Below are positions 1 through 64,000 of a DNA stretch of 64,000 bases, piece after piece. Positions within the stretch are counted from its first letter, which is position 1, and each line of letters starts with the position of its first letter. The notes below the pieces were generated by a model. That model saw only the letters and a program-made list of their open reading frames with translations, ran no database searches and had not been told where the DNA came from. Source of the DNA: a bacterium. Its GTDB lineage: Bacteria; SM23-31. Location of the stretch: positions 1,118,782 through 1,182,781 of the forward strand of contig OZ244870.1 of the NCBI GenBank assembly GCA_965221205.1, written 5' to 3'. The translations under genes were made by a program, and so were the position numbers.

Positions 1-1119
1 GGAAATGTCCGTCAGATCAAGCGTGCTTCAAACCTCATAAAAAATGCGCAGCGGCCAGTGTTCTATGTCGGTGGCGGTGTCATTAATGCAAATGCCACCG
101 AAGAATTGAAAGCAGTCATCGAAAAAAGTTCTGTTCCGATTACGACAACCTTGCTCGGTCTTGGTGCTTTTCCCGAAAGTTCTCCGCTTGCACTGGGAAT
201 GCTCGGAATGCACGGAACATGGTATGCGAATACGGCAGTCGATCAATGTGATCTGCTTATTGCGGTCGGAGCCAGGTTTGATGACAGAATTACCGGAAGG
301 CTTGATAAATTTTCACAAGGATCGAAAAAAATTCACATTGACATCGATCCGTCTTGTATTGGTAAAAATGTTCCGGTTGATGTGCCGATTGTGGGCGATG
401 CAAAGAAGATTTTGGCAACGTTAGTCGATTACATTGAAAAACCGGATATAGCAGATTGGAAAGTAACGATTGACAAATGGAAAGAAGAGCATCCGCTTAC
501 ATGTGACCAAACTGGTGATGAAATCTTACCCCAGTATATGGTTAGAAAAATTTCAGAGGTGACAAAAGGTGAGGCAATCGTTGTAACCGATGTTGGCCAG
601 CATCAGATGTGGACGGCCCAGCACTACACCTTTAATCATCCCCGGTCGCATATAACATCGGGCGGTTTGGGATCAATGGGCTTCGGATTCCCGGCAGCAT
701 TGGGGGCCGCAGTCGGCCGTCCTGACAGGACGGTTGTCTGCATTACCGGTGATGCAGGATTTCAGATGAGCATGTACGAACTGGCTACCGCCGTTCATTA
801 TAAAATACCAGTCATTATTGCAATAATGAACAACGGATACCTTGGTATGGTGAGGCAGTGGCAGGAGCTGTTCTTCGGCTGCCGTTACTCACATTCCGAT
901 CTCGATCAGAGCAATCCTGATTTTGTGAAACTTGCCGAAAGCTTCGGAGCGGTCGGTATGCGAGTCTCAAAACCGGACGAACTGGAAGGTTTTCTGAAGA
1001 AAGCATTAAAAGTAAAAGACAAGCCGGTTGTTCTCGATATCGTTGTGAAACGAGAAGAGAACTGTTATCCAATGATACCGGCGGGTGGTGCTGCGGCCGA
1101 TATGGTTGAAAATGATTAG
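1..1119 (+). CDS. ilvB: Acetolactate synthase large subunit, 3' portion; the gene begins upstream of the window and the reading frame is open from position 1
   Basis: In-frame translation from nt 1 gives GNVRQIKRASNLIKNAQRPVFYVGGGV. It has a ThDP-enzyme C-terminal region (GLGSMGFGFPAALGAA, ITGDAGFQM, NNGYLGMVRQWQ) and sits at the head of the ilv/leu operon. Confidence 0.9.
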   Translation, partial: GNVRQIKRASNLIKNAQRPVFYVGGGVINANATEELKAVIEKSSVPITTTLLGLGAFPESSPLALGMLGMHGTWYANTAVDQCDLLIAVGARFDDRITGRLDKFSQGSKKIHIDIDPSCIGKNVPVDVPIVGDAKKILATLVDYIEKPDIADWKVTIDKWKEEHPLTCDQTGDEILPQYMVRKISEVTKGEAIVVTDVGQHQMWTAQHYTFNHPRSHITSGGLGSMGFGFPAALGAAVGRPDRTVVCITGDAGFQMSMYELATAVHYKIPVIIAIMNNGYLGMVRQWQELFFGCRYSHSDLDQSNPDFVKLAESFGAVGMRVSKPDELEGFLKKALKVKDKPVVLDIVVKREENCYPMIPAGGAAADMVEND

Positions 1120-1165
1120 CGAATAAATTGACAGTTATACAATATGAAAATGTGGAGCGGACAAC

Positions 1166-1672
1166 GTGAAACATACAATATCATTATTAGTTGAGCAGCA
1201 GTTCAATGCCCTCGCCCGGATAATCGGGATGTTTACCGGACGAGGTTTCGAAATTGACAGCATCTGTTTCGGTACTGCAGAAGAACCCGGAATCACCCGC
1301 GTAACATTGACAACATCGGGCGATGAGAGAATTATTGAGCAGATCACAAAACAGCTGCATAAACTCGTGGATGTCATCAAGGTTGTCGATTTGACCTACG
1401 AGCCTTATGTAGAGCGTGAGCTTGCGTTGATTAAGGTTTCCGCAAATCAGAAAAACCGCCTCGAGATCATGCAGGTTGTCGATGTGTTTCGGGGTACTAT
1501 TATCGACATCAGTCAAAATTCACTAACGATAGAAATAACCGGAAAAGCCGACAAAGTCAATGCGGCTACTAAAATGCTCGATCAGTTCGGACTCCTTGAA
1601 GTTGCACGTACCGGGAGTGTTGCATTGAAGAGAGAATATCAGGAAATGAAACTTAAAGAAAAAGCAGGATAA
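1166..1672 (+). CDS. ilvN: Acetolactate synthase small (regulatory) subunit with ACT domain
   Basis: 168 aa, about the usual size, immediately downstream of ilvB. ACT-like motif ISLLVEQQFNALARIIGMFTGRGFEIDSI and C-terminal AHAS small-subunit domain. Confidence 0.85.
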   Translation: MKHTISLLVEQQFNALARIIGMFTGRGFEIDSICFGTAEEPGITRVTLTTSGDERIIEQITKQLHKLVDVIKVVDLTYEPYVERELALIKVSANQKNRLEIMQVVDVFRGTIIDISQNSLTIEITGKADKVNAATKMLDQFGLLEVARTGSVALKREYQEMKLKEKAG

Positions 1673-1691
1673 ACAAGAGGAGTAACATAGT

Positions 1692-2690
1692 ATGAAATTG
1701 TATTACGAATCCGATGCAGATTTAGGGATACTCGACGGAAAAACAACCGCTATAATCGGGTACGGAAGTCAGGGACACGCCCACGCACTGAATCTGAAAG
1801 ACAGTGGTGCGAGTGTTGTTGTCAGTGATCTGAAGGGAACACCGAACTGGAAAAAAGCTGAAGAAGACGGCTGGAATATTATGGAAGTTGCCGAAGCTGC
1901 AAAACAGGCGGACATCATCTTGATTCTGGTGCCAGACCAATATCAGGCCGACCTGTTCGAAAACGAAATAAAACCGCACCTCGAACTTGGAAATTCTCTG
2001 GTGTTTGCGCACGGATTTAATATCCATTACAAAGGAATTGACCCTCCTAAGGATATCGATGTCTACATGATTGCACCGAAAGGACCGGGACATCTGGTAC
2101 GGCGTGTTTATCAGGAAGGTGGCGGTGTGCCGAGCCTGATCGCAATATATCAGGACTTTACCGGTGACGCAAAAAAGAAAGCGCTTGCCCATGCAAAAGG
2201 TATTGGCGCCACACGTGCCGGTGTGATCGAAACGACATTTAAAGAGGAAACAGAGACGGATTTATTCGGTGAGCAGACTGTCCTGTGCGGCGGTGTAACG
2301 GAGCTCGTCAAAGCCGGATTTCAGACACTCGTCGACGCCGGATATCAGCCGGAAATCTGCTATTTCGAATGTCTTCATGAATTGAAACTTATCGTCGATC
2401 TTTTCTACGAAGGCGGCATCACAGGCATGTATTATTCAGTAAGCGATACAGCTGAATACGGCGGAATGGCAAAGGGAACGGATGTTGTCAATGACGATAC
2501 AAAAGCCCGCATGAAAGTAATACTCGAAAAAGTTCAGAATGGTTCGTTTGCGAGAGAATGGATTAAGGAGAGTAAAGACGGCCTTCCGAATCTCAAAAAA
2601 CTCCGTAAAGAGCACGATGAGCTTTTGATAGAAAAAGTTGGCAAAGAACTCAGACCCATGATGTCATGGATCAAAGATAAGGATAAATAG
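1692..2690 (+). CDS. ilvC: Ketol-acid reductoisomerase (class I, short form)
   Basis: 332 aa with Rossmann N-terminus [20 protein letters not shown] and conserved KARI motifs ([24 protein letters not shown]). Confidence 0.92.
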
Positions 2691-2694
2691 AGTC

Positions 2695-4317
2695 ATGCCT
2701 GATAAAAAAATTGAATTATTTGATACCACACTCCGTGACGGCACGCAGGGAGAACGGGTCTCTTTTTCTGTTGAAGATAAAATACACATCGCGCAACGGC
2801 TCGACGATTTCAGTATGGATTTCATCGAAGGAGGCTGGCCGGGATCGAATCCACGAGATATTAATTTTTTCAAGAGTACCAAGAGCAAAAGCTTCAAACA
2901 TGCGAAAATAGTGGCATTCGGAAGCACCCGGCACAAATCAAACCGTGCAGATAGCGATCCGAATCTCAAAGCGATGCTTGAAGCAGAAACTCCAGCAGTT
3001 TCGATTTTCGGAAAGTCATGGCTTCTCCATGTCGAAACAGCGCTCAAAGTTGATCCGGAAGAGAATTTGAAGATGATTGAAGAGTCGGTCGGTTTCATCC
3101 GTTCTGAAGGCAGAGATGTTATCTATGACGCTGAGCATTTTTTTGACGGGTATAAATCGAATTCTGACTATGCGATCAAAACACTTGCTGCAGCCGAGCG
3201 TGGAGGAGCGTATGTCCTCGTGCTCTGTGATACAAATGGTGGTTCTTCGCCGTTTGAGATAGCGGATATAGTGGCAACGGTCAAAAAGAAACTTTCCACA
3301 CCGCTCGGAATTCATACACATAACGATTCCGGTCTGGCTGTGGCTAACACGCTGTACGCGGTCGAAAACGGTGCAGTGCATGTTCAGGGTACGGTCAACG
3401 GATACGGAGAACGGTGCGGGAATGCAAACCTTTGCACAATCATACCGAATCTTCAGTTGAAAATGGGATATAAATGTGTTTCGGAGAAAAAAATGGCGAA
3501 ACTGACATCGTTGTCGCGTTATGTTAGTGAGATCGCCAATATTACCCATGCGCGGAACCTCCCGTTTGTTGGAAAAAGCGCCTTCGCTCACAAAGGTGGT
3601 ATACATGTGAGCGGTGTGATGCGCGATTCGCGTACCTACGAACATATTGAGCCTGAAACAGTCGGAAACGAACGGAGAGTATTGGTATCAGATCTTTCAG
3701 GAAAGAGCAATATTCAGTTCAAATCGGGAGAGCTGGGCATCGATCTGTCGAAACATCAGGATAAAATTCCAAAGATTATTGAACATCTCAAAGAACTTGA
3801 ACATGCTGGTTATTCATACGAAGCGGCAGAAGGTTCGCTCGAATTGCTTGTCCGGCAGATTACCGGTGAATGGCGGAAATTTTTCGAATTGTGTGGATTC
3901 AGGATTCTGGTCGAAAAAGACGAATCGGGTGAGCCCCGATCGGAAGCCACCATACGAATAAAGGTAGACGGCATCCCGGAGCACGTTGCAGCCGAAGGCA
4001 ACGGACCGGTCCATGCGCTTGATTGCGCACTGCGGAAAACGCTCATTAATTTCTACCCTGAAATTCAAAATATGAGTCTTTTCGATTATAAAGTCCGTGT
4101 TCTGAACCAAAAAAGCGGCACACAGTCCATCGTACGGGTACTCATCGAATTCAAAGCCGATACGCTTTCGTGGAGTACCGTCGGCGTCTCTGAAAATATA
4201 ATCGAGGCAAGCTGGCAGGCTTTGACTGATGGATACTCTTATTTTCTGCTTAAGAACAAGGACATTCACTATACAAGAAAAGTGGGAAAAAAACAAAAAA
4301 ATAAGGAAGTACACTAG
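2695..4317 (+). CDS. cimA: LeuA-family aldolase of the citramalate-synthase (CimA, LeuA-related) type, with C-terminal LeuA-dimer/regulatory domain
   Basis: 540 aa. N-terminus [15 protein letters not shown]. HxH metal site IHTHNDSGLAVANT. Long C-terminal domain. It sits between ilvC and leuA in the operon. The CimA versus LeuA assignment is inferred from length and N-terminal style only. Confidence 0.7.
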   Translation: MPDKKIELFDTTLRDGTQGERVSFSVEDKIHIAQRLDDFSMDFIEGGWPGSNPRDINFFKSTKSKSFKHAKIVAFGSTRHKSNRADSDPNLKAMLEAETPAVSIFGKSWLLHVETALKVDPEENLKMIEESVGFIRSEGRDVIYDAEHFFDGYKSNSDYAIKTLAAAERGGAYVLVLCDTNGGSSPFEIADIVATVKKKLSTPLGIHTHNDSGLAVANTLYAVENGAVHVQGTVNGYGERCGNANLCTIIPNLQLKMGYKCVSEKKMAKLTSLSRYVSEIANITHARNLPFVGKSAFAHKGGIHVSGVMRDSRTYEHIEPETVGNERRVLVSDLSGKSNIQFKSGELGIDLSKHQDKIPKIIEHLKELEHAGYSYEAAEGSLELLVRQITGEWRKFFELCGFRILVEKDESGEPRSEATIRIKVDGIPEHVAAEGNGPVHALDCALRKTLINFYPEIQNMSLFDYKVRVLNQKSGTQSIVRVLIEFKADTLSWSTVGVSENIIEASWQALTDGYSYFLLKNKDIHYTRKVGKKQKNKEVH

Positions 4318-4408
4318 AACTCATCAGCCGGGAATACAAAGTCGAAACTATTTTTACACAATAAGTATTCAACATGATGAGCATCCACGCATGTAAGGGG
4401 TAGCAAAC

Positions 4409-5587
4409 ATGAAGGATAAAGTATTAATATTCGATACTACGTTGAGAGATGGCGAACAATCTCCCGGATTCAGTATGAATCTCGAAGAAAAAACCCGTCT
4501 TGCCCGGCAGTTGGAAAAACTGAATGTCGATATTGTCGAAGCAGGATTTCCAATAGCATCCGATGGTGATTTTCAGGCAGTTCAGGAGGTTTCAAATACA
4601 GTAAGTACCTGTGCTGTTGCTGGATTAAGCAGAACAAAAAAGGGTGATATTGAGCGTGCATGGGAAGCACTGCAGCACGCGAAACATCCACGCATCCACA
4701 CTTTTATCGCAACATCGGATATCCATTTGAAATATAAATTGAGAAAATCCAGGGACGAAGTTATTAACAATGTCGGAGAGGGTGTCCGGCTGGCGAAGAG
4801 TCTCTGTGATGAGGTGGAGTATTCGGCAGAGGATGCCTCACGGAGTGACCGCGATTATCTGTGTCGAGTCCTTGAAACAGCGATAGAAGCCGGTGCCGAT
4901 ATTCTGAATATTCCCGACACTGTTGGCTATACCACCCCGTGGGAGTACGGAAGCCTGATTAAATATATTACTGAAAACACAAAAGATATCGACAAAGCGA
5001 TTATAAGCGTCCATTGCCACAACGATCTCGGTCTTGCAGTCGCAAACTCCCTTGCAGGCGTCCAGAACGGAGCACGGCAAATCGAGTGTACCATGAATGG
5101 TATCGGCGAACGTGCGGGAAATGCTTCTCTCGAGGAACTCGTAATGGTCATGGAGACTCGGCAGCAGGAATTCGACTGCGGAACAGAAGTCAATGCGGGA
5201 GAAATTTTTCCAACGAGTGAGTTGCTTGCTGAAATCACCGGCATCGGTGTACAACCGAACAAGGCAATTGTCGGGAGCAATGCCTTTGCCCACGAAGCAG
5301 GAATACATCAGGACGGTGTGCTGAAAAATCCGTTGACGTATGAAATTATGACACCGCAGTCAGTCGGAGTTCCGAGCAACAAACTGGTAATAGGCAAGCA
5401 CTCCGGAAGACATGCCATCAGTGCAAAATTGCAGGGAATGGGATTCAATCTGACAGACGAAATGCTGAATGTAATCTATAAAGAAGTGATGAAACTGTCA
5501 GATGCAAAAAAGATTGTGCATGACGGAGAATTAAAAAATATTGCGACCGATGTTGTAATGGATAATAAAAAAACAATCGGAATGTAA
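4409..5587 (+). CDS. leuA: 2-isopropylmalate synthase, short form lacking the C-terminal allosteric domain
   Basis: 392 aa. N-terminus [15 protein letters not shown], then [16 protein letters not shown]. It ends soon after subdomain I, so no LeuA_dimer domain is present. Confidence 0.75.
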
Positions 5588-5841
5588 ATTATTCCTCTCT
5601 TGCATCACTATTACAACCGCATTAGATCGCTGAGGATATCAAGCGTATTGATCCATCAGTAACTATATTCAAGAACAACTTCGTCCAACTTATATACCAC
5701 CAGAAACGTAACTTACATTTTGATTTTCTGCGTATAGTTCAGTATTTTAGTATGCTTTACTAATTGAAGTCCGGATGTGTTCTCCTGATTTTATTTCAGG
5801 GACTAGTAACGAAATGATTTTCAATCTATAAATATCGGAAT

Positions 5842-7245
5842 ATGAAAATGAGTAAGAATCTTTTCAACAAAGTGTGGGACCTCCATACGGTTATTAAGCT
5901 TGATTCTGGCCAGACGCAGCTTTTTGTCGGATTGCACCTCATCCATGAGGTGACATCACCGCAGGCATTTCAGATGCTCCGGGAACGCAATCTGGAAGTC
6001 CTCTATCCGGAGCGGACTTTTGCAACTGTCGATCATATTGTACCGACAACCTCGGTGAAGCGCCCCTATACCGACAGTCTTGCAGAAGAGATGATTGAGG
6101 CGATCGAATCAAATACAAACGAATTCGGCATCCGGTTTTTCAGTGTTGAATCGGGAGAGCAGGGGATTGTCCACGTGATCGGGCCTGAACTGGGTTTGAC
6201 CCAGCCGGGAATGATCGTGACATGTGGCGATTCTCACACGGCAACTCATGGCGCGTTCGGTGCCATTGCATTCGGTATTGGGACATCACAAGTTCGTGAT
6301 GTACTTGCAACCCAGTCGATTATAATGAATAAAATGAAAGTCCGGAAAATCTCGGTAAACGGGACCCTTGGTAACGGCATCTATGCAAAAGATATTATTA
6401 TTAAAATCATAGAGAAACTCGGAGTGAACGGCGGCATCGGCCATGCTTATGAATATGCTGGAACCGCAATTGATCAGCTCAACATGGAAGAGCGGATGAC
6501 CATCTGCAATATGAGTATTGAAGGTGGTGCGCGCTGTGGCTATGTCAATCCCGACCAGACAACATTCGATTATATCAAAGGCAGAAAATATGCTCCGAAA
6601 GGTGAAGCATTCGATTCAGCCGTCTCATTCTGGGAATCGATTGCATCGGATTCGGATGCTCACTTCGATGCTGAAGTGACGTTCGATGCTGAAGAGATCG
6701 AACCGATGGTAACCTGGGGTATCAATCCGGGACAGGCTATTCCGGTATCACAGAAAATGCCGCGGCTCGACAATCTGGACATTAATGAGAGAGAGACTGC
6801 AGAGCTCGCCTATAAACATATGGGATTCGATGAAGGCCAAGCAATTAAGGGTGTCTCGATCGATGTTGCGTTTATCGGTTCGTGCACCAACAGCCGGATT
6901 TCCGATCTTCGGGAAGCCGCGAGAATAGTCGAGGGGAATAAAGTCAATCCAAATGTACAGGCGCTGGTTGTTCCGGGATCGATTAAAGTGAAAGAACAAG
7001 CTGTCGAAGAAGGCCTCGACAAAATTTTTAGTGATGCCGGATTTGAATGGCGCGAAGCTGGTTGCTCCATGTGTTTAGCGATGAATCCCGACAAACTCCA
7101 GGGGCGTGAACTGAGCGCTTCGTCGTCAAATAGAAATTTTATCGGCCGGCAGGGATCGCCAGTCGGAAGAACACTGCTTATGAGTCCTGCTATGGTAGCA
7201 GCGGCAGCATTACAAGGTGAGGTAGTCGATGTCCGAGAGTTTTAA
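5842..7245 (+). CDS. leuC: 3-isopropylmalate dehydratase large subunit (aconitase fold)
   Basis: 467 aa with aconitase-family motifs (VTCGDSHT, Cys ligands in GSCTNSR and GCSMCL). Confidence 0.92.
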
Positions 7246-7834
7246 AATTCCACAGGTTAAGGGAACGGCAGTTCCTGTTCGCGGTAACGATATTGATACC
7301 GACCGGATTATTCCGGCACGGTATCTGAAATGTGTGACCTTTGATGGACTGGGTGAATTTGCATTCTATGATATCCGCTATGATGAGAATAAAAATCCAA
7401 TGGATCACCCTTTTAATGATGAACGTTATAAAGGGAGTTCTCTCCTTCTTGTCAATAAGAATTTCGGCTGCGGTTCATCCCGAGAACATGCTCCGCAAGC
7501 ACTGCTCCGCTTCGGTATTAAAGCAATAATCGGAGAGAGTTTTGCCGAAATTTTCGTTGGAAATTGCACAACGCTCGGTGTTCCAGCGGTCACAGCAGCA
7601 TATAATGAAATTGATAATCTGATGCAGTATATTGAATCGCATCCTGATACACAGGTTTCCCTCAATCTGGAAACGAAATTGGTCAGCTATGATAGTACAG
7701 AACTTTCGGTGGACTTGCCGGAACCGTCCCGTCTCGTGCTGGTTGAAGGAACATGGGATTCAACAGCACAGCTGATCGGTAATAAGGAACAAATTGCGGA
7801 AACCGCGGAAAAAATCCCATACCTAAACTGGTAA
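7229..7834 (+). CDS. leuD: 3-isopropylmalate dehydratase small subunit
   Basis: 201 aa, overlaps the leuC stop and has an aconitase swivel-domain sequence ([17 protein letters not shown]). Confidence 0.9.
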
Positions 7835-8032
7835 CAATATAGTTTTTCATAGTATAAGATTTATTAAATAAATTTTTCTTTATGTCATTTCGACCGGAGT
7901 CCCGATTTCAATCGGGCAAGAGTGGAGAAATCTCAACAATAATGCTGCTTATTTTCGTTAAAAAACCTCTACTAAAAATTTAAAAATACAAAATACTACT
8001 CAACTTACACGATTGACATTCGGAGGAAATGA

Positions 8033-9091
8033 ATGTATAAAATTGCAATTCTACCCGGTGACGGCACCGGACCGGAAGTGGTTGATGAAGCGGTCAAGGT
8101 TCTCGATGCTGTAGCACAAAAATTTAATTTTAAATATGAATCCGAATCATACGATTTTGGCGGTTACCGCTATTTGAGCACTGGTGAAATCCTGCCTGAT
8201 TCAGCAGTCGATGAACTGCGGCAATATGATGCAATTCTGCTGGGTGCAATCGGCCATCCCGATGTAAAACCAGGAATTCTCGAGAAAGGAATTCTGCTCC
8301 GGCTCAGATTCGAGCTTGACCAGTATATCAATCTCCGCCCGGTGAAGCTCTATCCCGGCGTCGAAACACCAATCAAGGACAAGGGTCCGGACGATATCGA
8401 TTTTGTCGTTGTTCGTGAAAATACTGGCGGTCTTTACACCGGTGTCGGTGGAATTTCAATGATTGGTACAAAAGACGAAATCGCTGTCCAGTCGATGGTG
8501 TATAATAGATTTCAGGTCGACCGCTGTCTCAAATATGCCTACGAATACACCAAAAAGCGGAAAAAAACCATGACGCTCGGCCTCTGCGGTAAGACAAATG
8601 TGCTGACTTATGTCTATGATCTGTGGGAACGTGCTTTCCATGAGATGGGTGAAAAGGATTATCCTGACATCAAACGAGATTACTACCATGTGGATGCTGT
8701 CACTATGTGGATGGTTAAAAACCCTGAGTGGTTCGATGTAATTGTTACCGGCAATATGTTCGGTGATATCATTACCGATCTCGGTGCTATGGTGCAGGGT
8801 GGTATGGGAATCGCTGCCGGCGGCAATATTAATCCTGAAGGAGTTTCGATGTTCGAACCAATCGGCGGTTCTGCTCCCAAATACACCAGACAAAATATCA
8901 TCAATCCACTTGCGGCAATATCATGTGTCGATATGATGCTCCGCCATCTCGGAGAAGATGGGGCAGGGAAAGCAGTTGAACAGGCCATTATGACAGTGAC
9001 AAAAGATAAATTGAAAAGTCTTGCTGCCGGCCGTATGGGTTATTCGACGACTGAAGTCGGTGATCTGGTTGCCGAAATTGCCGTGCAATAA
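8033..9091 (+). CDS. leuB: 3-isopropylmalate dehydrogenase
   Basis: 352 aa with isocitrate/isopropylmalate dehydrogenase signature (VRENTGGLYTG, NMFGDIITDLGAMVQGGMG). Confidence 0.9.
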   Translation: MYKIAILPGDGTGPEVVDEAVKVLDAVAQKFNFKYESESYDFGGYRYLSTGEILPDSAVDELRQYDAILLGAIGHPDVKPGILEKGILLRLRFELDQYINLRPVKLYPGVETPIKDKGPDDIDFVVVRENTGGLYTGVGGISMIGTKDEIAVQSMVYNRFQVDRCLKYAYEYTKKRKKTMTLGLCGKTNVLTYVYDLWERAFHEMGEKDYPDIKRDYYHVDAVTMWMVKNPEWFDVIVTGNMFGDIITDLGAMVQGGMGIAAGGNINPEGVSMFEPIGGSAPKYTRQNIINPLAAISCVDMMLRHLGEDGAGKAVEQAIMTVTKDKLKSLAAGRMGYSTTEVGDLVAEIAVQ

Positions 9092-9123
9092 ATCGTACTT
9101 TTAAAAGAGCAGGAGGTTCAAAA

Positions 9124-10107
9124 ATGCCTGACTGTAATACAATGAGCAATCCCTCACTGACACTGGAAGATTTTCACAATGCCCGTTCCCGGATATCGGA
9201 GAGTCTCCACTACACTCCCGTTCAGAGCGCAACATTGCTCGGCCGGGAAATGGGAATAGAACTTTTTCTCAAATGCGAAAATCTCCAAAAAACCGGTTCC
9301 TTCAAAGTGAGAGGAGTGCTGAATACCGTTCTCGGACTTGATTCTGGTGCCCGTGGCAATGGTGTTATCACTGTTTCTTCCGGAAACCATGCCCAAGCAC
9401 TTGCATGGGCGGCACAGAAAGCAGAAATCTCCTGCACCGTCGTCATGCCTGATTATGCACAGCAGACTAAAATCGATGCAAGTAAGGGATACGGTGCCAA
9501 AGTCATTCTGCACGACAGCATGATGACTCTCTTCGAACGGGCACACGCTATTGCCGAAGAGCGGAATCTCACTTTCATCCATCCGTTCGATGCAGAATCC
9601 GTCGTTGCCGGACACGGGACTGCCGGTCTCGAAATTCTCGAGCAGGTCGATGATATCGACGTTATCGTTGTTGCTGTTGGTGGTGGCGGTTTAATATCCG
9701 GCATTGCTACAGCTGTTAAACTCATCCATCCGAAAATAAAAATTTACGGTGTCGAGCCCGTCGGAGCAGATGCGATGCGCCGCAGTCTCGATGCCGGAAA
9801 AGCGGTGAAACTCGAACCTGTTGACACAATTGCCGACGGGCTCGCTGCCCCGCTTGCAGGAGAATTGAATTATGTTCTGGTTAAAGAGCATGTCGAGGAT
9901 GTTGTCCTCATTCAAGACAGTGCAATCATTGAAGCAATGAACCTCCTGTTGACATGGTGCAAACTGCTTGCTGAACCCGCAGGTGCCGCGCCGCTTGCAG
10001 CACTCCGTTCCGGTGTCATCCCCTTCAAAAAAAATGACAGAGTAGTCGTCGTTATAAGCGGCGGAAATATCGACGCAGATCGGCTTGCAACCTATCTATC
10101 TCAATGA
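9124..10107 (+). CDS. ilvA: Threonine dehydratase, short form (PLP fold-type II, no C-terminal ACT domains)
   Basis: 327 aa. PLP lysine motif SFKVRGVLN and glycine-rich loop VGGGGLISG. It terminates the ilv/leu operon. Confidence 0.8.
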   Translation: MPDCNTMSNPSLTLEDFHNARSRISESLHYTPVQSATLLGREMGIELFLKCENLQKTGSFKVRGVLNTVLGLDSGARGNGVITVSSGNHAQALAWAAQKAEISCTVVMPDYAQQTKIDASKGYGAKVILHDSMMTLFERAHAIAEERNLTFIHPFDAESVVAGHGTAGLEILEQVDDIDVIVVAVGGGGLISGIATAVKLIHPKIKIYGVEPVGADAMRRSLDAGKAVKLEPVDTIADGLAAPLAGELNYVLVKEHVEDVVLIQDSAIIEAMNLLLTWCKLLAEPAGAAPLAALRSGVIPFKKNDRVVVVISGGNIDADRLATYLSQ

Positions 10108-10453
10108 CTAGACACATCTTGTCCTGAATAATAACACAATCCCCATTCGGAATTTTAACTTGACTTCACTGTCTTAAATCCGTAAGTTCAACTTTATTTT
10201 TTTAATTCATGTATTACTTTTGCTCTCTTGAGTTTTCCTATTGAACCGCACATTATTATTGATTAATTAATATCGCAATGAAAAACATTTCGACCGAGGT
10301 TTCTGATTTTCTTAAGGAAAAATAGGGCATAAGCCATATTCCTTTTGCAAATAATCAGGATTATTTGTTAATGTAATCTCATTTTTATTAAAAATTATAT
10401 CAAACTTTTCCAGAGATTTAATAAGGAAAAAAGCAGAATAAATAGGGATCGCT

Positions 10454-12055
10454 ATGCGAAATATTACATTGCTTTTTGTACCAGCATTATTGTCGATGTT
10501 AGTGCTTTTCCCGCATACAGTATTGAGCCAGAATCCTGCCCCGGATAGAGGACAGGATGAGGGCATTGGTCCATTTGAAACGCTCGTTGTCCGCGGTGCA
10601 ATACTTATAGATGGAACCGGTGCACCACCGAGAGGTCCGGTAGATATTGTGATCAAACGCAACCGGATCGAAAGCATCTTAAGTGCCGGTACGCCCGGTA
10701 TCCCTTTGGAAGATGGACGTGAACCACTTAATGCTGATTATGAACTCGATGCGGAAGGTATGTATATAATGCCGGGCTTTGTTAATCTGCATACTCATGC
10801 AGGAGGTCGGAAGGCGCCTGAAACCGAGTATGTCTATAAACTCTGGCTTGCGCACGGTATTACAACAGTGAGGGGGGTGGCTCTCGGAGGTATGGAATGG
10901 ACGTTGAACGAGCGGGAACGGAGTGCCCGAAACGAGATTTCTGCGCCGAGAATCGTTGCGTACCAACGTCCCGGGTCAGGCAATGAATGGAGTGAACGAT
11001 CGATCCGGACTGGAGAAGATGCGCGTGAGTGGGTCCGTTACGCTGCCCGAAAAGGTATCGACGGTATGAAACTTGTTGCCTTCAGGCCGGAAATAATGGC
11101 CGCGCTCCTTGATGAAGCACAAAAATTAAAACTCGGCTCTACGGCCCATCTTGCTCAGACCGGTGTGGCACAGATGAATGCTCTCGATGCTGCGCGGCTC
11201 GGTCTCGGTTCGTTAACGCATTTCTATGGACTCTTCGAAACGTTGTACAAAGACCATGACGTACAGCCCTGGCCGGCAGATATGAATTATAGTAACGAAC
11301 AGTTCCGCTTCGCACAAGTTGCACGGCAGTGGGACCTTATTCATCCTCAGGGAAGCAAAGAGTGGGACGCTTTACTGCAGGAATTTCTTGATCTTGATTT
11401 TATTCTCGATCCGACAATGACCGCCTATCTGGCGAACAGAGATCTCATGCGCGCCCGAAATGCCGATTGGCATAAGAGCTATACGCTGCCGTCTCTTTGG
11501 GAATTCTACGAACCGAACCGTACAGACCACGGGTCATACTGGTACTACTGGACAACTTCGGATGAGATCGCATGGAAGAGCTTCTTTCGTATTTGGATGT
11601 CATTCTTGGATGATTATAAAGACATGGGAGGCCGCGTAACAGTCAGCGAGGATGCGGCCTATCTCTACAGCCAATGGGGATTTGCGACAATAGAAGAAAT
11701 GGAACTCCTGCAGGAAGCGGGTTTTCATCCTTTAGAAGTGATCCGGAGTGCAACAATGTATGGAGCGGAAGCAATATTTGAACCGAAAGGCAGGCCGATC
11801 GAATATGGAGTAGTCCGTGAAGGTCTTCTGGCGGATCTGGTTGTAATCGATGAAAATCCTCTCGCAAACTTGAAAGTCCTGTATGGTACGGGTTGGCTGC
11901 GATTAAACGATGATACACGAAAAGTCGAAAGGGTTGGGGGAATTAATTATACGATAAAAGACGGTATCCTTTATGATGCAAAACAGCTGCTTGCGGATGT
12001 TGAAGAAATGGTCAAAAAAGCGAAAGAAGAAATGATCAACGGACAGGTTCCTTAA
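10454..12055 (+). CDS. Secreted metal-dependent amidohydrolase-family protein (possible dipeptidase or amide hydrolase)
   Basis: 533 aa with an N-terminal signal peptide (LLFVPALLSMLVLFPHTVLSQ). It has the amidohydrolase-superfamily HxH metal motif NLHTHAGG and a C-terminal DLVVIDENP-type motif. Confidence 0.65.
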   Translation: MRNITLLFVPALLSMLVLFPHTVLSQNPAPDRGQDEGIGPFETLVVRGAILIDGTGAPPRGPVDIVIKRNRIESILSAGTPGIPLEDGREPLNADYELDAEGMYIMPGFVNLHTHAGGRKAPETEYVYKLWLAHGITTVRGVALGGMEWTLNERERSARNEISAPRIVAYQRPGSGNEWSERSIRTGEDAREWVRYAARKGIDGMKLVAFRPEIMAALLDEAQKLKLGSTAHLAQTGVAQMNALDAARLGLGSLTHFYGLFETLYKDHDVQPWPADMNYSNEQFRFAQVARQWDLIHPQGSKEWDALLQEFLDLDFILDPTMTAYLANRDLMRARNADWHKSYTLPSLWEFYEPNRTDHGSYWYYWTTSDEIAWKSFFRIWMSFLDDYKDMGGRVTVSEDAAYLYSQWGFATIEEMELLQEAGFHPLEVIRSATMYGAEAIFEPKGRPIEYGVVREGLLADLVVIDENPLANLKVLYGTGWLRLNDDTRKVERVGGINYTIKDGILYDAKQLLADVEEMVKKAKEEMINGQVP

Positions 12056-12230
12056 CATACATTACTATAGGTGTATATATTTATTGTTGGTCTCGTGCGA
12101 TTAAAATATCTGTATAATCTTTTACAATCACGCTATTTTATTTATTAAGTGTGCAATAATATTTATATTATTTGTAAATTTTAGTCGTGCTTAGACACTT
12201 TTTTGAAACCATAGCATAATTTTTTTCAAT

Positions 12231-13517
12231 ATGAAAACTTCTCATAAAATAATTAATGGTGATTGTCGACAGATGAATTGTTTGTCCAACAAATCTGTTC
12301 ATTTAGTCATTACATCGCCACCTTATTGGCATTTAAAAGATTATGGCATAGAAAATCAAATTGGATTTCATGATAGTTATGAAAACTATATAAACAACTT
12401 AAATTTGGTTTGGAAAGAGTGCCACAGAGTTTTATATCCTGGTTGTCGACTTTGTGTAAATATTGGAGACCAATTTGCTCGTTCTGTATATTACGGTCGT
12501 TATAAAATCATCCCGATTAGAACAGAAATAATAAAATTTTGTGAAACAATAGGTTTCGATTACATGGGGGCTATTATTTGGCAGAAGGTGACCACAACCA
12601 ATACGACTGGCGGAGCGACTATAATGGGAAGTTATCCTTATCCTCGAAATGGAATATTAAAACTTGATTACGAGTTTATTCTTTTATTTAAAAAGCACGG
12701 CAAAGCACCGAAACCATTTGCTGAGCAAAAGAAATTATCTGAATTGAGCAAGGAAGAATGGAATACATATTTTTCAGGGCATTGGAATTTTTCAGGAGCA
12801 AAACAAAACAATCATCTTGCTATGTTTCCTGAAGAATTACCTGCTAGATTAATAAAAATGTTTGCTTTTATTGATGAAACAGTTTTAGATCCTTTCTTGG
12901 GGAGTGGAACAACTTCTCTTGCAGCGAAAAATTTAGGACGCAATTCAATCGGTTATGAAATCAATCAAGAATATATTCCTAAAATCAAAGAAAAACTCAA
13001 CATGTTACAATTTGATATCGAAAAAACTGAATATATTTTCTTAAATGATAGTATAAAATCTGACTTGAATAAGGATATTAATGAACTTCCGTATATATTT
13101 AAAGACCCACTTAAATTAGATAAAATTATTAATCCTAAAAAATCACAATTTGGTTCAAAAATTGATATAAACAGGAAAGAACGAGAAGAGTATTATTCAG
13201 TGAAAGAAATCATTAGTCCTGAGTTAATAAAACTTAATAATGATTTGACTATTCGTTTGCTTGGTGTAAAAAATAAAGAAAGTAAAAATGTGGAGGCTAT
13301 TCAGTTTCTTTCTGATAAGACTAAAGGGGAAAAGGTATTTTTAAAATACGATGATATAAAGTATGATAAAAATAGCAATTTGCTTTGTTATTTATATTTG
13401 AAAAATAAGACATTCATTAATTCTCATTTAATAAAAGAAGGACTGGCAGAAGTTAATCAATCTGTAGATTTTAAATACAAAGACAAATTTCAAAAGTTGG
13501 CGATAAATAATGGCTAA
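12231..13517 (+). CDS. Beta-class (motif IV before motif I) N6-adenine/N4-cytosine DNA methyltransferase fused to a C-terminal degenerate thermonuclease (SNase-like) domain
   Basis: Motif IV is ITSPPYW near the N-terminus and motif I is LDPFLGSGTTSLAAKNLGRNSIGYE downstream. C-terminal residues ~300-428 resemble the staphylococcal-nuclease fold (IRLLGVKNKE ... LCYLYLKNKTFINSHLIKEGLAEV). The gene lies in a roughly 2 kb AT-rich island. Confidence 0.75.
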   Translation: MKTSHKIINGDCRQMNCLSNKSVHLVITSPPYWHLKDYGIENQIGFHDSYENYINNLNLVWKECHRVLYPGCRLCVNIGDQFARSVYYGRYKIIPIRTEIIKFCETIGFDYMGAIIWQKVTTTNTTGGATIMGSYPYPRNGILKLDYEFILLFKKHGKAPKPFAEQKKLSELSKEEWNTYFSGHWNFSGAKQNNHLAMFPEELPARLIKMFAFIDETVLDPFLGSGTTSLAAKNLGRNSIGYEINQEYIPKIKEKLNMLQFDIEKTEYIFLNDSIKSDLNKDINELPYIFKDPLKLDKIINPKKSQFGSKIDINRKEREEYYSVKEIISPELIKLNNDLTIRLLGVKNKESKNVEAIQFLSDKTKGEKVFLKYDDIKYDKNSNLLCYLYLKNKTFINSHLIKEGLAEVNQSVDFKYKDKFQKLAINNG

Positions 13518-13550
13518 ATAATGGCTAAATAATGGATATTGAATAGCTCA

Positions 13551-14162
13551 ATGAACCGATTCCAATTGAATTTCAAACGGAATGTTGGTCCAACTTCTGA
13601 AAATATACGAATGTGTGCTCCAGCGACTATTGAAGAATGGCGAGAATATTATTTTGAAAACGTTAGACCTAAAGAGCATATTGAAGATCTTGGCAGGAAA
13701 TTATATATTAAGATTACAGAAGTTATTTCAGCTGAAGTAGAAAAAATTACCGAACAGGATTGCATAAATTATATGATGCAATTAGTTATTGACCGGACAT
13801 TCGATGGTTATATGACAGAAATTAAAACAATTTATGGCCAGCTTCAAAAACTACTTGGTATAAAAATCGAACCTGCGCCTGACGAGTGGGATAGACTGTA
13901 CAACGTAGACTTCTGTATTAAAATTAATGAAAAGTTTGTCGGAATACAAATAAAACCAGTAAATCAAGGTATTCAGCTACCTCAGATATTTAAAGAAAAG
14001 GAGATTCAACGTAAATCTCATGAAAAGTTTAAAGATCGATTTGGCGGCAAGGTATTTTATGTCTTTTCTTCTAAAAAAGAAGACAAAAAAGAAATTATTA
14101 ATAAAGAAGTGGTTAGTGAGATATTACAAGAGATTGATCGATTAATATTAGATAACGATTAA
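13551..14162 (+). CDS. Candidate restriction endonuclease or other nuclease partner of the methyltransferase (unknown family)
   Basis: About 200 aa, starting 20-35 bp after the MTase stop on the same strand, with the same AT-rich composition. It has a possible PD-(D/E)xK-like arrangement VDFCIKINEKFVGIQIK. The assignment rests on gene context only. Confidence 0.35.
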   Translation: MNRFQLNFKRNVGPTSENIRMCAPATIEEWREYYFENVRPKEHIEDLGRKLYIKITEVISAEVEKITEQDCINYMMQLVIDRTFDGYMTEIKTIYGQLQKLLGIKIEPAPDEWDRLYNVDFCIKINEKFVGIQIKPVNQGIQLPQIFKEKEIQRKSHEKFKDRFGGKVFYVFSSKKEDKKEIINKEVVSEILQEIDRLILDND

Positions 14163-14283
14163 TTCCCTCTTGTTTAACCAAGTATACAATCACGTAACCT
14201 TTAGTTACGATAGCGATACGTTAAAAATAACGTGAGAATCAAATCAAGAAAGTACTAAAAATTTCCATAAACCATGAGGATAT

Positions 14284-15654
14284 ATGACGACACAGAATAA
14301 CCGCGGCGGTTGGAGTTCCAGTTTGGGATTTATCCTGGCATCGGCAGGTTCGGCAATTGGTCTTGGCAATATTTGGCGTTTCCCCTATATGGTTGGTCAG
14401 AATGGCGGCGCAGCATTTGTCGTAGTGTATCTCATCTGTATTTTCCTCATCGGCTTTCCTATTATGGTGGCAGAATTGACTCTCGGTAGGTCGGCACAAA
14501 AAAATCCGGTTGGTGTATTTAAAGAGCGGGCTGTTGGGACACCGTGGGAGTTTCTCGGTTACATCATGGTTGTGATCGTAATGGTTATTTTTTCGTGGTA
14601 CAGTGTAGTTGCGGGATGGATTATCGGCTATTTTTATAAAACTGTAGTCGGAACGTTTAGTAACCTCTCAGGCCCCGGTGAAACGCAGGATATTTTTACT
14701 CAATTTGTAGGAAATCCGGTACCGGTCATGCTGCTGACACTTCTCTTCATTGTAATGACCGGATACGTTGTACTCGGAGGAGTCAGAAGTGGCATCGAAC
14801 GGTTGTCCCGTATCTTGATGCCGGTATTGCTGGTCATATTAATCCTTCTTGCAATCCGGTCGATAACACTTCCAGGTGCATCCGAAGGAATTGCTTACTA
14901 TTTGAAACCCGATTTTTCAAAACTGAACAGCAGTGTCATTGCGGCAGCTATGGGGCAGGCATTTTTATCGCTGAGTATTGGCGCTGGTTCCGTAATGACC
15001 TATGGCAGCTACCTTTCCAAACGTGATAATATTCCGATTTCATCATCCTGGGTCTGCTTTCTCAACACCAGCGTCTCTCTGCTGGCGGGATTTATTATAC
15101 TACCGGCAGTTGCCGCACTGGGACAGGAGTACACCGCTGGTCCCGGATTAATCTTCCAGGTTCTCCCTTCTATTTTTGGTGTTATGCCGCTCGGACAACT
15201 TTTCGGAATCGGACTCTTTCTGCTCCTTATTATTGCGGCACTCACCTCAACAGTATCCATGCTCGAAGTACCCGTGGCTTATTTTGTTGATGAACGCAAG
15301 TGGACCAGAAAAAAAGCTGTTATATCCATGGTTGTACTTTCGTTTGTGATGAGTACACCCGCAGCACTATCTGCCGGTGCAAGTGATTTTTTCTCAAAAC
15401 TGCCCGGTATCGGCATGGATTATCTCTCCTTTGCCAGCGCAATTTCCGGTGATATTTTTATGGTCGTGAGTGCATTTCTGATGACTTTGTTTATCGGATA
15501 TAAATGGACCATCAAAAATGCAATTGGAGAGGTGACGCTGAACAATATCAACTTTCCTTTGAGTCAGATATGGGGATTTTTATTGCGCTTTGTAATTCCG
15601 GTTTTTGTACTAATCATCTTATGGTTTTCAATAAAAAACAATTTCTTTGCATAA
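14284..15654 (+). CDS. Neurotransmitter:sodium symporter (NSS/SNF) family transporter, likely an amino-acid transporter
   Basis: 456 aa polytopic membrane protein with the NSS signature GLGNIWRFPY near the N-terminus. Confidence 0.85.
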   Translation: MTTQNNRGGWSSSLGFILASAGSAIGLGNIWRFPYMVGQNGGAAFVVVYLICIFLIGFPIMVAELTLGRSAQKNPVGVFKERAVGTPWEFLGYIMVVIVMVIFSWYSVVAGWIIGYFYKTVVGTFSNLSGPGETQDIFTQFVGNPVPVMLLTLLFIVMTGYVVLGGVRSGIERLSRILMPVLLVILILLAIRSITLPGASEGIAYYLKPDFSKLNSSVIAAAMGQAFLSLSIGAGSVMTYGSYLSKRDNIPISSSWVCFLNTSVSLLAGFIILPAVAALGQEYTAGPGLIFQVLPSIFGVMPLGQLFGIGLFLLLIIAALTSTVSMLEVPVAYFVDERKWTRKKAVISMVVLSFVMSTPAALSAGASDFFSKLPGIGMDYLSFASAISGDIFMVVSAFLMTLFIGYKWTIKNAIGEVTLNNINFPLSQIWGFLLRFVIPVFVLIILWFSIKNNFFA

Positions 15655-15914
15655 GCTTTAATTATAAGATTAAATTCGAATATATGTATTTACTGTGATG
15701 AACAGTATCGAAAATCTTTCTGTATTGAGAGGAGTGAGCAGTTCAATTCGGTTGTATATAGTGTGCTTATCGAGCTTTGCAGTTTTATCTTTATTTTCAT
15801 GCAGCGAAAATTCTCCATTTGATTTTCTGACGTGGCAGGACATCGCTGCTTTGCCTGTATGCCGACTACCGAATTCAGTATGGTGACGGTGAATTACAGT
15901 TTGGAAATCTGCGT

Positions 15915-16547
15915 TTGCCGGAAACTTCCGGATTACATCCTCTTGTGGTTGTCATTCATGGTGGGTGCTGGCTCAACACGTTCGACCTTGAGCATGCCGG
16001 AAATCTCTGTGCGGTATTTTCCGAAGCAGGAATCGCGACTTGGAGTCCAGAATATCGGCGTGTTGGCGACATCGGTGGAGGATGGCCGGGGACCTTTGAA
16101 GATGTAGCTCAAGGTTTAGACTATGTTCGGGAATTAGCAGAGATTTATCCGATCGATGTAAACCGGGTGATTACAGTCGGGCACTCTGCTGGCGGACATC
16201 TAGCACTCTGGTTGGCTGCACGAGCAAATTTGTCTCAGGATAGTCCTCTCTATACACCGGAACCATACCGGATACAAGGAGTCGTTTCACTTGCAGGCAT
16301 TACAGATATAAAAACATACAGTGCCGGTCCGAACGACTGCAATCAAGCGGCTCTCCATCTGCTTGGTGGAACAGTTGCAGATGTAAAAGACCGATATGAC
16401 CAGACAAATCCTCTTGATCTGCTTCCTTTCGGCATTACACAGCGATTGATTCACGGTTATCATGATGAAATAGTTTCTCCGGATCAAGCTCGAATGTATG
16501 TTGAGCGTGCTCAAAATGTCGGAGATGACGCTGAGAAATTATTATGA
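15915..16547 (+). CDS. Alpha/beta-hydrolase esterase/lipase (HGG oxyanion motif plus GHSAGG nucleophile elbow); the 5' region is apparently frameshifted away from a lipoprotein-type signal peptide in the 15695 frame
   Basis: Motifs VVIHGGCW and GHSAGGHLALW. Upstream ORF 15695-15886 encodes a signal/lipobox-like peptide (LSLFSCSENS). The hydrolase frame continues upstream as YADYRIQYGDGELQFGNLRLPE only after a frame change near 15840-15860. Confidence 0.65.
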   Translation: MPETSGLHPLVVVIHGGCWLNTFDLEHAGNLCAVFSEAGIATWSPEYRRVGDIGGGWPGTFEDVAQGLDYVRELAEIYPIDVNRVITVGHSAGGHLALWLAARANLSQDSPLYTPEPYRIQGVVSLAGITDIKTYSAGPNDCNQAALHLLGGTVADVKDRYDQTNPLDLLPFGITQRLIHGYHDEIVSPDQARMYVERAQNVGDDAEKLL

Positions 16548-16716
16548 TTGAAAATGCGGCTCATTTTGAATTCATTGCTCCTCACACTTCGGCGTTTTCA
16601 GTAGTAAAGCAAGTTGTGTTGGAATTGCTGAATATGGATTAGTAACCATTTCTTTTCATAAACGCTTGATTCAATACTGCAATTATCCCACTTTATATAA
16701 GGTATAAACGTAACGG

Positions 16717-17667
16717 ATGTCTCATACTACCCGGAATAGAATGGTCCTCCATAAAGAAACACCTCTCATTGAATCCCTACAGCTTCGGAAACGTACCGGA
16801 AAAAAAGTGTTCTTAAAAATGGAAAATCAGCAGCCGACCGGGTCGTTCAAAATCCGTGGTATAGGCCACTATTGCTCAGAGCTTGCACCATCAGGCGTGT
16901 CCCGGTTTATCTCCTCATCGGGCGGAAATGCCGGGTATGCTGTTGCTTATGCGGGAAATACATTGATGATAAACGTTACGGTAGCAGTACCCGAAACCAC
17001 ACCGCAATTCGTACAGGACCGGATTCGTGAATGTGGCGCAGATGTTGAAATACATGGTTCGATCTGGGATGAAACAGACGAGTATGCAAAAAAATTGGCT
17101 CACAATCTTGATGGCGCGTATATTTCTCCATTTGACCATCCTTCGATCTGGAACGGGCATGCTTCAATTATCGATGAGTTGGTACATCAAGCCGATAAAC
17201 CAGATGTTGTGGTTCTCTCTGTCGGTGGGGGTGGTTTACTCTGCGGTGCGATTGAAGGTTTACAGCGGAATGACTGGAGCGATGTCCAGGTCATCGCTGT
17301 CGAAACTGAAGGCGCTGCTTCGTTTGCCGCATCGGTATCGGCCGGTACGCTTGTGACACTCGACCGAATTGATTCTATTGCTTCAAGTCTTGGAGCCAAA
17401 CAGGTGACGTACAAATCACTAGATTTCTACAATACACTCGACATTACACCCCATATTGTCTCCGACCGAGATACAGTCGAAGCCTGTCTTGCATTTCTGA
17501 ATGATCACAATGTCCTGGTTGAGCCGGCTTGTGGCGCCGCATTGTCAGTTGTGTATTCAAATTCAAACGTGATCCGAGATGCACAGACGGTCATGATCAT
17601 TGTCTGCGGCGGTATCGGTGTTACTCCGGAGAAACTCAGGGAGTGGGATGAATCACTCCCTTTATAA
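16717..17667 (+). CDS. PLP-dependent L-serine/L-threonine dehydratase (SDH-like, fold-type II)
   Basis: 316 aa with PLP lysine motif SFKIRGIGH and glycine loop SVGGGGLLCGA. Confidence 0.8.
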   Translation: MSHTTRNRMVLHKETPLIESLQLRKRTGKKVFLKMENQQPTGSFKIRGIGHYCSELAPSGVSRFISSSGGNAGYAVAYAGNTLMINVTVAVPETTPQFVQDRIRECGADVEIHGSIWDETDEYAKKLAHNLDGAYISPFDHPSIWNGHASIIDELVHQADKPDVVVLSVGGGGLLCGAIEGLQRNDWSDVQVIAVETEGAASFAASVSAGTLVTLDRIDSIASSLGAKQVTYKSLDFYNTLDITPHIVSDRDTVEACLAFLNDHNVLVEPACGAALSVVYSNSNVIRDAQTVMIIVCGGIGVTPEKLREWDESLPL

Positions 17668-17672
17668 GAATA

Positions 17673-18872
17673 TCAGTCTTCCATCCGTTTTATTGATACT
17701 ACTTTCGGGAATATTGATCTTGTAATCCCCACCATCGGCACGGTAGTCAGCCAGACACGCTCTCCTTCAATAATTTTCATATCGATCTCATCAACCGATT
17801 GTACATCTTTCATTTCAGGTTTTATCTCGGTAATAATGCCGAAGAGTTCGGATTCCGGTGTAAAAACAGTACTGGTCATAAAACAGAGCGATTTTCCGGC
17901 ATGTTCATTCTCATCAGAAATGGTAAAAGCAATTTTAATTGCTTCACCGCCCGGTGCCTGAGACTCTGTAATAAATCGAACTGTTGCAGGATATCGGCCT
18001 TCCGGAGGGAAATAATTTTCTTCCTGCACTTTTACTTCTAATTGTATTTCCTCAATCAGAAATGTCTTTGCCCGATAGTTTCCGTCAGGAAGCACGGTCG
18101 GAATTGAGTACTGCGGATCGGTCAACAAGGCATACACAGTCGGATCGCCATCTCTCACTTTTTCTTTCGAGTTCAGCGGCCATTCGCTGCTGATTTGCTC
18201 AGCCCGTCCTGGGAGATTTTGTGCACTCAAAATCGATGTAATCGTCCAGTACATGTACTCGTCGATCTGACAGCCGTACCGGCATGATTCATCGTAGTAG
18301 TTATACCAGGAGCCATCGGGATACTGCTCGGGGGCATCCTTGAAATGTCCGCCTCTCGCTAAGTCCGCCGCCGCCGCCACTTTTGAGCCAGGTACGGGTG
18401 CAAATACCGATGGATATGCATTGCCCCATCCGTGACGCGTCAAGAGGTGGAGAGTCTCTTCCCATAAACCGTCGAACGTGTTGTTTTCGATAGCATTCGG
18501 ACGTGATTCATCAGCGAAATTATCGTGATAGACACCGTCGGGAAACGCGTAATGCAAGTCCTCATGGATCGCTTCCCATTCGTCTCCGGAATCCTTCGTC
18601 ATGACAAGTATAGCTTTTTTCTCGACCAGCGCATTCACAACACGCTGATCGTCAGGTATTCCGTCTTCATCATTGTCAAGATATTCTGCCAGAACATTCG
18701 CTGCATGCAGTAATTTTTCGTTGGGAGAGGTCGGAGTAGCATAGAGATGAATGCCAAATACATCCACCTGCTTCGTAAACACCGGGACTTCCAGTTGTTC
18801 TGTGCTAACTGTTGAGCAGCTAATCACCGCTAAATATGATAATCCTAACAGTGTGATCAATAATCTCTTCAT
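17673..18872 (-). CDS. Secreted lipoprotein of unknown function, tandem paralog 1, containing an HEDLH (HExxH-like) motif
   Basis: 399 aa. Signal peptide with lipobox-like LAVISCST. About 88% identical to the ORF at 19100-20299. Confidence 0.7.
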   Translation of the reverse strand: MKRLLITLLGLSYLAVISCSTVSTEQLEVPVFTKQVDVFGIHLYATPTSPNEKLLHAANVLAEYLDNDEDGIPDDQRVVNALVEKKAILVMTKDSGDEWEAIHEDLHYAFPDGVYHDNFADESRPNAIENNTFDGLWEETLHLLTRHGWGNAYPSVFAPVPGSKVAAAADLARGGHFKDAPEQYPDGSWYNYYDESCRYGCQIDEYMYWTITSILSAQNLPGRAEQISSEWPLNSKEKVRDGDPTVYALLTDPQYSIPTVLPDGNYRAKTFLIEEIQLEVKVQEENYFPPEGRYPATVRFITESQAPGGEAIKIAFTISDENEHAGKSLCFMTSTVFTPESELFGIITEIKPEMKDVQSVDEIDMKIIEGERVWLTTVPMVGITRSIFPKVVSIKRMED

Positions 18873-19009
18873 CGAAACCTCCGTAACTCAGCAATACGTT
18901 TTATCATCAAAACGGTATTATTCACGTGTTATTCATAGCTATACAAAAATGATTTTTAATGCTAATCCGTGTACGAGAGTAAAACTTCATCGGTCATTGC
19001 TGTCGGAAA

Positions 19010-19095
19010 CATAAGGTGCTGCTTCGTTTGCGGCATCGGTATCGGTGTTACTCAGGAGAAACTCCGGGAGTGGGATGCATCACTCCCTTCATAAG
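19010..19095 (+). pseudogene. Remnant of the 3' end of the serine dehydratase gene, copied with the duplicated unit and carrying an internal deletion
   Basis: 19010-19040 matches 17305-17342 and 19041-19095 matches 17610-17667, so the segment between them is deleted in this copy. Confidence 0.7.
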
Positions 19096-19099
19096 AATA

Positions 19100-20299
19100 T
19101 TAGTCTTCCATCCGTACTATTGATACTACTTTCGGAAATACCGATCCTGTAATCCCCACCATCGGTTCGGTAGTCAGCCAGACACGCTCTCCTTCAATGA
19201 TAGTCATATCGATCTCGTCAACCGATTGCACATCTTTCATTTCAGGTATTATCTCGGTAATGATACTGAAGAGTTCGGATTCAAGTGTAAAAACAGTACT
19301 GGTCATAAAACAGAGCGATTTTCCTGCATGTTCATTTTCATCGGTAATGGTAAAAGCAATTTTAATCGCTTCACCGCCTGGTGCCTGAGACTCTGTAATA
19401 AATCGAACTGTTGCAGGATATCGGCCTTCCGGAGGAAAATAATTTTCTTCCTGCACTTTTACTTCTAATTGAATTTCCTCAATCAGAAATGTCTTTGCCC
19501 GATAGTTTCCGTCAGGAAGCACGGTCGGAATTGAGTACTGCGGATCGGTCAACAGGGTGTACACACTCGGATCGCCATCTCTCACCTTATCCTTTGTGTT
19601 CAGCGGCCATTCGGCGTTAATTCGCTCAGCCCGTCCAGGGAGATTTTGTGCACCCAAAATCGATGTAATCGTCCAGTACATATACTCGTCAATCTGACAG
19701 CCATACCGGCATGACGCATCGTAATAATTATACCATGAGCCATCAGGATACTGCTCAGGAGCATCTTTGAAGTGTCCGCCTCTCGCTAAGTCCACCGCCG
19801 CCGCCACTTTTGAGCCAGGTACGGGTGCAAATACCGTTGGATATGCATTGCCCCATCCATGACGCGTTAAAAGATGGAGGATTTCTTCCCATGAACCGTC
19901 GAACACGCCGTCTTCGATAGCATTCGGACTTGTTTGGTTAGCGTAGTTGTTGTGATAGACAGCGTCGGGAAATGCGTAATTTAAATCCTCATGGATCGCT
20001 TCCCATTCGTCGCCGGAATCCTTCGTCATGATGATAATAGCTTTTTTCTCGACCAGCGCATTCATAACATGCCGGTCATCGGGTACACCATCTTCATCAT
20101 TATCAAGATATTCTGCCAGAACATTTGCTGCGTGTAGCAATTTTTCGTCGGGAGAAGTCGGAGTAGCATAGAGATGAATGCCAAACACATCTACCAGTTT
20201 CGTTAACACCGGGACTTCCGGGTTTTCCGAGCTGACTGTGGTGCAGCTCATCAACACCAAACATGACAATCCTAACAGTGCGATCAATAATCTCTTCAT
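19100..20299 (-). CDS. Secreted lipoprotein of unknown function, tandem paralog 2, with HEDLN in place of HEDLH
   Basis: 399 aa. Lipobox-like LVLMSCTT. Flanking non-coding DNA is also duplicated. Confidence 0.7.
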   Translation of the reverse strand: MKRLLIALLGLSCLVLMSCTTVSSENPEVPVLTKLVDVFGIHLYATPTSPDEKLLHAANVLAEYLDNDEDGVPDDRHVMNALVEKKAIIIMTKDSGDEWEAIHEDLNYAFPDAVYHNNYANQTSPNAIEDGVFDGSWEEILHLLTRHGWGNAYPTVFAPVPGSKVAAAVDLARGGHFKDAPEQYPDGSWYNYYDASCRYGCQIDEYMYWTITSILGAQNLPGRAERINAEWPLNTKDKVRDGDPSVYTLLTDPQYSIPTVLPDGNYRAKTFLIEEIQLEVKVQEENYFPPEGRYPATVRFITESQAPGGEAIKIAFTITDENEHAGKSLCFMTSTVFTLESELFSIITEIIPEMKDVQSVDEIDMTIIEGERVWLTTEPMVGITGSVFPKVVSIVRMED

Positions 20300-20430
20300 C
20301 GAGACCTCCCTAACTCAGCAATTTGTTTTATCATCAAAACGGTATCTTTCACTTGCCATTAGTAGTTATACAAAAATGATTGCTGATGCTAATCCGTGTA
20401 CGAGAGTAAAACTCCAGCAAAAAACAATTA

Positions 20431-21504
20431 TCACTCAAGAACCTTTGCCATATTCCAAAGTGACGAGTTGTGAAAATCGGCCACAAAGCTGCCGGGCGGG
20501 ACCAGTTCATCGCATGTAGTGCGGGCCTCATCACTGAGTGACATGTCTAATACCGGCAGAAGGTTCTCCAGATGTTTAATGGTCCTGCACCCTATGAGGG
20601 GAGCCGTAATTCCCGGCTGGTCTTTTACCCACAACAGCGCCAGTTGTGCGGCAGGAATTCCAACTCTGTCTGCAAGTTTCAAAAACTCTTTGCTGACTGC
20701 GATCCCTCTCTCGCTGATACGTTTTGTATAAAAGCCTCCCCGTTTGACCGCACGTGAATCTTTCGGAAAGTCGCTTGTGCTTTTATATCGACCAGCCAAT
20801 ATTCCCATTGCAAGAGGACTCCAGGTAATGAGTCCGACTCCATACTTTTGAGCAATCGGTATGAGTTCATTCTCGATGCGGCGGTCAAGTAAATTATACG
20901 GTGGCTGCTCTGTTGCAATGCGAACATAATCCTTCAATTCACTGAACATGATAGCTTCCATCACTACCCAGGCGGGATGCGTTGAAAAGCCGATATACCG
21001 AATCTTACCCTGCCGGACAAGATCAGTCAATGCATTGAGTGTTTCATCGATTGGTATATTCGGTGTAAACCGGTGGAGCTGGAATAGATCGATATAATCT
21101 GTCTGGAGACGCTTCAGGGCTTGTTCACAAACCCGGATAATATTTGAACGTGAATGACCGAATTCATTCGGGCCGATTTTGTCGAGAACCATATCCGGGC
21201 GTATATTGAATGTCGATTTATATTCATCGAGTGATACACCAATTCGCTTTCTTCCGTGGTCAACTTTCGTTGCAATAAAAACCCGGTGCCGCAATTTGTT
21301 TTCTTTGAGCGTTCTACCGATTATTCGCTCACTTTCGCCCTCACAATAGGTATCTCCTGTATCCAGTAAATTAATACCCGCGTCGAGTGCACAGTTAATA
21401 ATCTTGTTTGCTTCTTTTTCAGATGTGGCATCTCCGAAATTATCGCTTCCGAGTCCCATTGGAGAAACATTTATTCCTGTCCGTCCTAATTGTCTGTATT
21501 CCAT
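20431..21504 (-). CDS. Aldo/keto reductase family oxidoreductase
   Basis: 357 aa with AKR N-terminus MEYRQLGRTGINVSPMGLGSDNFG and motifs LLDTGDTY and IGFSTH. Confidence 0.85.
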   Translation of the reverse strand: MEYRQLGRTGINVSPMGLGSDNFGDATSEKEANKIINCALDAGINLLDTGDTYCEGESERIIGRTLKENKLRHRVFIATKVDHGRKRIGVSLDEYKSTFNIRPDMVLDKIGPNEFGHSRSNIIRVCEQALKRLQTDYIDLFQLHRFTPNIPIDETLNALTDLVRQGKIRYIGFSTHPAWVVMEAIMFSELKDYVRIATEQPPYNLLDRRIENELIPIAQKYGVGLITWSPLAMGILAGRYKSTSDFPKDSRAVKRGGFYTKRISERGIAVSKEFLKLADRVGIPAAQLALLWVKDQPGITAPLIGCRTIKHLENLLPVLDMSLSDEARTTCDELVPPGSFVADFHNSSLWNMAKVLE

Positions 21505-21592
21505 CTTACATCTTTCGTAGTAACATAGTTTATCAATAACTATTGTTCATCATTTAATTATTATAATTCAAGATATATCAATATATATTTCA

Positions 21593-23128
21593 TTACCATG
21601 GCAATGGAGCAACACGAGGCAGTTTTTCATCCCGCATAGCTGCATGATATACGAATGTTGCAAGTATAACCGTATTTGCCATGAGGTCTTCGGGTACAAG
21701 ACGGTCAAATACGTCCATGTTGGAGTGGTACCTGCGACCGTCCATTCTATCCTGTAGAAAATAATACCCCGGAAGTCCTACCTCATCATATGCCTCATGT
21801 GCCATTCCCGTAGAAAAAAGATGTCTCATTCCCAGGTTGTAAAGCGGCTTCATCCATTCGGTAAAGATTGACCGGGTCATTTCATTACCCATAATGTTCA
21901 GACCTTTTATTCTGGCAGCGCCGTTATCGATGTTAAAATATGCCGATAGATTATGATAATCTGGTTTATATTCCTTTTTAGCAAGGTTGGCAAAATTATT
22001 TCGGACATGACTCCGGTTGCCGTATAAACCCATTTCATGTCCACCCCAGAGTCCAATTCGTAGTGTTCTCCGCGGTTTGATACCGAGTGCCTTGAAGATA
22101 CGAACTACTTCCATTGAAACAATAGTACCGGCGCCATCATCAGTTGCACCTGTCCCGACGGGCTCCGACTGAAGATGTCCGCCTACTACAACTAATTCAT
22201 CTGCCAGGTCTGTACCGGGAATCTCTGCGACAACATTATAATCATTCGGATCGTCTCTGGGGAAATCCACTTTAATATCAATTTCCAATTCCACTGGGAT
22301 CCCTTTTTCAAGAATACGTACAATCCTGTTGTAATGTTCCGCTGCCATAATAATCTCTCTGATGGGTGGCGGAGCATCCGTATTCCACATTTGATTTGTC
22401 ATAGCATATCCCCCTACCGCAGTATCGACTGTGCCGAAATCATTTTTCCCATCCGTTCGGGCAACCATATAGGCACCTGCTGCGAACAACATGTCGATTT
22501 TCTGCTCCTGCGAAAGCCCGGCATTACGGCGTCTGCGCTCGCGAACAACAGGAGGGCCGACGGGAGTTTTCGCCATTTCGTCCAATTCTTCTTCGGTATA
22601 TGGTTGTGTCATCGGCTCAAAGTGCGGTGTGATTACCTGTTTCGCCTGCATAAAAACAATTTTATCCCGAATAGTATTCCGGTATGTATCAAGGTCCGAT
22701 TCGGTGTTAATTTCATCAAGATTAATATGTATTGCCTCTGCCTCTATTTTTCCGTCTGTTCCGGCAGACCAAGCAGCAGGATACGCTATGATAGGCATAT
22801 ATTGGGGGGCAATCATGTGGATGGATGTGTATAAATTTTCCCAGCCTACACCAAATTCGAACGGTTCCAGCCGCACATTTGAGAGTCCATACTCTTCCAG
22901 TTTTTCTTTCGCCCATTGTGCAGCAGCATTATAACCGGATGATTTCGAGTTCCGGGGCCCATACACATCAGTTATCCAGCTGGCATTCTCCATCACTTCA
23001 GAGCGTTCAAATGCTTCGTCCATGATCTTATCGACGACATCCCAGTGGACCGGTTCCTGTGCAAAGACAGTTGAAGTTACAGCAACTGTTAAAAACAATG
23101 CTACCATGTATCTGTAATAATTACTCAT
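21593..23128 (-). CDS. Secreted M28-like (PA-domain-containing) metallopeptidase-fold protein, paralog 1 of 7
   Basis: Signal peptide ending AQEPVHWDVV. M28-like core GGHLQSEPVGTGATDDGAG ... WGGHEMGLYGN ... HSNMDVFDRL. Conserved C-terminal tail DEKLPRVAPLPW. Confidence 0.6.
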   Translation of the reverse strand: MSNYYRYMVALFLTVAVTSTVFAQEPVHWDVVDKIMDEAFERSEVMENASWITDVYGPRNSKSSGYNAAAQWAKEKLEEYGLSNVRLEPFEFGVGWENLYTSIHMIAPQYMPIIAYPAAWSAGTDGKIEAEAIHINLDEINTESDLDTYRNTIRDKIVFMQAKQVITPHFEPMTQPYTEEELDEMAKTPVGPPVVRERRRRNAGLSQEQKIDMLFAAGAYMVARTDGKNDFGTVDTAVGGYAMTNQMWNTDAPPPIREIIMAAEHYNRIVRILEKGIPVELEIDIKVDFPRDDPNDYNVVAEIPGTDLADELVVVGGHLQSEPVGTGATDDGAGTIVSMEVVRIFKALGIKPRRTLRIGLWGGHEMGLYGNRSHVRNNFANLAKKEYKPDYHNLSAYFNIDNGAARIKGLNIMGNEMTRSIFTEWMKPLYNLGMRHLFSTGMAHEAYDEVGLPGYYFLQDRMDGRRYHSNMDVFDRLVPEDLMANTVILATFVYHAAMRDEKLPRVAPLPW

Positions 23129-23160
23129 AATATTTCTCTCCTCTCAAGTTGAATATTTTC

Positions 23161-24807
23161 TTACCATAGTTTTTCAATTTCATCGGTGAGACCGGTCATC
23201 TCCCACCGCACTAACGACATGGGGATCATTCCCAAAGCCCTGAAATCATCGACAAATTCACCAAGAACAAAATCATCACCACGGACTTTTGCTGCATCTT
23301 CTATCAAACTCATCATCTGTATTTTCCCGAGAACCATTCCCATATGCCAACCGGGAGCACGAAGTGTCGTCTTCATCTCAAACCAGACTTCATGACCTCC
23401 ATCGATCATCCAGTTGTATGGTGTTTCTTCGTAGCAAAACTGGAGCGCATCGGCCAGGTCAAATTCATTGTTATGCATTTTCAGATCGGCCAGACCACGC
23501 ACAGCCCGGAAGGCTTTCGCGATTAAATTGACCTCCTCTCCACGTGGACGGTCTTCATAAATTCCGGAATGCAGAAAAATTTCTTCGAGTCCGAAAGCCA
23601 TACCCTCATTCCGAATCATATCGATATCATAGAGCCTGGTGGTTCCCCGTATCGGTCGTCCGTCACGCTGATGTATTAATTCATCCAGATGGTGACCAAG
23701 GTTATTATGTGCCACTTCGGCAATCATATCACGGTCTCTGCACTGTTGAAAAAAGTCCTGTTTGTCTTCCGATCCAGGTGCATTCCACCATTCTCCCGGA
23801 TTGTTCGTTGTCATATAGTCCGGTATGGTGAACAAACCTTCATCCTCGATGAATTGAAACATATACTGTTCATCATTTCGCCATCGCCGCTGGTACTCTT
23901 CAGGAGATGAAACTAACTGAAGGGGAGGCAGATTGCGGTTTCTGTGCTCAACAATTTTAAGCGCCCCGACTGAGTGTTCATATTCTCGCTCGAGGCTTGC
24001 GTACAGTTCATCCCAGGTATAGGGAACAAGATGCACATTTTTGAGCCACCAGTTATAGTTTTCTTTTCCGATTCCCGCTGGAGTGGTCATTGAATTAATG
24101 TTCGCTTCGATCCATTTACCGTAATCCTCCACTGCGGCAATTGCCAGTTCAATTTCTGAGAGCATTTCGGGATGGTGTTCCGTCAATTGTTTGCCGAGGT
24201 TTTCATACAGTTTTATTTCTCTTTCAAGAAAATGCAGAGCAATGAGAGCGAAATCCCCAGCTGCTTCGGTGAGATTCCCCTTTGCCTGTTCAAGCAGTTC
24301 AGGAGCAGCCCGAAGCTGTGCTCTGAAATTCGCAGCTTCTTCTTCAGACATTGGCAGTTCGGAAATTCTTGGTCTTCCATAAGCCGTCGGTCCGGCACCT
24401 CCCATAGAAAATAAGTAGAATACAGGATCCCGCGACCACGGCCTGCGTATTGTATGGTCGAATTCCAGACCGTTCATTTCTGCACGCACTACGTGGTAAT
24501 CCACTTGCTGCAAAACAGGCCAGTCACTTAAATTAATCGCCGCAAGTCGTTGCTGATATTCCTGTATTCTGCTGAACTGTTCCCTCAGTGCTGAAGCAGT
24601 GTAGTCGGGAACACTATTGATTTCTTTCGGTCTCTCAAATTCTCGAAATTCCTGAAAAAGTGCAATGAGATCATCATATGAATTCAATTCTGTCATGTCG
24701 GTTCTGCTACTCTCCGAAGTACACGACACGAAGAGGAGGATAAAAAGATACATGCAAACTCGTATTTTCAAATAATGTCTGTTCATAATATTCTCCAAAT
24801 ATTTCAT
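23161..24807 (-). CDS. Secreted hypothetical protein, possibly DUF885-like, embedded in the M28-like gene array
   Basis: 548 aa with N-terminal signal/lipoprotein sequence (LFILLFVSCTSES). Contains NLGHHLDELIH and GGHEVWFEMK segments. The DUF885 assignment is from memory of that family's conserved HH-containing motifs and is unverified. Confidence 0.35.
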   Translation of the reverse strand: MKYLENIMNRHYLKIRVCMYLFILLFVSCTSESSRTDMTELNSYDDLIALFQEFREFERPKEINSVPDYTASALREQFSRIQEYQQRLAAINLSDWPVLQQVDYHVVRAEMNGLEFDHTIRRPWSRDPVFYLFSMGGAGPTAYGRPRISELPMSEEEAANFRAQLRAAPELLEQAKGNLTEAAGDFALIALHFLEREIKLYENLGKQLTEHHPEMLSEIELAIAAVEDYGKWIEANINSMTTPAGIGKENYNWWLKNVHLVPYTWDELYASLEREYEHSVGALKIVEHRNRNLPPLQLVSSPEEYQRRWRNDEQYMFQFIEDEGLFTIPDYMTTNNPGEWWNAPGSEDKQDFFQQCRDRDMIAEVAHNNLGHHLDELIHQRDGRPIRGTTRLYDIDMIRNEGMAFGLEEIFLHSGIYEDRPRGEEVNLIAKAFRAVRGLADLKMHNNEFDLADALQFCYEETPYNWMIDGGHEVWFEMKTTLRAPGWHMGMVLGKIQMMSLIEDAAKVRGDDFVLGEFVDDFRALGMIPMSLVRWEMTGLTDEIEKLW

Positions 24808-24844
24808 CGATTACTTCACAGTTGAATAGTTTTATATGATTTCA

Positions 24845-26434
24845 CTACCACGGTAATTGAGCAACACGGGGAAGTTTTTCATCACGCATTGCAGCATGAT
24901 ACACAAACGTTGCAATAATGGCAACATTGGTCATCGTGTTTTCCGGAATAGCGCGATCTAACATGTCCATATTAGTGTGGGCATTCGTTTCCATATCATT
25001 TCTATCCTGATAAAAATAAAATCCCGGCAATCCGACTTCAGCGTACGCTTCATGGTAACCAGGATTACCGCCGATAGGCATTCCGCCGGGTATCAGATGT
25101 GACATACCCAGGCTGTGTAACGGCTTCATCCATTCGGTAAAAATTGACCGTATCTCTTCATTCCCCATGACCGATACAGCCCGTATCTTACCGGTTCCAT
25201 GATCTGAATCAAAGTACGCTGAAAGATTATGATAATCCCTTTTATATTCTTTAGTAGTCGGATCCGCAAAGTTTTTGCGGACATGACTCCGGTTACCTGC
25301 TAATCCAGCGCCATCATGTCCACCCCAGAGTCCCATCCGAACGGTTCGCCGTGGTTTAAGCCCTAATTTTTTAAAAATCCGTGCAACTTCCATAGCAGAA
25401 GCTGCACCGACTGCGTTATCAGTCGCACCGGTACCGACAGGCACAGACTGAAGGTGACCACCAAATACAACTATTTCATGCGGTAGATCAGTGCCGGGAA
25501 TCTCGGCAATAACGTTATGGTCATTCGGATTACCCCTGAAAAAGTTTGTCCGGACTTCGATCTCCATTTCGACAGGAATTTCCTTATTCAATATTCGAAT
25601 GATCCGGTTATATTGTTCCACTGCCAAGACAAGCTCTGTAGGCTGTGGAAGTGCACCCTCTTTCCACAGTCCTGATGCTCTATCATATCTACTGAGCGCA
25701 ACTGTTCCGAAATCATGTTGGCCGTCCGGGTGTGCAATAGCAACGGCACCCTCAGCAAATACAAAATCGATGATTTGTTGGCGCGTCAGTCTGTTTTCAC
25801 TAAGATTGGGTCTCGTCCGCCCTTGTCTTTGTAATTCAATATCCAACACAGATATTTCCGGAGCAATGGGTATTTTCGCCATTGCATCGAGTTGCTCTTT
25901 TGTAAATATTGTTGCTATTGGTTCAAAATGGGGTGAGAGTTTGTGTTCCGGTCTTATAAATATGATTGTGTTCTTTAATTTTCCTCGGTATTGTTTCAAA
26001 TCTGTTCCAGAAACAAGTTCGTCAAAGTTGATATACATGGCATTGGCCCGGATTTTTCCATCTGTTCCGGACGACCACGGAGCAGGATAGGCAATAAGCG
26101 GCATATACTGGGGAGCCATCATGTGTACTGAGGTGTAACCAATATTCCAACCGGCACCGAATTCGTACGGCTCAAGTCTGGCATTCGTGAGACCATTCTC
26201 TTTGAGTCTGTCTCGAGCCCATTCCGCAGCCGCACGGTATGAAGGTGTCTTCACATTTCGAGGTCCGTATACATCAGCCAGCCAGCTGGCATTGTCCATA
26301 ACTTGAGAATTATTAAAAGCTTCTTCCATTATTTTATCTACGACATCCCAATAGACCGGTTCCTGTGCGAAAGCTGATAACGTTAAGAGAACAATTAACA
26401 ACATTACGACGATATTGTGATAAAGAGTGCACAT
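24845..26434 (-). CDS. Secreted M28-like PA-domain protein, paralog 2 (variant with WGGHDGAG)
   Basis: Signal peptide ending AQEPVYWDVV. GGHLQSVPVGTGATDNAVGA ... WGGHDGAGLAGN. Tail DEKLPRVAQLPW. Confidence 0.6.
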   Translation of the reverse strand: MCTLYHNIVVMLLIVLLTLSAFAQEPVYWDVVDKIMEEAFNNSQVMDNASWLADVYGPRNVKTPSYRAAAEWARDRLKENGLTNARLEPYEFGAGWNIGYTSVHMMAPQYMPLIAYPAPWSSGTDGKIRANAMYINFDELVSGTDLKQYRGKLKNTIIFIRPEHKLSPHFEPIATIFTKEQLDAMAKIPIAPEISVLDIELQRQGRTRPNLSENRLTRQQIIDFVFAEGAVAIAHPDGQHDFGTVALSRYDRASGLWKEGALPQPTELVLAVEQYNRIIRILNKEIPVEMEIEVRTNFFRGNPNDHNVIAEIPGTDLPHEIVVFGGHLQSVPVGTGATDNAVGAASAMEVARIFKKLGLKPRRTVRMGLWGGHDGAGLAGNRSHVRKNFADPTTKEYKRDYHNLSAYFDSDHGTGKIRAVSVMGNEEIRSIFTEWMKPLHSLGMSHLIPGGMPIGGNPGYHEAYAEVGLPGFYFYQDRNDMETNAHTNMDMLDRAIPENTMTNVAIIATFVYHAAMRDEKLPRVAQLPW

Positions 26435-26467
26435 TGTATTCCTTATATTGTATGTTGAAGAGTTACT

Positions 26468-28018
26468 TTACCATGGCAGCGGTGCAACTCTGGGAAGTTT
26501 CTCATCACGCATAGCAGTATGATACACAAACGATGTCAGGACAACTGAAGCTTGCATCAAGCCTTCCGGAACAAGCCTCTCATAGGTATCCATATTACTG
26601 TGTGAATTCATGTCGTCGATCTCTTTTCGGTCATGGTCAAAATAAAAGCCCAGCAGACCGACTTCCCTGTATGCTTCATGTTGGCTTCCTGACGTAAACA
26701 GATGTGTCATACCCAAGTTTTTCAGCGGCTTCATCCACTCGGTAAATATTGATCTGAGAAGTTCATTTCCCATAATGGAAACACCCCGTATCCTGCCGGT
26801 TCCAATATCGATATTGTAATATGCAGAGAGGTTATCATAATCCTTTTTGTATTTTTTCGTTACCGGATCAGCAAAGTTTTCCCGGACATGAGCACGGTTC
26901 CCGATCGTACCCATTTCATGACCTCCCCAGAATCCTACTCGGATCGTTCGTCTTGGTTTGACTCCGATCGCCATAAGAGTTCGTGCTGCTTCAAGTGTAG
27001 CCACGACACCCGCACCATTATCAATAGCACCCGTACCAGCAGGATTCGCCTGCAAGTGCCCCCCAAAAAGAACTATTTCATTCGCCAGGTCAGTACCGGG
27101 AATTTCTGCTATGACATTGAAATCGTTTGGACCATCACTGTTAAAAGAGACTCGCACTTCAAGTTCTATTTCAACAGGAATACCTTTTTCCAAAATTCGC
27201 ATTATCCTGTTGTAGTGTTCAGCAATCATGATCAATTCTGTTGGATTCGGTTGCGCCCCCTGTTCCCATGGCCGTGTTTCCATCGTATATCGTCTATTCT
27301 CAACTCTGACAGATCCATAACTGCTTTGTCCGTCTGTACGAACAATTGCCACTGCACCTTCACCAAACACAAAGTCGATAATCTGCTGTCTCGATAGCCT
27401 ATCATCTTCCGACCTTCGACCGCGGTGCACTTGTGTGACACGGGGTCCAACAGAAATTTTCGACATTTCATCAAGCTGTTCATCGGATAATCTCTCATTA
27501 AGCGGAGTAAATCTGTGTGTGATCTCCTGTTTCGGCGTGGTGAATATGATAGCGTTGTGCAGATTACCCCGATACTGTTCCAGATCAGATTCTGAAGCAA
27601 TCTCATCGAAATTTACATAGACGATCGGGCCACGAACTTTTCCATTAGTACCCTCGGACCACAATGCGGGATATGCGACGATCTGCATGTACCGAGGGGA
27701 CATCATGTGAACAGAAGTGTAGTTGTTATCCCAGCCAATACCAAATTCATACGGTTCCAAATGTGCGTTTGGAACACCATAATCATCCAATTTTTCTTTT
27801 ACCCATTCAGCTGCAGCAAAATAACTTGGCGTTTTTGCGCCCCGCGGTCCAAAGACGTCGGTCAGCCAGCTGGCATTTTCCATGACTTCGTTATTTGCAA
27901 ACGATTCATCCATAATCTTCTGCACAACATCGTAGTATACTTTTTCCTGTGCATTGGTGGAGACTGCTGCAATAAGCAGTATAATTAATCCAGCTACACA
28001 TATACATTGAGCTTTCAT
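26468..28018 (-). CDS. Secreted M28-like PA-domain protein, paralog 3
   Basis: Signal peptide ending NAQEKVYYDVV. GGHLQANPAGTGAIDNGAG ... WGGHEMGTIGN. Tail DEKLPRVAPLPW. Confidence 0.6.
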   Translation of the reverse strand: MKAQCICVAGLIILLIAAVSTNAQEKVYYDVVQKIMDESFANNEVMENASWLTDVFGPRGAKTPSYFAAAEWVKEKLDDYGVPNAHLEPYEFGIGWDNNYTSVHMMSPRYMQIVAYPALWSEGTNGKVRGPIVYVNFDEIASESDLEQYRGNLHNAIIFTTPKQEITHRFTPLNERLSDEQLDEMSKISVGPRVTQVHRGRRSEDDRLSRQQIIDFVFGEGAVAIVRTDGQSSYGSVRVENRRYTMETRPWEQGAQPNPTELIMIAEHYNRIMRILEKGIPVEIELEVRVSFNSDGPNDFNVIAEIPGTDLANEIVLFGGHLQANPAGTGAIDNGAGVVATLEAARTLMAIGVKPRRTIRVGFWGGHEMGTIGNRAHVRENFADPVTKKYKKDYDNLSAYYNIDIGTGRIRGVSIMGNELLRSIFTEWMKPLKNLGMTHLFTSGSQHEAYREVGLLGFYFDHDRKEIDDMNSHSNMDTYERLVPEGLMQASVVLTSFVYHTAMRDEKLPRVAPLPW

Positions 28019-28060
28019 AGTACTATTTACACCTCCTGCTATAAAATCAAATGAAATTCC

Positions 28061-29623
28061 TTATCGTACCGGCATTGGTGCAATGCGGGGAAGTTTTTCA
28101 TCACGCATTGCGGCATGGTATGCTAAACTTGCCATGACAACTGCGGACTGCATCATGTCCTCCGGTATAAGGCGGTCATATACATCCATGTTGGTATGAG
28201 CGTTTCTGTTATCTAAATTAAATAATTCCTGCAGAAAGGAAAACCCTGGCAGACCGACTGCCGAAAACCTGCGATCTTCAGAGCCTACTACTTCCGGTAT
28301 GAGATGGGTCATCCCGAGACGATGCAGCGGTTTCAACCATTCGGTGAAGATAGAACGCACCTGTTCATTTCCCTGAAGAAAAATTCCGCGAAACCTACCG
28401 GTACCATGGTCGGTGTTAAAATAAACGGATAATTGAGAGTGCTCCGGTTTATATATCTGTGTTTCCGGATCACCGAAGTGGGCGAGTACATAATTCCGCG
28501 AACCGAAATTGCCCATCTCATGCGCACCCCAGAGCCCAATGCGAATAGTCCGCCGGGGTTCCACTCCGATTGCTTTGAGAATTCGTAATGCTTCCATACA
28601 AACGGCAACACCGGCGACATCATCTATTGCACCGGTACCGGCCGGATCAGCCTGAAGATGTGCTCCGAACATTGCCACCTCATTAGCAAGGTCTGTTCCC
28701 GGAAGCTCAGCAACGACATTGTAATCAGTGAAATCGTCATCGATAAAATTCACCCGTATTTCAACTTCCATTTCAACGGGAATTCCTTTTTTCATTATTC
28801 TGAGTATCCGGTTATAATGCTCAGCTAGTACAACCAGCTCTGTAATAGGAGGAAGAGGATTCTTTTCCCATAAACGATTTTCCAGAGCATATCCTTCGAC
28901 ACCCGCATCGACAACACCATATCCATTCGTTTGACCATCATGATGTGCAATTGCTAAAGCTCCCTCTGCAAACACAAAAGCGATTTTCTCATTGTTTGTC
29001 AGTCTGTTTTCGTCATCTATGCGTCCTCGCCGTGCACCGGAATCGCCGGGGCCGATGTGGATTTTTGCCATTTCATCAAGCTGTTCCTCTGTAAATCTAT
29101 CTGCTATGTGATCAAAATGGGGTGAGACACTCAGTTCCGGTGTAGTAAATACAATTTTGTTTATTAGTTTTCCACGGTATGGTTCAAGATCGGCTTTGGT
29201 ATTGATCTCATCAAAGTTGACAAAAATTACCGGTTCCCTGATTTTTCCATCTGTTCCGGCAGACCATGGAGCCGGATACGCTATCATCGGCATATACTGA
29301 GGTGACATCATATGCACCGACGCATACTCTTTCTCCCAGCCTATACCGAACTCAAACGGTTCAAGAGCAACATTCGATAAGCCGAACTCCTCTAATCGAT
29401 CTTTAGTCCAATCTGCGGCTGCACGATATGATGATGAATTTGCGTTCCGCGGCCCAAAAACATCGGTCAACCAGCTTGCAGTTTCCATAACACGCGAATT
29501 TTCGAAACCTTCAATTATGATCTTATCGACAGCATTCCAGTACACTTTTTCTTGAGCAAATGCGGAATGTGCAGTGAGAAGAAGCAACAATAAACCTGTA
29601 CTTACAGTGCGTTGTAACTTCAT
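28061..29623 (-). CDS. Secreted M28-like PA-domain protein, paralog 4; start trimmed to MKLQRTVSTG to remove an ORF-caller overlap
   Basis: Signal peptide ending AFAQEKVYWNAV. GAHLQADPAGTGAIDDVAG ... WGAHEMGNFGS. Divergent tail DEKLPRIAPMPVR. Confidence 0.55.
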   Translation of the reverse strand: MKLQRTVSTGLLLLLLTAHSAFAQEKVYWNAVDKIIIEGFENSRVMETASWLTDVFGPRNANSSSYRAAADWTKDRLEEFGLSNVALEPFEFGIGWEKEYASVHMMSPQYMPMIAYPAPWSAGTDGKIREPVIFVNFDEINTKADLEPYRGKLINKIVFTTPELSVSPHFDHIADRFTEEQLDEMAKIHIGPGDSGARRGRIDDENRLTNNEKIAFVFAEGALAIAHHDGQTNGYGVVDAGVEGYALENRLWEKNPLPPITELVVLAEHYNRILRIMKKGIPVEMEVEIRVNFIDDDFTDYNVVAELPGTDLANEVAMFGAHLQADPAGTGAIDDVAGVAVCMEALRILKAIGVEPRRTIRIGLWGAHEMGNFGSRNYVLAHFGDPETQIYKPEHSQLSVYFNTDHGTGRFRGIFLQGNEQVRSIFTEWLKPLHRLGMTHLIPEVVGSEDRRFSAVGLPGFSFLQELFNLDNRNAHTNMDVYDRLIPEDMMQSAVVMASLAYHAAMRDEKLPRIAPMPVR

Positions 29624-29657
29624 TAGTACGCCCCTATAAATTATTTGATATAATATG

Positions 29658-31205
29658 TTACCAGGGTCTTGGTGCGAACCGGGGAAGTCTTTCATCACGC
29701 ATGGCGGCGTGATATGCGAACGTCGCAATTATGACAGCGTTTGCTATGAGATCTTCCTCTACAAGACGGTCATAGGCATCCATATTGGAATGGTATTGGC
29801 GGCTATCCATTCTGTCCTGTATAAAATAGTAACTCGGCAGGCCAACTGCATCATATGCTTCATGGACCATTCCATACGGGATAAGATGAGTCATGCCGAG
29901 ATTATGGAGCGGCTTCATCCATTCTGTGAATATGGCACGAAGTCGTTCATTACCCTGAATAGGAACACCACGTATCCTGCCGCTGCCATGGTCGATATTA
30001 AAATATGCGGAAAGGTTATCGTAATCTTTTTTGTATTCCTTTGTTTCCGGATCGGCAAAGTGTTTTCGAACATGAGCCCGGTTTCCGAATACACCCATTT
30101 CATGCCCGCCAAAGATAGCTATCCGTATAGTCCGGCGGGGTTGGATTCCGAGAGCCTTAAGAATACGTACAGCTTCCATGCAGACAACGACACCCGCAGC
30201 ATCATCGGCAGCGCCGCCTCCAGCTGGGTTTGCCTGAAGATGCCCGCCCAAGAGAACAATTTCTTCTGCAAGGTCGGTACCCGGAATTTCGGCAACTACA
30301 TTGTAATCTGTCAGGTCATCCCGGTTAAATGAGACTTTTAGCTCAAGTTCAATCTCGACTGGAATATCTTTCTCCAGAATACGCATGATCCGATTATACT
30401 GTTCAGTTGACATAACCAGTTCGGTAGGAGGGGAGGGAGCGTCCACTTCCCACAATCTGTTATCTAGAGTATAACGGTTGTTCTCTACAGCAACAGTCCC
30501 GAAATCATTTCTACCGTCCATCCGCACAATAGCTGCCGCGCCTTCGCCAAATACAAAATCGAGAATTTTCTGCCGTGAAAGCCTTTCCGGACGGGAACGC
30601 CTGTTTCGCTCATCTGTAATCCGGGGACCGATAGGAATTTTCGCCATCTCATCGAGCTGTTCTTTGGTATAGCGTGTTGCGGGTGGATCAAAGTGAGGTG
30701 TTAATGTTCGTTTAGGTTCTGTTAAGACGACTGCATTGCGAAGTTTTCCACGGTATAGCCGGAGGTCTACTTCCGATGCTATATCTCCAAAATTAATGTA
30801 AACTGCCCGCCCTTTGACCTTGCCGTTGGTTCCGGCAGACCACGTCGCGGGATAAGCAATAATTGGCATGTACTGAGGAGACATCATATGGACCGAAATA
30901 TATTCATTCACATAGCCAACCCCGAACTCATACGGTTCCAACTCAGCATTCGATAACCCATATTCCTGTAACCGCTCTTTCACCCATTCAGCCGATGCAA
31001 TGTATCCAGGTGATTTTGCATTCCTCGGTGCAAATACATCCACAATCCAACTTGCATTCTCCATGACGTCGGAGTTTTTGAAAGCTTCATCCATGATCTT
31101 GTCGACAACATCCCAGTGGACAGGTTCCTGTGCATGAACAGAAAACACTGACGTAAACAGCAACATTAATACTAATACTCCAGCGCAAATACATTTTGAC
31201 TTCAT
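29658..31205 (-). CDS. Secreted M28-like PA-domain protein, paralog 5; likely start at MKSKCICAG
   Basis: Signal peptide ending VHAQEPVHWDVV. GGHLQANPAGGGAADDAAG ... FGGHEMGVFGN. Tail DERLPRFAPRPW. Confidence 0.6.
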   Translation of the reverse strand: MKSKCICAGVLVLMLLFTSVFSVHAQEPVHWDVVDKIMDEAFKNSDVMENASWIVDVFAPRNAKSPGYIASAEWVKERLQEYGLSNAELEPYEFGVGYVNEYISVHMMSPQYMPIIAYPATWSAGTNGKVKGRAVYINFGDIASEVDLRLYRGKLRNAVVLTEPKRTLTPHFDPPATRYTKEQLDEMAKIPIGPRITDERNRRSRPERLSRQKILDFVFGEGAAAIVRMDGRNDFGTVAVENNRYTLDNRLWEVDAPSPPTELVMSTEQYNRIMRILEKDIPVEIELELKVSFNRDDLTDYNVVAEIPGTDLAEEIVLLGGHLQANPAGGGAADDAAGVVVCMEAVRILKALGIQPRRTIRIAIFGGHEMGVFGNRAHVRKHFADPETKEYKKDYDNLSAYFNIDHGSGRIRGVPIQGNERLRAIFTEWMKPLHNLGMTHLIPYGMVHEAYDAVGLPSYYFIQDRMDSRQYHSNMDAYDRLVEEDLIANAVIIATFAYHAAMRDERLPRFAPRPW

Positions 31206-31589
31206 AGAAAAACCCTCCTGAAACAATGTACATATTTAAATTATTTCGGACACCACATCTTTAATAGTACCTAATAGTACCTTTTGAATATTGATTTTAC
31301 AAGTGTTTTTTCTTCCTCTCCATGCAGATTCGATAAATATAAGAATTCATAGCCGTGAGGTTGATTGAAAAACCTCAAAGATGAATAACCGGGGTTCTAT
31401 ATTTTACTTCATTATCATTTTATACAGATTGTTATTCTCACTAAAATTTTGTATATTACTACCGTAGTTTTTGAAAGGTTGTTCACAAGCAGTCAAAGAC
31501 GAATCCTGGAGTAGGATACTGTTCGCCGGAACATGTTCCTGATCCGGGTTTTTGTATTTTGTCTACACTGTTTATTGGAAGTTGTGATG

Positions 31590-32162
31590 GAAACATCATG
31601 GTTTTTTTCGTGGATAGTTGTACCATTTTTGATTGTTATTACTCGTGTTCTCGATGTGTCGTTTGGTACGCTGCGTATCATATACTTAGCACAGCGACGC
31701 AAAATAATTGTTCCGATACTCGGATTTGTAGAAGTATTAATATGGCTTATTGTAATCAGCCAGGTCATGCAAAACCTGACGAATCCGGTCTACTATATTG
31801 CCTATGCTTTGGGATTTGTCATCGGCAATTACATCGGGATCAGTCTTGAGGAAATGCTTGCAATAGGCAATCTCATGGTCAGAGTCGTGACACGGATCGA
31901 CGATACGAGATTGATTACCACGCTCCGGAACCACAACTACAAGGTAACAATTGTCGACGCAGAGGGATTGATGGGACCGGTAAAAATCCTCTTCACTAAT
32001 CATCCGTTGAAAAGACAAAGACGGAGTCCTCTGAAGAAGTGCAGAAAGCGCAGGAAGACGGCATATCACGGAATGGTCTCCGCTCGAAACAGCGCTATTA
32101 CCGCTGGACCTTCTTCCGCCGCCGTAAGGGGAAGTAGGGATGCGTATCTTTATCTTCTTTAA
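31590..32162 (+). CDS. Small membrane protein of the UPF0316 / DUF2179 (YitT C-terminal-like) family
   Basis: N-terminus METSWFFSWIVVPFLIVITRVLDVSFGTLRIIYLAQRRK is typical of UPF0316. The C-terminal part (KRQRRSPLKKCRKRRK...) looks atypical and may be frameshifted. Confidence 0.5.
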   Translation, partial: ETSWFFSWIVVPFLIVITRVLDVSFGTLRIIYLAQRRKIIVPILGFVEVLIWLIVISQVMQNLTNPVYYIAYALGFVIGNYIGISLEEMLAIGNLMVRVVTRIDDTRLITTLRNHNYKVTIVDAEGLMGPVKILFTNHPLKRQRRSPLKKCRKRRKTAYHGMVSARNSAITAGPSSAAVRGSRDAYLYLL

Positions 32163-32377
32163 TAATCAGATTGAGATTAAATTAGGCGATTGATTTCCAA
32201 CGGGAAGTCCCAGTTTATCCAGATAGTTCACACCAATGTGTTTGAGGTCACGTTCTGCTATAAATCTGCGATACAGTCCAGTCGGCAAAGATTATAATAG
32301 CGTCCTCTATAAGGATTGCCCTATGCTGGTGCCGAATTTCTCTCTTATCAAGATTTGAACGTAGTGTTGATTATAAT

Positions 32378-33259
32378 CTACTCTACATCCTTCACACATC
32401 GAAAACCGGTATCTGCATAAGTGTTCGACTGAACATCGCTCGTGCGCCTTGAGCAGCGCATCAATCCCGGTCTTCCGTCCCAGGAGTTACCGCGCATCAC
32501 CTTTCGTTCATTTGGAACATCGTTTATAGGATTCTTTTTCGGGCTCCTGCTGTAGTATTCTGCATCGAAGTAGTCGGCACACCATTCCCAGGCATTACCG
32601 GACATGTCGTACAACCCAAAAGAGTTGGGCACAAAGGAACCAACGGGAGCGGTGAAAATGTATCCGTCATCATATCCTTCGGTATAGGACCATGTGACGA
32701 CCTTTATCAGATTTTCGTCGGCAACATTGGCCACGACCTCCTGCCCCAAGGGTTCGTTGCCCCACGCGTATCTGTAGCCTTTTGCCCCACCTCGGGCGGC
32801 GTATTCCCATTCGGCCTCGGTGGGCAAGCGTTTTCCAGCCCATTGGGCATATGCATCTGCATCGTTCCAACTCAGGTTCGTCACCGGATGATTGTTTTTC
32901 TCTGTTTGATGCAGATTACCCATCTGGTCGAACCTCCAGTTAATCTCCGGGCTCTTCTCCCAGCCGTCCCCTTCCCATACATAACCACCATCATTTTTTT
33001 CGGCATCAGTGACATAGTTTGTGGCATCCACAAATTCACTAAATTCTTCTAAAGTGACTTCATGGATATCCATATAAAACGCATCTAATTCCACTTCATG
33101 AACCGGTTTCTCCATGTCCTGCCCGTTGGCGTCACCCATCATAAACGATCCGGCGGGAATTAAAACCATACCGGAATGTGTTGTTTGTGATGTCTGACAA
33201 TTGAGAATGAGAACCAGTGCCATGATACCTATCAACGCAACTGAAAAGAGTGTTTTCAT
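32378..33259 (-). CDS. Formylglycine-generating-enzyme (SUMF1/FGE-sulfatase) family protein, secreted
   Basis: 293 aa with signal peptide. FGE-domain motifs EAEWEYAARGG, GLYDMSGNAWEW, MRGNSWDGRPGLMRCSRR and GFRCV. Confidence 0.8.
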   Translation of the reverse strand: MKTLFSVALIGIMALVLILNCQTSQTTHSGMVLIPAGSFMMGDANGQDMEKPVHEVELDAFYMDIHEVTLEEFSEFVDATNYVTDAEKNDGGYVWEGDGWEKSPEINWRFDQMGNLHQTEKNNHPVTNLSWNDADAYAQWAGKRLPTEAEWEYAARGGAKGYRYAWGNEPLGQEVVANVADENLIKVVTWSYTEGYDDGYIFTAPVGSFVPNSFGLYDMSGNAWEWCADYFDAEYYSRSPKKNPINDVPNERKVMRGNSWDGRPGLMRCSRRTSDVQSNTYADTGFRCVKDVE

Positions 33260-33539
33260 TGTTGTATCTCCTCAATGATTAATATGAAATACGATTAGCT
33301 ATATATTAACCGCTCTAATGTCATCCAGTAATTCTTCAGTGAATGGTCTGAATTTCTGTGCATCTGATATACTTATTGTGAATTAGTCCAGGATTAAGAA
33401 AGAAAAAATCTGTTATTGTTGATTAGAGCGAAGACTAATCGAGAGAAATGAATATACAATTTGAAATAGTTAAGTCAGGAAATGTAAATATTGAATACAC
33501 CAAGGTAATGAAATCCGATCGCGTTATTGGCTCAATTTT

Positions 33540-33770
33540 TTGTTTCGCGAGCACTTTCGGTGGCGATTTGTGCCCATTTCTAGAGCAAACTGTTATTGTC
33601 CACCACTTCTTCGGGAGAACTTCGAAGTACGGCATTTTACCGTGCTGCGAAGACCCTGCATTAGTGAAATCCTGATGGTTTTTGTCACCGACTTTAAAGA
33701 ATAACTTTGCCTTCGAATTTACCAGTGCGAACATGAGGCTGTTCTCGAAAATACCGTAGCCGCCGAACAT
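33540..33770 (-). CDS. TfoX N-terminal-domain-like small protein; the extreme N-terminus appears interrupted by an in-frame TGA
   Basis: MFGGYGIFENSLMFALVNSKAKLFFKV ... PYFEVLPKKW matches the TfoX_N pattern (MFGGyg...mFalv...lylK...yyevp). Confidence 0.4.
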
Positions 33771-34292
33771 CTTCTTATTCGTTACTGCACCAAGTGGTGC
33801 AAGAATATCAACAACGTGTCAGCACAGACTACCCGCTTCCTCAGTTAGTTTATTACCTTTTATTCCCAAATCAACATTTCTCCTTAAATTAAATACACCC
33901 AAAATTTAGTAGTGATATTGTATGTTTGGTATGTACGAGCCTCATCCTAAGCTAATAACCGACTCGTAAGATAAACAAAAATAAATTTTAATCAAATATT
34001 TAATCATGTTTTAGATGTTTTATACATTCCTCCCAAACCGTTCTTTACAATGTGTAAAAAACAGTATTGGAAAAGGAATTCTTTTCTTATTCTTGTTGTT
34101 GTAAAAGCTTAGAAAGAATATATCAATAACGGGTAATAAAAAAATTCCTTAAAAAGATAGTTGAATCTCTTAGATTTTAATTACGTTGGCTGATGTTTTC
34201 TGACAATATACAATCAGCATAAGAAAAAACTTGGAAATTGTTAAATATTTATAAAAATTAATGATTCCAAAAATGCATTTATAAGGCGCACA

Positions 34293-35399
34293 ATGAAAAA
34301 TAAAGTTGTAGACTTCCTTGCACATGCCGGAATTTGTGTGAACGGCAGAGATCCTTGGGATATTGTTATTCGAAACGAATCATTCTATACGAGAGTGCTG
34401 GCGAGCGGTTCGCTGGCATTAGGTGAATCATATATGGATGGTTGGTGGGATTGCGATGCTATCGACAAATTTTTTCATAAAATTTCCTTAGCCAGACTCA
34501 ATCTAAAGATCACTGATAAGAAACGGTATTTATTTACTTATCTCAAAGCTAAGGCGCTGAATTTTCAGCGTAAATCAAAAGCATTTCATAGTGGGCAATT
34601 CCATTATGATATTGGGAATGGCCTCTTTTCCAAGATGCTTGGTGAAAGGATGATTTATAGCTGTGCCTATTGGGTGGGAGCTAAGAGTCTTGATGAAGCA
34701 CAAGAAGCAAAACTGGAACTCATTTGTAAAAAACTCGGTCTGGAGTCGGGGATGAAAATTCTCGACATCGGCTGCGGATGGGGAGGATTAGCTCGCTATG
34801 CAGCCAGCAAATACGGAGTGCATGTCACAGGAGTAACGGTGTCTGAAAAACAAAAAGCTATGGGAGAAGAAAAGTGTGCTGGTCTTCCGGTTGAGTTACT
34901 TTACAAAGATTATCGGGATATAAACGGCACATTTGACCGGATCGTATCAGTTGGAATGTTCGAACATGTCGGATACAAAAATTACAGAACATTCATGAAA
35001 ATTACCAAACAGCTTCTTAAACCGGACGGCCTTTTTCTTCTGCATACTATAGGCGGGAATTTATCTGATCCGTCTAATGATCCCTAGACGAACAGGTATA
35101 TATTTCCTAATTCAAAAATACCATCATTGCAGGAAATCACCAAAGCAATTGAAGGTCTTTTTATTACAGAAGATTTGCATAATATTGGCGTTCATTATGA
35201 TAAAACCCTAATGGCCTGGTATAAAAATTTTAAAGATAACGGGGATTCACTTAAAAATAAGTACGATGAACGCTTTAAACGCATGTGGTCATATTACCTG
35301 TTGAGCTGTGCAGGGGCTTTTTGGGCTCGACATAATCATGTATGGCAATTAGTGCTTTCTCACGATGGCATACCGGGAGGTTATACTAGCTTTCGATGA
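34293..35399 (+). pseudogene. cfa: Cyclopropane-fatty-acyl-phospholipid synthase interrupted by an in-frame TAG at 35085-35087, at the conserved Trp of the DPW segment
   Basis: SAM-MTase motif ILDIGCGWGGLARYAA. ORFs 34293-35087 and 35127-35399 are in the same frame; (35088-34293) is divisible by 3. The sequence reads DP*TNRYIFPN where CFA synthases have DPWInkYIFPn. Confidence 0.75.
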
Positions 35400-36757
35400 A
35401 ATACGTAAATATTTCAAAGCTTTATATTATCGTACCAGAGCAATTTGTTCCGTTGAGGGAATGAACCATTTGATTCCATCTTCGGTCAAAAGCACGTTCT
35501 CTTCAAAATCCATCACCATTTTTCTGCCGCCCCATTCGGGCATTGGATAGTAAACGAAGAATTCAAGAGAATGGAGCTGGTTAAGTTTAAGTACAAGGTT
35601 GCTGCAATATGGCTGCTCTTCATCGATCCAAACGGCAGGTCCGAATCCGTGGCCCTGCTCTCCGACAGTATGTCATCCAATATTGATCTCAATATTTTGG
35701 CTGTCTGAAACGTAGTCTTCGAGACGACAGATCTCATATCCAAGTTCTCGCAGTTTATCATATATAACATTCAGTGTCTCAAGCCCTGTACGGCCCGGTT
35801 TTGTGAGTTTATGTGACAATTCCCGCACTTTCAACCTATGATCCCAGATTTTTTGTATTGTCTCCGGTATTCCGGTTTCTCCTTCACGGAGCACATATGC
35901 CCACCGTTCGATGTCGGTGCTATAATCGCCCATTATTTGGCTTATCCCAGCCAACAAGGTCTCCCCGTTGGATGACTAAATCTCGTGGTCCTCGAGTTGG
36001 TGTTCTGACAAGCGGGTTGCCGTCGTTGTCTGTCGGCATATGCGTAGTATATCCACGGGCTATCAATTGATCCGCCATCCAAAAGCTCAAGTCGCCCAAT
36101 GTCGTCACTCCCGATACAATAACCTCCATTGAATAAAGCTCTCTCAACTAGCTCTCTGGTTAATTCTATCGACTTTCTGAATAGTGAAATTTCACTTCCT
36201 ACTTTGATCGAACGAAAGTCGCTGACGAGATCCTCCGACGAGACAAGCCGTGCCGCATATTTCTCACCGAGAGTCTTGAGGAGAGCCAAATAATTGGTAT
36301 GGGAAAGCCCATCAGCAGTTCCAAGATTGGCGGGCATATTGACCGCAATGTTTTTTGGATCGCGCTCTTCAACGAACTTCCTCAAATTTTCTGTCACTCC
36401 AAAGATGTCGTAAAGCTTGGGACTGCCGCCGGTACCTAAGGCAGCTCGTTCGATTCTGTCACCGCCGCGGTGGGCAAACACTAAATAAGCCAGATTTTCT
36501 CCAAGATACCACTTATCCGAAGCGCCGCCGCCAACGTCTGAAGCAAGAAGCGGGTCAAGACGCTTATACTTCTGCACTATAATCAACATGTCGATGTTAT
36601 TTTCCCACATCGCTTTGGGCAGCACAATATCGAGCTTTTCCATGCGAATCAGATTCTTCATTTCCCAGCGGGCTTTTGCTTCCTGAGCGTGAGCAGGGTA
36701 TCCTTGGACAAAGAAAAGACCAGAAAATAGCATGAGTAATGGCCATGATTTACGCAT
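35400..36757 (-). pseudogene. Disrupted paralog of the secreted M24-like (creatinase-N / pita-bread) family; signal peptide and N-domain intact, C-terminal half in at least three frames
   Basis: The N-terminal ORF 35942-36757 aligns with the 48551 protein (LDIVLPKAMWENNIDMLIIV ... GGDRIERAALGTGG ... FVEERDPKNIAVN). ORF 35673-35957 contains EGETGIPETIQKIWDHRLKVRE. The 3' end translates to GFGPAVWIDEE...LEFFVYYPMPE in another frame. Confidence 0.65.
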
Positions 36758-36999
36758 AAAATGTTTGTATTGGATTTGCTTTACTATTTATTCTAACGTG
36801 TAGCTCTTTGTGGCCAATGCGCTTTTTGATCACACTTCGATGGTAAGTACGACTCGGAAACTTTGCAATAAATATCACAAAAACCTTGAGCAATTACAAG
36901 TAATATATCCGGTTTTAAGACAAAGTATTTCTCTACGCCGCTCAATGCTTAGAGTATACAGTTTCACCAGTCGAGTTTTCTTTAAACTATTCCCAGAAA

Positions 37000-38751
37000 C
37001 TACCATACAAACAATAATTTTGTTACAAACCAGGTAGTGAAAACAAGTAAAAAACATGCTCCGACTATTTTTATAAAACCTGGAAAGTACCATTTTAAAT
37101 TTGGTTCGTTGCGAAGCTCAATTGTGCTATCCGTTCCAAATATTTTATCTTTGCTATCCTCTGCATATATTTTTTCCACCTCAGTCACGCTCATTTCTTC
37201 CTGACCATCAGACATAAGACCTGCGTCAATTAAAGCGGGCAATTTGATTCCTGCATTAACCAGCCGCTCTTCACGTCCAACCGGTGTGTTTAATATAACG
37301 TGGAAACGTTTAACCTTGAGGGCATCGGCTGGTTTTCCGATCAAAGTCCCAACGACCATACAAAATAACGCCACACTAGTAGAAATGAACACCGTCTGCT
37401 CAAATGCCGGATTAATTGCATCAACAAACCCCAAATTCGACTGAATCATATTGGTGACCACAACCGATATATAGGTAACGATCCCACCACTTAATGAAAG
37501 CCACATACCGGTGCAATTGGCTCGCTGCCAGATCACTCCGAAATAGATTGATATTCCAAGAAACGAAAGCAGCGTTAATGTCAGCTTTACATAGTCTTCA
37601 ATCGATGAAAGGTTGTGTGTCGAAAGCGCCGCAATAATTATTGAGATTACTGCCCAAATACGTGCAACGTTGAGATAATGTTTCAGTTTTTTGCCAGGCC
37701 GAATTGTCTTCCTGTAGAGGTAATCTACTCCGATTGCGGAAGAGGTTGTGGCAAAGGTGTCCGCTGAAGACATTGCCGCAGCAAAAAAACTTGCAACAAG
37801 GAGTCCCAAAACACCAACCGGTAATATTTCCCCCATGACAATACCCCAGGCTAACTCAGGGTCATCCAGTCCGGGCCGATAAATTGCGAATAGAATACCA
37901 TAGATAGCAAACAACAACGTGATTAATCGTTTCCAGAGATGTCCCCATGCACATTGGGTCGCGGCTTTTTCGTTCTTTGAAACCGAGATCCAGTTAAATA
38001 TCCATGGTGCTGCAATGCCGCCAACGAGAGCAGAGAGATTTAGCGCTAGCACAGTCCAGATGGTCATCCGTTCTGGGTCAACTAAATTCCAGATTTCAGG
38101 ATGAGCAGCACTGTAATTCATCAAGGAATTCCAGCCTCCTGCATTGATCCATAAAAATGGCAACATAATGAAACTCAGAACAAAAAGACACATTAATCCC
38201 TGAAGAATGTCGGTCAATAACGCAGACATCATCCCTCCGGAAAATACATATGAACCAACAATGACAGTGATAATCCAGACACAATGCTGTGGTTGTAAAG
38301 TGGTCAACCCGGCCAATACTTTTGCTATGGCTAACAGAATCATCCCAATAAATAAAATGCAGATGATCGTTGCAACAACTGAATACAGTGAGGAGACATA
38401 TCTGTCGTATCGCATCTCAAGAAACTCAGATATGTTATAGACCCTCGACCTGCGGAAATAAGTGGAAAATAAGTAATAAATAGGAGTTGCAAAAAGGAAA
38501 CTCCACCAGTACCAGACCCCAGAAAGTCCGCTTTTATAGGCCTGTCCTCCTACGACAACTGCCTCGTTACCCGCAATCGCTGAAGCGAAGACGAAAATAA
38601 AGGACACAAGAGCACCCCATTTACCACCTGCTACAAAAAAGTCACCCAGGCTCTTAGTTCGTTTTACTCCTTGAAAAATGCCAATGTATAGTACAATACC
38701 GAAATATACTATAACTATAGTAAAATCAAACCAATGTATGCCCAGTATCAT
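37000..38751 (-). CDS. Sodium:solute symporter (SSS) family transporter with a C-terminal extension
   Basis: 583 aa with about 13 predicted TM segments. SSS-like N-terminus and a C-terminal cytoplasmic domain plus a final TM segment. Confidence 0.75.
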   Translation of the reverse strand: MILGIHWFDFTIVIVYFGIVLYIGIFQGVKRTKSLGDFFVAGGKWGALVSFIFVFASAIAGNEAVVVGGQAYKSGLSGVWYWWSFLFATPIYYLFSTYFRRSRVYNISEFLEMRYDRYVSSLYSVVATIICILFIGMILLAIAKVLAGLTTLQPQHCVWIITVIVGSYVFSGGMMSALLTDILQGLMCLFVLSFIMLPFLWINAGGWNSLMNYSAAHPEIWNLVDPERMTIWTVLALNLSALVGGIAAPWIFNWISVSKNEKAATQCAWGHLWKRLITLLFAIYGILFAIYRPGLDDPELAWGIVMGEILPVGVLGLLVASFFAAAMSSADTFATTSSAIGVDYLYRKTIRPGKKLKHYLNVARIWAVISIIIAALSTHNLSSIEDYVKLTLTLLSFLGISIYFGVIWQRANCTGMWLSLSGGIVTYISVVVTNMIQSNLGFVDAINPAFEQTVFISTSVALFCMVVGTLIGKPADALKVKRFHVILNTPVGREERLVNAGIKLPALIDAGLMSDGQEEMSVTEVEKIYAEDSKDKIFGTDSTIELRNEPNLKWYFPGFIKIVGACFLLVFTTWFVTKLLFVW

Positions 38752-39084
38752 ATCAAGTCTTCACTATTTTTATATCATTCATTCAATACAATATGTGAAT
38801 CTAAATTTAGAGATTTGTTCCTTTTCCAATTCTGTAAGTAAATTTATCCGGAAATAATTTCTATTATCTGATATTCCCTATATCAGTATTCTGAAAGAGA
38901 TTGACATGGATTTTATTGTAAAATAATGCTTTTTCAATATATGATGTACTTGGTTAGATGGTTTTGAAAGGTATGATTTAAATATTAAGTATGGCTACTA
39001 CAAGTACATTTAACCTCTCGGACAAGAACGATTTTGAACCTTTTCTATAGTGATCTAATACCCTTCATTACCTTTATCGCTACA

Positions 39085-40674
39085 TTACCACGGCAAAGGA
39101 GCGACACGGGGGAGTTTTTCATCACGCATTGCCGCATGATAGACAAACGATGCAAGGATGACCACATTTGTCATCGTGTTTTTAGGAACAAGACGGTCAA
39201 ACATATCCATATTAGTGTGGGCATTCGTTTCCATATCTAATCTGTCCTGATAAAAATAAAAACCCGGCAGTCCAACTTCAGCATACGCATCATGGTAGCC
39301 CATATTGCCACCGATAGACATTCCGCCAGGAATCAGATGTGCCATTCCCAAGCTATGTAACGGTTTCATCCACTCGGTAAAAATTGACCGAATCTCTTCA
39401 TTACCCATGACAGATACAGCCCGTATCTTACCGGTACCATGATCCACATTAAAGTATGCAGATAGATTATGATAATCCTTTCTGTATTCCTTTGTCGTCG
39501 GATCGGCAAAGTTTTTCCGGACATGACTCCGGTTACCCGCTAATTCTGCTCCATCATGACCACCCCAGAAGCCAACACGAATGGACCGTCGGGGTTGAAG
39601 GCCTAATTTTTTGAAGATACGCGCAACTTCCATTGCAGTAGCTACACCGGCTGCATTATCAGTTGCGCCGGTACCCACAGGTACAGATTGAAGATGACCG
39701 CCGAATACAACTATTTCATGGGCCAAATCAGTACCAGGGATCTCGGCAACAACATTATGGTCGTTTGGATCACCTCTGAAAAAGTTTGTTCTGATTTCGA
39801 TCTCCATTTCGACAGGAATGCCCTTATTTAGTATCCGAATGATCCGGTTATATTGTTCCACTGCCAAGACAAGTTCCGTGGGCTGGGGCGGCGCATCCTC
39901 TTTCCACAGTCCCGATGCTCTATCGTATCTACTGACTGCAACGGTTCCGAAATCATGTCGGCCGTCCGGGTGTGCAATTGCAACAGCACCTTCGGCAAAT
40001 ACAAAATCGATAATTTGCTGGCTCGTAAGTCTGCTTTCACCGGGATTGGGCCTTGTACGCTCCTGTCGGCGCAAATACAGATACAGAACTGAGACTTTGG
40101 GAGTTATGGGGATTTTCGCCATCTCGTCAAGCTGCTTTTCCTTGAATTTCGTCGCTATTGGTTCAAAACGGGGTGAGAGTTTCTGTTCTGGCCTTATGAA
40201 AATGATAGCATTTCGTAATTTCCCCTGGTATTGTTTCAGATTTGCTTCTGTAGCAAGTTCGTCAAAATTCATATAAATAGCATGTGCCCGGATCTTTCCA
40301 CTTGTTCCGAACGACCATGGTGCAGGATAGGCAATAACCGGCATATATTGGGGGGCTATCATGTGTACTGAGGTGTATCCAATATTCCAACCGACACCGA
40401 ATTCATATGGTTCAAGTCTGGCATTTGTGAGGCCATACTCCTTGAGCTGGTCTCTCGCCCATTCTGCAGCTGCACGATACGATGGTGTCTTTACATTTCG
40501 CGGTCCAAATACATCGGCCAGCCAACTGACATTCTCAATGACCTGAGAATTTTCAAACGCCTCTTCCATTATCCTCTCAACAACATCCCAGTAGATCGGT
40601 TCCTGCGCCGGTGCAGAAGATACAAACGCAAGCAATATCAATAAACCTATCAAACAAATATATTTAGCTTTCAT
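39085..40674 (-). CDS. Secreted M28-like PA-domain protein, paralog 6 (HD variant, closest to paralog 2)
   Basis: Signal peptide ending APAQEPIYWDVV. GGHLQSVPVGTGATDNAAG ... WGGHDGAELAGN. Tail DEKLPRVAPLPW. Confidence 0.6.
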   Translation of the reverse strand: MKAKYICLIGLLILLAFVSSAPAQEPIYWDVVERIMEEAFENSQVIENVSWLADVFGPRNVKTPSYRAAAEWARDQLKEYGLTNARLEPYEFGVGWNIGYTSVHMIAPQYMPVIAYPAPWSFGTSGKIRAHAIYMNFDELATEANLKQYQGKLRNAIIFIRPEQKLSPRFEPIATKFKEKQLDEMAKIPITPKVSVLYLYLRRQERTRPNPGESRLTSQQIIDFVFAEGAVAIAHPDGRHDFGTVAVSRYDRASGLWKEDAPPQPTELVLAVEQYNRIIRILNKGIPVEMEIEIRTNFFRGDPNDHNVVAEIPGTDLAHEIVVFGGHLQSVPVGTGATDNAAGVATAMEVARIFKKLGLQPRRSIRVGFWGGHDGAELAGNRSHVRKNFADPTTKEYRKDYHNLSAYFNVDHGTGKIRAVSVMGNEEIRSIFTEWMKPLHSLGMAHLIPGGMSIGGNMGYHDAYAEVGLPGFYFYQDRLDMETNAHTNMDMFDRLVPKNTMTNVVILASFVYHAAMRDEKLPRVAPLPW

Positions 40675-41689
40675 TGTACAACTCCTATTTCAGTAAACAT
40701 ACCGAGTTGATCGATCCCAAATGACAAACTGTTTTCACTCCGTCCCGGAGCCACTACAAGGATTTTTACTCCCCGGGTTGTAGATTTTAGGACCTAAATA
40801 AATGTCTAACTTATTAAGATTCCTATTTGTAATTCTAAAAAAGTTAGAAATATTTCTGGAGTAATCGCTTAGAAATTGAAACTTACTATAAATCTTGGTA
40901 ATTAGGTCAAAAGCGGACTAACGTGAATTTTGATTAAAGGATGGAATAGATTTTGGTTTCTGTAATTGTATCTCTGTTCCATTTCCTTGCGGTATACCAG
41001 GCAATGATTTTTGCTAACACCATGGTACTGTAAGCGTCTTTCTTGTGCACATGACCAGAACCCCTCAAGGCCGTTACTATGACGACGTCCCGTGATGCAC
41101 TATGTGTTATGATCGACCGTACGCTGTTTACCAAAAAACTGCAGCGATGTATACGAACGGAACGGAGCAGTGGAGAAGATGCTCCCTTGCTCAGCGGTGT
41201 CCCTGATCTCGTTCATCAAGCGGCAAGTCATATCGTAGTAAATAGCTTCCCGTGACGTTCCACCGTGCCGAAAACCTTTATTGTACCGGCACTGCCGCGA
41301 CCGCTGGTTCCCGTACGTTTCCAACCAAAGCAGCTTGCATCACATTCTATCTTGCCGGAAAGTCTTCTCACTTCCTGACACAAAAAATTATAAACCTCCT
41401 GTCGATAAAGCATCTATGTGCCTCGCACCGTCGTGGCGCCAAAACCAAGACCCCTGGCAGCTTTATTGGCAGGTATCTCCAAAGAAACATAATGCAGTAG
41501 AGCAAGATCGTCCTTGAGCCGCTTCGGGCTCTCTTTACAAGAACATCCATTACATGTAAAACGATTATCACGCAAATGGTACAAACGATTCCCAGAACAA
41601 AAAGGAACATAATGTACCAATAATCAATAACTAGTGACTTTTTCTTCCATTCTAAGTATACTGTAACACTTGATCCGAAAATAACCTAA

Positions 41690-43011
41690 TTACCTAAATT
41701 TATTATTTAGTTTCATCGCATTTTCATGCCGTTTCGCAATAAATTCAACTTGCCAGACTTTAATCGCGGCATCCAGTTCATACGATCTTTGACGGTGTGC
41801 AATTTCTACAGCATTAATATAGTCTTTATCCTGCATGATTGTCTTATATGCTTCAATAATACGGGCTTTGCCAGCTTCAGAAGCAGGTTTAAACTTTAAT
41901 TCATCACGTAAGGCAAAAGCATCATCGACAACTTCATTCGTCATATTATATTCTTTAATCCCACTCATAGCCAACGGAATTGATTTGTTTTCAAGAGCCT
42001 TAACAAGAAATAACTTTCCGTGCTCAATAGCTGTTTTCTTACTTTTATCAACGGTAAATCTTGTAAATATCTCGTACCCTTTTTTGAACGCAATCGCCGC
42101 ATTTAATTCATCGTTTTCCAACAATGCATTTATGATATGCTTTGCTCGATTCGACAAGAGAAGTAAACTCATCAAAAGGTAGCGGGGTAACAAACAGATT
42201 AAATGAGTCACGTATTATGAACTTGGCGGATTAAAGGTTATTGCTTTTAAGATAGGAATTATGGGCACTAACAGCTATAGTATAGAACCGCCGTACAAAA
42301 TCTTTCAAAAAGCTGTTATTGAACGGCTGAGCATTCAATTTGTTTGCTTCTGCAAATTCTTTCATAAGCTGGAGCTTGCCATGGTCAAATGATGGCGTTA
42401 TAAATTTCTCGGCAAGTTCGATAACAAGATTTTCAGCATCTTTTCCGGAAAACTCTCCAAATTATAGTATCATTCAATAATTTGAATTCATCGATAAGTT
42501 TATGGATCATTATCAACTTCACCGTTTTTGATGAATTCATTACATGTCTTGATGACAGCCGACATTATCCCGTCTTTCGAGAGATTAAACGTTTTTCCTA
42601 AACGTGCTGCACTATAAAAATCTTCTTCACTAATAATCTTGTTAAAAGCTACCATGGTCATACTAATCAATGATTCTTTTCTCAATTTGTATTTCTGTAC
42701 TATTTTAAGCGCTTCTTCAACGTTTTCCTCATCTAAATATTTTTCAAACGCAGAAAGTCCTGATCTGAGAATGAATACTTATCTGCTACGTACAACGCCA
42801 CATCAAACGGTTCAGTTTCTTTAAGCACTGCAAATGCTTCTTTTGCATGTAAATTGACAACGTTATCAGGTATCATTTTATCAGTTTGCAGTGCAATTGC
42901 TTCTTCGACCTTGCCATTGAGCAACAGTTCTCGGAGTTGCTGCCCTACATCATCGAATTGCCCATCTCGTTGAATATTTTCACTTGTATTGGACATAGTC
43001 ATGCGTCCCAC
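41690..43011 (-). other. AT-rich cluster of co-directional small ORFs (41690-42211, ~42240-42480, 42500-42685, 42733-43011), possibly fragments of one decayed gene; function unknown
   Basis: Consecutive same-strand ORFs separated by single stops or frame changes. Low GC relative to flanks. No recognisable motifs. Confidence 0.3.
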
Positions 43012-43860
43012 TATTGAATCTTTACTAAAGGATATTACCCTAAACTGGTATCCCCCATCTCAGTCATCTTAAAAAGATTAATTGGATTCTTGTTTAAAGG
43101 TGAAGCGAAGTTAAATTTGTGATATAGTTTCTTGTAATACCCTGTTTTTTGGGAGTTTCCATGATTGGGAGTTTCCATGATAAGGTAAGCATTTTACATT
43201 CGCAAGTGTTTTTTTATCTCAACATAAAATTGAGATAACCGTTCCAACTGAAAATCCACGTATCTATAGACATAAAAAATAAGACGGCGGAAGCTATGGA
43301 TGACACACAGATATAGAATCCGTTTATCGGATGGTTGTAAAGCAAACTATTTATCAACTTACAACAATGAATCAGTTCATAATAACTTGGACAGATTATC
43401 AAACAGCTTCCAACACCGCAATATCATGATTATTTATCTCAAATCTCATAAACGCCTTAAAAAGCAAAGTGAGAAACCCGGATATATCAATTTTAAAGAT
43501 GATTAAATGTATTATTCTAAAATCTATAGAGAATTCTTTTAATTCTGAAGTATTATTACATGGATTTCCATTCATATCAACGAAAATAAATCCCACTAAG
43601 AACTGGTGACATACAATTTGTGTACATCGATATCGTCCATATGTAGTGTAAATTCAAGATTAATCAGCTCACATACAAATTCTGCACAGAGTTTTACGTA
43701 GCGTAAGGTATAGAATTTACACTTATAAAATACGAGTGTTCGCAGATCGAGTTGAAACTATTGCTAATCGAGCCCTTATCTGAAAACCAAAAAGATGATT
43801 GATATATTTCTATAAATACTTTAAAATTAAACCTTTAACTTCAACATATTTCCTATACCA

Positions 43861-44581
43861 AAAGCATTGTAGATCCAAGAAGTGATCTGTTCGAATTGGT
43901 CGTTATAGCCCTTGACATGGTCGCCCATTCCCATTTTATCAACGACTGTACGGAAACTGCGCTGACCTGCTGGTGTATTGATCAGATCGGAAACAGCATC
44001 CGCTACATTTTGTTGATTTTACTCTTTGTTAGTCGGTTAGTTGCGAATGCTTTTTCAAAGTTAGTGAAAAACTCCATAGGTTCTCTAGTAAAATCACCAT
44101 AACTGGAATCTCGGGTTGAATCACTTGATTTCATAAGTCTGTCCATAAATGAAGTGGGATAACCATCTGGTTCAACAATGCACGAATCTATGCCAATACC
44201 CGAATCGCGCATGTGAGGAAGAATCGCTCGGTTAACTCTCTGTACTCCAAACACATTGATATTGAACAGGTTTTGCCAGTCTTCAGGAGTGAAGATTTCC
44301 TGCAAGTCGATGACGCTAACATCTGCGTTGTTGACTACCACATCAATACCGCCGGCCATTTCAATGGCATTTTCCACGCCATGGTTAACACTAATGTCGT
44401 TGGTTACATCAATTTCCACGGTATGAGCTCCGACTTCTTTTAATTCTTCAGCTACCGTTTTGTTTTTACTCTCTGCCCCTCTCATTGAGGCGACAACTGT
44501 GTGCCCGCTCTTAAGTAATGTAAGCGTGATTAATTTTACAAATCCGCTACTGGCACCAGTGATAAGTATTTTTTTGGACAT
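43861..44581 (-). pseudogene. Short-chain dehydrogenase/reductase with a frameshift near 44000-44040
   Basis: N-terminus KKILITGASSGFVK in ORF 44003-44581. The characteristic C-terminus (VADAVSDLINTPAGQRSFRTVVDKMGMGDHVKGYNDQFEQ) is encoded in a different minus-strand frame at 43861-44010. Confidence 0.65.
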
Positions 44582-44665
44582 TTTTTTCTCCTTGGATTTA
44601 TCAGGTTGTTACGTGTGTAGTTTGTGTTTAGTTTAATGTTTGGCTCTTAATTATCTTTGGAGTAT

Positions 44666-45245
44666 TTAGCTCTTCAATAACTTGAAAGCGTGCGTCCAGC
44701 GATTTTCTCGGAAACCTGGTATACACCAAAGAATACACAGCGGCTCGATCGCGCAGGCAGCTTCGGCTTTACCTATATCTTCAACAAATAAACATGGTGG
44801 GTTTAGATTCAAAATCCGGATCAACCATAAAATGACTCCCAACACAGCTAAACACTTTAACAAAATTTGCCTCGGGTGCTTGCACCTGAAGTTGTTCCAT
44901 TAAAGAACCATCAAAGTTGGTAAAAAACTTCAATACTCCATTAACCGGTTCTGTATTCGCAATTGGATTTGTCGCGTCGATTACGGTTTTGTTAGTTAGA
45001 TTGTGGATGCCCGCAAGTTTGACTGCGTTTTCCGCTACCGTTCCTTTTGTAGCAAGAACAATAATCTCGCCGAATACCGCAGTTTCGCCAAATGTTCCGA
45101 TCTTCAGATTTCCGCTGATCTCTGTTTTCCATTCAACCAGTTTACCCGGCTCACGTGACTCTGCCATCACCTCATATCTATATTTACTAAAACCAGCAGC
45201 CAGCGCTTTTCCGACGACACCAGAACCTATGATTCCAATTTTCAA
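44666..45245 (-). pseudogene. NADP-dependent oxidoreductase of the F420-dependent NADP reductase-like dinucleotide-binding family, frameshifted
   Basis: N-terminal Rossmann MKIGIIGSGVVGKALAAGF in ORF 44781-45245. The C-terminal part (VEDIGKAEAACAIEPLCILW) is in another frame, in ORF 44666-44863. Confidence 0.55.
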
Positions 45246-45475
45246 TAAATTCTCCTAATTTATATTTTGTTGTACATACAATAGTTGAAATAAAAAAATT
45301 ATTCGAGTTTTATTACTGTTTCATAAATTTTTGATGTAAGTTTAGAAGCTTCTTCCTTACCCATAATATTTGTATACCTGTTGTATAAATTCATCCAAAC
45401 TTCTTTAATTTTAACGTGATTATCCCCTTGACGTACGAGAACTCCGTCCTTATATTGGGGGTAAGGACCTTCGAT

Positions 45476-46396
45476 ATGGCAAAAAATCTCTCGATTTTAG
45501 ACTTCTTCAAAACTTTTCCGGATGACGATTCTTGTCTTGAACACCTTATGCTCAGACGCTTTGGCAATCCATTGGCATATCCGAAGTGCGGTAAAGTAAG
45601 GATGCTTCGCCAAGCTGAAGAAACTCCCAGCCATGGTGAGAACGCCTTTCGAGCGAAGCAGAATACTGCTTCAAAAGTGGTACTATGCCATGTACTTGTT
45701 CAGCACCTCCCGTCACGGCGTTCTCGCGAAAGGAGCTGCAACGCCAGTTGGGTGTTACCTACAAGACAGCGTGGTGCATGAGCCATGAACTGCGCAAACA
45801 TATGGCCAAGGTGGTGGACGGTGAGAGGCCGCTGGGCGGGATCGTCGAAGCCGACGAGAAGCGTGGGCGCGGCGCACCCGACAAGACTGGTGTTCGGGAT
45901 GCTTGAGCGAGATGGTGACGTGATGGTGAGAGTAGTGCTAGACGTGCGCAAGCGGATTCTTCAACCGGTCGTGGCCGGAAACGTTGAACATAGGAGCATC
46001 GTACACACTGACGAATTGCGATCCTATGGAAGGGGGTTGAACAAGGCGGGTTATGCCCATAAGACGGTCAACCATGGGACAGGTGAATATTTGGATGGCA
46101 ACTGCCACGTCAACAGCCTTGAGGGGTTTTGGGTTCGTCTGAAACTGTCGATCTTGAGGACGCATGTTCACGTGTCTCGGCAGCATCTTCAGAAGTATGT
46201 GAAAGAGTTTGAGTATCGATATAACCTTCGGAAGACTCCTCATTTGATGTTTGGCGCTTTGCTCGCCAGACTCGCGCAGACGCCTGCGGACCATAGAAGC
46301 GAACATTCTATCAAAACGCTTCCAGTTGCCGTTACTCAGATGCTCTTTAGCGAAACGATACAATTTCCCGGATTTCCGAGGTTCCCCAAGGCTTAG
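45476..46396 (+). mobile_element. Degraded IS1595-family (ISXO2-like) transposase gene split over three frames; high GC relative to surroundings
   Basis: N-terminal zinc-ribbon-type region MAKNLSILDFFKTFPDDDSCLEHLMLRRFG...PKCG. Middle KELQRQLGVTYKTAWCMSHELRKHM. DDE region HTDELRSYGRGL...NSLEGFWVRLK. These lie in ORFs 45416-45781, 45685-45906 and 45785-46396. Confidence 0.7.
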
Positions 46397-46610
46397 GTAG
46401 CGACCGCGTGCCATTTTATTCTTCTTCGATTTTCGCCAATATAGTCTTCTTGCCATGTCGCAACTCCCACCGGCTTTCACCCAAGTAGTCTTGCCTTCTT
46501 GACAATGAAGATCATTGATGAAATTGAGGCGATTTCAGTCTCGCGAATCGCCAATGCCTCTATGTTTTCAATGTCCCAACGGAGGGCGAGCTTCATGATC
46601 GTTGCGCGCG

Positions 46611-47221
46611 TCATCTGTGATCATTGCCGCGCTGTCTCCTTCCATAAGGCCATCTTTGGCTCTTCTGAAAGCCCTCAACTGCGTCCAGCAGCGCGTCTGG
46701 TCTCACGGGAGCGTAATCTGGCAAATGACACACGTTAGTTTCTGCCGCCAGTCGCCAAAGGTTGTGCTGTAACGCTGCTGAGTCTTTTGGGGTGCTCTCT
46801 GAATCAATCCATCTCAGAACGGCATATTTCGCGTTTACAAGATACTTTCCGACTTGGGGCTTCCAGGCCTGATCGTCAATCGCACTGAGTCTGTGGCGGA
46901 GCCACGTCTTCTCAGCGAACTCGCTTCGATGTCTTCCAACACCATCACTGTTTCGATGTTGGAATCGATTGAACTCAGAAGCTCTAGATCCAACCGCTCG
47001 CACGCCAGTATAAAATAGCGCGTTGCGGTGAAGACGCGTGATGCTGACCCTTCACTGCGCTTGAAATCAATTTGGAATGGGAAATCTGACATAGCCGGTT
47101 CCGGCTTGTGAGTAGTAAGTGCCACCTCGACCACGCCTAAGACTCCATTCTGACATAGTCGGGAATACTGGATATTCCGCCGGATACGTTGAGTTGTTGG
47201 CCGCGCTGCAACTGCAAACAC
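46611..47221 (-). other. High-GC hypothetical gene in two overlapping frames (46611-47003 and 46835-47221), probably co-acquired with the IS1595 remnant and frameshifted
   Basis: Two overlapping same-strand ORFs with similar GC-rich codon usage. No recognisable motif. Confidence 0.3.
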
Positions 47222-47767
47222 TGCTCATAATTCATCATTGAGTTGGCGTCCAATATGAACAACCATCGTTGTGCCTCCTATTTTGATGCTTCGTTATTAT
47301 CCGTGCTAATGCATTCGCTGAATAGTATAAACAGCTACAATATTTGGAATCTTTTCGTTCCATTGTTGTGTAAGATAACAAAAAATATTTGTATATGCAA
47401 ACAATATAGGACTTTCAAATAACTATAATAATTTAATAGACGTGGTTAGAATTGCTTGTAGAATGTATTTGAAAACTTAAATATCAGATAATTAAAAACA
47501 CTTGCAAAAACTAAAAGCATCTCTTAATTTTTAGCTAATCCTGTCCGAATTGTTTTGACGACGTACAATAATCAGCAAATAAATATCTTTTCAGTTAATT
47601 ATCTTATTATTTGGAAGTTAAATCGATGAACATAATACAAAAAGCACATGTTCCCTCCTTAAATTCTGCTGTATTTAGTGTTTAAGAGCACATATGCTCA
47701 GAGTTATCAGATACAAACCGTACAGGATGTAAAAAATATTCTTCCTTAATGGGGCCAAGTTAAGATC

Positions 47768-47977
47768 ATGGACTGGGTTTTGAAATTGAAACTGGAAACT
47801 GTACTTCCTGAGGTGTTGAGACGTGGAAGGGTTGACATGTGGGTAGTACGGAATAATGAAGGACCTTCATATCATTCACTACTCCCCGGCGATGATGAAG
47901 GATTTGTTAAAAGCAGGCCCCATTATCTCGTATCTTACGACTGCGGCGAATTGATAACCTTGCGGATATTATCATAA
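47768..47977 (+). pseudogene. Possible short remnant of an M24-like family N-terminal region
   Basis: KLETVLPEVLRRGRVDMWVVRNNEGP resembles LDLILPGVMRDNNVDMWIHVTRAGNP of the 48551 protein. Weak, eye-alignment only. Confidence 0.25.
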
Positions 47978-48550
47978 TATGCAACCCGCAAAAAATCGGA
48001 ATACGGTGGCAGGCAGAGTTTTATCTGAATCAGGTAGCAAGATATGGTAGTAATTGCACCATTTATATTAATTAAAAATGTGAAGTTCCTGTTTCTATAT
48101 TCCGGCAGGATGTATCTTACAGACTCATATCACAAAAAGATGTGGTTCTATCTACCAATCGAACGGATTAATTTAATTCGCTGAAGTTTAATAATTCATA
48201 CAGCTCCAAGAGCAGATAATCCTTGTAAAGTCATAATGCATTCCGTATTATTCATACTCATAGCACCGATTTATTCTGGCAACATACTTCAAACCTCAAT
48301 TCGTAAAATTAATTCACTATTTACCGTTATTTCTCTTTTATTAATGAGAAATAGTATGCATAAGAAAATGGAGTATCCTTATCATTTAATTCTGCTAGTA
48401 ACTCCGGAGGCAAATGATTAGTCTCTAAAAAAATAGTGCAAAAATTGCAGTATGAAAATTACACTCCGTACATCCCGGATGCAGAAAACACTATCATAAA
48501 GTATATGCATACTTTAAATATTAATCCAAATAATATAAAAGGCAAAAATT

Positions 48551-49981
48551 ATGCTATTGCGAGTTATGGTATATTTAATATCTGTGATGTTCATAGTTCC
48601 TGTTATATATGCCCAGCCGGGTGTCCATACCGCAAAGAGCGGTTCTGATGTTCTCCGATTGATACGGAATGAAAAACTTGATCTTATCCTTCCGGGAGTT
48701 ATGCGTGACAATAATGTGGATATGTGGATTCATGTCACACGTGCGGGAAATCCTGACCCATTGGCTGAGAATTTTGGATTGACGTCAGGTTGTCTAATTT
48801 TTACTGACCTGGGTGATAGGATTGAGCGGGCTGTGTTTGGTTCAGCAGGAGCTGTTGAAAATATTGACATACGCGGCTCCAATAAAATTGCTATGGCTAT
48901 CGCGGGATATAAGTATCGAACTCAAGACTTCTCAGTTTATGACGAATTGAGAGAGTTTGTTGAAGAGCGTGACCCGCGGACGATTGCAGTCAATACATCT
49001 GATTGGCTCGCGGTAGCAGACGGCATATCATATTCTCAATATGTAAAATTGGAAAAAATCTTAGGACTGAGATATTCAGCAAGAATTATCTCTGCAGAAA
49101 ATGTTATCACCGATTTCAGAGTGCGAAGGATTCTAAGAGAAATTGCTGCCTTTACAAATGCTACAGAAATTCATCGTCGAATCCTTGAGCGCGCATTATC
49201 TCGTGAAGTAATTAAACCGGGTGTAACAACTTTGGAAGATGTTGGTTGGTGGGTAAAGGAGCAGTTTTATAAGAGAGATTTAATAAATGGTTATAGTATT
49301 GAGGTAGATATCCCCCGGGTACTCTATTCAGCAAAATCAAAACGTATTGATCCACCTGATGTCAGGTGGTGGATCCATCATAAAAAATATGTATTACGGC
49401 GTGGTGATTTTTTTACGTTTAAAGTTGGTGTACGCTATCTTGACTACTTCTCTACAGATTTTAAACGTAATGCTTACATTGTGCAGGAAGGGGAAACACG
49501 TATTCCTGAGAGTATTCAAAATTCCTTTGACAAGGCACTGGAAGCTCGTGAGATTATTCGAAAAAATATAATAGTTGACAGAACCGCCGGGAAAACGCTG
49601 GAAGTAATAGTTTCTGCATTGGAAGATGCTGATTATATACAAGTACATTTTAACGATATTGGTACTGACGGCTATATGGAGATACAGAAAGCACTTGCTG
49701 ATACCAAGAAATCAGGATTTTTTATCGATCTTAATAGCGAAGTTTACAGCACTGGCGGCTTGGTTACTCTCGGACCTTCTATGGCGCAGTTTCGTCAGGA
49801 CCGGGCACATTTGAGAATACAGGAAAATTATCTGTTTTCATTTGAATTTCAGATACATACCAATCTTCCAGAAAGACCAGGTTTCCCTATTTCCATTAAT
49901 ATAGAAGGAAACCACGTCGTATCCAGCCGGGGAGTAGAATTTCTTCATCCACCAAATGAGAATATTATACTGATTCATTGA
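48551..49981 (+). CDS. Secreted M24-like (creatinase N-domain plus pita-bread fold, Xaa-Pro peptidase-like) protein; intact copy of a locally expanded family
   Basis: 476 aa with signal peptide. Pita-bread-like motifs GDFFTFKVGVRYLDYFSTDFKRNA (compare DxGxxxxGYxSDxTRT), FSFEFQIHT and NIEGNHVVSSRGVEFL. The usual HxxGHxxGxxxHE segment is replaced by VHFNDIGTDGYME. Confidence 0.55.
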   Translation: MLLRVMVYLISVMFIVPVIYAQPGVHTAKSGSDVLRLIRNEKLDLILPGVMRDNNVDMWIHVTRAGNPDPLAENFGLTSGCLIFTDLGDRIERAVFGSAGAVENIDIRGSNKIAMAIAGYKYRTQDFSVYDELREFVEERDPRTIAVNTSDWLAVADGISYSQYVKLEKILGLRYSARIISAENVITDFRVRRILREIAAFTNATEIHRRILERALSREVIKPGVTTLEDVGWWVKEQFYKRDLINGYSIEVDIPRVLYSAKSKRIDPPDVRWWIHHKKYVLRRGDFFTFKVGVRYLDYFSTDFKRNAYIVQEGETRIPESIQNSFDKALEAREIIRKNIIVDRTAGKTLEVIVSALEDADYIQVHFNDIGTDGYMEIQKALADTKKSGFFIDLNSEVYSTGGLVTLGPSMAQFRQDRAHLRIQENYLFSFEFQIHTNLPERPGFPISINIEGNHVVSSRGVEFLHPPNENIILIH

Positions 49982-50035
49982 ACTTAGAGCAAACAGCAAT
50001 GAAGGAAACTCAAATATGTTTATTCGAAATGTTTT

Positions 50036-51482
50036 ATGTGCGATCTTTTTTTGTCCTTATCGCTGAATTTTTGTAGTTCAAAAACTGCTGAATCAGTATC
50101 GACTGATATGGCTATGACCAATGTTCAGACTCAGGAAGAGGACGAATTAAAGGAACTGCAGAATCAGATTCGCCGGGACAAGTTTGACCTTATACTACCT
50201 CAAATCATGCGGGAATACGATATCGACATGTGGATTCATGTAATGAGAGAAGAGGTTTTTCATTCCTTTGGTTACTATATAGCTTCTGGTTTTTATGCAG
50301 AATTGGGCAGCAACTCCGGTGTTTTCGTTTTTACGAATCGTGGTGGTGATAGGATTGAACGGGCGGTTCTCGGTCGTCGATGGAGAAATCCGGAACCCCG
50401 AGTGCAAAACGCTAATGATGTGGTTGAAGAAAGTGGGACTTACGACATAATTGGCGAAACAGTTGATCGGATACAAATCATGACGGAGCACAATAATCCG
50501 GGAGGCCCAGAAACAGAATATGATCACCGATTTGATGGCATCGGAGAGGCTGTAAATTACATGGAAAAACTGGGACACCACGTTGGCGCACCTACAAACG
50601 ACGGCATTTAGTATACAGATTATCTCCTATTGACTAAAGAACTCGGTAATAAATATGCCGAGAGACTGGTTTCATCTGAGTATATGATGTACGACCATAT
50701 TTCGGGACCGGTAAAGAGCGAACTTGTAAATGTATAAGAAAATACGTAAGTGGGTCGACGAAAATTTAGAGAGAGAATTTTCTCAAATCGAACTAGGTGT
50801 AACCAAATTGAGAGATGTTGGTGCTACTGTCTTGGACAAGAGCCCTGGAGACGGATTTAACACGAAGTGCGGAATTACAAGAAGAGGTGATCGTGTATTC
50901 CAGAGAGGCGACTTCTTTCGAATCGGACATGGTACTGAGGCAGAGTACGACCTACGGGGTATCGAACACACGTGGCAATTCGGGAACTTCTTCGAGCTCA
51001 AAACAGAATACGGATACGTGCTCCGTAAATGGAGAAGTGGGACCACCTTCACAGCTCAAAAAATTCTTGGCAGGTGCTATGAATATCCGTCAGATTTTGG
51101 AAGATAACATCAAGGTGGGTCGTACCGGGAGTGAAACGTTGAAAATCCTCAAGCCAAAACTTGCAGAAGCAGGATTTATTGTTAACGATAGACAACAATA
51201 TTACAAAGATCTGGATTCCTGAAAGAATCCAGGTATCTATCGACTTACATGCGGTGGGTAAAGGAACGTATGCCCCTTAGGATTGGTACTTACTGTCCGG
51301 ATTGGCATCACGATATGACACTTCAACTCTATCACCACTTTGTTATGGAAATGTTTATTTATATGCCGGTCGATGATAGGGAGAACTTTTGGAATTTGTG
51401 GTTTCATGACAGTGCGTATATCACCGAACGTGGTGTCGAGTATTTTTTTCCACCGCCCAGTGAGATCCGTCTCATTCACTGA
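50036..51482 (+). pseudogene. Disrupted tandem paralog of the M24-like family, in at least four frames
   Basis: ORFs 50036-50611, 50730-51107, 50815-51222 and 51249-51482 each align to successive parts of the 48551 protein (FDLILPQIMREYDIDMWIHV; GGDRIERAVLG; RGDFFRIGHGTEAEYD; MNIRQILEDNIKVGRTGSETLKIL; VEYFFPPPSEIRLIH). Confidence 0.7.
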
Positions 51483-51622
51483 TGATTCGCAAATCGTATA
51501 GACTGATGAGTGAGAATCACTTGTGATAGCCAAATGCTTGCTATGCTATTCAAATCAAATGTCCAAAATGTTCTGACGACTTATATTTTTCTCATCTTAA
51601 CTAAATCTCAGGAACATGTGTT

Positions 51623-53340
51623 ATGACATTAAATAAAATAATCCGGGTTTTGTTTGTTTTAATGTTACCATACTTCTTCTTAAACTCATCGGAATTATTT
51701 GGACAACAACTTCCTCAAGAATTATTGGAATTCTTTCATTACCGTTCGATCGGTCCGACGCGACAAGGAGGCAGAATCGTTGATTTTGCAGTCCCTCTTC
51801 AGCAAAGCAACACATTTTATACAGCAACGGCAAATGGAGGAAGAACTTGGGAAAAGTCACTCAGCGCTATGCAAAATGGAAGGGATATCGGTGCAGTTGA
51901 CCTTGTCATGGACCCCTAAAATCCTACAATTCTCTACGCATCAAGTTACGACAGGATTGCTAAACCATGGACGTTTTATGAAGGCTGGTCGGGGGGCGGA
52001 ATTCACAAAACTACTGACGGAGGAAAATCCTGGACTAAGCTATTTAATGGTCTTCCAAGTGAAAATGTTGGTAGAATCGGATTAACGATCTCTCCTCAAA
52101 ATCCTGATATCCTCTATGCTTACATCTTGGAAGACAGGAATTCAGACGGCAGGTACGAGAACAGAATTTACCGTTGACAGTGGCAGGACATGGAACCGTG
52201 TATTCGAGTACGGTGGAAATCATCATGCACTTTGGATCGATCCAAGAGATAAAAATCATATATTATCCGGTTACGATTACGGCCTGGCTATAACATACGA
52301 TGGTGGTAAAAATTGGTACCACTCTGATGAACTGCCGCTTGTGCAGATCTATGAGATCGGTGTTGACATGGCATATCTCTATAATGTGTACGGAGGAGCA
52401 CAAGATTTTGGAACTTTTAAAGGGCCAAACACAAAAAAAGGACGATTCCCGATCCGGTTTGAAGATTGAGAACATATACTCGGCGGAGACGGCTATTATA
52501 GTCAGGTCGATCCAAGCAATAACCACTGGCTTTATGCAGAATTCCAGAACGGTGGCCTCTCAAAAATTGACATGCAAAGCGGTAAAAGGAAACGCATTCG
52601 CTATACAGGCAACCCTGAACTCCGTTTCAATTTCAGTGCACCTATTCTCATTTCTCCTCATAATAGCAATGTTATATATCATGGAGCGAATGTGATTCTT
52701 CGCTCTTCTTTTCGAGATGAAAATTGGGAGGAGATAAGTCACGACCTCACGAAAAACGATCCCGATCTCAGGAATATCGGACCGCTTGCTCACAACACGA
52801 TTACAACACTTGCTGAGTCACCTGCTCGACCGGGAGTTATCTGGGTCGGGACGGATGACAGTAATGTTCAGCTGACCACTGATGGTGGAGAAACATGGAC
52901 GAATTTGAATAATCGAATCACCGGAAATCCGGGATACTGGGTCAGTAGAGTGTTGTATCGCATCATGATGCTGGTACGGCATATGTGACCTATACCGGAC
53001 GGAGACAGGACGATTTTTGACCGTTTGTATATAAGACTTCTGATTTTGGTCAAACTTGGGATTCTATATCGAACAATCTTCCCGATGACGAACCTGTTAA
53101 CGTTATCCGGGGAGATCATAGAAATTCCAATCTTCTTTTCCTCGGAACCGAAAAAGCTGTCTATGTATCCATCGACGGCAGTGAAAATTGGACAAAAATA
53201 CAAAATAGCATGCCGACAACAGGTGTGCAGGACTTAGTTGTCCACCCACACGCAAAAATGATCTCATTGTCGGCTCACACAGCAGAGGAATCTTTATTAC
53301 CGATATTTCACCACTGCAAGAACTAACTCCAGATGTTATT
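51623..53340 (+). pseudogene. BNR/Asp-box repeat protein (sortilin/GH74/Ycf48-like beta-propeller) with a signal peptide, broken by six or more frameshifts
   Basis: Overlapping ORFs 51623-51919, 51699-52085, 52116-52469, 52300-52695, 52572-52988 and 53025-53237 contain serial Asp-box-like motifs (TDGGKSWTKL, DSGRTWNRV, DGGKNWYHS, DGGETWTNL, DFGQTWDSI, DGSENWTKI). Confidence 0.65.
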
Positions 53341-54162
53341 GGAAAAAATGTTCACTTTTTCGACATTGAATCGAAAACATAGTGGATTATGACAAATCAA
53401 AAAGCGGTCAGCGCACAAAGTTATTCCGGTGAGAACGAACCACACAGAGTCGTGATTAATTATTACTTAAAAAAATCTATTCGCACTAATGTTTCAATAA
53501 TCTATTTACGATGGTTTGAATTTAATCAATGAGCTGACAGGTCCTGGTGAGGCTGGTCTTAACAGTGTCGAATAGAGTATGACAAAACGGAAACGGAATA
53601 GAACACCTGAGAAAATCGCAAGCTATGACCAGCAGGTTGCCAGTGCAAGATTAAATTATTGGTTTGATTACTATGATCCGGTCGACTCTTATGGTGATGC
53701 AGACGAAGAAGTAGACAAATATGGCCGTTCTCTCAGCACACATGTACACATTGAGCCAGACTACGCAGCCGTGAGCATATACTGTACGGGTATCCCCCGG
53801 AGTTTTTACAGTCAAACTTTCTGCGGGTGGTGAGGAACATTTCAAAGAAGCGGTTATACTAAAAGATCATTGGTACGATAGATAAAATCTGTTTTAATTG
53901 TTCATTATATGTTCAAGCAATAAAAGCTCAATACAAATTCTAATTGGATGGTTCGCAAATCGTACAACCCGAGGAGTAAATATCACTTGAAAAAGTTAAA
54001 TGTATCTCTTATATTTATGACAATACTATCCAACTTGTTCTAACGACGTACCCTTTCCGAATAGTTACACAACGCGATGAAACAAATTGATAATTTGAAT
54101 TAGCATCAATTTTCAACACAAATTCAAATTGTGTTCTAATTGAAGATAAAACTGAGAGTATA

Positions 54163-55173
54163 ATGAAATTCCGATATATCATTTTTTGTATTGTACCATT
54201 GTTTATCCTCACTTTCTGCAGTAGAGAAAGTGTCGAGGATCAGGCAACTGACACAACAACAGCCGATACGATTTTTCTGAAGGTTGGGATAAACAGTAGT
54301 TTAAGTCACCCATACGCTAAAGGAATGGAAAAATTCAAAGAAGTCCTCGAAACAGAAACGAATGGTACTGTCCATGTAAATATTTTTCCAAATGGTCAGC
54401 TCGGCAGTGAAGAAGATCAAGTTAATGGAATTAGACTCGGAACAATTGATGCTACAGTAGTTGCCGCAGGTAACTTGGCACCTTTTGTTTCAGAAATTGA
54501 GCTGTTCAACCTTCCTTTCATATTTAATGATCTGGAACATTTTTACCGTGTTCTTGACGGTCCTGTTGGTAAATGGGTTGGAAAAATCATCGAAAGGAAA
54601 ACGAACAGCGTATTCTTAAATTATTTGACTTTTGGAACACGGAATACATGGAATGCAACAAGACCAATCATCACACCCAAAGATTTTAATGGTCTGAAAA
54701 TCAGAGTTATGAGAAGCCCAATTTTACTCGATTCTTTTAATGCATTTGGAGCTCAAGCAACCAATATGTCATGGGGCGAATTTTATTCAGCGCTTCAACA
54801 AGGAGTTCTTGATGGTGGAGAAACCAGTGTAGTAGATTTGTATTTTGAAAATTTCTATGAAGTTACAAAGTATGTTTCATTAACAAATCATCTCATTGGA
54901 GCTGCTCCGTTCTTTTTTAATCAGAAGAAGTATGATGAGCTTCCACCGAATGTTCAGATTGCGATTTTAAAAGCAGGAAAGTATGCGGCAATCACCGCTC
55001 GTGAGGTAGAAGAAAGCTTAACCGAGGAAGCCTATGCAAAGTTGAATGGTATCGGAATAGAGTTCAACGTTGTAGATATAGAGCCTTTTCGACAAAAGAT
55101 TCAACCTATTTATGAAAAATATGCCGAACAACTTGGTGGAATGGAGGTTATTGAGCAAATTAGTAAGCAGTAA
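54163..55173 (+). CDS. TRAP transporter substrate-binding protein (DctP family), orphan (no DctQ/DctM nearby)
   Basis: 336 aa with signal/lipoprotein N-terminus (LFILTFCSRES) and DctP-like sequence LKVGINSSLSHPYAKGMEKFKEVLE...NGQLGSEEDQVNGIRLGTIDA. Confidence 0.7.
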   Translation: MKFRYIIFCIVPLFILTFCSRESVEDQATDTTTADTIFLKVGINSSLSHPYAKGMEKFKEVLETETNGTVHVNIFPNGQLGSEEDQVNGIRLGTIDATVVAAGNLAPFVSEIELFNLPFIFNDLEHFYRVLDGPVGKWVGKIIERKTNSVFLNYLTFGTRNTWNATRPIITPKDFNGLKIRVMRSPILLDSFNAFGAQATNMSWGEFYSALQQGVLDGGETSVVDLYFENFYEVTKYVSLTNHLIGAAPFFFNQKKYDELPPNVQIAILKAGKYAAITAREVEESLTEEAYAKLNGIGIEFNVVDIEPFRQKIQPIYEKYAEQLGGMEVIEQISKQ

Positions 55174-55821
55174 AGGTTATTTCTCTGACTCCAATTCAAA
55201 AACTGAAATATATTCTTGGAATAATCTGTATCAGTTAAGAATAATTTGGATTGATTTTGACGTACAATTAAGAAACAGTTTTGATTTGGTTAGAGATTTC
55301 GGATTAGCAGGATTTCTCAGTGATTATATAGTAAAAGCAAGATTCAACTTTTTCAGCTAAGAAACTTCCCACCAACCAAGCCTGCTCTTACTCAAAATTT
55401 TATATGGCCTAATTCTTCATCACTTTTTGCTCTTTATAACAGTTTTTAATACCTTTTAATTTTGGGATTAATATACTTATTTACACTATTAATGAGATGT
55501 TCTTCTTATATCTTTAATTCGTTTAATCAAATATTCCATTCCTCAAGCGTTTCCGAGTAATGATGCCAGTTCAAATTCAAAAGATTTTTTCTGCTTCCAT
55601 TAATTGACTGACAATTTTTTTCTGCCTAATCATTCTTGTTCTCAGGCTGCGAGTTTTTCTCACCATTTGGATAATCTGAGGGGGTGGAAATAGTACTGTA
55701 GCGTTTTTCATTGCGTCAGCGAGGTTGCCACATACTGCTGATGAGTCCATACGAGCCACATCTGCTCTTGTGTCTTCACGGTAATAAAAGCTAGCATCGG
55801 CACTTATTTTATACTTCGGCA

Positions 55822-56848
55822 TTATTTCAATTTCCTCCAACCGTCAAAGGTTCGTTCGTCATGAATTCCATCTTGTGGCCCGGCGTTAGTTGATATCTGT
55901 ATTCGCTTGCAGGATCCTTCCGATACAAAACCATAGCACCCTCCGTCCGCTCCTTCTACGAGAGCACGAGTAATAGTGTACTGGACCAACTTATTTGTAG
56001 CTTTACCATTAAGTGTAGCCTGTGGTACATAAGGCTCAAGCAGATTGAGTTCTTCGGCGTAGCTTAGATGAATTTTTCTTAACAGCCCGTAGAGTGCGTC
56101 AGATGGCTTTTCAATGCTGAGTCCTAAATCCATAGCTTCTCTTCGGTTGATCGTATAGTCGTGACTTCCCGAATCTGCGCAGAGGAAGTCAATGATCGAT
56201 TTGACTTTTTTTCTATCGCCAACTTGTCGTCGTAACAACTTTTCAGCCAAGAACCGGATTTGTGTTTGTGTCCTGAATATTTCGCCAAGAACCAATGGGT
56301 GAATATGGCTGGTCAAGTCCAGAAGAACAGATGCAAGTGCCTGCTCTCCTCGAATTTTTAGCTCCTCGCGGGCTGCGTCTAAATAGCCACGAACATTTTC
56401 AACACTCACCGGGACTTGCTTGGATTGGCCGCCAATCGTTGCTTGTGGGTTTAGTGGGTTGTTTACGCTCGGATCTATGGGGCCTAGAGCTGCTTGCTTT
56501 GTCATGATTACCCGATCTGCACCGATAGAGATCAACGTACCCGCACTAAGTGCTTTCAGCGGGATCATAACCTCAAACTCGTCACAAAACATACGTACAA
56601 GATTCACTAATCGCCATGCCGCTAAAGTTTGTCCTCCGTCAGTGTGAAGAATCAGGGAGATACGCTGAGTCGGTCCTATCTTTTCGAGGAGGTCGACGAA
56701 TGGAACGATGCAATCCTGGGCAATGTGTGTTTCCATTGCCTTGACGGTCACTTGTTATGAACGACAGCACTTTGGTTTGTCTGTCTTGTTCGATGGAGTG
56801 ATAGAGTTTTTTGCGTTCAGAATAATTCATCGGGTTTAGCGCGTGCAA
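55822..56848 (-). pseudogene. ClpP/crotonase-fold serine peptidase of the S49-like 'serine dehydrogenase proteinase' (SDH) family; N-terminal ~35 codons in a different frame
   Basis: Main ORF 55822-56751 has ISLILHTDGGQTLAAWRLVNLVR...LSAGTLISIGADRVIM. The upstream N-terminus ...KVLSFITSDRQ is in ORF 56639-56848, frameshifted near 56750. Family assignment is from memory. Confidence 0.5.
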
Positions 56849-57451
56849 AGCCTACAATCGCGTAGTCTTTATTCTTTGGGTGTTTCAAGTATATAAGGCC
56901 CTTACTTTTACCATACTCATAGTGGGAATAGGTTTTTACAAGTTGTATTGTCTAGTTTCTTACCGGTCATGACCCCATCGAGCACTGGCCGCTTTTTTTG
57001 CGATTTCCGAACGTCTATCTTTGCTCAATGATTTAGCCCGAGATTCGTTCCGTGAGGCTCCGGTATTGAACTCTCAAAATAGACGTTTCGATTAGGCAAA
57101 TTACTGTCAAGAACCCAACCCTTATATTCCAGTGCTCTATCTACTCTGTATCGTACATCCATTTCCGACATTCAGTTTATCTCCATCTCGATTGCTCAAC
57201 ACTATGTTTTACCTCCCTATGATGAACTCCCGACAGTCCCCATATTGTGGTATCAAGAGGGCGGCTACTTTTTCTTTGATTTTATTACAACCTGCTTCGG
57301 TAAGTCCTTGGATTTAACCCTTATAATCCTGTTTAAAGCTTCCAAAAACCCCATTTCTTTAGAAAATATTCGTTTTGTCATTGAATGAGCCCCTTTGTTT
57401 TATTCCGAAATTGTTCATACTCTTTATTTGTATATATACAAGTCTAAACAA

Positions 57452-58174
57452 TTATAAGTTCCTTGTCAGTTCTTTATAAGACAATTTCTTCCCTCCGGTC
57501 CGTGAAAGAATCATGTTAAACATAGCGGAATGATTGCTTCTGTTATTATATCTGAATGTCTGCTCGTTAATATACCTCTGAAGGTGCTTTGGGGTTACAA
57601 AATGATGTATTCCATAAATAGACCGCTTCATTATAGCCCAAAACCCCTCAATGGTGTTTGTATGAACATCTCCCCGGGCATACTCATTCTTGCTATGATT
57701 AATACTTTCATGATCATAGAGCCTATTCAATTTCTTATAAGCATGCCACTCATCAGAAATAACCCGTGAACCGATATTGACATGCTCCAGTAACTTCTGC
57801 TCAACGGTACTTCTGTCAACGTGGGCAACTTGTTCAGCTTTTACCCTGCCAGTTTCCCTTTCAACCATGCCAACTACTGGCTCCTTTGTCTTGAGACTCC
57901 TGCCCTGAGTTTTATCTGTTTTCTTATTTCTATGTTTGTTCTTTTCCTTCCCTCCAATATAAGTATCATCTATTTCAACAATTCCTTTCATAGGAGCTGA
58001 GAAATTTTCATTTTTTACGGCTTCCCGTATCCTCTGAAGCATATAATAAGCAGTCTTCTGAGTAACCTTCATATCTCTTGCCAGTTGGTAAGAACTCATA
58101 CTTTTTTTGTGAGTAGTTAATAGATATATCGAGAGGAACCACTTACGAAGAGGTATCTTTGACCTTGCCCCCAA
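57452..58174 (-). mobile_element. IS1595-family transposase, 5'-truncated (lacks the zinc-ribbon N-terminal region), abutting the IS3-family element
   Basis: 240 aa starting at KIPLRKWFLSIYLLTTHKKSMSSYQLARDMKVTQKTAYYMLQRIREA, through the DDE region (ISDEWHAYKKL ... NTIEGFWAIMKRSIYG). No upstream zinc-ribbon coding on that strand. Confidence 0.7.
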
Positions 58175-58189
58175 AAGTTGATCCAGATA

Positions 58190-59400
58190 GTATATTAGTA
58201 CAGGGATTAGATTGAAAAGAAAGGAGCAAGATCAATGGCACGTAGAATTCACACATCAGAACAAATTATCCACAAGCTTCGAGAGGCAGAAGTACTGCTC
58301 GCTCAAGGTCAGTCGGTTCAACAAGCTGCTCGCCAGATTGAGGTTACAGAGCAGACCTATTATCGTTGGCGAAAGGAGTATGGTGGTCTTCGGGTGAATC
58401 AGGCGAAACGATTGAAAGCGTTAGAGAGAGAGAATATTCGCCTGAAACGCCTGGTTGCCGAGAAAGAGTTGGATATTCAAATCCTCAATGAGACTCTGGC
58501 GGTTGATGCAAAAAACTTCTGAGCCCGGCGAAGCGACGGGAGGTGGTGCAGCATCTTTGCACGACTCTCGAGATCTCGCAGCGCCGGGCCTGTAGTGTGT
58601 TGGGAGTACCGCGCAGCACTCATCAATATCGCCCGATTTCTCCTGCGGATGAACCGGTGTTCGTGCAACGTATGGTCGAGTTGGCCACGCAGTATGGTCG
58701 GTATGGTTATCGACGAATTACCGCACTGTTACAGCCAGAAGGCTTCAAGGTCAATCATAAGAGAGTGGAGCGTTTGTGGCGTCGAGAAGGATTAAAAGTT
58801 CCCCGGAGGCAACCGAAGCGCAAACGGTTATGGCTCAATGACGGTTCGTGTATTCGGCTGCGACCTGCGTACCGGGATCATGTCTGGAGTTATGACTTCA
58901 TGCAAGCACGAACCCGAGAGGGAAGGAGCTATCGTTTGTTAACAATATTAGATGAATACAGTCGGGAGTGTCAGGCAATTGTGGTAGGCAGGAGGCTGAC
59001 TCACAATGACGTCATAGAACATCTTGCAACACTGTTCGTGCAGCGAGGAGTTCCGGTTCACCTGAGAAGTGATAATGGCACAGAGTTCACTGCTCAAGCG
59101 GTCCGGACATGGCTCATGCGCCTGGGAGTAAAAACATTGTATATTGAACCAGGCAGTCCATGGGAGAACGGGTATATTGAGTCGTTCAATGGCAAACTGC
59201 GTGATGAAGTGCTCAACCGGGAAATCTTCGATACCTTACACGAAGCAAAAGTGCTTGTGGAACGCTGGCGAAATGAGTATAATCATAAGAGACCGCATAG
59301 TGCCCTCAGATACCGGCCACCCGCCCCCGCGAGGCCGTTATACCACCGGATTCGGTCTCAAGGCCAATGGATAATACAACAATGAATATATCGATGAATT
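58190..59400 (+). mobile_element. IS3-family insertion sequence: orfA (58235-58522, HTH) and orfB (58543-59385, DDE integrase) linked by an A_AAA_AAC -1 frameshift site at 58510-58516; element boundaries approximate
   Basis: OrfA ...TEQTYYRWRKEYGG with a leucine-zipper-like tail. OrfB has RSDNGTEFTAQAV and YNHKRPHSAL. OrfB is in the -1 frame relative to orfA, and the slippery heptamer sits 4 codons before the orfA stop. Confidence 0.8.
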
Positions 59401-59414
59401 GACTAACTTAAAAA

Positions 59415-60075
59415 GTGGCCCAAACATTAGGGGCAGGTCACATTGAAACGATGGATATAATGCGCTCTATTCAGCCGGACATCATGATTAACAACCGGCT
59501 GGGTGTCGGTACTGTTGACTATTTTACACCGGAAATGTTCATCCCTTCGCCGGAAGAAGCCAAAGCGCTTGGTAATTTCGAAACCTGCATAACAATCAAC
59601 AATATATGGTTTCATAATAAGAATGAAACAAACTGGAAGATCCCGAAAGAAATTGTCTGGGAAGATGACTAACGGAGAGATCGATCCGGTTGATGCGCAC
59701 ATCCTCACAGGAGCCGGGAGACGGATTCACACGTACGGTGAATCTATCTTCGGTACTCAGGCAAGTCCGGTTCCCCACCCGGAGTGGGGTCGTATTACGA
59801 TGCTCACCCTGCCCAACGGAAATACCTGTTTGTATCTTCATGTTTTTATTTGGTCGGAAACAGCCTGACATGACCGGTGGGGTGATGAGCTGATTGTTGA
59901 AGGTTTAAGCAACCGTCCTGTACAGACATATGCCATGTCTACTATTCCGCAAAGGAATTTTAATGCTTCCCGCAGAGGCAATTCAATAGTAATAGAGCTT
60001 ACCGGAAAAGCTCCAGACATATCCACGAGTGTGCTTGTGCTCGATGTGGAAGGTCCGGTCGGAACATCAAATTAA
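59415..60075 (+). pseudogene. 3' fragment of a GH29 alpha-L-fucosidase gene, 5'-truncated at the IS3 element and internally frameshifted
   Basis: MRSIQPDIMINNRLG...DYFTPE...FETCITINNIW, then (other frames) NGEIDPVDAHILTGAGRRIHTYGESIFGT and a C-terminal domain ...VIELTGKAPDISTSVLVLDVEGP. Confidence 0.6.
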
Positions 60076-60319
60076 AAATGAAAGATTAAAAAACAGCCTC
60101 AATTCCATACGGGTTAGGCTGTATAGCAATAAACCCTCCTTATATGTGCAAATAAAGTTTTAATCGTTGTCTATATTATATTGGAGGAGAGTTACCTGGA
60201 TTACTACCTTTCGGAGGAGGTGCGAAAATAAGATTTGGATAAACCAAATCTATCCCTTAGTTTTTAACCGAAAGTGTCCAACATGTTCTGATGATGTAAA
60301 CTCAATCAGGAATTACACA

Positions 60320-61867
60320 ATGAAAACTCCATATAATTTTATAGCAAGTCTATATTTGTTGCTTATAATAGTATGTTCTGTATCTGCACAAGAGCCGGTC
60401 TACTGGGATATTGTGAATAAAATCATGGATGAAGCATTCGAACATTCCCAGATAATGGAGAACGCCAGCTGGCTCACTGACGTATTTGGCCCCCGGCATG
60501 TGAAAACGCCTGCATATTTTGAAGCCGCAGAATGGGCAAAAAATAAATTAGAAGAATATGGTCTCGCAAATGCACGTCTGGAGCCGTACGAGTTTGGGAT
60601 TGGTTGGGAGAATAAATATACTTCTGTCCACATGATGGCTCCCCAGTATATGCCGATCATCGCCTATCCTGCACCGTGGTCTGCCGGCACGGATGGAAAA
60701 GTACGGGGGCAGGTTGTTTACATTAATTTTGATGACATCACCTCTGAATTGGATTTGGAACAATACCGCGGAAAATTACAAAATTCTATTATTTTCACAA
60801 GACCGATACAGAAGTTGTCGCCACATTATGAATCATTAGCAACGAAATTTACGGATGATCAGCTTGATGAGATGGCGAAGATTCCCATTGGCCCCCGGGC
60901 CGCTGAAGAGCGGCGTGCACAAAGACTCGGTAAAAAGAGACTTTCCCGAAAGCAGATCATTGAATTTGTATTAAACGAAGGTGCACGGGCAATTGTCCGC
61001 ACTGATGGGAGAAGAGACTTCGGCACCGTCGAAGCCGGAGTTGTTGGCTTTACTTTAGAAACCAGTCCGTGGGAGGAAAACTCCCCGCCTAATCCAACGG
61101 AGTTGGTCATTGCAGCAGAACAATATAACAGGATACTGCGCATACTGGAAAAGAGCATTCCCGTTGAGATGGAAGTTGAGCTCAGGGTAAATTTTGTCAG
61201 AGGGAATTCAAACGATTACAATGTTGTCGCTGAGATACCCGGCACAGACCTGGCAGAAGAAATTGTAATATTGGGTGGGCATCTTCAAGCAGATCATGCC
61301 GGAACCGGCGCTACGGATAACGCCGCCGGTGTGGTGGTTTCCATGGAAACAATGCGCATTTTCAAAAAAATGAGTATCAAACCCCGTCGAACCATCCGCA
61401 TAGGACTCTGGGGAGGACACGAAATGGGTACATTTGGTAATCGGAGTCATGTCCGTAACAACTTTGCCGACTTGAAAAAAAAGGAATACAAGAAGGATTA
61501 TAAGAATCTTTCCGCATATTTCAATGTCGATCATGGTAGTGGTAAGATACGAGGTGTATCCGTCATGGAAAACGAAGTGATCAGGTCAATATTTACCGAA
61601 TGGATGAAACCCCTGAAAAACCTGGGAATGACGCATCTTTTCAATACCGGAATGGCTCATGAAGCATATGCTGAGGTTGGCCTGCCGGGGTATTATTTTC
61701 TGCAGGACAGGATGGATATGGAAATGAATGTTCATTCGAATATGGATGTCTATGACCGTCTTGTTCCCGAAAATCTGATGGCGAATGTGGTCATTCTTGC
61801 AACTTTTGTGTATCATGCTGCTATGCGCGATGAAAAACTCCCCCGAATTGCGCCGTTACCCTGGTAG
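60320..61867 (+). CDS. Secreted M28-like PA-domain protein, paralog 7, the only copy on the + strand; the true start is MKTPYNF, not the ORF-caller start at 60167
   Basis: Signal peptide ending VSAQEPVYWDIV. GGHLQADHAGTGATDNAAG ... WGGHEMGTFGN ... HSNMDVYDRL. Tail DEKLPRIAPLPW. Confidence 0.6.
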   Translation: MKTPYNFIASLYLLLIIVCSVSAQEPVYWDIVNKIMDEAFEHSQIMENASWLTDVFGPRHVKTPAYFEAAEWAKNKLEEYGLANARLEPYEFGIGWENKYTSVHMMAPQYMPIIAYPAPWSAGTDGKVRGQVVYINFDDITSELDLEQYRGKLQNSIIFTRPIQKLSPHYESLATKFTDDQLDEMAKIPIGPRAAEERRAQRLGKKRLSRKQIIEFVLNEGARAIVRTDGRRDFGTVEAGVVGFTLETSPWEENSPPNPTELVIAAEQYNRILRILEKSIPVEMEVELRVNFVRGNSNDYNVVAEIPGTDLAEEIVILGGHLQADHAGTGATDNAAGVVVSMETMRIFKKMSIKPRRTIRIGLWGGHEMGTFGNRSHVRNNFADLKKKEYKKDYKNLSAYFNVDHGSGKIRGVSVMENEVIRSIFTEWMKPLKNLGMTHLFNTGMAHEAYAEVGLPGYYFLQDRMDMEMNVHSNMDVYDRLVPENLMANVVILATFVYHAAMRDEKLPRIAPLPW

Positions 61868-62100
61868 TGCGGCGATTAAGCTATTAAAGAGTTTTAGAGC
61901 AAGCTTAATTGTTCGCAAATCGTACAATCCGGGGAGCAAAAAAGACTTATAAAAGCCACATGTATATCTTAACATTTACATCATAATATTCGATACAATA
62001 TGACCAAATACATCACTTCATAAATAATGTCATATTTCAACACTAACCTGATTTATTATCTATGAGAGAAATTGTTATGAGGAATATCTGTTAAAATACT

Positions 62101-63101
62101 ATGAGATATGAAATGGAATACAGAATATTGGGCCGAACTGGATTGAATATCTCTCCAATATGTTTTGGTGCGGGCAACTTTGCTGAACCGACACCGGAGA
62201 AAGAAGCGAAAAAAATGATTTATCGGGCTGAAGATAACGGTATAAATCTTCTTGACACCGGCGACGTTTATGCCGACGGTGAAGGAGAACGGATAATCGG
62301 ACGGGCTCTGAAAGAAGAAGGATTGCATCAGAGAATGCTTATTTCTACAAAAGTGCTTCCGGACCAACTCTTTAAAGGACTGGAATATAAATCCCCGGAC
62401 ACGACCCTCATAATCGCGATCACTCCAGACTCAAGATTATCAAAGCGTGCGAAGCTTCTCTAAAACGTCTTCAAACCGATTATATCGATCTCTACCAGAG
62501 ACTCATCGCCACGCCCATTATATTCCATTCGAGGAGACTCTATGTGCTTTAAATGACCTTGTCCGTACTGGTAAGATACGGTATATCGGCTGTTCGACAC
62601 ATCCAGCTTGGGCAGTAATGGAAGCCGTAATGGTAAGTAGGATGAGCGGCTATGCCCAATATGCCTCAGAGCAGTCACTATATAATTTACTTGACCGGCG
62701 TCCGGCGTATTGAAAATGAACTTATCCCGATGTGTCAGAAGCTTTGTATCAATGGACTTGGCATCATTTCGTGGTCACCAACAGCACAGGGTGTACTTGC
62801 GGACCGGTATAGCGGCAGTTTCTATGCAGATCGTGTTACTGAACCGGGAATTCAAGTGGGAGTCGAGTTTGCAAAGATAGCTAAAAAAACCGGCGTTACA
62901 CCCATACAACTGGCGATACTCTGGTGTAAGACCAACCGGGGACCACAGCAACTCTCATGGGACCGCGCACCCTTGAACAGATTGAACATTTACCGCCCGT
63001 TCTCAACATGGAACTGGACAATGAAACACGAGCGGCATGCGATGAACTGGTTCCTCCCGGAAGCGTGGTGGCAGATTTTCACAACACCGCAGCCTGGTTG
63101 A
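62101..63101 (+). pseudogene. Aldo/keto reductase paralog in three frames
   Basis: ORFs 62101-62463 (MEYRILGRTGLNISPICFGAGNF...LLDTGDVY), 62447-62713 ([17 protein letters not shown]) and 62652-63101 correspond to consecutive parts of the intact AKR at 20431-21504. Confidence 0.65.
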
Positions 63102-63202
63102 AAGCGAAAACTAACTGAAAAGGCACAGCTTATTCTCGATACGTAATTTCTGACAAGGGAACAATTTTAATTTTAAATGATTGATAAGGTGGGTATCGGA
63201 TT

Positions 63203-64000
63203 ATGATTATTGATTGGCTGATCATATTTTTGTACCTGATCGGAACAAGCACTGATCAAGCAGTCACGGTAGCGTCAAAGACGTATGATTCGGGTGCCTC
63301 CGGAATTGGGTATCAGTGGCTTTGGCTGTTTTCAACACCTTTCTATTGGTTACTGGCTCCCTTATTCAGGGGTATGAGAGCGGTGACAATTGCAGATTAT
63401 TTTTCAAATCGTTATGGCAGAAGTGTAGAAATGCTTTTTGCCATTGTTGGCATGCTGCAATTAGCTGTCATGATTGGCATAATCCTCAGGGCATCAGGTT
63501 CAATGATCACTGCTGTTTCCGGGGGGGTACAATCAGCCCTGCTATTGCAATAATTGCCATGACAGTTCTGTTCGTGATTTACTGTGTTGCCGGAGGATTA
63601 TTTGCCACAATAGTAACAGATTTCATTCAAGGCATTGTAACAATTTTGCTCTCTTTTCTGATTTTACCCTTTGCCTTAAATGCTGTGGGAGGGCTTAAAG
63701 GATTACGAGAGATTGTCAATGACCCGTCGATTTTCGGTATCGTGGCTCTCGACGAGATCACAACATTTTATGTAATAATAATATCTCTCAATGCTCTTAT
63801 AGGCTGGGTAACACAACCAAATAACATGGCGCTGTGTGCCGCCGGCAAAACTATTCACGTGGATTATGTGTATGATCTGCTGATTCATTAATGCTCACTT
63901 CTGCAGCACTGTTTACTGAGAATATTTACAAACCCATGATCAACCCTGACCGGGATGATAAACATTATATCCTTTGCCTGGGCTTCAACATTGAGCAGTT
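63203..64000 (+). pseudogene. Sodium:solute symporter paralog (related to 37000-38751), missing part of the N-terminal segment and in two frames; continues past the window end
   Basis: ORFs 63203-63553 and 63316-63891 align to the first ~200 aa of the 37000-38751 transporter (YQWLWLFSTPFYWLLAPLF vs VWYWWSFLFATPIYYLFSTYF). Confidence 0.5.

Follow-up and report, generated by a model that had tools for sequence, protein, structure and literature searches.

An operon-like block of secreted M28-family metallohydrolases in a mosaic region of an uncultured bacterial genome

The core block and the surrounding mosaic

The window, i.e. the whole stretch of 64,000 nucleotides analysed here, belongs to an uncultured bacterium that is probably related to the Acidobacteriota. 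Its assembly was obtained from long-read metagenomes and has named relatives in the Acidobacteriota and Aminicenantes; database relatives of the window proteins were labelled Aminicenantes, Hydrogenedentes, Acidobacteriota and 'bacterium SM23_57'. The original prediction had read some 50 kb of the window as one peptide-foraging locus of secreted peptidases, uptake systems and deaminases. The whole span is a mosaic and no single unit: a small operon-like core and scattered copies lie amid dead genes and mobile elements.

The genes of the core all point the same way on the minus strand and form an operon-like block from 31205 to 17673. It starts with M28_5 (29658-31205), followed by M28_4 (28061-29623, where the ATG at 29623 was chosen over a longer TTG open reading frame), M28_3 (26468-28018), M28_2 (24845-26434), a DUF885 lipoprotein of the Peptidase_MA clan (23161-24807; Pfam) and M28_1 (21593-23128), a secreted carboxypeptidase Q-like M28 metallohydrolase. 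The spacers between M28_5 and M28_1 measured 32-42 nt and carried RBS-like purine runs. Such tight spacing argues for co-transcription, and the core genes may be transcribed and regulated together. The single DUF885 protein had the predicted secretion signal, of lipoprotein type, and showed HNxxGH where its homologues have HExxGH, i.e. the Glu of the motif was missing. The block ends with an intact cytoplasmic aldo-keto reductase (AKR, 20431-21504; PF00248, E 5e-72; dN/dS 0.05) and two lipoproteins, unkA2 (19100-20299) and unkA1 (17673-18872), all three of which had been overlooked. The two lipoproteins are tandem duplicates with 87% identity; the sister genome holds a single copy, and a relic of the 3' end of the neighbouring dehydratase-like gene at 18984-19088 marks the duplication. 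Sequence searches of Pfam, NCBIfam and PDB gave no match for unkA1, a member of an unnamed family with 725 homologues found, and its N-terminal domain had no convincing fold match in the PDB (AF2 model, pLDDT 92).

The remaining M28 genes form separate small units. M28_6 (39085-40674, minus strand), 84% identical to M28_2, lies upstream of an SSF sodium:solute symporter (37000-38751, minus; Pfam, with an NCBIfam sss superfamily match below cut-off). M28_7 (60320-61867, plus), in a block inverted with respect to the sister genome, is followed by an AKR pseudogene (62026-63112, plus) and a frameshifted SSF pseudogene or fragment (63188-63974, plus). The latter was the second of two predicted SSS symporters and lies past the end of the proposed locus.

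To the left of the core, the predicted secreted amidohydrolase (10454-12055, plus; Pfam Amidohydro_1) indeed had a signal peptide, together with an HxH metal motif and a weak NCBIfam match to an amidohydrolase-type Xaa-Pro dipeptidase. It may possibly be a dipeptidase or carboxypeptidase, and was placed at the edge of the set. An overlooked, GC-poor restriction-modification pair (12231-14162) divides this left part. Beyond it, on the plus strand, follow the one NSS (SNF) sodium-dependent transporter expected (14284-15654; PF00209, E 4e-61; NCBIfam Na_transp), a BD-FAE-type alpha/beta-hydrolase esterase (15915-16547; Pfam) and a PLP-dependent Ser/Thr dehydratase-like gene, PALP (16717-17667; PF00291, E 4e-68; NCBIfam dehydratase-family matches all below cut-off). 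The esterase had been taken for secreted; no signal peptide was found, and in-frame stop codons lie just upstream. A second dehydratase-like gene (9124-10107), counted with the locus, closes the ilv/leu operon, to the left of the proposed range.

The part from 40.7 to 64 kb is rearranged, IS-bearing and rich in pseudogenes. Of three or four predicted M24-like copies in the region, only M24_1 (48551-49981, plus; Pfam 26.9 bits) was intact and secreted. Its AF2 model had a prolidase/creatinase fold in Foldseek; the metal-ligand positions read K-D-N-E-E against D-D-H-E-E in the family, so that two of five ligands are missing. The other copies were a fragment (47663-47956, plus; blastx) and two pseudogenes, one in several frames (50027-51479, plus), the other frameshifted and interrupted by an internal stop (35433-36757, minus). 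The TRAP-type DctP binding protein (54163-55173, plus; Pfam, NCBIfam) was confirmed, with no DctQ/M partner in the window. The supposed secreted S49-like peptidase (55822-56751), adjoining IS1595, turned out to be an SDH-type ClpP-fold protease matched over just 69 profile positions and with no signal peptide. IS1595 and IS3 (57.5-59.4 kb, upstream of M28_7) had been overlooked as well, as had the pseudogenes of the AKR, of a fucosidase (a pseudogene or fragment, upstream of M28_7) and of a frameshifted Vps10/sortilin-BNR beta-propeller protein (51632-53882, plus; blastx, tblastn to the sister-genome orthologue, Pfam of that orthologue). An FGE-sulfatase-family gene was also present in the window. 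At least eight pseudogenes or gene fragments belong to the mosaic, together with the IS elements and the restriction-modification island; the dead genes include three of the four M24 copies, an AKR, an SSF and the sortilin gene.

Age and active site of the M28 paralogues

The prediction of seven secreted M28-like proteins held in full. All seven genes are intact, matched PF04389 with E-values from 1.7e-21 to 2.2e-18, and encode an N-terminal hydrophobic signal with AQE at its end in the alignment. Pairwise identities ranged from 54 to 84% (tblastn), and dN/dS against the sister genome from 0.10 (M28_1) to 0.14 (M28_7). In a neighbour-joining tree the orthologues from three genomes formed one-to-one trios, and the paralogue clades grouped with distant lineages, which shows that the duplications are old. 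The paralogues are ancient lineages under purifying selection (dN/dS about 0.1) and do not stem from recent amplification. Tandem copies are adjacent as a result of duplication, therefore their clustering by itself proves little.

Alignment to PDB entry 3iib and to the Aeromonas/Vibrio proteolytica aminopeptidase (AAP) showed conservation of all five M28 metal ligands. The canonical catalytic general-base Glu, the first E of the A-E-E motif, was replaced by His in 7/7 copies, and HLD by HLQ in all of them. Of the 120 database homologues closest to them, 108 showed the same combination; outgroup relatives at 36-50% identity retain EE and HLD. Since all seven proteins lack the canonical catalytic Glu, peptidase activity is what we infer for them, and the sequences would be compatible with hydrolysis in which His stands in for the general base.

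The best PDB match was 3iib ('Peptidase M28', a PA-domain, carboxypeptidase Q-like protein; E 2.7e-31 with the paralogue profile), spanning the C-terminal catalytic domain and a weak N-terminal stretch at low sequence identity; homologues carry the JGI label 'carboxypeptidase Q'. Like carboxypeptidase Q-like enzymes, the window proteins are secreted and keep the five metal ligands; unlike them, they have His for Glu and HLQ for HLD. With AAP they share the co-catalytic two-metal M28 site, and the engineered AAP variant E151H carries His at the position of their natural His. AAP, however, consists of one domain (291 aa), and its His is artificial. The E151H variant reportedly shows some activity loss. 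Entry 2anp, which we take to be the structure of this mutant (labelled 'leucyl aminopeptidase' by the search tool), scored slightly above wild-type AAP against the paralogue profile. The variant is called 'functional' in the title of Bzymek et al. 2005, as cited in PMC3426542 and PMC4320195. No characterised member of the His-variant clade was found in the literature searched, a search that covered the active-site variant through E151H.

Conservation in relatives and a shared upstream element

The sister genome (about 90% identical) was collinear for 10.4-40.7 kb only and precisely lacks DUF885; beyond 40.7 kb synteny was lost even there. In a relative at about 80% identity (OZ251221), the orthologues were scattered over at least eight sites. 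A single 50-kb locus is not in line with these data. Two sub-modules survived at about 80% identity, M28_1-AKR-unkA, retained in loci L005 and L006, and the M28_4/5/3 tandem. Adjacency of M28 and AKR was seen in L005, L006, L008, L010, L018, L024, L029 and L036, and L018 has the M28, AKR and unkA families all near one another. An SSS symporter adjoins the same M28 clade in L014, L018 and L024, too. The NSS transporter, esterase, PALP and amidohydrolase, by contrast, adjoined the M28 array in the sister genome only among the loci examined.

Members of this M28 clade on unrelated metagenomic contigs again have, at distances of up to 10 kb, several genes from a set of other peptidases (DUF885, M24, S15/PepX, M14, M20, M61, S9) and amino-acid-related functions (amidohydrolase, RidA, Na/Ala symporter, peptide-binding SBP_bac_5), a pattern that fits a peptide- and amino-acid-scavenging lifestyle. 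Vps10/sortilin-BNR propellers recur beside it in independent lineages. Co-occurrence of differing families, M28 with DUF885, M24 and sortilin, is hence a recurrent feature; the literature searched held no paper describing such clusters. At distant loci, a beta-lactamase-fold protein, a penicillin amidase and an Asp/Glu racemase were seen beside an M28 gene. Each related genome also carries multiple members of the M24-like and the unkA family.

A search for a shared promoter motif upstream of the M28-like genes had been suggested. We found a repeated intergenic, promoter-like element of 60-95 nt, laid out as TTGtAA-N17-TAnnAT at 45-160 nt upstream of start codons and comprising the TAnnAT box and a GTTCGCAAATCGTACAGCCCGAGGAG block. 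It precedes M28_5 (hence the array), M28_6, M28_7, M24_1, SSF and DctP, and does not stand upstream of NSS, esterase, dehydratase or amidohydrolase. On the minus strand, a weak copy of the promoter-like half (31273-31318; nhmmer E 0.022) with an exact AAAACACTTGTAAAA core lies 68 nt upstream of M28_5, one copy about 75 nt upstream of M28_6 (40750-40800) and one between M28_6 and SSF (38972-39053; E 5.8e-6). Plus-strand copies were detected upstream of M24_1 (48180-48257 and 48467-48529; E 3.5e-9 and 5e-3), at 51475-51559 (E 8e-15), upstream of DctP (53934-54016; E 1.8e-19), 46 nt upstream of M28_7 (partial, 60215-60274; E 7e-4) and, best-scoring, in the gap between M28_7 and the AKR pseudogene (61891-61985; E 1.3e-21). 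Across the loci, the element occurred within 400 nt upstream of 29/92 set genes against 8/149 other ORFs (odds ratio 8.1, p = 8e-8), in a test biased by the choice of loci around M28 genes. Sigma-70 promoter and terminator scans stayed at background level. The element also precedes lactonase-like propeller and RidA genes and the glycosidase genes GH2, GH29 (fucosidase) and GH51, so that any regulon would not be peptide-specific.

Proposed role and comparison with known systems

We consider it rather probable that secreted exopeptidase-like metallohydrolases have expanded throughout this genome in a lineage-specific way and that the region carries part of this expansion, with an operon-like core and old M28 paralogues. 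Trimming of oligopeptide ends is the most likely role of the M28 set: the paralogues, each with its own specificity, would remove terminal residues in the periplasm or at the cell surface, and the freed amino acids or dipeptides would be taken up via Na+-coupled symporters. Peptides as substrates are suggested by family and neighbourhood. Of the foraging reading, the battery of secreted exopeptidase-like metallohydrolases and the recurrent peptidase neighbours remain; its uptake and deamination steps are not supported by NSS, esterase and PALP, which, like the amidohydrolase, flank the M28 array in the sister only among the loci examined and lack the element. NSS, dehydratase and amidohydrolase may at best be linked to the set.

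Abundant families could simply have been piled up by tandem duplication and IS shuffling, with no unit beyond single genes. The loss of synteny beyond 40.7 kb, the dispersal in OZ251221, the DUF885 gene absent from the sister, IS1595, IS3 and the many pseudogenes all speak for this, as does the genome-wide abundance of the families (in OZ252239, at least 12 M28 copies in its loci and 10 M24-like proteins among the top 120 matches). Nevertheless, we regard such incidental co-location as unlikely: differing families come together again in unrelated lineages in other gene orders, the two sub-modules named above hold together at about 80% identity, the array spacers favour co-transcription, and the element is enriched at set genes. 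The element itself might be a selfish REP/MITE-like repeat that gathers in plastic regions, neither promoter nor operator, and would then imply no common regulation. Restriction to one genus- or family-level lineage, many copies directly after stop codons, and orphan copies (47495-47539, 43214-43175) in the decayed zone with no gene downstream make this a serious, if not favoured, option. Its orientation, however, always follows that of the flanking genes, its layout and distance to start codons are promoter-like, it forms neither palindrome nor hairpin (RNAalifold energy 0), and none of the other window genes tallied has a copy ahead of it.

A broader secreted-hydrolase programme, directed at glycoproteins, complex organic matter or unusual amides such as D-amino-acid peptides, with altered chemistry or substrate of the His-variant M28, appears quite improbable to us. 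The E-to-H and D-to-Q changes mark the entire clade, though, and the AAP E151H data above point the same way, as do the element ahead of glycosidase, propeller and RidA genes, the fucosidase pseudogene and sulfatase-family gene, the constant BNR/sortilin neighbours and the unusual genes beside distant M28. Against it, classical exopeptidases (M14, M20, M24, M61, S9, S15) are the commonest neighbours, and the five metal ligands are intact.

The original prediction likened its peptide-foraging set to polysaccharide utilisation loci (PULs). With those of Bacteroidota the region shares clustered secreted hydrolases of related function, some of them co-directional, and possibly the upstream element. 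Unlike PULs, the window has no SusC/SusD pair, its gene order breaks up in relatives instead of being kept as one unit, and pseudogenes are many; no TonB-dependent or SusCD-type transporter was found among roughly 40 window ORFs scanned, and no sensor or regulator (hybrid two-component, ECF/anti-sigma) in the window, so that the analogy breaks down at the features that define such loci. The region resembles peptidase-rich uncultured sediment heterotrophs, which have abundant secreted M28 and M24 genes as found here; in White Oak River estuary sediments, M28 is reported to rank with the commonest annotations of extracellular peptidases (PMC6752024).

Gene content and decay of the window

The window carries a real battery of secreted exopeptidase-like genes, which is kept by selection and has an operon-like core. 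Its gene map is based on Pfam and NCBIfam scans, internal tblastn and blastx against the ORFs of related loci. The first part is occupied by ilvB'/N/C, citramalate synthase, leuA, leuC, leuD, leuB and a short PALP (PLP dehydratase-like) gene without ACT domain (58-10107), followed by a secreted amidohydrolase (10454-12055), an N6/N4 methyltransferase-SNase fusion with an MjaI-type endonuclease (12231-14162) and, on the plus strand, an NSS transporter, a BD-FAE esterase and a PALP dehydratase (14284-17667). The core itself lies on the minus strand (17673-31205) and comprises unkA1 and unkA2, two lipoproteins of an unnamed family, an aldo-keto reductase (AKR), M28_1 (21593-23128), DUF885 (23161-24807), M28_2 (24845-26434), M28_3 (26468-28018), M28_4 (28061-29623) and M28_5 (29658-31205). 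Sigma-70 promoter and intrinsic-terminator scans over 14-33.5 kb stayed at shuffle background. Beyond DUF5698, an FGE-sulfatase-family protein, a TfoX fragment, a truncated CMAS and an M24 pseudogene (31533-36757), an SSF symporter and M28_6 (39085-40674) follow on the minus strand (37000-40674).

From 40.7 to 64 kb the window is decayed. This zone holds IS1595 fragments or copies (40905-41210, 45682-46396 and 57452-58174), an IS3 (58211-59385), SDR and F420-oxidoreductase fragments, an M24 fragment (47663-47956), the intact M24_1 (48551-49981), an M24 pseudogene (50027-51479), a frameshifted sortilin-Vps10/BNR pseudogene (51632-53882), DctP (54163-55173), a truncated SDH-type ClpP-fold protease (55822-56751), a fucosidase fragment (59442-60051), M28_7 (60320-61867, plus strand), an AKR pseudogene (62026-63112) and an SSF fragment (63188-63974). 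Truncated genes were also seen at 33435-33770, 34293-35087 and 44003-45245 (a TfoX N-terminal fragment, a CMAS methyltransferase, an SDR and an F420-type oxidoreductase), so gene decay is not confined to the peptidase families. At the protein level the IS3 ORFs are 97% identical to multiple copies in the more remote relative OZ251221, a value far above the 74-85% of M28 orthologues in that genome, which suggests that this element spread recently.

The original prediction listed these genes as one protein- and peptide-foraging locus at 10454-61867. Its count of seven M28 genes was borne out, as were the DUF885, NSS, SSF, DctP, amidohydrolase and PALP genes. Its description of the hydrolases as all secreted did not hold: in-frame stop codons lie ahead of the esterase ORF, which starts inside the fold, and the 'S49-like' peptidase is the SDH protease, which has no N-terminal signal and in which only residues 30-98, a 69-residue stretch, match the profile (positions 93-161 of 286). 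One M24-like copy is intact where three or four had been named, the others not being so. The second SSS symporter is the fragment that lies past the end of the proposed locus. A second dehydratase-like gene does exist (9124-10107), but outside the range: it is the short PALP gene that closes the ilv/leu operon, and it scored below all NCBIfam cut-offs. Synthesis of isoleucine via citramalate does not require threonine dehydratase, and since the citramalate synthase of this operon (2695-4317) scored above its NCBIfam cut-off, isoleucine can probably be obtained without that enzyme.

We also asked whether the broken ORFs could stem from assembly errors, which seems unlikely, since the first 40 kb are clean, several of the breaks are stop codons or large IS-flanked rearrangements, and the sequence is common to independent assemblies. 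IlvC and neighbouring proteins were 99-100% identical to genes in long-read metagenome assemblies (ENA, Logan). The GC content was about 0.44 over the window with the exception of an island of 0.30 at 12-14 kb. The restriction-modification pair situated there (12231-14162) is nearly identical in the sister genome OZ252239.1, with a dS of 0.004-0.008 as against 0.2-0.55 in the genes on either side, a difference suggestive of recent transfer or recombination of the pair; dS was also low (0.05) for the adjacent amidohydrolase. An Rfam search of the window matched no family and ARAGORN found no tRNA in it.

M28 paralogues and other members with altered catalytic positions

One M24, one DUF885 and all seven M28 genes of the window deviate at catalytic positions, and several more genes of the set survive only as pseudogenes. 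The seven M28 proteins scored 67-77 bits against Pfam PF04389 (cut-off 21.3) and had a mean column identity of 72%; the solved structure closest to the paralogue profile was 3iib ('Peptidase M28', E 2.7e-31). When aligned to the ligand motifs of 3iib, the five metal ligands H318, D330, E/D365, D401 and H468 were invariant in all seven. The general-base Glu, however, is replaced by a His, which is likewise invariant in the seven copies (residue 364 in M28_1), and gives the motif WGGHE or WGGHD as opposed to AAEELG in 3iib and GAEEAG in keratinase KP1. Furthermore, H-L-D has become H-L-Q, with a Gln (residue 320 in M28_1) for the second-shell Asp after the first ligand His.

These substitutions characterize a clade. 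H-E or H-D was found in 108 and HLQ in 104 of the 120 closest database proteins, and the outgroup sequences in the loci examined (36-50% identical) had G-G-E-E with HLD. Among 150 representatives of a 50% clustering, E-E was present in 136 of the 146 that carry a residue both at the general-base column and at the ligand column next to it. The HLQ signature occurred in two representatives, one of which ends before the general-base column. H-E occurred in eleven; ten of these read HLD, which implies that the exchange of Glu for His arose more than once. An engineered E151H variant of Aeromonas aminopeptidase is called 'functional' in the title of work by Bzymek and colleagues from 2005. PDB 2anp, which we take to be the structure of this mutant and which is listed under 'leucyl aminopeptidase', scored slightly above wild-type AAP against the M28 paralogue profile. 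By analogy, a His acting as general base would be a plausible candidate chemistry for this clade. Amino- or carboxypeptidase activity of the M28 copies is putative, following from family membership, and every copy departs from the canonical mechanism.

The copies are old and constrained. In a neighbour-joining tree of 49 sequences, M28_1, 3, 4, 5 and 7 each formed a clean trio with the orthologues from the sister genome and from the more remote relative OZ251221.1, and M28_2 and M28_6 each paired with the sister orthologue. Sequences from distant lineages fell inside several paralogue clades, so the M28 duplications long predate these species. A recent amplification was rejected, with paralogues 54-66% identical versus 74-85% for orthologues in a separate species, and with old splits in the tree. 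Between the window and the sister genome dN/dS was 0.10-0.14 for all seven genes, at a dS of 0.22-0.55.

M24_1 scored 26.9 Pfam bits (cut-off 23) and has the two-domain prolidase/creatinase fold. A search of PDB sequences with the M24 family profile gave no match; the AF2 model of the M24-like fold (pLDDT 87) matched Xaa-Pro aminopeptidase 2zsg in Foldseek with E 5e-16. In 44 aligned members, the ligand columns, assigned by motif and not by superposition, read K-D-N-E-E in M24_1 (with K291 and N395) and its three closest orthologues, and D-D-H-E-E in most of the other 40. M24_1 may be a non-catalytic or metal-independent variant. The DUF885 protein scored 79 Pfam bits (cut-off 32.4), and its zincin-type motif reads HNNLGH versus HExxGH in eight homologues aligned from other loci. 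DUF885 is placed in the Pfam clan Peptidase_MA (PMC12572635). For unkA, sequence searches gave no Pfam, NCBIfam or PDB match. Its model (pLDDT 92) showed in Foldseek against the PDB just a C-terminal OB-like domain and weak zincin-like matches, with no convincing fold match for the N-terminal domain; the invariant residues of the family include H56, E138, E139 and H142.

Synteny and a shared upstream element

Synteny did not support the 50-kb span as one locus. M28_1 was 92% identical to its orthologue in the sister genome and 80% to that in the more remote relative, the nearest species-level genomes; still more remote relatives are labelled Acidobacteriota and Candidatus Aminicenantes. Three loci of the sister genome (about 90% identical) were joined into a 54.7-kb stretch, which was collinear with the window only over 10390-40686, at 85-94% nucleotide identity. 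Even there, the DUF885 gene (window 23183-24768) is cleanly missing from between the M28_1 and M28_2 orthologues, and unkA is present as a single copy versus two in the window. The tandem unkA copies (17673-20299) are 87% identical, and some 130 nt upstream of them are conserved as well. The duplication took with it 34 codons from the 3' end of the adjacent PALP gene, which survive as a relic (18984-19088). Past 40.7 kb, the block from sortilin and DctP to M28_7 is inverted relative to the sister genome, and 41.2-51.8 kb has no counterpart in its stretch. In the 6 kb between DctP and M28_7, the sister genome has genes for a PAS histidine kinase (in two separate ORFs), an HTH_17-REC response regulator (both at 4379-7653 of locus L009) and a Glu-synthase/Rieske protein. 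No trace of these genes was found in the window, where the SDH protease, IS1595, IS3 and the fucosidase fragment take their place.

In the more remote relative (about 80% identity) the orthologues are dispersed over at least eight separate places, with sub-modules kept: M28_1-AKR-unkA-M28_7 (L006), M28-M28_6-DUF885 with three M24 (L007) and an M28_4/M28_5/M28_3 tandem (L012/L013). The NSS, esterase, PALP and amidohydrolase genes adjoined the M28 array in the sister genome only, among the loci of both relatives examined.

A comparison of exact shared 10-mers in hand-picked upstream regions returned nothing but the unkA duplication. The shared element surfaced thereafter, when a direct-repeat search revealed a 64-nt repeat family in 40.6-64 kb; three copies of its core 18-mer are present in the window, versus 0.01 expected by chance. 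Iterated nhmmer then recovered 50, later 66, copies in the window and the loci of the two relatives, and none in more distant loci. The element measures 60-95 nt and follows the pattern GTTCGCAAATCGTACAGCCCGAGGAG...ACTTGTAAAAG-N13-TATCTTAATAT, with the consensus aaagGTTCGcAAAtCgTACAgCCCGagGAGtAgaaAacACTTGtAAaAG, about 13 nt and TatcTTAatAT. Its 3' half resembles TTGtAA-N17-TAnnAT, and RNAalifold detected no conserved RNA structure in it.

In our reading the element is a candidate cassette of promoter plus operator, serving a set of secreted hydrolases wider than peptidases; the main alternative is that it is a REP/MITE-like repeat. Copies stand upstream of M28_6 (40750-40800), SSF (38972-39053), M24_1 (48180-48257 and 48467-48529), the sortilin pseudogene (51475-51559), DctP (53934-54016), M28_7 (partial, 60215-60274) and the AKR pseudogene (61891-61985), and two are orphans (43175-43214 and 47495-47539). 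The copy upstream of M28_5, the head of the array, is weak (31273-31318, E 0.022) with an exact AAAACACTTGTAAAA core. All copies point in the same direction as the genes that flank them. In the window and both relatives, an element lies at most 400 nt upstream of 29 of 92 M28, M24, sortilin, DUF885, AKR, unkA, SSS and DctP genes versus 8 of 149 other ORFs (Fisher odds ratio 8.1, p = 8e-8, in loci sampled around M28 genes). The eight include GH2, GH51-type arabinofuranosidase, GH29 fucosidase, RidA, a lactonase-like propeller and an alpha/beta hydrolase. The tally also covered NSS, esterase, PALP, amidohydrolase, restriction-modification and ilv/leu genes, and none of those counted had the element. 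As regards possible co-regulation, a promoter-like element therefore stands before the M28 array (weakly), M28_6, M28_7, M24_1, SSF and DctP, and not before NSS, esterase, PALP and amidohydrolase. Standing beside the array in the sister genome only and without the element, the NSS, dehydratase and amidohydrolase genes are not supported as part of the set.

Related loci and comparison with polysaccharide utilization

The window set is part of a genome-wide expansion, and its families are repeatedly co-located in several uncultured lineages. Ten M24-like proteins from contig OZ252239 alone were among the top 120 matches, unkA has 725 homologues, and the families are multi-copy in each genome. 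For a wider comparison we used M28 homologues 61-70% identical on unrelated contigs, with neighbours taken from precomputed Pfam annotation. One lineage (L030/L033) has S15/PepX, three M28, two sortilin-Vps10, a GMC oxidoreductase, DUF885 and M24; another (L035/L036/L037) has M61, up to three DUF885, M20, up to four M24, M14, sortilin-Vps10, EamA, a Na/Ala symporter and AKR. L038 combines S9, M14, amidohydrolase, a beta-lactamase fold, RidA, penicillin amidase and sortilin-Vps10, and L039 S15, sortilin-Vps10, RidA, SBP_bac_5 and an Asp/Glu racemase. With a locus extending at most 10 kb to either side of its M28 gene, tblastn placed a sortilin-Vps10 gene near M28 in 18 of 34 related loci (L005-L039 except L026). 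Vps10/sortilin-BNR beta-propeller proteins of about 780-1060 aa were seen in L007, L009, L010, L014, L015, L020, L022 and L030-L039. A literature search for DUF885 with M28, peptide utilization loci or sortilin-BNR with peptidases found nothing relevant.

Much carbon and nitrogen is turned over through the breakdown of extracellular protein, and to our knowledge most of the enzymes that serve uncultured bacteria in this process are known just from annotation. The most economical reading of the set, which we hold to be rather probable from family membership, is that peptides would be trimmed outside the cell or in the periplasm and the products taken up by Na+-coupled transport. Of most interest here are the M28 clade with its His variant, the association of M28 with sortilin, and the shared element. 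It is conceivable, though we consider the full combination unlikely, that the His/Gln-variant CPQ-like M28 clade is an uncharacterised, catalytically distinct exopeptidase family, that bacterial Vps10/sortilin beta-propellers are its peptide-capturing partners, and that in this lineage the whole secreted-hydrolase set is under a single conserved promoter/operator cassette, about 60 nt long, and makes up a regulon for foraging dead biomass or detritus. The recurrent M28-DUF885-M24-sortilin clusters are concrete candidates for peptide-processing systems in uncultured lineages, and the shared element offers a handle on the regulation of large paralogue sets. If active, the His-variant clade would represent a natural co-catalytic metallopeptidase with an exchanged general base; should the proteins prove inactive, or the clusters a coincidence, 'peptidase' annotation counts in MAGs overstate proteolytic potential.

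The likeness to polysaccharide utilization loci (PUL) that had been drawn for the window was not supported. About 40 window ORFs were scanned, and none matched the Plug, TonB_dep_Rec or SusD Pfam families; a TonB-dependent receptor does lie at the edge of L033, one of the distant loci. The Pfam scan of window ORFs likewise revealed no sensor or regulator, in agreement with the original prediction, the kinase and response regulator between DctP and M28_7 belonging to the sister genome. A PUL, in contrast, has its own TonB-dependent transporter in the outer membrane, paired with a SusD-like binding protein, and a linked sensor or regulator, and it is conserved as a unit in relatives.

Follow-up and report, generated by a model that had tools for sequence, protein, structure and literature searches.

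The stretch of DNA analysed here (64,000 nucleotides in full, hereafter the window) carries an AT-rich insert of 2,072 bp (positions 12123–14194), flanked by genes for an amidohydrolase and an SNF transporter and with a GC content of 0.30 vs. 0.43 for the window in the GC profile. The insert holds two separate, adjacent genes on the + strand. The first (12231–13517) encodes a type II beta-class amino-methyltransferase (MTase or M) of 428 aa, predicted to modify cytosine at N4 in the target CTAG, which ends in a domain resembling staphylococcal nuclease (SNase); the second (13539–14162) is the open reading frame (ORF) of a restriction endonuclease (REase or R) of the MjaI family. The ORF list contains no ORF of at least 50 aa between 12056 and 12230, and thus there is no room there for a controller (C) protein. 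A sigma-70-like promoter match (TAGACA-17-CATAAT, 10/12; 12192–12220, + strand) lies within the island shortly before the MTase start; it is a consensus match only, such matches in this region are not above the shuffle expectation, and the sigma-70 consensus may not represent the host's promoter type. No tRNA genes and no Rfam families above threshold were detected in the window, and thus no tRNA-linked integration signal or RNA regulator.

The breakpoints of the island (12122/14194) were defined by blastn against a contig with an empty site (L083), in which the same flanking genes are only ~137 bp apart and the flanks are ~90% identical to those of the cassette-bearing strains. Alignment of the junctions with this contig shows one TAAACTTT where the insert is flanked by TAATCTTT (12115–12122) and TAACCTTT (14195–14202); the three copies differ at one base, and the two flanking copies are a possible 8-bp target-site duplication. 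The insert itself starts and ends with an exact 10-bp direct repeat, TACAATCACG (12123–12132 and 14185–14194), found in the window at these two positions only and at the equivalent places in the sister strains L001 and L002. This repeat was rejected as a conserved mobile-element end because it is absent from the borders of the restriction-modification (R-M) genes in 80 other loci. The GC content of the R-M genes is lower than that of the flanks in 61 of 67 loci. Both proteins are 77–80% identical to proteins of other phyla and archaea, whereas for the host IlvC the identity to named relatives does not exceed 72%; IlvC homologues place the host only roughly. Judged from these sequence comparisons, namely the empty site, the low GC content and the M and R identities above that of IlvC, the cassette is horizontally acquired; the empty-site relative that defines the insertion is new here. 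In annotated phage and plasmid records, matches are confined to the MTase core (coverage no higher than 69%), none of them including the SNase-like tail, and the plasmid matches to the REase are distant (22–23% identity).

The MTase matches PF01555 (1.4e-44, 153 bits, cut-off 26.7). Its catalytic motif IV, SPPY (residues 29–32; 12315–12326, + strand), is invariant in the family alignment and precedes the conserved AdoMet-binding motif I, FxGxG (F222-L-G-S-G226; 12894–12908, + strand), i.e. the beta-class order. Residues 5–256 match PDB 2zie (TTHA0409; 7.5e-54), and residues 1–257 are 35% identical to the CTAG m4C MTase M.MthZI. An AlphaFold2 model of the full-length MTase, built from a 25-sequence alignment, reached a pLDDT of only 32, too low to support a fold.

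The downstream ORF (+ strand) encodes 207 aa from a TTG at 13539 or 203 aa from an ATG at 13551. It matches PF09568 (RE_MjaI) with 166.6 bits (cut-off 22.7) over profile positions 4–160 of 164, and the PADLOC REase_II model PDLC03450 at 1.5e-29; the NCBI name for this protein is 'MjaI family restriction endonuclease', NCBIfam has no model matching it, and a phmmer search against PDB found nothing. The protein has a PD-(D/E)XK core with a conserved acidic/Lys hairpin, consisting of D124 (13908–13910) and Q137-I-K139 (13947–13955; the hairpin as a whole, 13908–13955, + strand), and in three REase subclades, with identities as low as ~35%, D124, Q137 and K139 never vary. In the structural model, the hairpin residues lie on adjacent strands (E125–129 and E132–140) following a long helix (H72–106) with an invariant E94; E94, D124 and Q137-x-K139 are the candidate active site, with a presumed catalytic role.

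Because the downstream ORF is an MjaI-family PD-(D/E)XK REase, the island is a type II R-M cassette, by its sequence an ordinary gene pair of the MjaI/MthZI kind. In related loci, an MjaI-family REase is found in 66 of 80 cases, mostly directly downstream of the MTase. A preliminary description of this DNA had noted the sharp drop in GC over ~2 kb, a beta-class amino-MTase with SPPY before FxGxG, and a possible PD-(D/E)xK-like segment in the ~200-aa downstream ORF, all of which agree with the present results. It had further considered another kind of defence or addiction module, an alternative that is not needed and was rejected since both genes fall squarely within type II R-M families. Its suggestion of an unusual type II R-M pair stands with respect to the type II R-M assignment but not with respect to 'unusual': MTases of 426–432 aa with the SNase-like tail are the norm in a very large family. 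Neither is the fusion of an MTase with an SNase-like domain uncommon, as had been proposed. The protein search for MTase relatives yielded at least 8,000 candidates, ~558 loci in species-representative genomes of many phyla encode the MTase with the tail at 65–79% identity, and the PADLOC MTase_II model PDLC03259 covers the full length, spanning residues 3–422 of 423 (1e-185).

The window copy differs from its relatives at the junction of the two genes. In the native arrangement of the family, the ATG of the REase overlaps the stop codon of the MTase (ATGGCTAA). Here, the native REase start (13521–13532, + strand) reads ATG GCT AAA followed by TAA, with a G->T change at 13530 where the relatives have GAA, i.e. 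a nonsense mutation at codon 4; the translation is MAK*WILNSSMNRF, compared with MAKEWILNSSMNRF in the sister strain L002. In addition, an 11-bp unit, TAAATAATGGC/A, occurs in triplicate as a tandem array across the MTase stop and the REase start (13504–13536, + strand), where the relatives have two imperfect copies. The remaining REase ORF is without the first 6–10 residues of the family. Both the nonsense codon and the 11-bp duplication at the native start are new here. Among the four near-identical strains that share the cassette, the MTase is intact and two independent lesions are found in the REase, the other being a sister-strain frameshift by which the candidate catalytic hairpin is lost (P0242, 133 aa). 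This points to relaxed selection for the REase in the species. Given the nonsense codon, the duplication and the independent frameshift, restriction is probably weakened or lost in this strain. Phase variation through the 11-bp repeat is unlikely, because it is a point mutation to a stop codon that inactivates the gene, and both ORFs would survive the duplication by itself.

The strongest competing explanation is that the R-M system of this strain remains fully functional, with the REase translated from the internal TTG (13539) or ATG (13551) and the 6–10 missing residues immaterial. The truncated protein could be active if translated, given that it is open to the normal stop and retains nearly the whole RE_MjaI profile; its N-terminal 27 residues are of low confidence in the model, the N-termini differ in MthZI and in the ~35% identical REase subclade, and an NCBI genome carries the 203-aa form as an annotated gene (P0243). 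However, MAKEW is nearly invariant in the close REase clade, and similar starts (MEKEW, MAKDW, MAKEY) are found even in the ~48% identical subclade; furthermore, the start no longer overlaps the MTase stop, on visual inspection neither internal start is preceded by a Shine-Dalgarno-like sequence, and the sister-strain frameshift points to relaxed selection. A working system is thus a serious possibility, albeit not the favoured one.

CTAG as the recognition site and m4C as the modification are the best, if unproven, prediction for the cassette, because MjaI and MthZI, the two characterised members of the REase family, cleave CTAG and are accompanied by m4C MTases. Activity of MjaI at CTAG is documented (PMC2615612), and M.MjaI, M.MthZI and M.BfaI are beta-class m4C CTAG enzymes, the CTAG m4C MTases carrying SPPY (PMC5867850). 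In the plasmid pFZ1, M.MthZI adjoins a PF09568 REase (5.7e-64), and the MTase and REase of the window are, respectively, 35% and 27% identical to this pair. Of the palindromic 4-mers, CTAG is the one most strongly depleted in the window (23 observed vs. 60 expected, O/E 0.38), a depletion that is common in prokaryotes with or without such an R-M system. For TTHA0409, the closest solved relative of the MTase, no target was reported in the literature searched.

The cassette could, alternatively, be a type II R-M pair with a target other than CTAG, or one that methylates adenine. The low identity to the characterised CTAG pair leaves space for this reading, several specificities are possible within one REase family, and the automatic JGI/NCBI names for the MTase ('adenine-specific', 'YhdJ') favour adenine. 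These names are, however, generic family labels, whereas CTAG is the site of both characterised PF09568 enzymes, the MTase shares SPPY, and not DPPY, with the m4C CTAG enzymes, and the most depleted 4-bp palindrome of the window is CTAG itself. We consider a different specificity less likely than CTAG/m4C.

Between the MTase core and the terminal domain lies a conserved basic linker, LPYIFKDPxKLDKKIDPKKxQFGSKID (residues 286–320; 13086–13190, + strand), identified in the family alignment, with a mean frequency of the commonest residue of 0.83 compared to 0.61 in the preceding variable stretch (258–285). The following domain (residues ~321–423; 13191–13499, + strand) matches PF00565 (3.7e-10; 37–41 bits, cut-off 21). 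A single-sequence phmmer search of the tail against PDB found nothing, and only the family profile matched a PDB thermonuclease (2e-6). Thus, the resemblance of the MTase C-terminus to the SNase fold noted in the preliminary description corresponds to a genuine profile match, just as its partner belongs to a nuclease family. The tail is an SNase homologue, for which an OB/SNase fold and any DNA-binding surface are predicted from sequence homology. Relative to the Ca2+ ligands of SNase, D21 is replaced by E331, D40 by K347 and T41 by N348 (N/E in the family), and the D40 position is K in 21 of the 23 MTase-family sequences. Among the catalytic residues, R35 is kept as R342 (R/K), the residue at the E43 position varies and R87 corresponds to N383 (N/H/Q/R in the family); the T41, E43 and R87 positions are unconserved in the close and divergent domain alignments alike. 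By contrast, the equivalents of Y91, Y93 and N100 are invariant and R105 is conserved, and these are structural positions. The domain is strongly conserved across the MTase family and under constraint, and a tail of this kind, without Ca2+ and catalytic residues, is predicted to be non-catalytic, in line with the substitutions at calcium/catalytic positions and the inactive or DNA-binding role suggested before.

The full-length tail is retained in nine loci without an REase within ±4 kb. Since it is conserved family-wide and kept even where no REase is nearby, the tail is most likely a non-catalytic DNA-binding module intrinsic to the MTase. Tentatively, the tail and the basic linker may be an essential DNA-handling module that clamps the non-target strand or allows the MTase to slide, for efficient m4C methylation at a 4-bp site; that the tail gates REase activity through an M-R contact is more speculative. 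If true, the DNA-handling role could explain the spread of this MTase architecture, at 65–80% identity, over hundreds of bacterial and archaeal species. The literature search turned up nothing relevant on SNase-MTase fusions.

It is improbable that the tail is instead a protein-protein module, serving REase docking or regulation, or MTase dimerisation, rather than DNA binding. Although beta-class MTases are generally dimeric (PMC7544214) and the M and R genes are closely linked, overlapping in many loci, the conserved tail is found with three REase subclades (33–78% identical to the full-length, 213-aa reference REase P0121) as well as without an REase, and the solved beta-class MTases have their dimer contacts in the core domain (PMC6787082); the tail may nonetheless take part in dimerisation. 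That the tail is an active nuclease with a rearranged active site, so that the MTase would both modify and cleave DNA or serve as a second toxin, is highly improbable: despite the true SNase homology, the strong conservation of the domain, the retained R/K at R35 and the acidic E331 at the D21 position, the D40 position is nearly always K, the residues conserved are the structural ones rather than T41, E43 or R87, most loci already carry a dedicated REase gene, and solitary tail-bearing MTases would be self-toxic if the tail cut DNA.

Taken together, the locus is very probably a horizontally transferred type II R-M operon of the MjaI/MthZI kind, comprising a predicted m4C/CTAG MTase with a probably non-catalytic tail and an REase with a broken start. 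Under this preferred reading, a low-GC cassette of 2.07 kb would have entered the chromosome of an uncultured FCB-group bacterium by horizontal transfer, as an orthodox type II operon in which the MTase gene precedes the REase gene. The beta-class SPPY MTase would produce N4-methylcytosine in CTAG and so shield the host DNA, the last ~140 residues (the basic linker and the SNase-fold domain) most likely acting as an accessory non-catalytic DNA-binding or clamping module, by analogy with CcrM, and the PD-(D/E)XK REase is predicted to cut unmethylated CTAG. Given the native overlap of the REase ATG and the MTase stop, the REase would be translated after, and coupled to, the MTase; with this junction broken by the nonsense codon and the duplication, any REase in this strain would start only at the internal TTG or ATG, uncoupled, such that restriction would probably be reduced or lost while methylation persists. 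The four strains and the empty-site contig would then capture, in nature, the acquisition of an R-M cassette, the subsequent loss of restriction and a drift towards an orphan MTase, a comparison of modest wider interest. For annotation, the appropriate label is an MjaI-family type II R-M cassette, predicted to be specific for CTAG/m4C and damaged at the REase start, rather than a new defence system. The widespread MTase architecture with a degenerate SNase-fold domain is also of modest wider interest, as it bears on how beta-class MTases recruit accessory DNA-binding domains.

Among known systems, the closest characterised counterparts are MthZI (pFZ1, Methanothermobacter) and MjaI (MJ0984/MJ0985, Methanocaldococcus jannaschii), both with CTAG and m4C, in which a beta-class SPPY MTase (PF01555) likewise adjoins a ~200-aa PF09568 PD-(D/E)XK REase, and from which the REase family name and the CTAG specificity derive. 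Unlike the MTase of the window, M.MthZI, M.MjaI and M.BfaI are 303–364 aa long, and M.MthZI has no SNase-like domain; moreover, the MthZI genes of pFZ1 are convergent, whereas those of the window are co-directional (M->R) and natively overlapping. The PADLOC/REBASE-derived models PDLC03259, which includes the SNase-like tail, and PDLC03450 (REase_II) represent the same family as the cassette, the damaged REase start being the only difference of the window copy. TTHA0409 of Thermus thermophilus (PDB 2zie), a putative beta-class MTase, is the closest solved core and shares the SPPYW motif but, at 297 aa, is without the C-terminal SNase-like domain. Compared to staphylococcal nuclease (PF00565), the tail conserves the equivalents of R35, Y91, Y93, N100 and R105 but has neither the Ca2+ ligands D40/T41 nor the general base E43 nor R87, and is fused to an MTase instead of being secreted. 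CcrM resembles the window MTase in having a beta-class core, a linker and a C-terminal domain of ~90–100 aa, which in CcrM is a non-specific DNA-binding domain, needed for activity and bound to the non-target strand (PMC6787082). The proposed analogy is functional only: the CcrM domain is SAND/PWWP-like, not SNase-like, and has no sequence relationship to the window tail, CcrM (6pbd) aligning only with MTase core residues 181–256 and no homology being found to the fold of CcrM residues 271–358. Furthermore, CcrM is an orphan m6A enzyme that targets GANTC, whereas the MTase of the window has an REase partner and is predicted to make m4C in CTAG.

Across window positions 12000-14200, GC content is 0.24-0.36, compared to roughly 0.46-0.55 in both flanks, and the trough is filled by two co-directional ORFs separated by 21 nt, namely, a methyltransferase (MTase) ORF of 428 aa (12231-13517) and a restriction endonuclease (REase) ORF of 207 aa with a TTG start (13539-14162). 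The preliminary description, which had placed an AT-rich, two-ORF island at 12100-14200, is accurate with respect to both the GC profile and the ORF positions. The first protein matches Pfam N6_N4_Mtase over residues 23-253 (E = 1.4e-44), with SPPY (residues 29-32) preceding DPFLGSGTT (220-228), a motif order indicative of the beta class of amino-MTases, as originally proposed. The nearest solved structure, Thermus TTHA0409 (2zie; E = 7.5e-54), covers only residues 5-256, i.e. the core. The type II MTase model PDLC03259 of the PADLOC defence-system library (2023 build) is matched nearly in full (E = 1e-185; residues 3-422 of 423 positions); thus, the MTase architecture, including its C-terminal tail, is already covered by defence-annotation models.

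The downstream ORF, examined with Pfam and PADLOC, belongs to a nuclease family: the 207-aa protein matches RE_MjaI (PF09568; E = 5.7e-49) and a PADLOC type II REase model (E = 1.5e-29). The PD-(D/E)XK superfamily already includes MjaI/PF09568 (PMC2441816, PMC3424549). In the AlphaFold2 model of the window REase (mean pLDDT 71, with the first 27 residues poorly predicted), a long helix (residues 72-106) is followed by a beta-hairpin (125-129/132-140) and then by further strands. Residues invariant over three REase subclades include E94 in the helix, D124, with which the hairpin's first strand opens, and Q137-I-K139 in the second strand, where the MthZI REase has S-I-K. The PD-(D/E)XK motif is present here in a variant form, D...(Q)xK, in support of the PD-(D/E)xK-like segment that had been noticed as a possibility. 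The island is therefore an ordinary type II restriction-modification (R-M) cassette, with a known REase family (MjaI) and a known MTase class; the suggestion of an R-M pair stands, but the pair is not unusual.

The island was acquired horizontally and lies in a housekeeping region, where an ilv/leu biosynthesis cluster ends. The cassette occupies the same position in sister strains (contigs L001 and L002, of 1.8 and 2.0 Mb, and NCBI genomes of 3.78-3.83 Mb), whereas in a more distant relative (L083), the flanks of which are ~90% identical to those of the window, the shared flanking genes are only ~137 bp apart. Alignment to this empty site delimits an insert of 2.07 kb (window 12123-14194), the first and last 10 bp of which form a direct repeat, TACAATCACG (within 12115-12132 and 14185-14202). 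The insert is bracketed by TAATCTTT and TAACCTTT, compared to a single TAAACTTT in the empty site (L083 7630-7700), which may reflect an 8-bp target duplication. The terminal repeat was not found at the R-M borders of other loci, no integrase or transposase gene is present in the 2.07-kb insert, and no tRNA genes were detected within the 64-kb window. Over 67 loci, the mean GC content of the R-M genes was 0.36, compared to 0.42 for the flanks, and was lower in the R-M genes in 61 of the 67. The R-M proteins of the host are 77-80% identical to those of other phyla and archaea; in contrast, its IlvC shares no more than 80% identity with any other protein, and its nearest named relatives, from KSB1, Calditrichaeota, Balneolales and Marinimicrobia, are 67-72% identical, indicating that the host belongs to an FCB-group lineage that has been poorly sampled.

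Upstream of the island, the branched-chain amino-acid biosynthesis cluster (58-10107) comprises an acetolactate synthase fragment, IlvC, two HMGL-like synthases (one of the LeuA type with an allosteric domain, the other shorter and CimA-like), LeuC, LeuD, a LeuB-like Iso_dh and a PALP threonine dehydratase-like protein. Downstream of the SNF transporter gene, L083 encodes a 315-aa alpha/beta-hydrolase (BD-FAE/Abhydrolase; 9151-10098); the corresponding window segment (15655-16547) contains only a 210-aa, TTG-start ORF (15915-16547), following a gap of low GC content and short ORFs that overlap in other frames, and in the sister strains, a 136-aa product is called at this site. The hydrolase gene may thus be a pseudogene in the lineage of the window. 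Further downstream, six successive head-to-tail ORFs of 511-555 aa occupy the minus strand (21593-31226); the two that were scanned encode an M28 peptidase and a DUF885 protein, and another M28 peptidase is encoded at 60167-61867. Together with SNF and SSF transporters, these genes look like a set for peptide and amino-acid scavenging.

The REase gene is damaged at its start. In sister strains and distant homologues, the protein begins with MAKEWILNS(A/S)MNRFQLNF, and in many relatives, sister strains included, the MTase stop codon is overlapped by the REase ATG (ATGGCTAA), an arrangement that implies translational coupling, whereby the MTase would be made first. In the window, the in-frame ATG (13521) is followed by TAA instead of GAA at codon 4 (G to T at 13530), so that the translation reads MAK*WILNSS..., compared to MAKEWILNSS... 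in L002. Moreover, the 11-bp unit TAAATAATGGC, normally present in two copies, occurs in three, and this ATG is thereby parted from the MTase stop. The only possible starts of the remaining ORF are the internal TTG at 13539 (native codon 7) and the ATG at 13551 (native codon 11), and no Shine-Dalgarno-like sequence was seen before either. A sequencing error is unlikely to account for the lesion because the 203-aa form of the protein (P0243) was also recovered from an NCBI genome and independent assemblies. L001 carries an unrelated +1 frameshift, and its 133-aa product ends before the catalytic hairpin; two other strains have an intact 213-aa REase gene. Thus, two of the four near-identical strains harbor independent REase lesions (window 13504-13551; L001 7210-7990, compared with L002 7210-7990), and the MTase is intact in all of them (~99% identity), suggestive of ongoing loss of restriction: the REase appears to be decaying in this species, with the MTase retained. 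The truncated window REase still spans positions 4-160 of the 164 in the Pfam profile and could therefore retain activity if translated. Part of the residual interest of the locus lies in this natural series, in which the empty site, the intact cassette and cassettes with a damaged REase are all represented.

Relatives of both proteins are numerous, with at least 8,000 candidates for the MTase and 4,805 for the REase in the protein database. The best 120 MTase matches are 75-80% identical and mostly 426-432 aa long, and most of them contain both PF00565 and PF01555. NCBI applies the name 'MjaI family restriction endonuclease' to several of the REase relatives, the hosts of which are as distant from each other as Thermodesulfobacteriota, Syntrophales, Lokiarchaeota and Methanophagales. 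When a single genome was scanned for each species, MTase relatives (65-79% identity) were identified at 558 loci in Bacteroidota, Ignavibacteriota, Chlorobiota, Desulfobacterota, Nitrospirota, Marinimicrobia, Planctomycetota, Verrucomicrobiota, Gammaproteobacteria, Clostridia and Parcubacteria. Among 80 fetched loci, 66 encode an MjaI-family REase, usually directly downstream of the MTase but occasionally 1.8-2.9 kb away, beyond a stretch of other DNA; no REase was found in 11 for which the downstream sequence extends for 1.2 kb or more. The REases form three subclades, with identities to the 213-aa reference of about 70-78%, 48% and 33-40% (examples: L003 5283-5975, L047 2664-3368 and L006 5313-5918), and their combination with a constant MTase suggests REase replacement or shuffling. 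Hence the fusion of an MTase with an SNase-like domain, previously considered uncommon, is standard in this R-M family, which is both large and mobile.

The resemblance of the MTase C-terminus to the staphylococcal nuclease (SNase) fold was borne out. PF00565 matches residues 341-423 (E = 4.4e-9 with the full protein as query and 3.7e-10 with the isolated tail, each match scoring above the gathering score), the NCBIfam thermonuclease NucI model matches weakly (4e-7), and a profile built from 15 tails that diverge to 30-54% identity matched ~270 thermonuclease chains in the PDB (best E = 2e-6). An exhaustive phmmer search with the tail matched 677 representatives, including genuine multi-SNase proteins (P0341, P0352 and P0394; 1e-12 to 1e-16); the remaining matches checked all have the MTase architecture described here, in fragmentary or divergent form. 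By these sequence comparisons, the homology is real; the full-length AlphaFold2 model of the MTase has a pLDDT of 32.

Catalytic positions were mapped by HMMER alignment to the S. aureus nuclease, with residues counted in 23 close and 15 divergent sequences. Catalytic R35 corresponds to R342 (R or K in the family) and R87 to N383 (N, H, Q or R). The Ca2+ ligands D21, D40 and T41 correspond to E331 (mostly E), K347 (K in 21 of 23) and N348 (N, E or A), and the general base E43 to E350 (E, K, G, P, V or Q). The structural residues Y91, Y93 and N100 correspond to the invariant Y387, Y389 and N397, and R105 to K402 (K or R). The substitutions suspected at the Ca2+ and catalytic positions are thus evident at D40, T41 and R87, a pattern indicative of an SNase fold retained for a non-catalytic purpose. 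Judging from the mean frequency of the commonest residue, the tail is under clear constraint: the value is 0.77 for the tail and 0.83 for the basic linker ahead of it (LPYIFKDPxKLDKKIDPKKxQFGSKID), as compared with 0.61 for the variable stretch 258-285. A role of the tail in MTase-REase contact is disfavored: nine loci without an REase within 4 kb retain the full-length tail, and one MTase family pairs with three REase subclades, which argues that the tail serves the MTase itself. We found no paper describing an SNase-MTase fusion, and annotated phage and plasmid MTases match the core only. This widespread SNase-fold module, predicted to be catalytically dead and as yet uncharacterised, is the other part of the residual interest.

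With respect to specificity, none of the 16 palindromic 4-mers is as strongly depleted in the window as CTAG (23 observed vs. 60 expected, O/E 0.38), which is consistent with CTAG recognition, although such depletion is widespread irrespective of R-M content. The island contains a single CTAG, within the MTase gene (12844). A protein search of annotated plasmids led to pFZ1, where the gene for the 355-aa M.MthZI adjoins one annotated 'MjaI family restriction endonuclease' (PF09568, E = 5.7e-64). M.MthZI shares 35% identity with the core of the window MTase (residues 1-257, E = 5e-43), and R.MthZI shares 27% with the window REase (4e-10); in M.MthZI, unlike in the window MTase, SNase is not matched. 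Biochemical activity at CTAG is established for MjaI (MJ0984; PMC2615612), and the MTases M.MjaI, M.MthZI, M.BfaI and Haloferax HVO_0794, all of the beta class and 303-364 aa long, produce m4C in CTAG and have SPPY rather than DPPY (PMC5867850). Because CTAG is the site cut by the two REases of this family that have been characterised, and because the MTase has the SPPY chemistry of their partners, CTAG/m4C is the best prediction; although the identities are low, it is a reasonably probable one. For the tail, the best analogy is CcrM, which likewise combines a beta-class core with a C-terminal domain, albeit an unrelated, SAND/PWWP-like one that binds the non-target strand non-specifically and the deletion of which abolishes activity (PMC6787082); by this analogy, the SNase-like tail is proposed to be an accessory DNA-binding or clamping module.

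Follow-up and report, generated by a model that had tools for sequence, protein, structure and literature searches.

A tandem duplication of a predicted lipoprotein gene with a trimmed dehydratase remnant at its joint, possibly acquired within a recombined block

Introduction

Two adjacent genes that are plainly related and far from identical raise a simple question: was a gene duplicated on the spot and did the copies diverge there, or was the difference brought in from another lineage? The locus studied here poses this question within a 64-kb window, by which we mean the whole stretch of DNA that was analyzed. We call the genome of the window W and compare it with a sister lineage (Q), an outgroup (O), and a fourth lineage (S), the last known from a contig at 2x coverage that stops within the gene.

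Structure of the locus

Copy A (17673-18872, minus strand) is a 399-aa ORF for a predicted lipoprotein, and copy B (19100-20299, minus strand) is an intact ORF of the same length. The coding sequences are 89.4% identical in nucleotides and 87.2% in amino acids, in agreement with the two 399-aa genes of about 88% identity described in an initial annotation. Comparison of the region with itself places 17610-18989 onto 19037-20416 in a +1427 register without gaps, with 1233 of 1380 nt identical (89.3%; blastn between the units, E=0). The units are adjacent, in direct orientation, and in constant register, the arrangement that defines a head-to-tail duplication. A tblastn search across the 64-kb window found no third copy, and the earlier term "amplification" is not borne out because there is no sign of more than two.

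Each gene has its own leader. Leader A (18873-18989, minus strand) is the duplicated region upstream of copy A, with a Shine-Dalgarno sequence, GGAGG, 5 nt before the ATG; the duplicated part of leader B (20300-20416, minus strand) also carries a Shine-Dalgarno sequence. The leaders had been called near-identical; in fact they match at 101 of 117 positions (86-87%). Positions 20417-20430 lie outside the unit and reach the stop codon of an aldo-keto reductase gene (20431-21504, minus strand; Pfam PF00248), which runs in the same direction as copy B and upstream of it. At the other end stands an intact gene for a PLP-dependent serine/threonine-dehydratase-like protein of 308 aa (16741-17667, plus strand; ORF open from 16717, with a 308-aa call in L001). 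Its match to Pfam PF00291 is full-length (E 4e-68; 230 bits versus a gathering cut-off of 35), and NCBIfam serine/threonine dehydratase models match it as well, but under their equivalog cut-offs. The dehydratase gene and copy A are convergent, with 5 nt between their stop codons, and the dehydratase, earlier placed upstream of the lipoprotein genes, is therefore downstream of them.

Both copies are intact and, judged from their pattern of substitution, functional and under purifying selection. dN/dS between them, a comparison already proposed with the initial annotation, is 0.20, with dS at 0.32, and copy B keeps 21 of the 21 residues that are invariant in the family. Among the 51 amino acid differences, 10 fall in a loop at aa 117-136. 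For aa 113-136 the A-B dN/dS is 1.15, but this window was picked post hoc and holds 3 synonymous and 13 nonsynonymous changes, and we do not claim positive selection there.

The joint and its scar

The original event was a head-to-tail duplication of 1,704 nt, extending from 17289 to the equivalent of 20416, 14 nt short of the reductase stop codon. The left end of this unit is inside the dehydratase gene, as had been proposed, and the +1704 register places it there. Unit 1 (17289-18989; 1,701 nt) begins with the final 379 nt of the dehydratase gene and continues through a 5-nt spacer and copy A into the 117-nt leader, and it follows two registers, +1704 for 17289-17341 and +1427 for 17610-18989. 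Unit 2 (18992-20416 in the alignment) has 1,425 nt after a deletion of 277 nt.

That deletion fell in the remnant of the dehydratase 3' end, which we refer to as the scar (18992-19094, plus strand). Local alignments, with the alleles of four lineages, show it to be 17289-17341 joined to 17610/19-17667, stop codon included: 18992-19045 match 17289-17341 with 4 substitutions and one 1-nt indel, and 19037-19094 match 17610-17667 through the dehydratase stop. The junction had been described as a dehydratase terminus with an internal deletion, and so it is, with its coordinates shifted to 18992-19094 and 277 nt missing. The 277 nt (1704-1427) are exactly those between two copies of a 9-nt direct repeat, CGGTATCGG, read in the sequence and local alignments at 17333-17341 and 17610-17618 (both plus strand); the scar keeps a single copy, at 19037-19045. 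The redundant dehydratase fragment later lost the segment between the repeats, the outcome expected of slipped-strand or short-homology deletion. Only copy B is followed by the remnant; copy A meets the intact, convergent dehydratase gene, and the statement that both copies are followed by duplicated dehydratase termini holds for B only.

At the novel joint, leader A, which ends at 18989, is linked to the dehydratase position equivalent to 17289 at 18992. The two nucleotides in between (TC, 18990-18991) match neither parent when 18960-19000 is compared with 20387-20427 and 17262-17302. The parental breakpoints share 3-5 nt, either TCCAG (17285-17289 and 20413-17) or, if a Q-type leader was the parent, CAG; the parents used here are proxies, and the exact length is uncertain. 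No long repeat or mobile element was found at the unit ends. With only 3-5 nt shared, 2 nt extra, and no long repeat or mobile element, the joint is one of illegitimate, microhomology-mediated recombination. No gene was disrupted, since only the redundant dehydratase fragment was truncated.

The last codons of the dehydratase gene contain a G+C-rich hairpin, GGGAGTG-N8-CACTCCC (17639-17660), that lies 13-36 nt past the copy A stop on the minus strand. Its predicted RNA folds have energies of -14.7 and -15.1 kcal/mol on the two strands (z -2.0 and -2.35), and its sequence is identical in lineage O. We infer that it is a candidate two-way transcription terminator. The scar holds a second copy (19066-19087), just past the copy B stop, with a fold of -13.3 kcal/mol, both arms intact, and a sole loop change that is common to lineage S. 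Since the surviving tail holds this hairpin, each lipoprotein gene has its own leader, ribosome-binding site, and 3' hairpin. A scan with sigma-70 and terminator consensus models gave nothing above shuffled expectation; the hairpin, with its weak U-tract, escaped it. Neither Rfam nor tRNA scans of the window gave a hit.

Assembly

The source is a metagenome-assembled genome, and assembly could have wrongly made two genes of one, or joined two strain variants end to end. We consider the chance of this negligible. The copies are 10.6% diverged, with the pattern of change of selected coding sequence, and no assembler would have made up the rearranged dehydratase fragment at the joint. Two assemblies (the window; L001/L003) show the two-copy locus on direct reading. 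The other of these, a circular long-read assembly at 34x, is 99.977% identical and has identical units, its 3 differences all lying outside them. Each protein, A and B, is found unchanged on 3 long-read contigs, and long reads greatly exceed the unit in length. A short-read unitig also breaks off within the first exact repeat of 31 nt between the units, the point at which two copies would make a k=31 graph branch. The divergence, the three long-read contigs, and the second assembly together rule out the artefact that the initial annotation had allowed for.

Related lineages and a divergent block

Lineage Q is the closest relative of W, about 1-2% diverged genome-wide (0.3-2.4% in amino acids at five distant genes), and it has a single copy of the lipoprotein gene. 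From gene nt 59 on, copy A is 98.7% identical to the Q gene (16 of 1205 nt differ). Taken together, leader A and nt 1-60 of A show 30 differences from Q over 173 positions. The leaders of A and B differ from each other at 24 of 173 positions and from Q at 29-30, a difference that is not significant. We tried the idea that the Q leader is a resident leader from the B position, left behind when a pair collapsed, and rejected it: the leader distances are not in the predicted order, although again the differences are not significant.

The change near the start of copy A marks the edge of a recombinant block of about 9 kb (18813-27840), within which W and Q are 6-16% diverged; on either flank the figure is 0-3%. 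Divergence switches on the left between gene-A nt 58 and 219 (window positions 18654-18815) and on the right near 27840. The left part of the block takes in about 60 nt from the start of A together with leader A, the scar, and copy B; farther right come the reductase gene, the M28 and DUF885 genes past it, and the greater part of the M28 gene at 26468-28018. A tree of W, Q, and O for the block is close to a star (340, 221, and 398 unique sites, respectively), so the recombinant could instead be Q, with W in the native state.

At informative sites, A and B are not each other's closest relatives. Between nt 500 and 1263 there are 17 such sites: 3 group A with B (AB/SO), 4 group A with S (AS/BO), and 10 group B with S (AO/BS). 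The B-S grouping has P = 0.027 for one pre-specified split and about 0.08 for any of the three. The scar points the same way: two of its states recur only in the S dehydratase allele, and across 107 nt the changes private to it are 3 substitutions and 1 indel. No donor genome with a B-type gene was found in the databases, where the 90% cluster of B consists of B alone. A JGI metagenome scan gave no relative closer than 64%, and the sole relatives in the genome collection were lineage O and, at a different locus, a 73% homologue. When the proteins were rooted with the 64-73% homologues as outgroups, too few informative sites were left.

A low-divergence tract in copy A (17838-18128, minus strand; gene nt 745-1035; partner in B, 19265-19555) has an A-B dS of 0.17, versus 0.41 in nt 1-744. 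The maximum chi-square segment is nt 771-1029 (permutation p<0.001), and in it A and B group against O at 20 of 24 sites. Gene conversion between copies that had long resided together may explain this tract at least as easily as import does; allele exchange between lineages would look the same.

Origin of the pair

Our explanation of the locus is an illegitimate duplication, followed by trimming of the scar and import of the pair in a recombined block, and we believe it about as much as we doubt it. For the import itself, confidence is just short of even: the pair would have arisen in a diverged member of the species complex, related to S, and the ~9-kb stretch would have entered W by homologous recombination. 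The left crossover would lie inside copy A, and the present A would be mostly the resident allele and B the foreign one. A foreign B would explain why the A-B difference is as large as that between alleles of separate lineages, and much of it would be between-lineage divergence rather than decay in place after duplication. The earlier formula of amplification followed by divergence is thus right about the tandem duplication and only partly right about divergence in place, given that B groups with S and not with A and that A is 98.7% identical to Q. An early reading of our own, made from three sequences (an old duplication, an excess of B-specific changes, and gene conversion), was revised when lineages Q and S were included.

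The gene may instead have been duplicated in place, in the W/Q ancestor or earlier, with divergence there, partial conversion of nt 745-1035, and later loss of B from Q, either through import of a single-copy block that crossed over in copy A or through unequal crossing-over; in O, and perhaps in S, the pair would have been absent from the start or cut back to one copy. We regard this history as unlikely but serious. It is the simplest reading of the topology, and it is helped by the ease with which tandem repeats are lost through recombination, a subject reviewed in PMC11721125. The grouping of A and B against O in the tract is what conversion between resident copies is expected to leave. In nt 1-750, unique sites number 29 in A, 65 in B, and 28 in O (Tajima p = 2e-4), which fits a duplication that predates the W-O split, and the near-star tree in the block is compatible with either direction of exchange. 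Against this, several independent losses are required, in O and Q, and in S too if it has one B-like copy beside the dehydratase gene. An old scar free of constraint should also have collected about 8-10 changes in its 53-nt first part and about 16 or more in 107 nt, far from the few that are seen. The two states that it has in common with S would need parallel mutation, and the sites that make A and B sisters are just 3 of 17. A very improbable alternative, in our judgment, is that the copies were never identical, and that homology-facilitated illegitimate recombination in W, with DNA from a single-copy relative, set a foreign B and the tail of the donor dehydratase beside the resident A. The right end would be homologous, near 27.8 kb, and at the left end the interior of the donor dehydratase gene would be joined illegitimately to the resident leader. 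This would account for the coincidence of the block boundary with the extra unit, for the affinity of B and the scar to another lineage, for the few changes of the scar's own, and for the microhomology and filler nucleotides at the joint. One-sided homology with an illegitimate joint is moreover known from natural transformation, where it was reportedly described by de Vries and Wackernagel in 2002. Such a capture predicts that leader A and nt 1-60 of A should be about 1-2% from Q, but they differ at 30 of 173 positions against a baseline of 1.3%. A rescue needs an extra short divergent patch at the exact spot; such patches do occur nearby, and we estimate the chance at ~3%.

Comparison with known systems

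The mechanisms in the import account are all textbook: microhomology duplication, short-repeat deletion, and homologous exchange between relatives. With microhomology-mediated (RecA-independent) tandem duplications, a class described in PMC8639346 and PMC11721125, the locus shares head-to-tail units of kilobase size, a 3-5-nt joint, the absence of an IS or long repeat, and the lack of gene disruption. Laboratory tandem duplications are young, unstable, and identical, whereas here the units are 10.6% diverged and selection maintains both copies, 2 extra nt sit at the joint, and trimming of the redundant fragment has already taken place. The trimming resembles deletion between short direct repeats, reportedly described by Albertini et al. 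in 1982 and by Bzymek and Lovett in 2001, in that 277 nt were lost exactly between 9-nt repeats and one repeat was left; there is nothing unusual in it, and as the fragment was nonfunctional its loss cost nothing. The low-divergence tract recalls the gene conversion, or concerted evolution, of bacterial paralogues such as tufA/tufB, with its ~260-290-nt tract, copies far more alike than elsewhere, and grouping against the orthologue, but at 4.5% divergence it is not recent. Homology-facilitated illegitimate recombination is matched in the foreign-looking sequence, the homology on one side, and the microhomology joint on the other, but it predicts resident sequence up to the joint, and leader A does not look resident.

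The value of this locus is its legibility: the joint, the trimmed fragment, and the retained hairpin can be read directly, and three related lineages partly reconstruct the history. For genome scans, it means that diverged tandem copies alone do not prove that the divergence followed the duplication. Where members of a species complex recombine, copies can carry older, between-lineage divergence, and copy number can change along with a recombined block. If the capture of a foreign allele were the true history, this would be a natural case, in an uncultivated bacterium, of paralogues born diverged.

The duplicated protein

Copy A has a predicted signal peptide and a PROSITE-style lipobox pattern match, AVIS-C19. 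In copy B the first pattern match is LGLS-C13, which results from Y13C, and by eye VLMS-C19 fits too. Both proteins are predicted lipoproteins by this pattern match; certain members of the family have a signal peptide without the lipobox cysteine. Pfam, NCBIfam, and PDB sequence searches gave no match, either with the single sequence or with an 83-sequence profile.

The AlphaFold2 model of copy A (pLDDT 93.6) divides into a domain at the N terminus (about aa 30-270) and an OB fold at the C terminus (about aa 274-396). Foldseek matched the OB fold (aa 274-396) to PDB 8s4s with an E value of 2.7e-4 and to viral models with values of about 6e-6, 58 viral models having E<=1e-3; target-normalised TM-scores were 0.45-0.67. 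The C-terminal 120 aa of the lipoprotein match the fold of OB proteins such as PrgE/SSB-like proteins and phage DUF669, but sequence identity is below 20% and the likeness is one of fold only. A DNA-binding role is unlikely, because here the OB domain sits on a secreted lipoprotein.

The N-terminal domain is widespread, with about 1,200 clusters at 50% identity, and is without a Pfam model. It has an invariant EExxH on a helix and a DxDxDG calcium-type loop, and it is often fused to secreted peptidases, with fusions to S8, trypsin-like, and TAP hydrolases. Assignment to the zincin-type metallopeptidases was considered and rejected: the protein does not show the combination that defines them, HExxH on a helix with a third ligand in a zincin fold. 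With low confidence, we infer a role for the protein, secreted or anchored to lipid, in the breakdown of extracellular protein or another polymer. A combined proposal, that the pair was born already diverged by capture of a foreign allele and, separately, that the N-terminal domain is a new hydrolase- or peptidase-associated family, seems to us quite improbable. The secreted-protein family is sizeable and unannotated and has a confident predicted structure, and it may deserve a domain entry.

The gene pair and its joint

Two predicted lipoprotein genes of 399 aa, copy A (17673-18872) and copy B (19100-20299), lie head to tail on the minus strand. They are 89.4% identical in coding sequence and 87.2% identical in protein, and an ungapped register of +1427 nt aligns 17610-18989 with 19037-20416 (1233 of 1380 positions identical). 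This agrees with the initial annotation, which had described a tandem of two 399-aa genes about 88% identical. We searched for a third copy by tblastn and found none within the 64-kb window. Copy A is convergent with an intact gene resembling PLP-dependent serine/threonine dehydratases (16741-17667, plus strand; Pfam PF00291), their stop codons just 5 nt apart. Beyond copy B, and co-directional with it, is an aldo-keto reductase gene (20431-21504, minus strand). It is called at 342 aa in assemblies of the window genome (W) and at 357 aa in its sister lineage Q and the related lineage O; the window ORF permits 357 aa. Another stretch resembling a reductase, at 62520-63085, has 74-88% similarity to 20467-21059.

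An assembly artifact is contradicted by the 10.6% difference between the copies, which has the pattern typical of selected coding sequence. Furthermore, the locus recurs, 99.977% identical, on a circular 3.42-Mb long-read contig with 34x coverage, whose 3 differences from the window all fall outside the units. The exact A protein and the exact B protein are each present on three contigs (3.83, 3.78, and 3.42 Mb), the window being part of the second (3,784,425 bp). A contig assembled from short reads of a different run matches the window without a difference across the dehydratase gene and ends at 17770, within the first 31-nt exact repeat common to both units; this fits a branch of a k=31 assembly graph if both copies are present.

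Between the duplicated region upstream of copy A (leader A) and copy B lies a scar, 18992-19094, left by the dehydratase 3' end. Its first part, 18992-19045, is the 53-nt dehydratase stretch 17289-17341 with 4 substitutions and one 1-nt insertion; the second, 19037-19094, is dehydratase 17610-17667, including the stop codon. The two pieces overlap in a single copy of the 9-mer CGGTATCGG, which occurs twice in the intact dehydratase gene (17333-17341 and 17610-17618) at a spacing of 277 nt (1704-1427 = 277). Since the pieces meet in one repeat copy with a 277-nt offset, the original unit measured 1,704 nt (17289 to 20416-equivalent). The 379 nt of duplicated dehydratase sequence were redundant, and 277 nt of them, between the direct repeats, were subsequently deleted; deletion between short direct repeats is a well-known process. 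Unit homology stops at 18989/20416. The parental breakpoints have TCCAG in common (17285-17289 and 20413-20417), or just CAG when a relative's leader is treated as the parent, and two filler nucleotides, TC at 18990-18991, are in neither parent. We found no long repeat or mobile element at the unit ends. The joint bears the signature of illegitimate tandem duplication through microhomology, with a short-repeat deletion afterward. Duplication of this kind is well known (PMC8639346 and PMC11721125). The structural interpretation in the initial annotation was right: the unit began inside the dehydratase gene, whose 3' end the scar matches, and an internal segment was then deleted.

Relatives and a recombinant block

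The genome belongs to an uncultivated bacterium of the FCB group, and its IlvC shares 67-72% identity with the IlvC proteins of KSB1, Calditrichota, and Balneolales. We compared the locus with its syntenic counterparts in three related lineages. Lineages O (3.78 Mb, OZ252239.1) and Q (contigs of 3.79, 2.04, and 1.83 Mb) have one copy each, and lineage S is a 19.7-kb contig, ctg410330 of sample ERZ26167216, with 2x coverage that ends inside the lipoprotein gene. At five genes across the window, W and Q differ by 0.3-2.4% in protein and O differs from both by 4.5-10.7%, which makes W and Q sisters and O the outgroup. The dehydratase alleles of W/Q, O, and S lie about 11.6% from one another. More distant relatives (3.62- and 4.05-Mb genomes) have a 73% identical homologue of 399 aa at a different locus, beside genes for L-rhamnose mutarotase and aconitase, so across the wider group the gene has no fixed position.

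To the left of copy A, W-Q divergence is 1-2%, with a dS of 0.032 in the dehydratase gene; copy A against Q gives a dS of 0.039. Copy A has 9 differences from Q in gene nt 13-58, then just 16 in the next 1205. From this switch at about 18813 to about 27840, the W-Q difference is 6-16%, as large as that of either from O; past 27840 it returns to 0-3%. The block comprises the 5' end of copy A, leader A, the scar, copy B, the reductase gene, the M28 peptidase and DUF885 genes beyond, and most of the M28 gene at 26468-28018. Its edge at the pair ties the one- versus two-copy difference between the sisters to one homologous-recombination event with a diverged relative. Unique sites inside the block number 340 in W, 221 in Q, and 398 in O, a near-star tree, so the block data from these three genomes do not indicate which is the recombinant.

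Short patches of 8-18% W-Q divergence amid 1-2% (13445-13644, 15045-15244, and 30237-31036) suggest that this population often imports short pieces of diverged DNA. Another W-Q hot spot, with an indel and 75 differences in 200 columns, coincides with a BD-FAE/alpha-beta hydrolase gene (15645-16547), probably a decaying gene: it is apparently truncated in the window (a TTG start gives 210 aa, and upstream are short ORFs that overlap) and encodes 315 aa in O and S and 136-157 aa in Q. A restriction-modification pair at 12231-14162 (an N6/N4 methyltransferase with an SNase domain and an MjaI-like endonuclease) is found in W, Q, and O and is absent from S; its gene lengths differ among Q assemblies.

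The neighborhood of the lipoprotein genes includes an M28 peptidase array, a DUF885 protein, and amino acid transporters. Seven M28-family paralogues, 70-83% identical in nucleotides, lie at 21593-23128, 24845-26434, 26468-28018, 28061-29728, 29658-31226, 39085-40674, and 60167-61867. Five form a single array adjoining the duplicated gene, so this neighborhood is abundant in older duplications. The DUF885 gene (23161-24807) is found in W and Q; at the syntenic position O has an extra M28 gene instead.

Origin of the pair

With O alone as reference, copies A and B and the O gene have 29, 65, and 28 unique sites, respectively, over nt 1-750 (Tajima test, P = 2e-4), and in nt 771-1029, 20 of 24 sites unite A and B (P < 0.001). 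We initially read this as an old duplication with gene conversion, but the picture changed once S was added. Among informative sites in gene nt 500-1263, 10 join A with O and B with S, 4 join A with S and B with O, and 3 join A with B and S with O. At these sites, neither copy is the closest relative of the other. The scar differs from the dehydratase alleles of W, S, and O at 9, 9, and 12 of 107 positions. Its private changes are only 3 substitutions and 1 indel, all in the first part; an old unconstrained scar would be expected to have far more. Two of its states, one of them a hairpin loop base, are common to S only, which counts against recent derivation of the scar from the W allele of today. 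The leaders of A and B differ at 24 of 173 positions, and each differs from that of Q at 29-30.

We tentatively favor the reading with the fewest events, in which the pair formed in a diverged, S-related member of the complex and was then imported into W. The tandem duplication and the 277-nt deletion would have occurred in that relative; homologous recombination would then have brought in the 9-kb block including the pair, with the left crossover within copy A. Import with the block would explain why the pair sits at the block edge and why leader A is not Q-like, and an S-related donor would explain the affinity of copy B and the scar to S. It also accounts for an A-B leader distance slightly below the leader-Q distances, for the few private scar changes, and for an A-B divergence that is uneven and matches the range across the rest of the block. 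The main rival, somewhat unlikely, is that the pair arose where it stands, no later than the W/Q ancestor, and that conversion and subsequent losses followed. The A+B tract at nt 771-1029 would then follow naturally, but several losses and a slowly decaying scar are required. Capture of an allele by homology-facilitated illegitimate recombination predicts a Q-like leader A, which is not what we see, and we regard it as very improbable. The initial annotation had proposed amplification and then divergence in this genome. Head-to-tail duplication stands; divergence in this genome is only partly supported, given that copy B and the scar share states with S and the copies are not sisters at the informative sites. 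The locus is a well-preserved case of known mechanisms.

Leaders, hairpin, and integrity of the copies

Both leaders have GGAGG 5 nt ahead of the ATG. They had been described as near-identical, but their identity is only 86% (101/117). The final 30 nt of the dehydratase gene fold into a hairpin, GGGAGTG-N8-CACTCCC (17639-17660), directly past the copy A stop codon on the minus strand. The part of the scar spared by the deletion retains it, both arms whole (19066-19087), and there it is placed with respect to the copy B stop codon as the original is to that of copy A. We infer a candidate terminator for the convergent genes, a role that would explain why the hairpin-bearing part of the scar is conserved. 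A consensus terminator scan did not pick up the hairpin because its U-tract is weak.

The dN/dS ratio between the copies, which the initial annotation had named as a check, is 0.20 (Nei-Gojobori; dN, 0.063; dS, 0.319). All 21 columns that are invariant in a family alignment of 83 members are preserved in copies A and B, and the 51 amino acid differences between the copies are on average at less conserved positions; both look functional from their sequences. Ten of the 51 sit in the loop at aa 117-136, the region of greatest difference between the copies, directly before the invariant EExxH helix, where dN/dS is about 1, in a region picked after viewing the data and with small counts. Copy B also carries Y13C (codons 1-13, 20263-20299), which adds a second cysteine to the signal peptide (LGLS-C13) before the predicted lipobox residue C19; position 13 is not a cysteine in copy A or in the O and Q orthologues.

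The predicted protein

The lipoprotein has no sequence match in Pfam, NCBIfam, or PDB. Searched exhaustively with HMMER, 1.84 billion cluster representatives yielded 1,199 relatives at E<=1e-3, 302 of them at E<=1e-30, and almost all match aa 30-270 only. The AlphaFold2 model is confident (pLDDT, 93.6), with an alpha/beta N-terminal domain, for which Foldseek gave no credible PDB match, and a C-terminal OB fold. In the N-terminal domain, a long helix carries the invariant E138-E139-x-x-H142, C197 and C201 are a conserved cysteine pair, many aromatic residues are invariant, and the calcium-type loop DNDEDGxPD is nearly so. We rejected assignment to the zincin peptidases, since these are defined by HExxH and the domain has EExxH. 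Fusions of the N-domain occur in larger relatives, where its partners are subtilase, trypsin-like, and TAP alpha/beta-hydrolase domains as well as Ig-like, EF-hand, and PD40 modules. The protein may have a role at the cell surface in the breakdown of extracellular protein or another polymer. The aa 30-270 domain (18063-18785 in copy A), with its EExxH motif and DxDxDG loop, represents a widespread family without a Pfam entry, a recurring module in multidomain secreted proteins, including peptidases, and is a candidate for a new domain entry.

Follow-up and report, generated by a model that had tools for sequence, protein, structure and literature searches.

The locus analysed here, a 64,000-nucleotide stretch of bacterial DNA (hereafter, the window), raises the question of what a family of seven paralogous genes, five of which stand in a single row, encodes and why so many copies are kept. 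ORF listing together with a profile search of all ORFs put the number of family members in the window at exactly seven; all of them are full-length and score >900 bits in hmmsearch, which excludes chance, and tblastn of the window detected no additional family fragments beyond these seven copies. As the first-pass annotation of this DNA had described, five of the genes lie head-to-tail on the minus strand with a gene for a DUF885 lipoprotein, in the order E-D-C-B-DUF885-A, i.e. paralog E (29658..31205, 515 aa, Pfam PF04389 E 2e-19), D (28061..29623, 520 aa, Pfam M28 E 2.3e-19), C (26468..28018, 516 aa, E 6.4e-19) and B (24845..26434, 529 aa, E 2.2e-18), the DUF885 gene (23161..24807, Pfam PF05960 E 7e-22), and, as the last M28 gene, A (21593..23128, 511 aa, E 1.7e-21). 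The two dispersed copies are paralog F (39085..40674, minus strand, 529 aa, Pfam M28 E 1.8e-19), which adjoins a Na+:solute symporter gene with an SSF Pfam match (37000-38751), and paralog G (60320..61867, 515 aa, E 1.7e-18), which lies on the plus strand, opposite to the other copies, and adjoins two transposase genes of the IS1595 and IS3 types (57452-59385). The likely start codons of E and D are ATG 31205, which has an AGGAGG 8 nt upstream, and ATG 29623, and these are favoured over the TTG starts at 31226 (E) and 29728 (D), which are ORF extensions; the start of the DUF885 gene is called at ATG 24786 in public assemblies.

The spacers within the row measure 32-42 bp and each contains a Shine-Dalgarno-like motif. 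Upstream of the row, only one long stretch is non-coding (31206..31532, minus strand, 327 bp). It separates paralog E from a divergent DUF5698 gene and, from reading its sequence, is the presumed promoter region of E-D-C-B-DUF885-A. The scan for terminators found no terminator-like sites in the spacers inside the row, and neither the promoter nor the terminator scan gave an enrichment over shuffled sequences; thus, it is from the spacing only that we infer that the five M28 copies and the DUF885 lipoprotein gene are probably co-transcribed. An aldo/keto reductase gene (20431..21504, minus strand, Pfam PF00248 E 5e-72) follows 88 bp downstream of A in the same direction and is syntenic in all related arrays; in the related array L002, a 357-aa ORF, equal in length, comes after the array, and in L033/L034 a gene matching Aldo_ket_red does. 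Whether this gene shares the transcript of the row is uncertain.

All seven proteins match Pfam PF04389 over profile positions 1 to ~190 of 193 with 67-77 bits against a cut-off of 21.3 (E 1e-18 to 1e-21) and have the alpha/beta aminopeptidase fold of clan MH, in agreement with the M28-like core initially proposed. The best sequence match in the PDB is 3iib (E 3e-31, 23% identity), so that the earlier statement that the family has no close characterised member holds. In Foldseek, an AF2 model of paralog G (pLDDT 88.9) likewise had 3iib as its top match (E 3e-31); PA-bearing M28 enzymes came next, and the transferrin receptor (TfR) was among the fold matches. In this model, a PA fold is inserted within the M28 domain, with PA-type matches including ZNRF3, RNF43 and VSR1. 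Pfam PF02225 matched neither the full proteins (E<=0.01) nor the excised inserts (E<=10); therefore, the PA-domain-sized insertion noted at first is borne out by the predicted structure only and is missed by the Pfam PA model. The C-terminal helical dimerisation domain of the M28B type is absent from these proteins of 511-529 aa; in the G model, the last core helix ends at residue 502 of 515. NCBIfam gave just sub-threshold partial matches to M20/allantoate amidohydrolase-type models and LapA, and thus assigned no specific family. Fold and sequence both point to the PGCP/CPQ-like group as the closest one by way of 3iib, which we take to be placed by CDD in the PGCP/carboxypeptidase Q-like M28 group. 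Thus, the structure comparison supports an M28 fold with a PA domain, as had been expected, but the closest type appears to be that of 3iib rather than the PSMA/TfR M28B type.

The family sequences show Sec-type signal peptides. The copies share the end motif of the signal peptide, although its actual form, AQE(P/K)(V/I)(Y/H)(W/Y)(D/N), is slightly looser than the AQE(P/K)V(Y/H)WD first given; the common C-terminal tail, ...AMRDEKLPRxAPLPW, was seen in the alignment as reported. The family has thousands of relatives and hence is not an orphan. Many homologs carry the automated JGI name 'carboxypeptidase Q'. The named M28 homologs are labelled Aminicenantes/Acidobacteriota. A host from these groups was nevertheless rejected, since the ketol-acid reductoisomerase encoded in the window is 100% identical to one on a 3.83-Mb contig and ~70% identical to sequences of KSB1, Calditrichaeota, Balneolales and Marinimicrobia; the host is probably of an FCB-group-like, unclassified lineage.

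The DUF885 protein matches PF05960 with 79 bits against a cut-off of 32.4 and PDB entry 3o0y with E 1e-10, and has the lipobox FVSC. DUF885 belongs to the Peptidase_MA clan (PMC12572635). The His-Glu of the putative zinc motif is missing in the protein of the window, which reads HNNLGHH as opposed to HE(F/M)(I/V)GH in four M28-linked homologs. Moreover, the gene is absent from L002, where a spacer of 110 bp lies between the B and A orthologs. The lack of the motif Glu and the absence from the array of the closest relative suggest that DUF885 is dispensable there and may not be catalytic; literature searches on the function of DUF885 returned nothing specific. Across unrelated contigs, the recurrent neighbours of the family are DUF885, M24, S15, Tricorn/PD40, BNR-sortilin and SSF (Na+ symporters) genes, and since DUF885 recurs beside M28 genes it is not an accidental neighbour. 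The window also encodes SNF, SSF and DctP proteins, an M24 peptidase and an S9-like hydrolase. In anoxic sediments, few extracellular peptidase annotations are more abundant than M28 (PMC6752024).

Two substitutions set the active site of these proteins apart. The textbook M28 mechanism is two-zinc hydrolysis with a glutamate as general base. The metal ligands, in G numbering, are H321, D333, E368, D404 and H472 and do not vary among A, C, D, E and G; in B and F, position 368 is Asp ('GGHD'), which replaces the Glu ligand. The general-base Glu, i.e. the first E of 'EE', which aligns with the first E of AAEELG in 3iib, is His in all seven copies (HE/HD), and the second-shell Asp of HxD is Gln in all seven (HLQ(S/A) versus HLDS in canonical relatives), so that the non-canonical active site noticed in the first reading is confirmed. 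Paralog E, for instance, has the motifs GGHLQA / GGGAADD / GGHE / NIDHG / YHSNMD. The 120 nearest homologs all have His at the general-base position and keep the five ligand positions, and 110 of them have Gln at the HxD position; in the wider family, ~120 of 150 cluster representatives have the canonical pattern. The His clade is monophyletic (100/100 NJ bootstraps) and nested in the canonical "EE" family; the replacement of Glu by His occurred a second time, independently, in another clade. Other residues fixed specifically in the clade are H439, R464, E261 and W515. Between paralogs, residues that are conserved within orthogroups adjoin the ligands at D404+1 and H472-2, and paralog B has an additional loop in the PA domain and another at the region of G residues 441-452; however, the specificity-site search gave only seven sites that fit a sub-functionalisation pattern, which is too few for a strong claim of sub-functionalisation.

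The analysis shows to which family the proteins belong, how they fold and which domains and motif states they have, as well as the structure of their clade, the age of the duplications, the selection on the genes and their neighbourhood. We regard it as likely that the seven genes encode a battery of secreted PA-domain two-metal exopeptidases of the PGCP/CPQ-like M28 branch for peptide scavenging, which goes back to old duplications, both tandem and dispersed, and is kept by purifying selection. Judged from the sequences, the proteins are predicted to be secreted and catalytically competent. Following Sec export, the signal peptide would be cut after the Ala preceding QE, and the exported enzymes, whether in the periplasm or extracellularly, would trim terminal residues from the amino or carboxy end of peptides. 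The freed amino acids and short peptides would then be imported via the Na+-coupled symporters encoded nearby, and the terminal residue that is accepted probably varies between the paralogs.

The coupled Glu-to-His and Asp-to-Gln changes, together with H439, R464, E261 and W515, suggest a re-tuned pocket and might instead indicate active metallohydrolases for a different substrate class or chemistry, e.g. D-amino-acid or modified N termini, N-acyl amino acids, poly-amino acids or a cyclase-type reaction. Relatives with the M28 fold include glutaminyl cyclases and a poly(aspartic acid) hydrolase (7d18, 8vpm, 7ljh), and the D-aminopeptidase DppA has a His at the equivalent position. However, glutaminyl cyclases are mononuclear and have lost one metal site, while both sites are intact here; moreover, the neighbourhood consists mostly of ordinary peptidases (M24, S15, Tricorn-like), and no neighbouring gene indicates another substrate. 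We therefore consider a change of substrate class unlikely.

The proteins could also be catalytically dead and have kept the M28/PA scaffold for binding of peptides or ligands, as receptors or in a chaperone-like manner, similarly to the transferrin receptor. The canonical general-base Glu and HxD Asp are both substituted in all copies, TfR is among the fold matches, and PA domains are often protein-interaction modules, as the matches to ZNRF3, RNF43 and VSR1 illustrate. By contrast, the five metal ligands are conserved in the seven copies (with the Asp of B and F at position 368) and in the 120 nearest homologs, unlike in TfR. The substitute is His in every case, not any residue at random, and this change took place twice, which points to a selected catalytic alternative. 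Moreover, dN/dS is ~0.1 and the genes are set among other peptidase and amino-acid transporter genes, and we judge the loss of catalysis to be quite improbable. The preferred reading thus remains that of secreted exopeptidases.

This reading includes an old expansion. Pairwise identity among the seven copies is 54-66%, with the exception of B and F (82-84%); paralog D is the most divergent copy (54-58% identity to the others) and branches earliest among the seven in an NJ tree. In another closed MAG, every copy has a 1:1 ortholog with 89-94% identity and the row order E-D-C-B-A is kept, i.e. E (L002 3486-5054, 93% identity, dN/dS 0.097), D (L002 5082-6650, 91%, 0.100), C (L002 6562-8241, 90%, 0.095), B (L002 8263-9864, 89%, 0.131) and A (L002 9974-11533, 92%, 0.101), with the orthologs of F (91%) and G (94%) in L011 and P0001/L006, respectively. 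Over the family copies, dN/dS ranges from 0.095 to 0.143. B and F differ with a dS of 0.84 and a dN/dS of 0.125, and paralog F is the younger duplicate of B. Because the orthologs stand in the same order and dN/dS is ~0.1, the duplications are old and have been maintained, as was already supposed from the divergence of the copies. The arrangement M28-M28-M28-DUF885-M28-AKR-399 aa gene, in which the DUF885 protein is identical, is present both on a 3.42-Mb closed contig and in a Logan run, which are independent assemblies; therefore, the array is not an assembly artefact, again as supposed. Tandem paralogs can be mis-assembled, and elsewhere in the window there are genes for transposases as well as fragments of pseudogenes. 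Nevertheless, an array that was amplified recently, or that is an artefact of repeats collapsed or expanded in the assembly, is refuted by the ordered orthologs in an independently assembled closed MAG and the recurrence of the identical arrangement in further assemblies, and is contradicted as well by the just 54-66% identity of the copies and the dS already reached between B and F.

The array is ordinary, i.e. by itself a routine lineage-specific expansion, and the unusual feature of the locus is the His-type active site. To our knowledge, the only histidine version of M28 that has been studied is an engineered mutant. Searches of the literature for M28 enzymes with a naturally occurring His general base and for bacterial carboxypeptidase Q gave nothing specific. 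Bzymek et al. 2005 (pmid 16142900), which PMC3426542 cites, call the E151H mutant of Aeromonas aminopeptidase (AAP) functional in their title. The structure of this mutant, 2anp, outscores the wild type against the family profile. By analogy with E151H AAP, we infer that the His may act as general acid/base and give altered kinetics or pH dependence. The engineered enzyme is reportedly about three orders of magnitude slower than the wild type, and the His form could therefore be a poor or inactive peptidase. We tentatively suggest, as a possibility with the odds against it, that the His/Gln clade represents a mechanistically distinct, naturally evolved co-catalytic M28 site, in which a His serves as general acid/base and a neutral second-shell residue stands on one metal ligand; that the change occurred two or more times within the CPQ-like family, after which the clade grew in uncultured bacteria to no fewer than 12 copies per genome; and that the pH optimum, metal preference or substrate class of the clade differs from that of canonical M28. 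If so, the His/Gln clade would amount to a major type of environmental extracellular exopeptidase that has escaped recognition so far. The natural His form is fixed, under purifying selection, evolutionarily recurrent and heavily duplicated. The clade thus offers a natural system for the co-evolution of a general base and its second shell in a binuclear site, and canonical sister proteins of ~50-55% identity make the comparison straightforward. Moreover, the seven genes are a concrete, assayable set for how uncultured heterotrophs harvest detrital peptides.

Among known systems, the closest relative of solved structure, 3iib, is a 'Peptidase M28 precursor' from Shewanella amazonensis, an unpublished structural-genomics entry without a published function. 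It has the canonical HLDS and AAEELG, while the window proteins have HLQ(S/A) and HE/HD; in addition, the window proteins are ~70 residues longer, contain an additional PA-domain segment of ~40 residues including a low-confidence basic loop, and differ from 3iib in their conserved C-terminal ...PLPW tail. The PA-domain M28 aminopeptidases Aneurinibacillus AM-1 (2ek8), Bacillus subtilis BSAP/YwaD (6hc6) and Pseudomonas aeruginosa PaAP (8ac7), the last of which has an autoinhibitory C-terminal propeptide, are 15-18% identical to the window proteins and have the canonical EE. In glutamate carboxypeptidase II and the transferrin receptor (M28B), the PA (apical) insertion is at the same position of the M28 core as in the window proteins; however, M28B proteins have the C-terminal helical domain that the window proteins lack. 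The leucyl aminopeptidase of Aeromonas (Vibrio) proteolytica (1rtq/1amp) has no PA domain and has Glu151 as well as Asp99 in HxD. In its E151H form (2anp), the His is artificial, whereas the family described here has it naturally, as a fixed state of a large clade that goes together with the Asp-to-Gln change.

Exactly seven members of a single protein family (paralogs A-G) were found in the window by ORF tables and a profile search of every window ORF of at least 150 aa, and tblastn detected no further family fragments there. Five of them form a minus-strand row with the gene for a 548-aa DUF885 protein (23161-24807; Pfam DUF885, E 7e-22) in the order E (29658-31205), D (28061-29623), C (26468-28018), B (24845-26434), DUF885 gene, A (21593-23128); F (39085-40674, minus strand) and G (60320-61867, plus strand) are dispersed. 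This is the arrangement described in the first-pass annotation, and the row spacing it gave as 30-45 bp measured 32-42 bp. Each spacer contains a Shine-Dalgarno-like motif, and a terminator scan identified no terminator-like sites inside the row spacers; the row would probably be co-transcribed with the DUF885 lipoprotein. Paralog E is present at the proposed row end of 31226, but the TTG starts of the long ORFs at 31226 and 29728 are extensions, and an AGGAGG lies 8 nt 5' of the ATG at 31205. A-G align end to end with a mean column identity of 72% and are 54-66% identical in pairs, except B/F with 82-84%. All seven N-termini are basic and hydrophobic, and their common ending, AQE(P/K)(V/I)(Y/H)(W/Y)(D/N), is looser than the AQE(P/K)V(Y/H)WD first noted; the shared C-terminal tail, ...AMRDEKLPRxAPLPW, is present in every copy as claimed.

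In an alignment to the Shewanella 'Peptidase M28 precursor' 3iib, all metal ligands are kept (His321, Asp333, Glu368, Asp404 and His472 in G numbering, with Asp at 368 in B and F and Glu in the rest). The suspected non-canonical active-site motifs were found in 7/7 copies, i.e. His367 at the position of the general-base Glu of 3iib (the first E of AAEELG) and Gln323 in place of the HxD Asp. We tabulated the active-site states over 270 homologs, i.e. the 120 nearest and 150 wider full-length family representatives. His occupies the general-base position in every one of the 120 nearest homologs (56-94% identity to G), and 110 have Gln at the HxD position; about 120 of the 150 wider-family representatives follow the canonical H-D / D / EE / D / H, among them P0121, whose identity to the window proteins is 50-55%. 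The His/Gln clade comes out as monophyletic in NJ trees (bootstraps 100/100), with canonical proteins as sister. A second, distant 'HE' group (P0137, P0145, P0164, P0175, P0181, P0239 and P0268) keeps the HxD motif. Because at least nine canonical taxa always separate it from the His/Gln clade in the NJ bootstraps, the sequences indicate that Glu-to-His occurred at least twice, and, given the canonical HxD of the second group, independently and without Asp-to-Gln. H439, R464, E261, D229, D299 and the terminal W515 are also fixed in the His/Gln clade and rare elsewhere. The ...LPRxAPLPW tail with its terminal Trp (G 503-515) is specific to this clade (95% versus rare or absent outside).

The best-supported interpretation is that the paralogs are a predicted battery of two-metal exopeptidases, secreted to scavenge peptides, in which the copies would have diversified through old duplications and His may serve as the general acid/base. 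The engineered E151H mutant of Aeromonas aminopeptidase (AAP) is reported to have a kcat about 2000-fold lower than the wild type. Against the family profile, the structure of this mutant (PDB 2anp) is a better match than the wild type, and the E151H enzyme is called functional in the title of Bzymek et al. 2005 (pmid 16142900, via PMC3426542). Seven sites in all are paralog-specific and conserved within orthogroups; positions 405 and 470 adjoin ligands, a hint that the pockets might differ among paralogs. It is possible that the replacements instead reflect an altered substrate class or chemistry, although no neighbour gene points to one. Strict conservation of the ligands and of the His, together with the recurrence of the change, makes it unlikely that the proteins are pseudo-enzymes. 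For the predicted exopeptidases, what is new is a natural, fixed and recurrent replacement of the general-base Glu by His in M28, coupled to Gln-for-Asp, of which we found no description within limited literature coverage.

When one genome per species was scanned, the family turned up at 25 loci. In the closed MAG OZ252239 (3.78 Mb), five tandem genes (locus L002) are 1:1 orthologs of E, D, C, B and A in the same order with 89-94% identity, and the orthologs of F and G are 91% and 94% identical. In OZ251221 (4.05 Mb), also a closed MAG but a more distant one, the orthologs of A, C, D, E, F/B and G are 74-87% identical and partly rearranged in order (D-E-C in L009). The loci retrieved from each MAG contain at least 12 full-length copies, and because OZ251221 also has broken or partial copies (L010 7914-10489, L023 9935-11201, L024 and L026), the family also undergoes gene death. 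dN/dS between the window genes and their OZ252239 orthologs is 0.095-0.143 for all seven, and dS between B and F is 0.84. In total, these comparisons support the old, retained expansion proposed initially, with duplications that predate the split of these genomes and purifying selection on every copy. An assembly artefact such as collapsed repeats, or a recent amplification, is refuted by the same-order orthologs and by the order M28-M28-M28-DUF885-M28-AKR (aldo/keto reductase)-399 aa with an identical DUF885 protein in a closed 3.42-Mb contig and a Logan assembly. As an expansion the array is ordinary and lineage-specific, and its family is very large, with 16125 representatives at E<=1e-3 and 1111 at E<=1e-30.

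DUF885 has been placed in the zinc-peptidase MA clan (PMC12572635). The window protein has a lipobox, and its HNNLGHH, compared with HE(F/M)(I/V)GH in four M28-linked homologs, implies that the putative catalytic Glu is Asn. The gene is missing from the orthologous OZ252239 array, which has a 110-bp spacer instead. DUF885 homologs with 40-47% identity adjoin family members in four loci (L003, L004, L012 and L015), and DUF885 lies beside family members in three unrelated contigs that also carry M24, S15 (X-Pro dipeptidyl peptidase), Tricorn/PD40, BNR/sortilin, SSF, PALP and GMC; the G ortholog has a similar set of neighbours. Also in the window are an ilv/leu biosynthesis cluster and genes for Na+ symporters (SNF and SSF, the latter adjoining F), for a DctP-type binding protein and for two hydrolytic enzymes, an M24 peptidase and an S9-like hydrolase. 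That this 'peptidase island' recurs supports a function in the degradation of peptides. Among extracellular peptidase annotations in anoxic sediments, M28 ranks with the most abundant (PMC6752024).

The window ketol-acid reductoisomerase (1692-2690, plus strand) is 78-80% identical to its next relatives and about 70% to those of KSB1, Calditrichaeota, Balneolales and Marinimicrobia, and the host is probably an FCB-group-like bacterium. Aminicenantes, suggested by M28 homolog names, was rejected as host since the nearest named reductoisomerases are from KSB1, Calditrichaeota and Balneolales. The M28 homologs that carry names belong to Aminicenantes, Hydrogenedentes and others (about 59-63% identity); therefore, the His-type clade spans several candidate phyla. 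A short way downstream of the array are two tandem 399-aa lipoproteins (17673-18872 and 19100-20299, both minus strand; lipoboxes VISC and LMSC) that match nothing in Pfam and, judged by eye, share about 90% identity; the G ortholog in OZ252239 is adjoined by a homolog with about 50% identity (L001, 12571-13389). Immediately upstream of G are IS1595-type (57452-58174, minus strand) and IS3-type (rve; 58543-59385, plus strand) transposase genes, and the gene order around G is unlike that in L001. Only short broken ORFs occupy, roughly, 41000-48000 (e.g. a 192-aa SDR fragment, 44003-44581) and 50000-51700, and tblastn detected frameshifted BNR/sortilin-Vps10-type fragments at 51700-53250 (plus strand); pseudogenes or indel errors of long-read sequencing are the probable cause. 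A restriction-modification pair (12231-14162, plus strand; GC 0.30 versus about 0.45), consisting of an MjaI-type endonuclease and an N6/N4 DNA methylase with a fused SNase-like domain, was probably acquired horizontally.

M28 membership was confirmed by Pfam Peptidase_M28 in all seven proteins (E 1e-18 to 1e-21, residues about 300-495); an NCBIfam search of the seven assigned no specific family. Against the PDB, the seven-copy profile matched 3iib best (E 3e-31), followed by PaAP, SGAP, 2ek8, AAP, BSAP, GCPII and TfR. With an AlphaFold2 model of G (58 sequences; pLDDT 88.9), Foldseek also ranked 3iib top (E 3e-31), followed by PA-bearing M28 proteins only. The predicted PA-domain-sized insertion holds by structure but not by profile: the Pfam PA model matched neither the full proteins nor, even at E<=10, the excised inserts, while the G insert (residues 106-294), modelled separately (pLDDT 78.5), specifically matched PA domains (ZNRF3 10.2, VSR1 9.3, RNF43 9.2, RNF128 8.8; TfR apical 8.8, GCPII 8.6, PaAP 8.5, subtilase SBT3 7.6). 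Sequence and model together indicate an architecture of signal peptide, M28 N-terminal part, PA domain and M28 core. G residues 160-210 (window ~60797-60949) form an extra PA segment with a low-confidence, Arg-rich ERRRR-type loop that is longer in B and F. The closest group is probably PGCP/CPQ-like, represented by 3iib, which we take to be a member of it. Compared with 3iib, the insert of the window proteins is longer by the extra PA segment, whose low-confidence loop is basic (residues 194-205); compared with GCPII and TfR, the window proteins lack the C-terminal helical domain.
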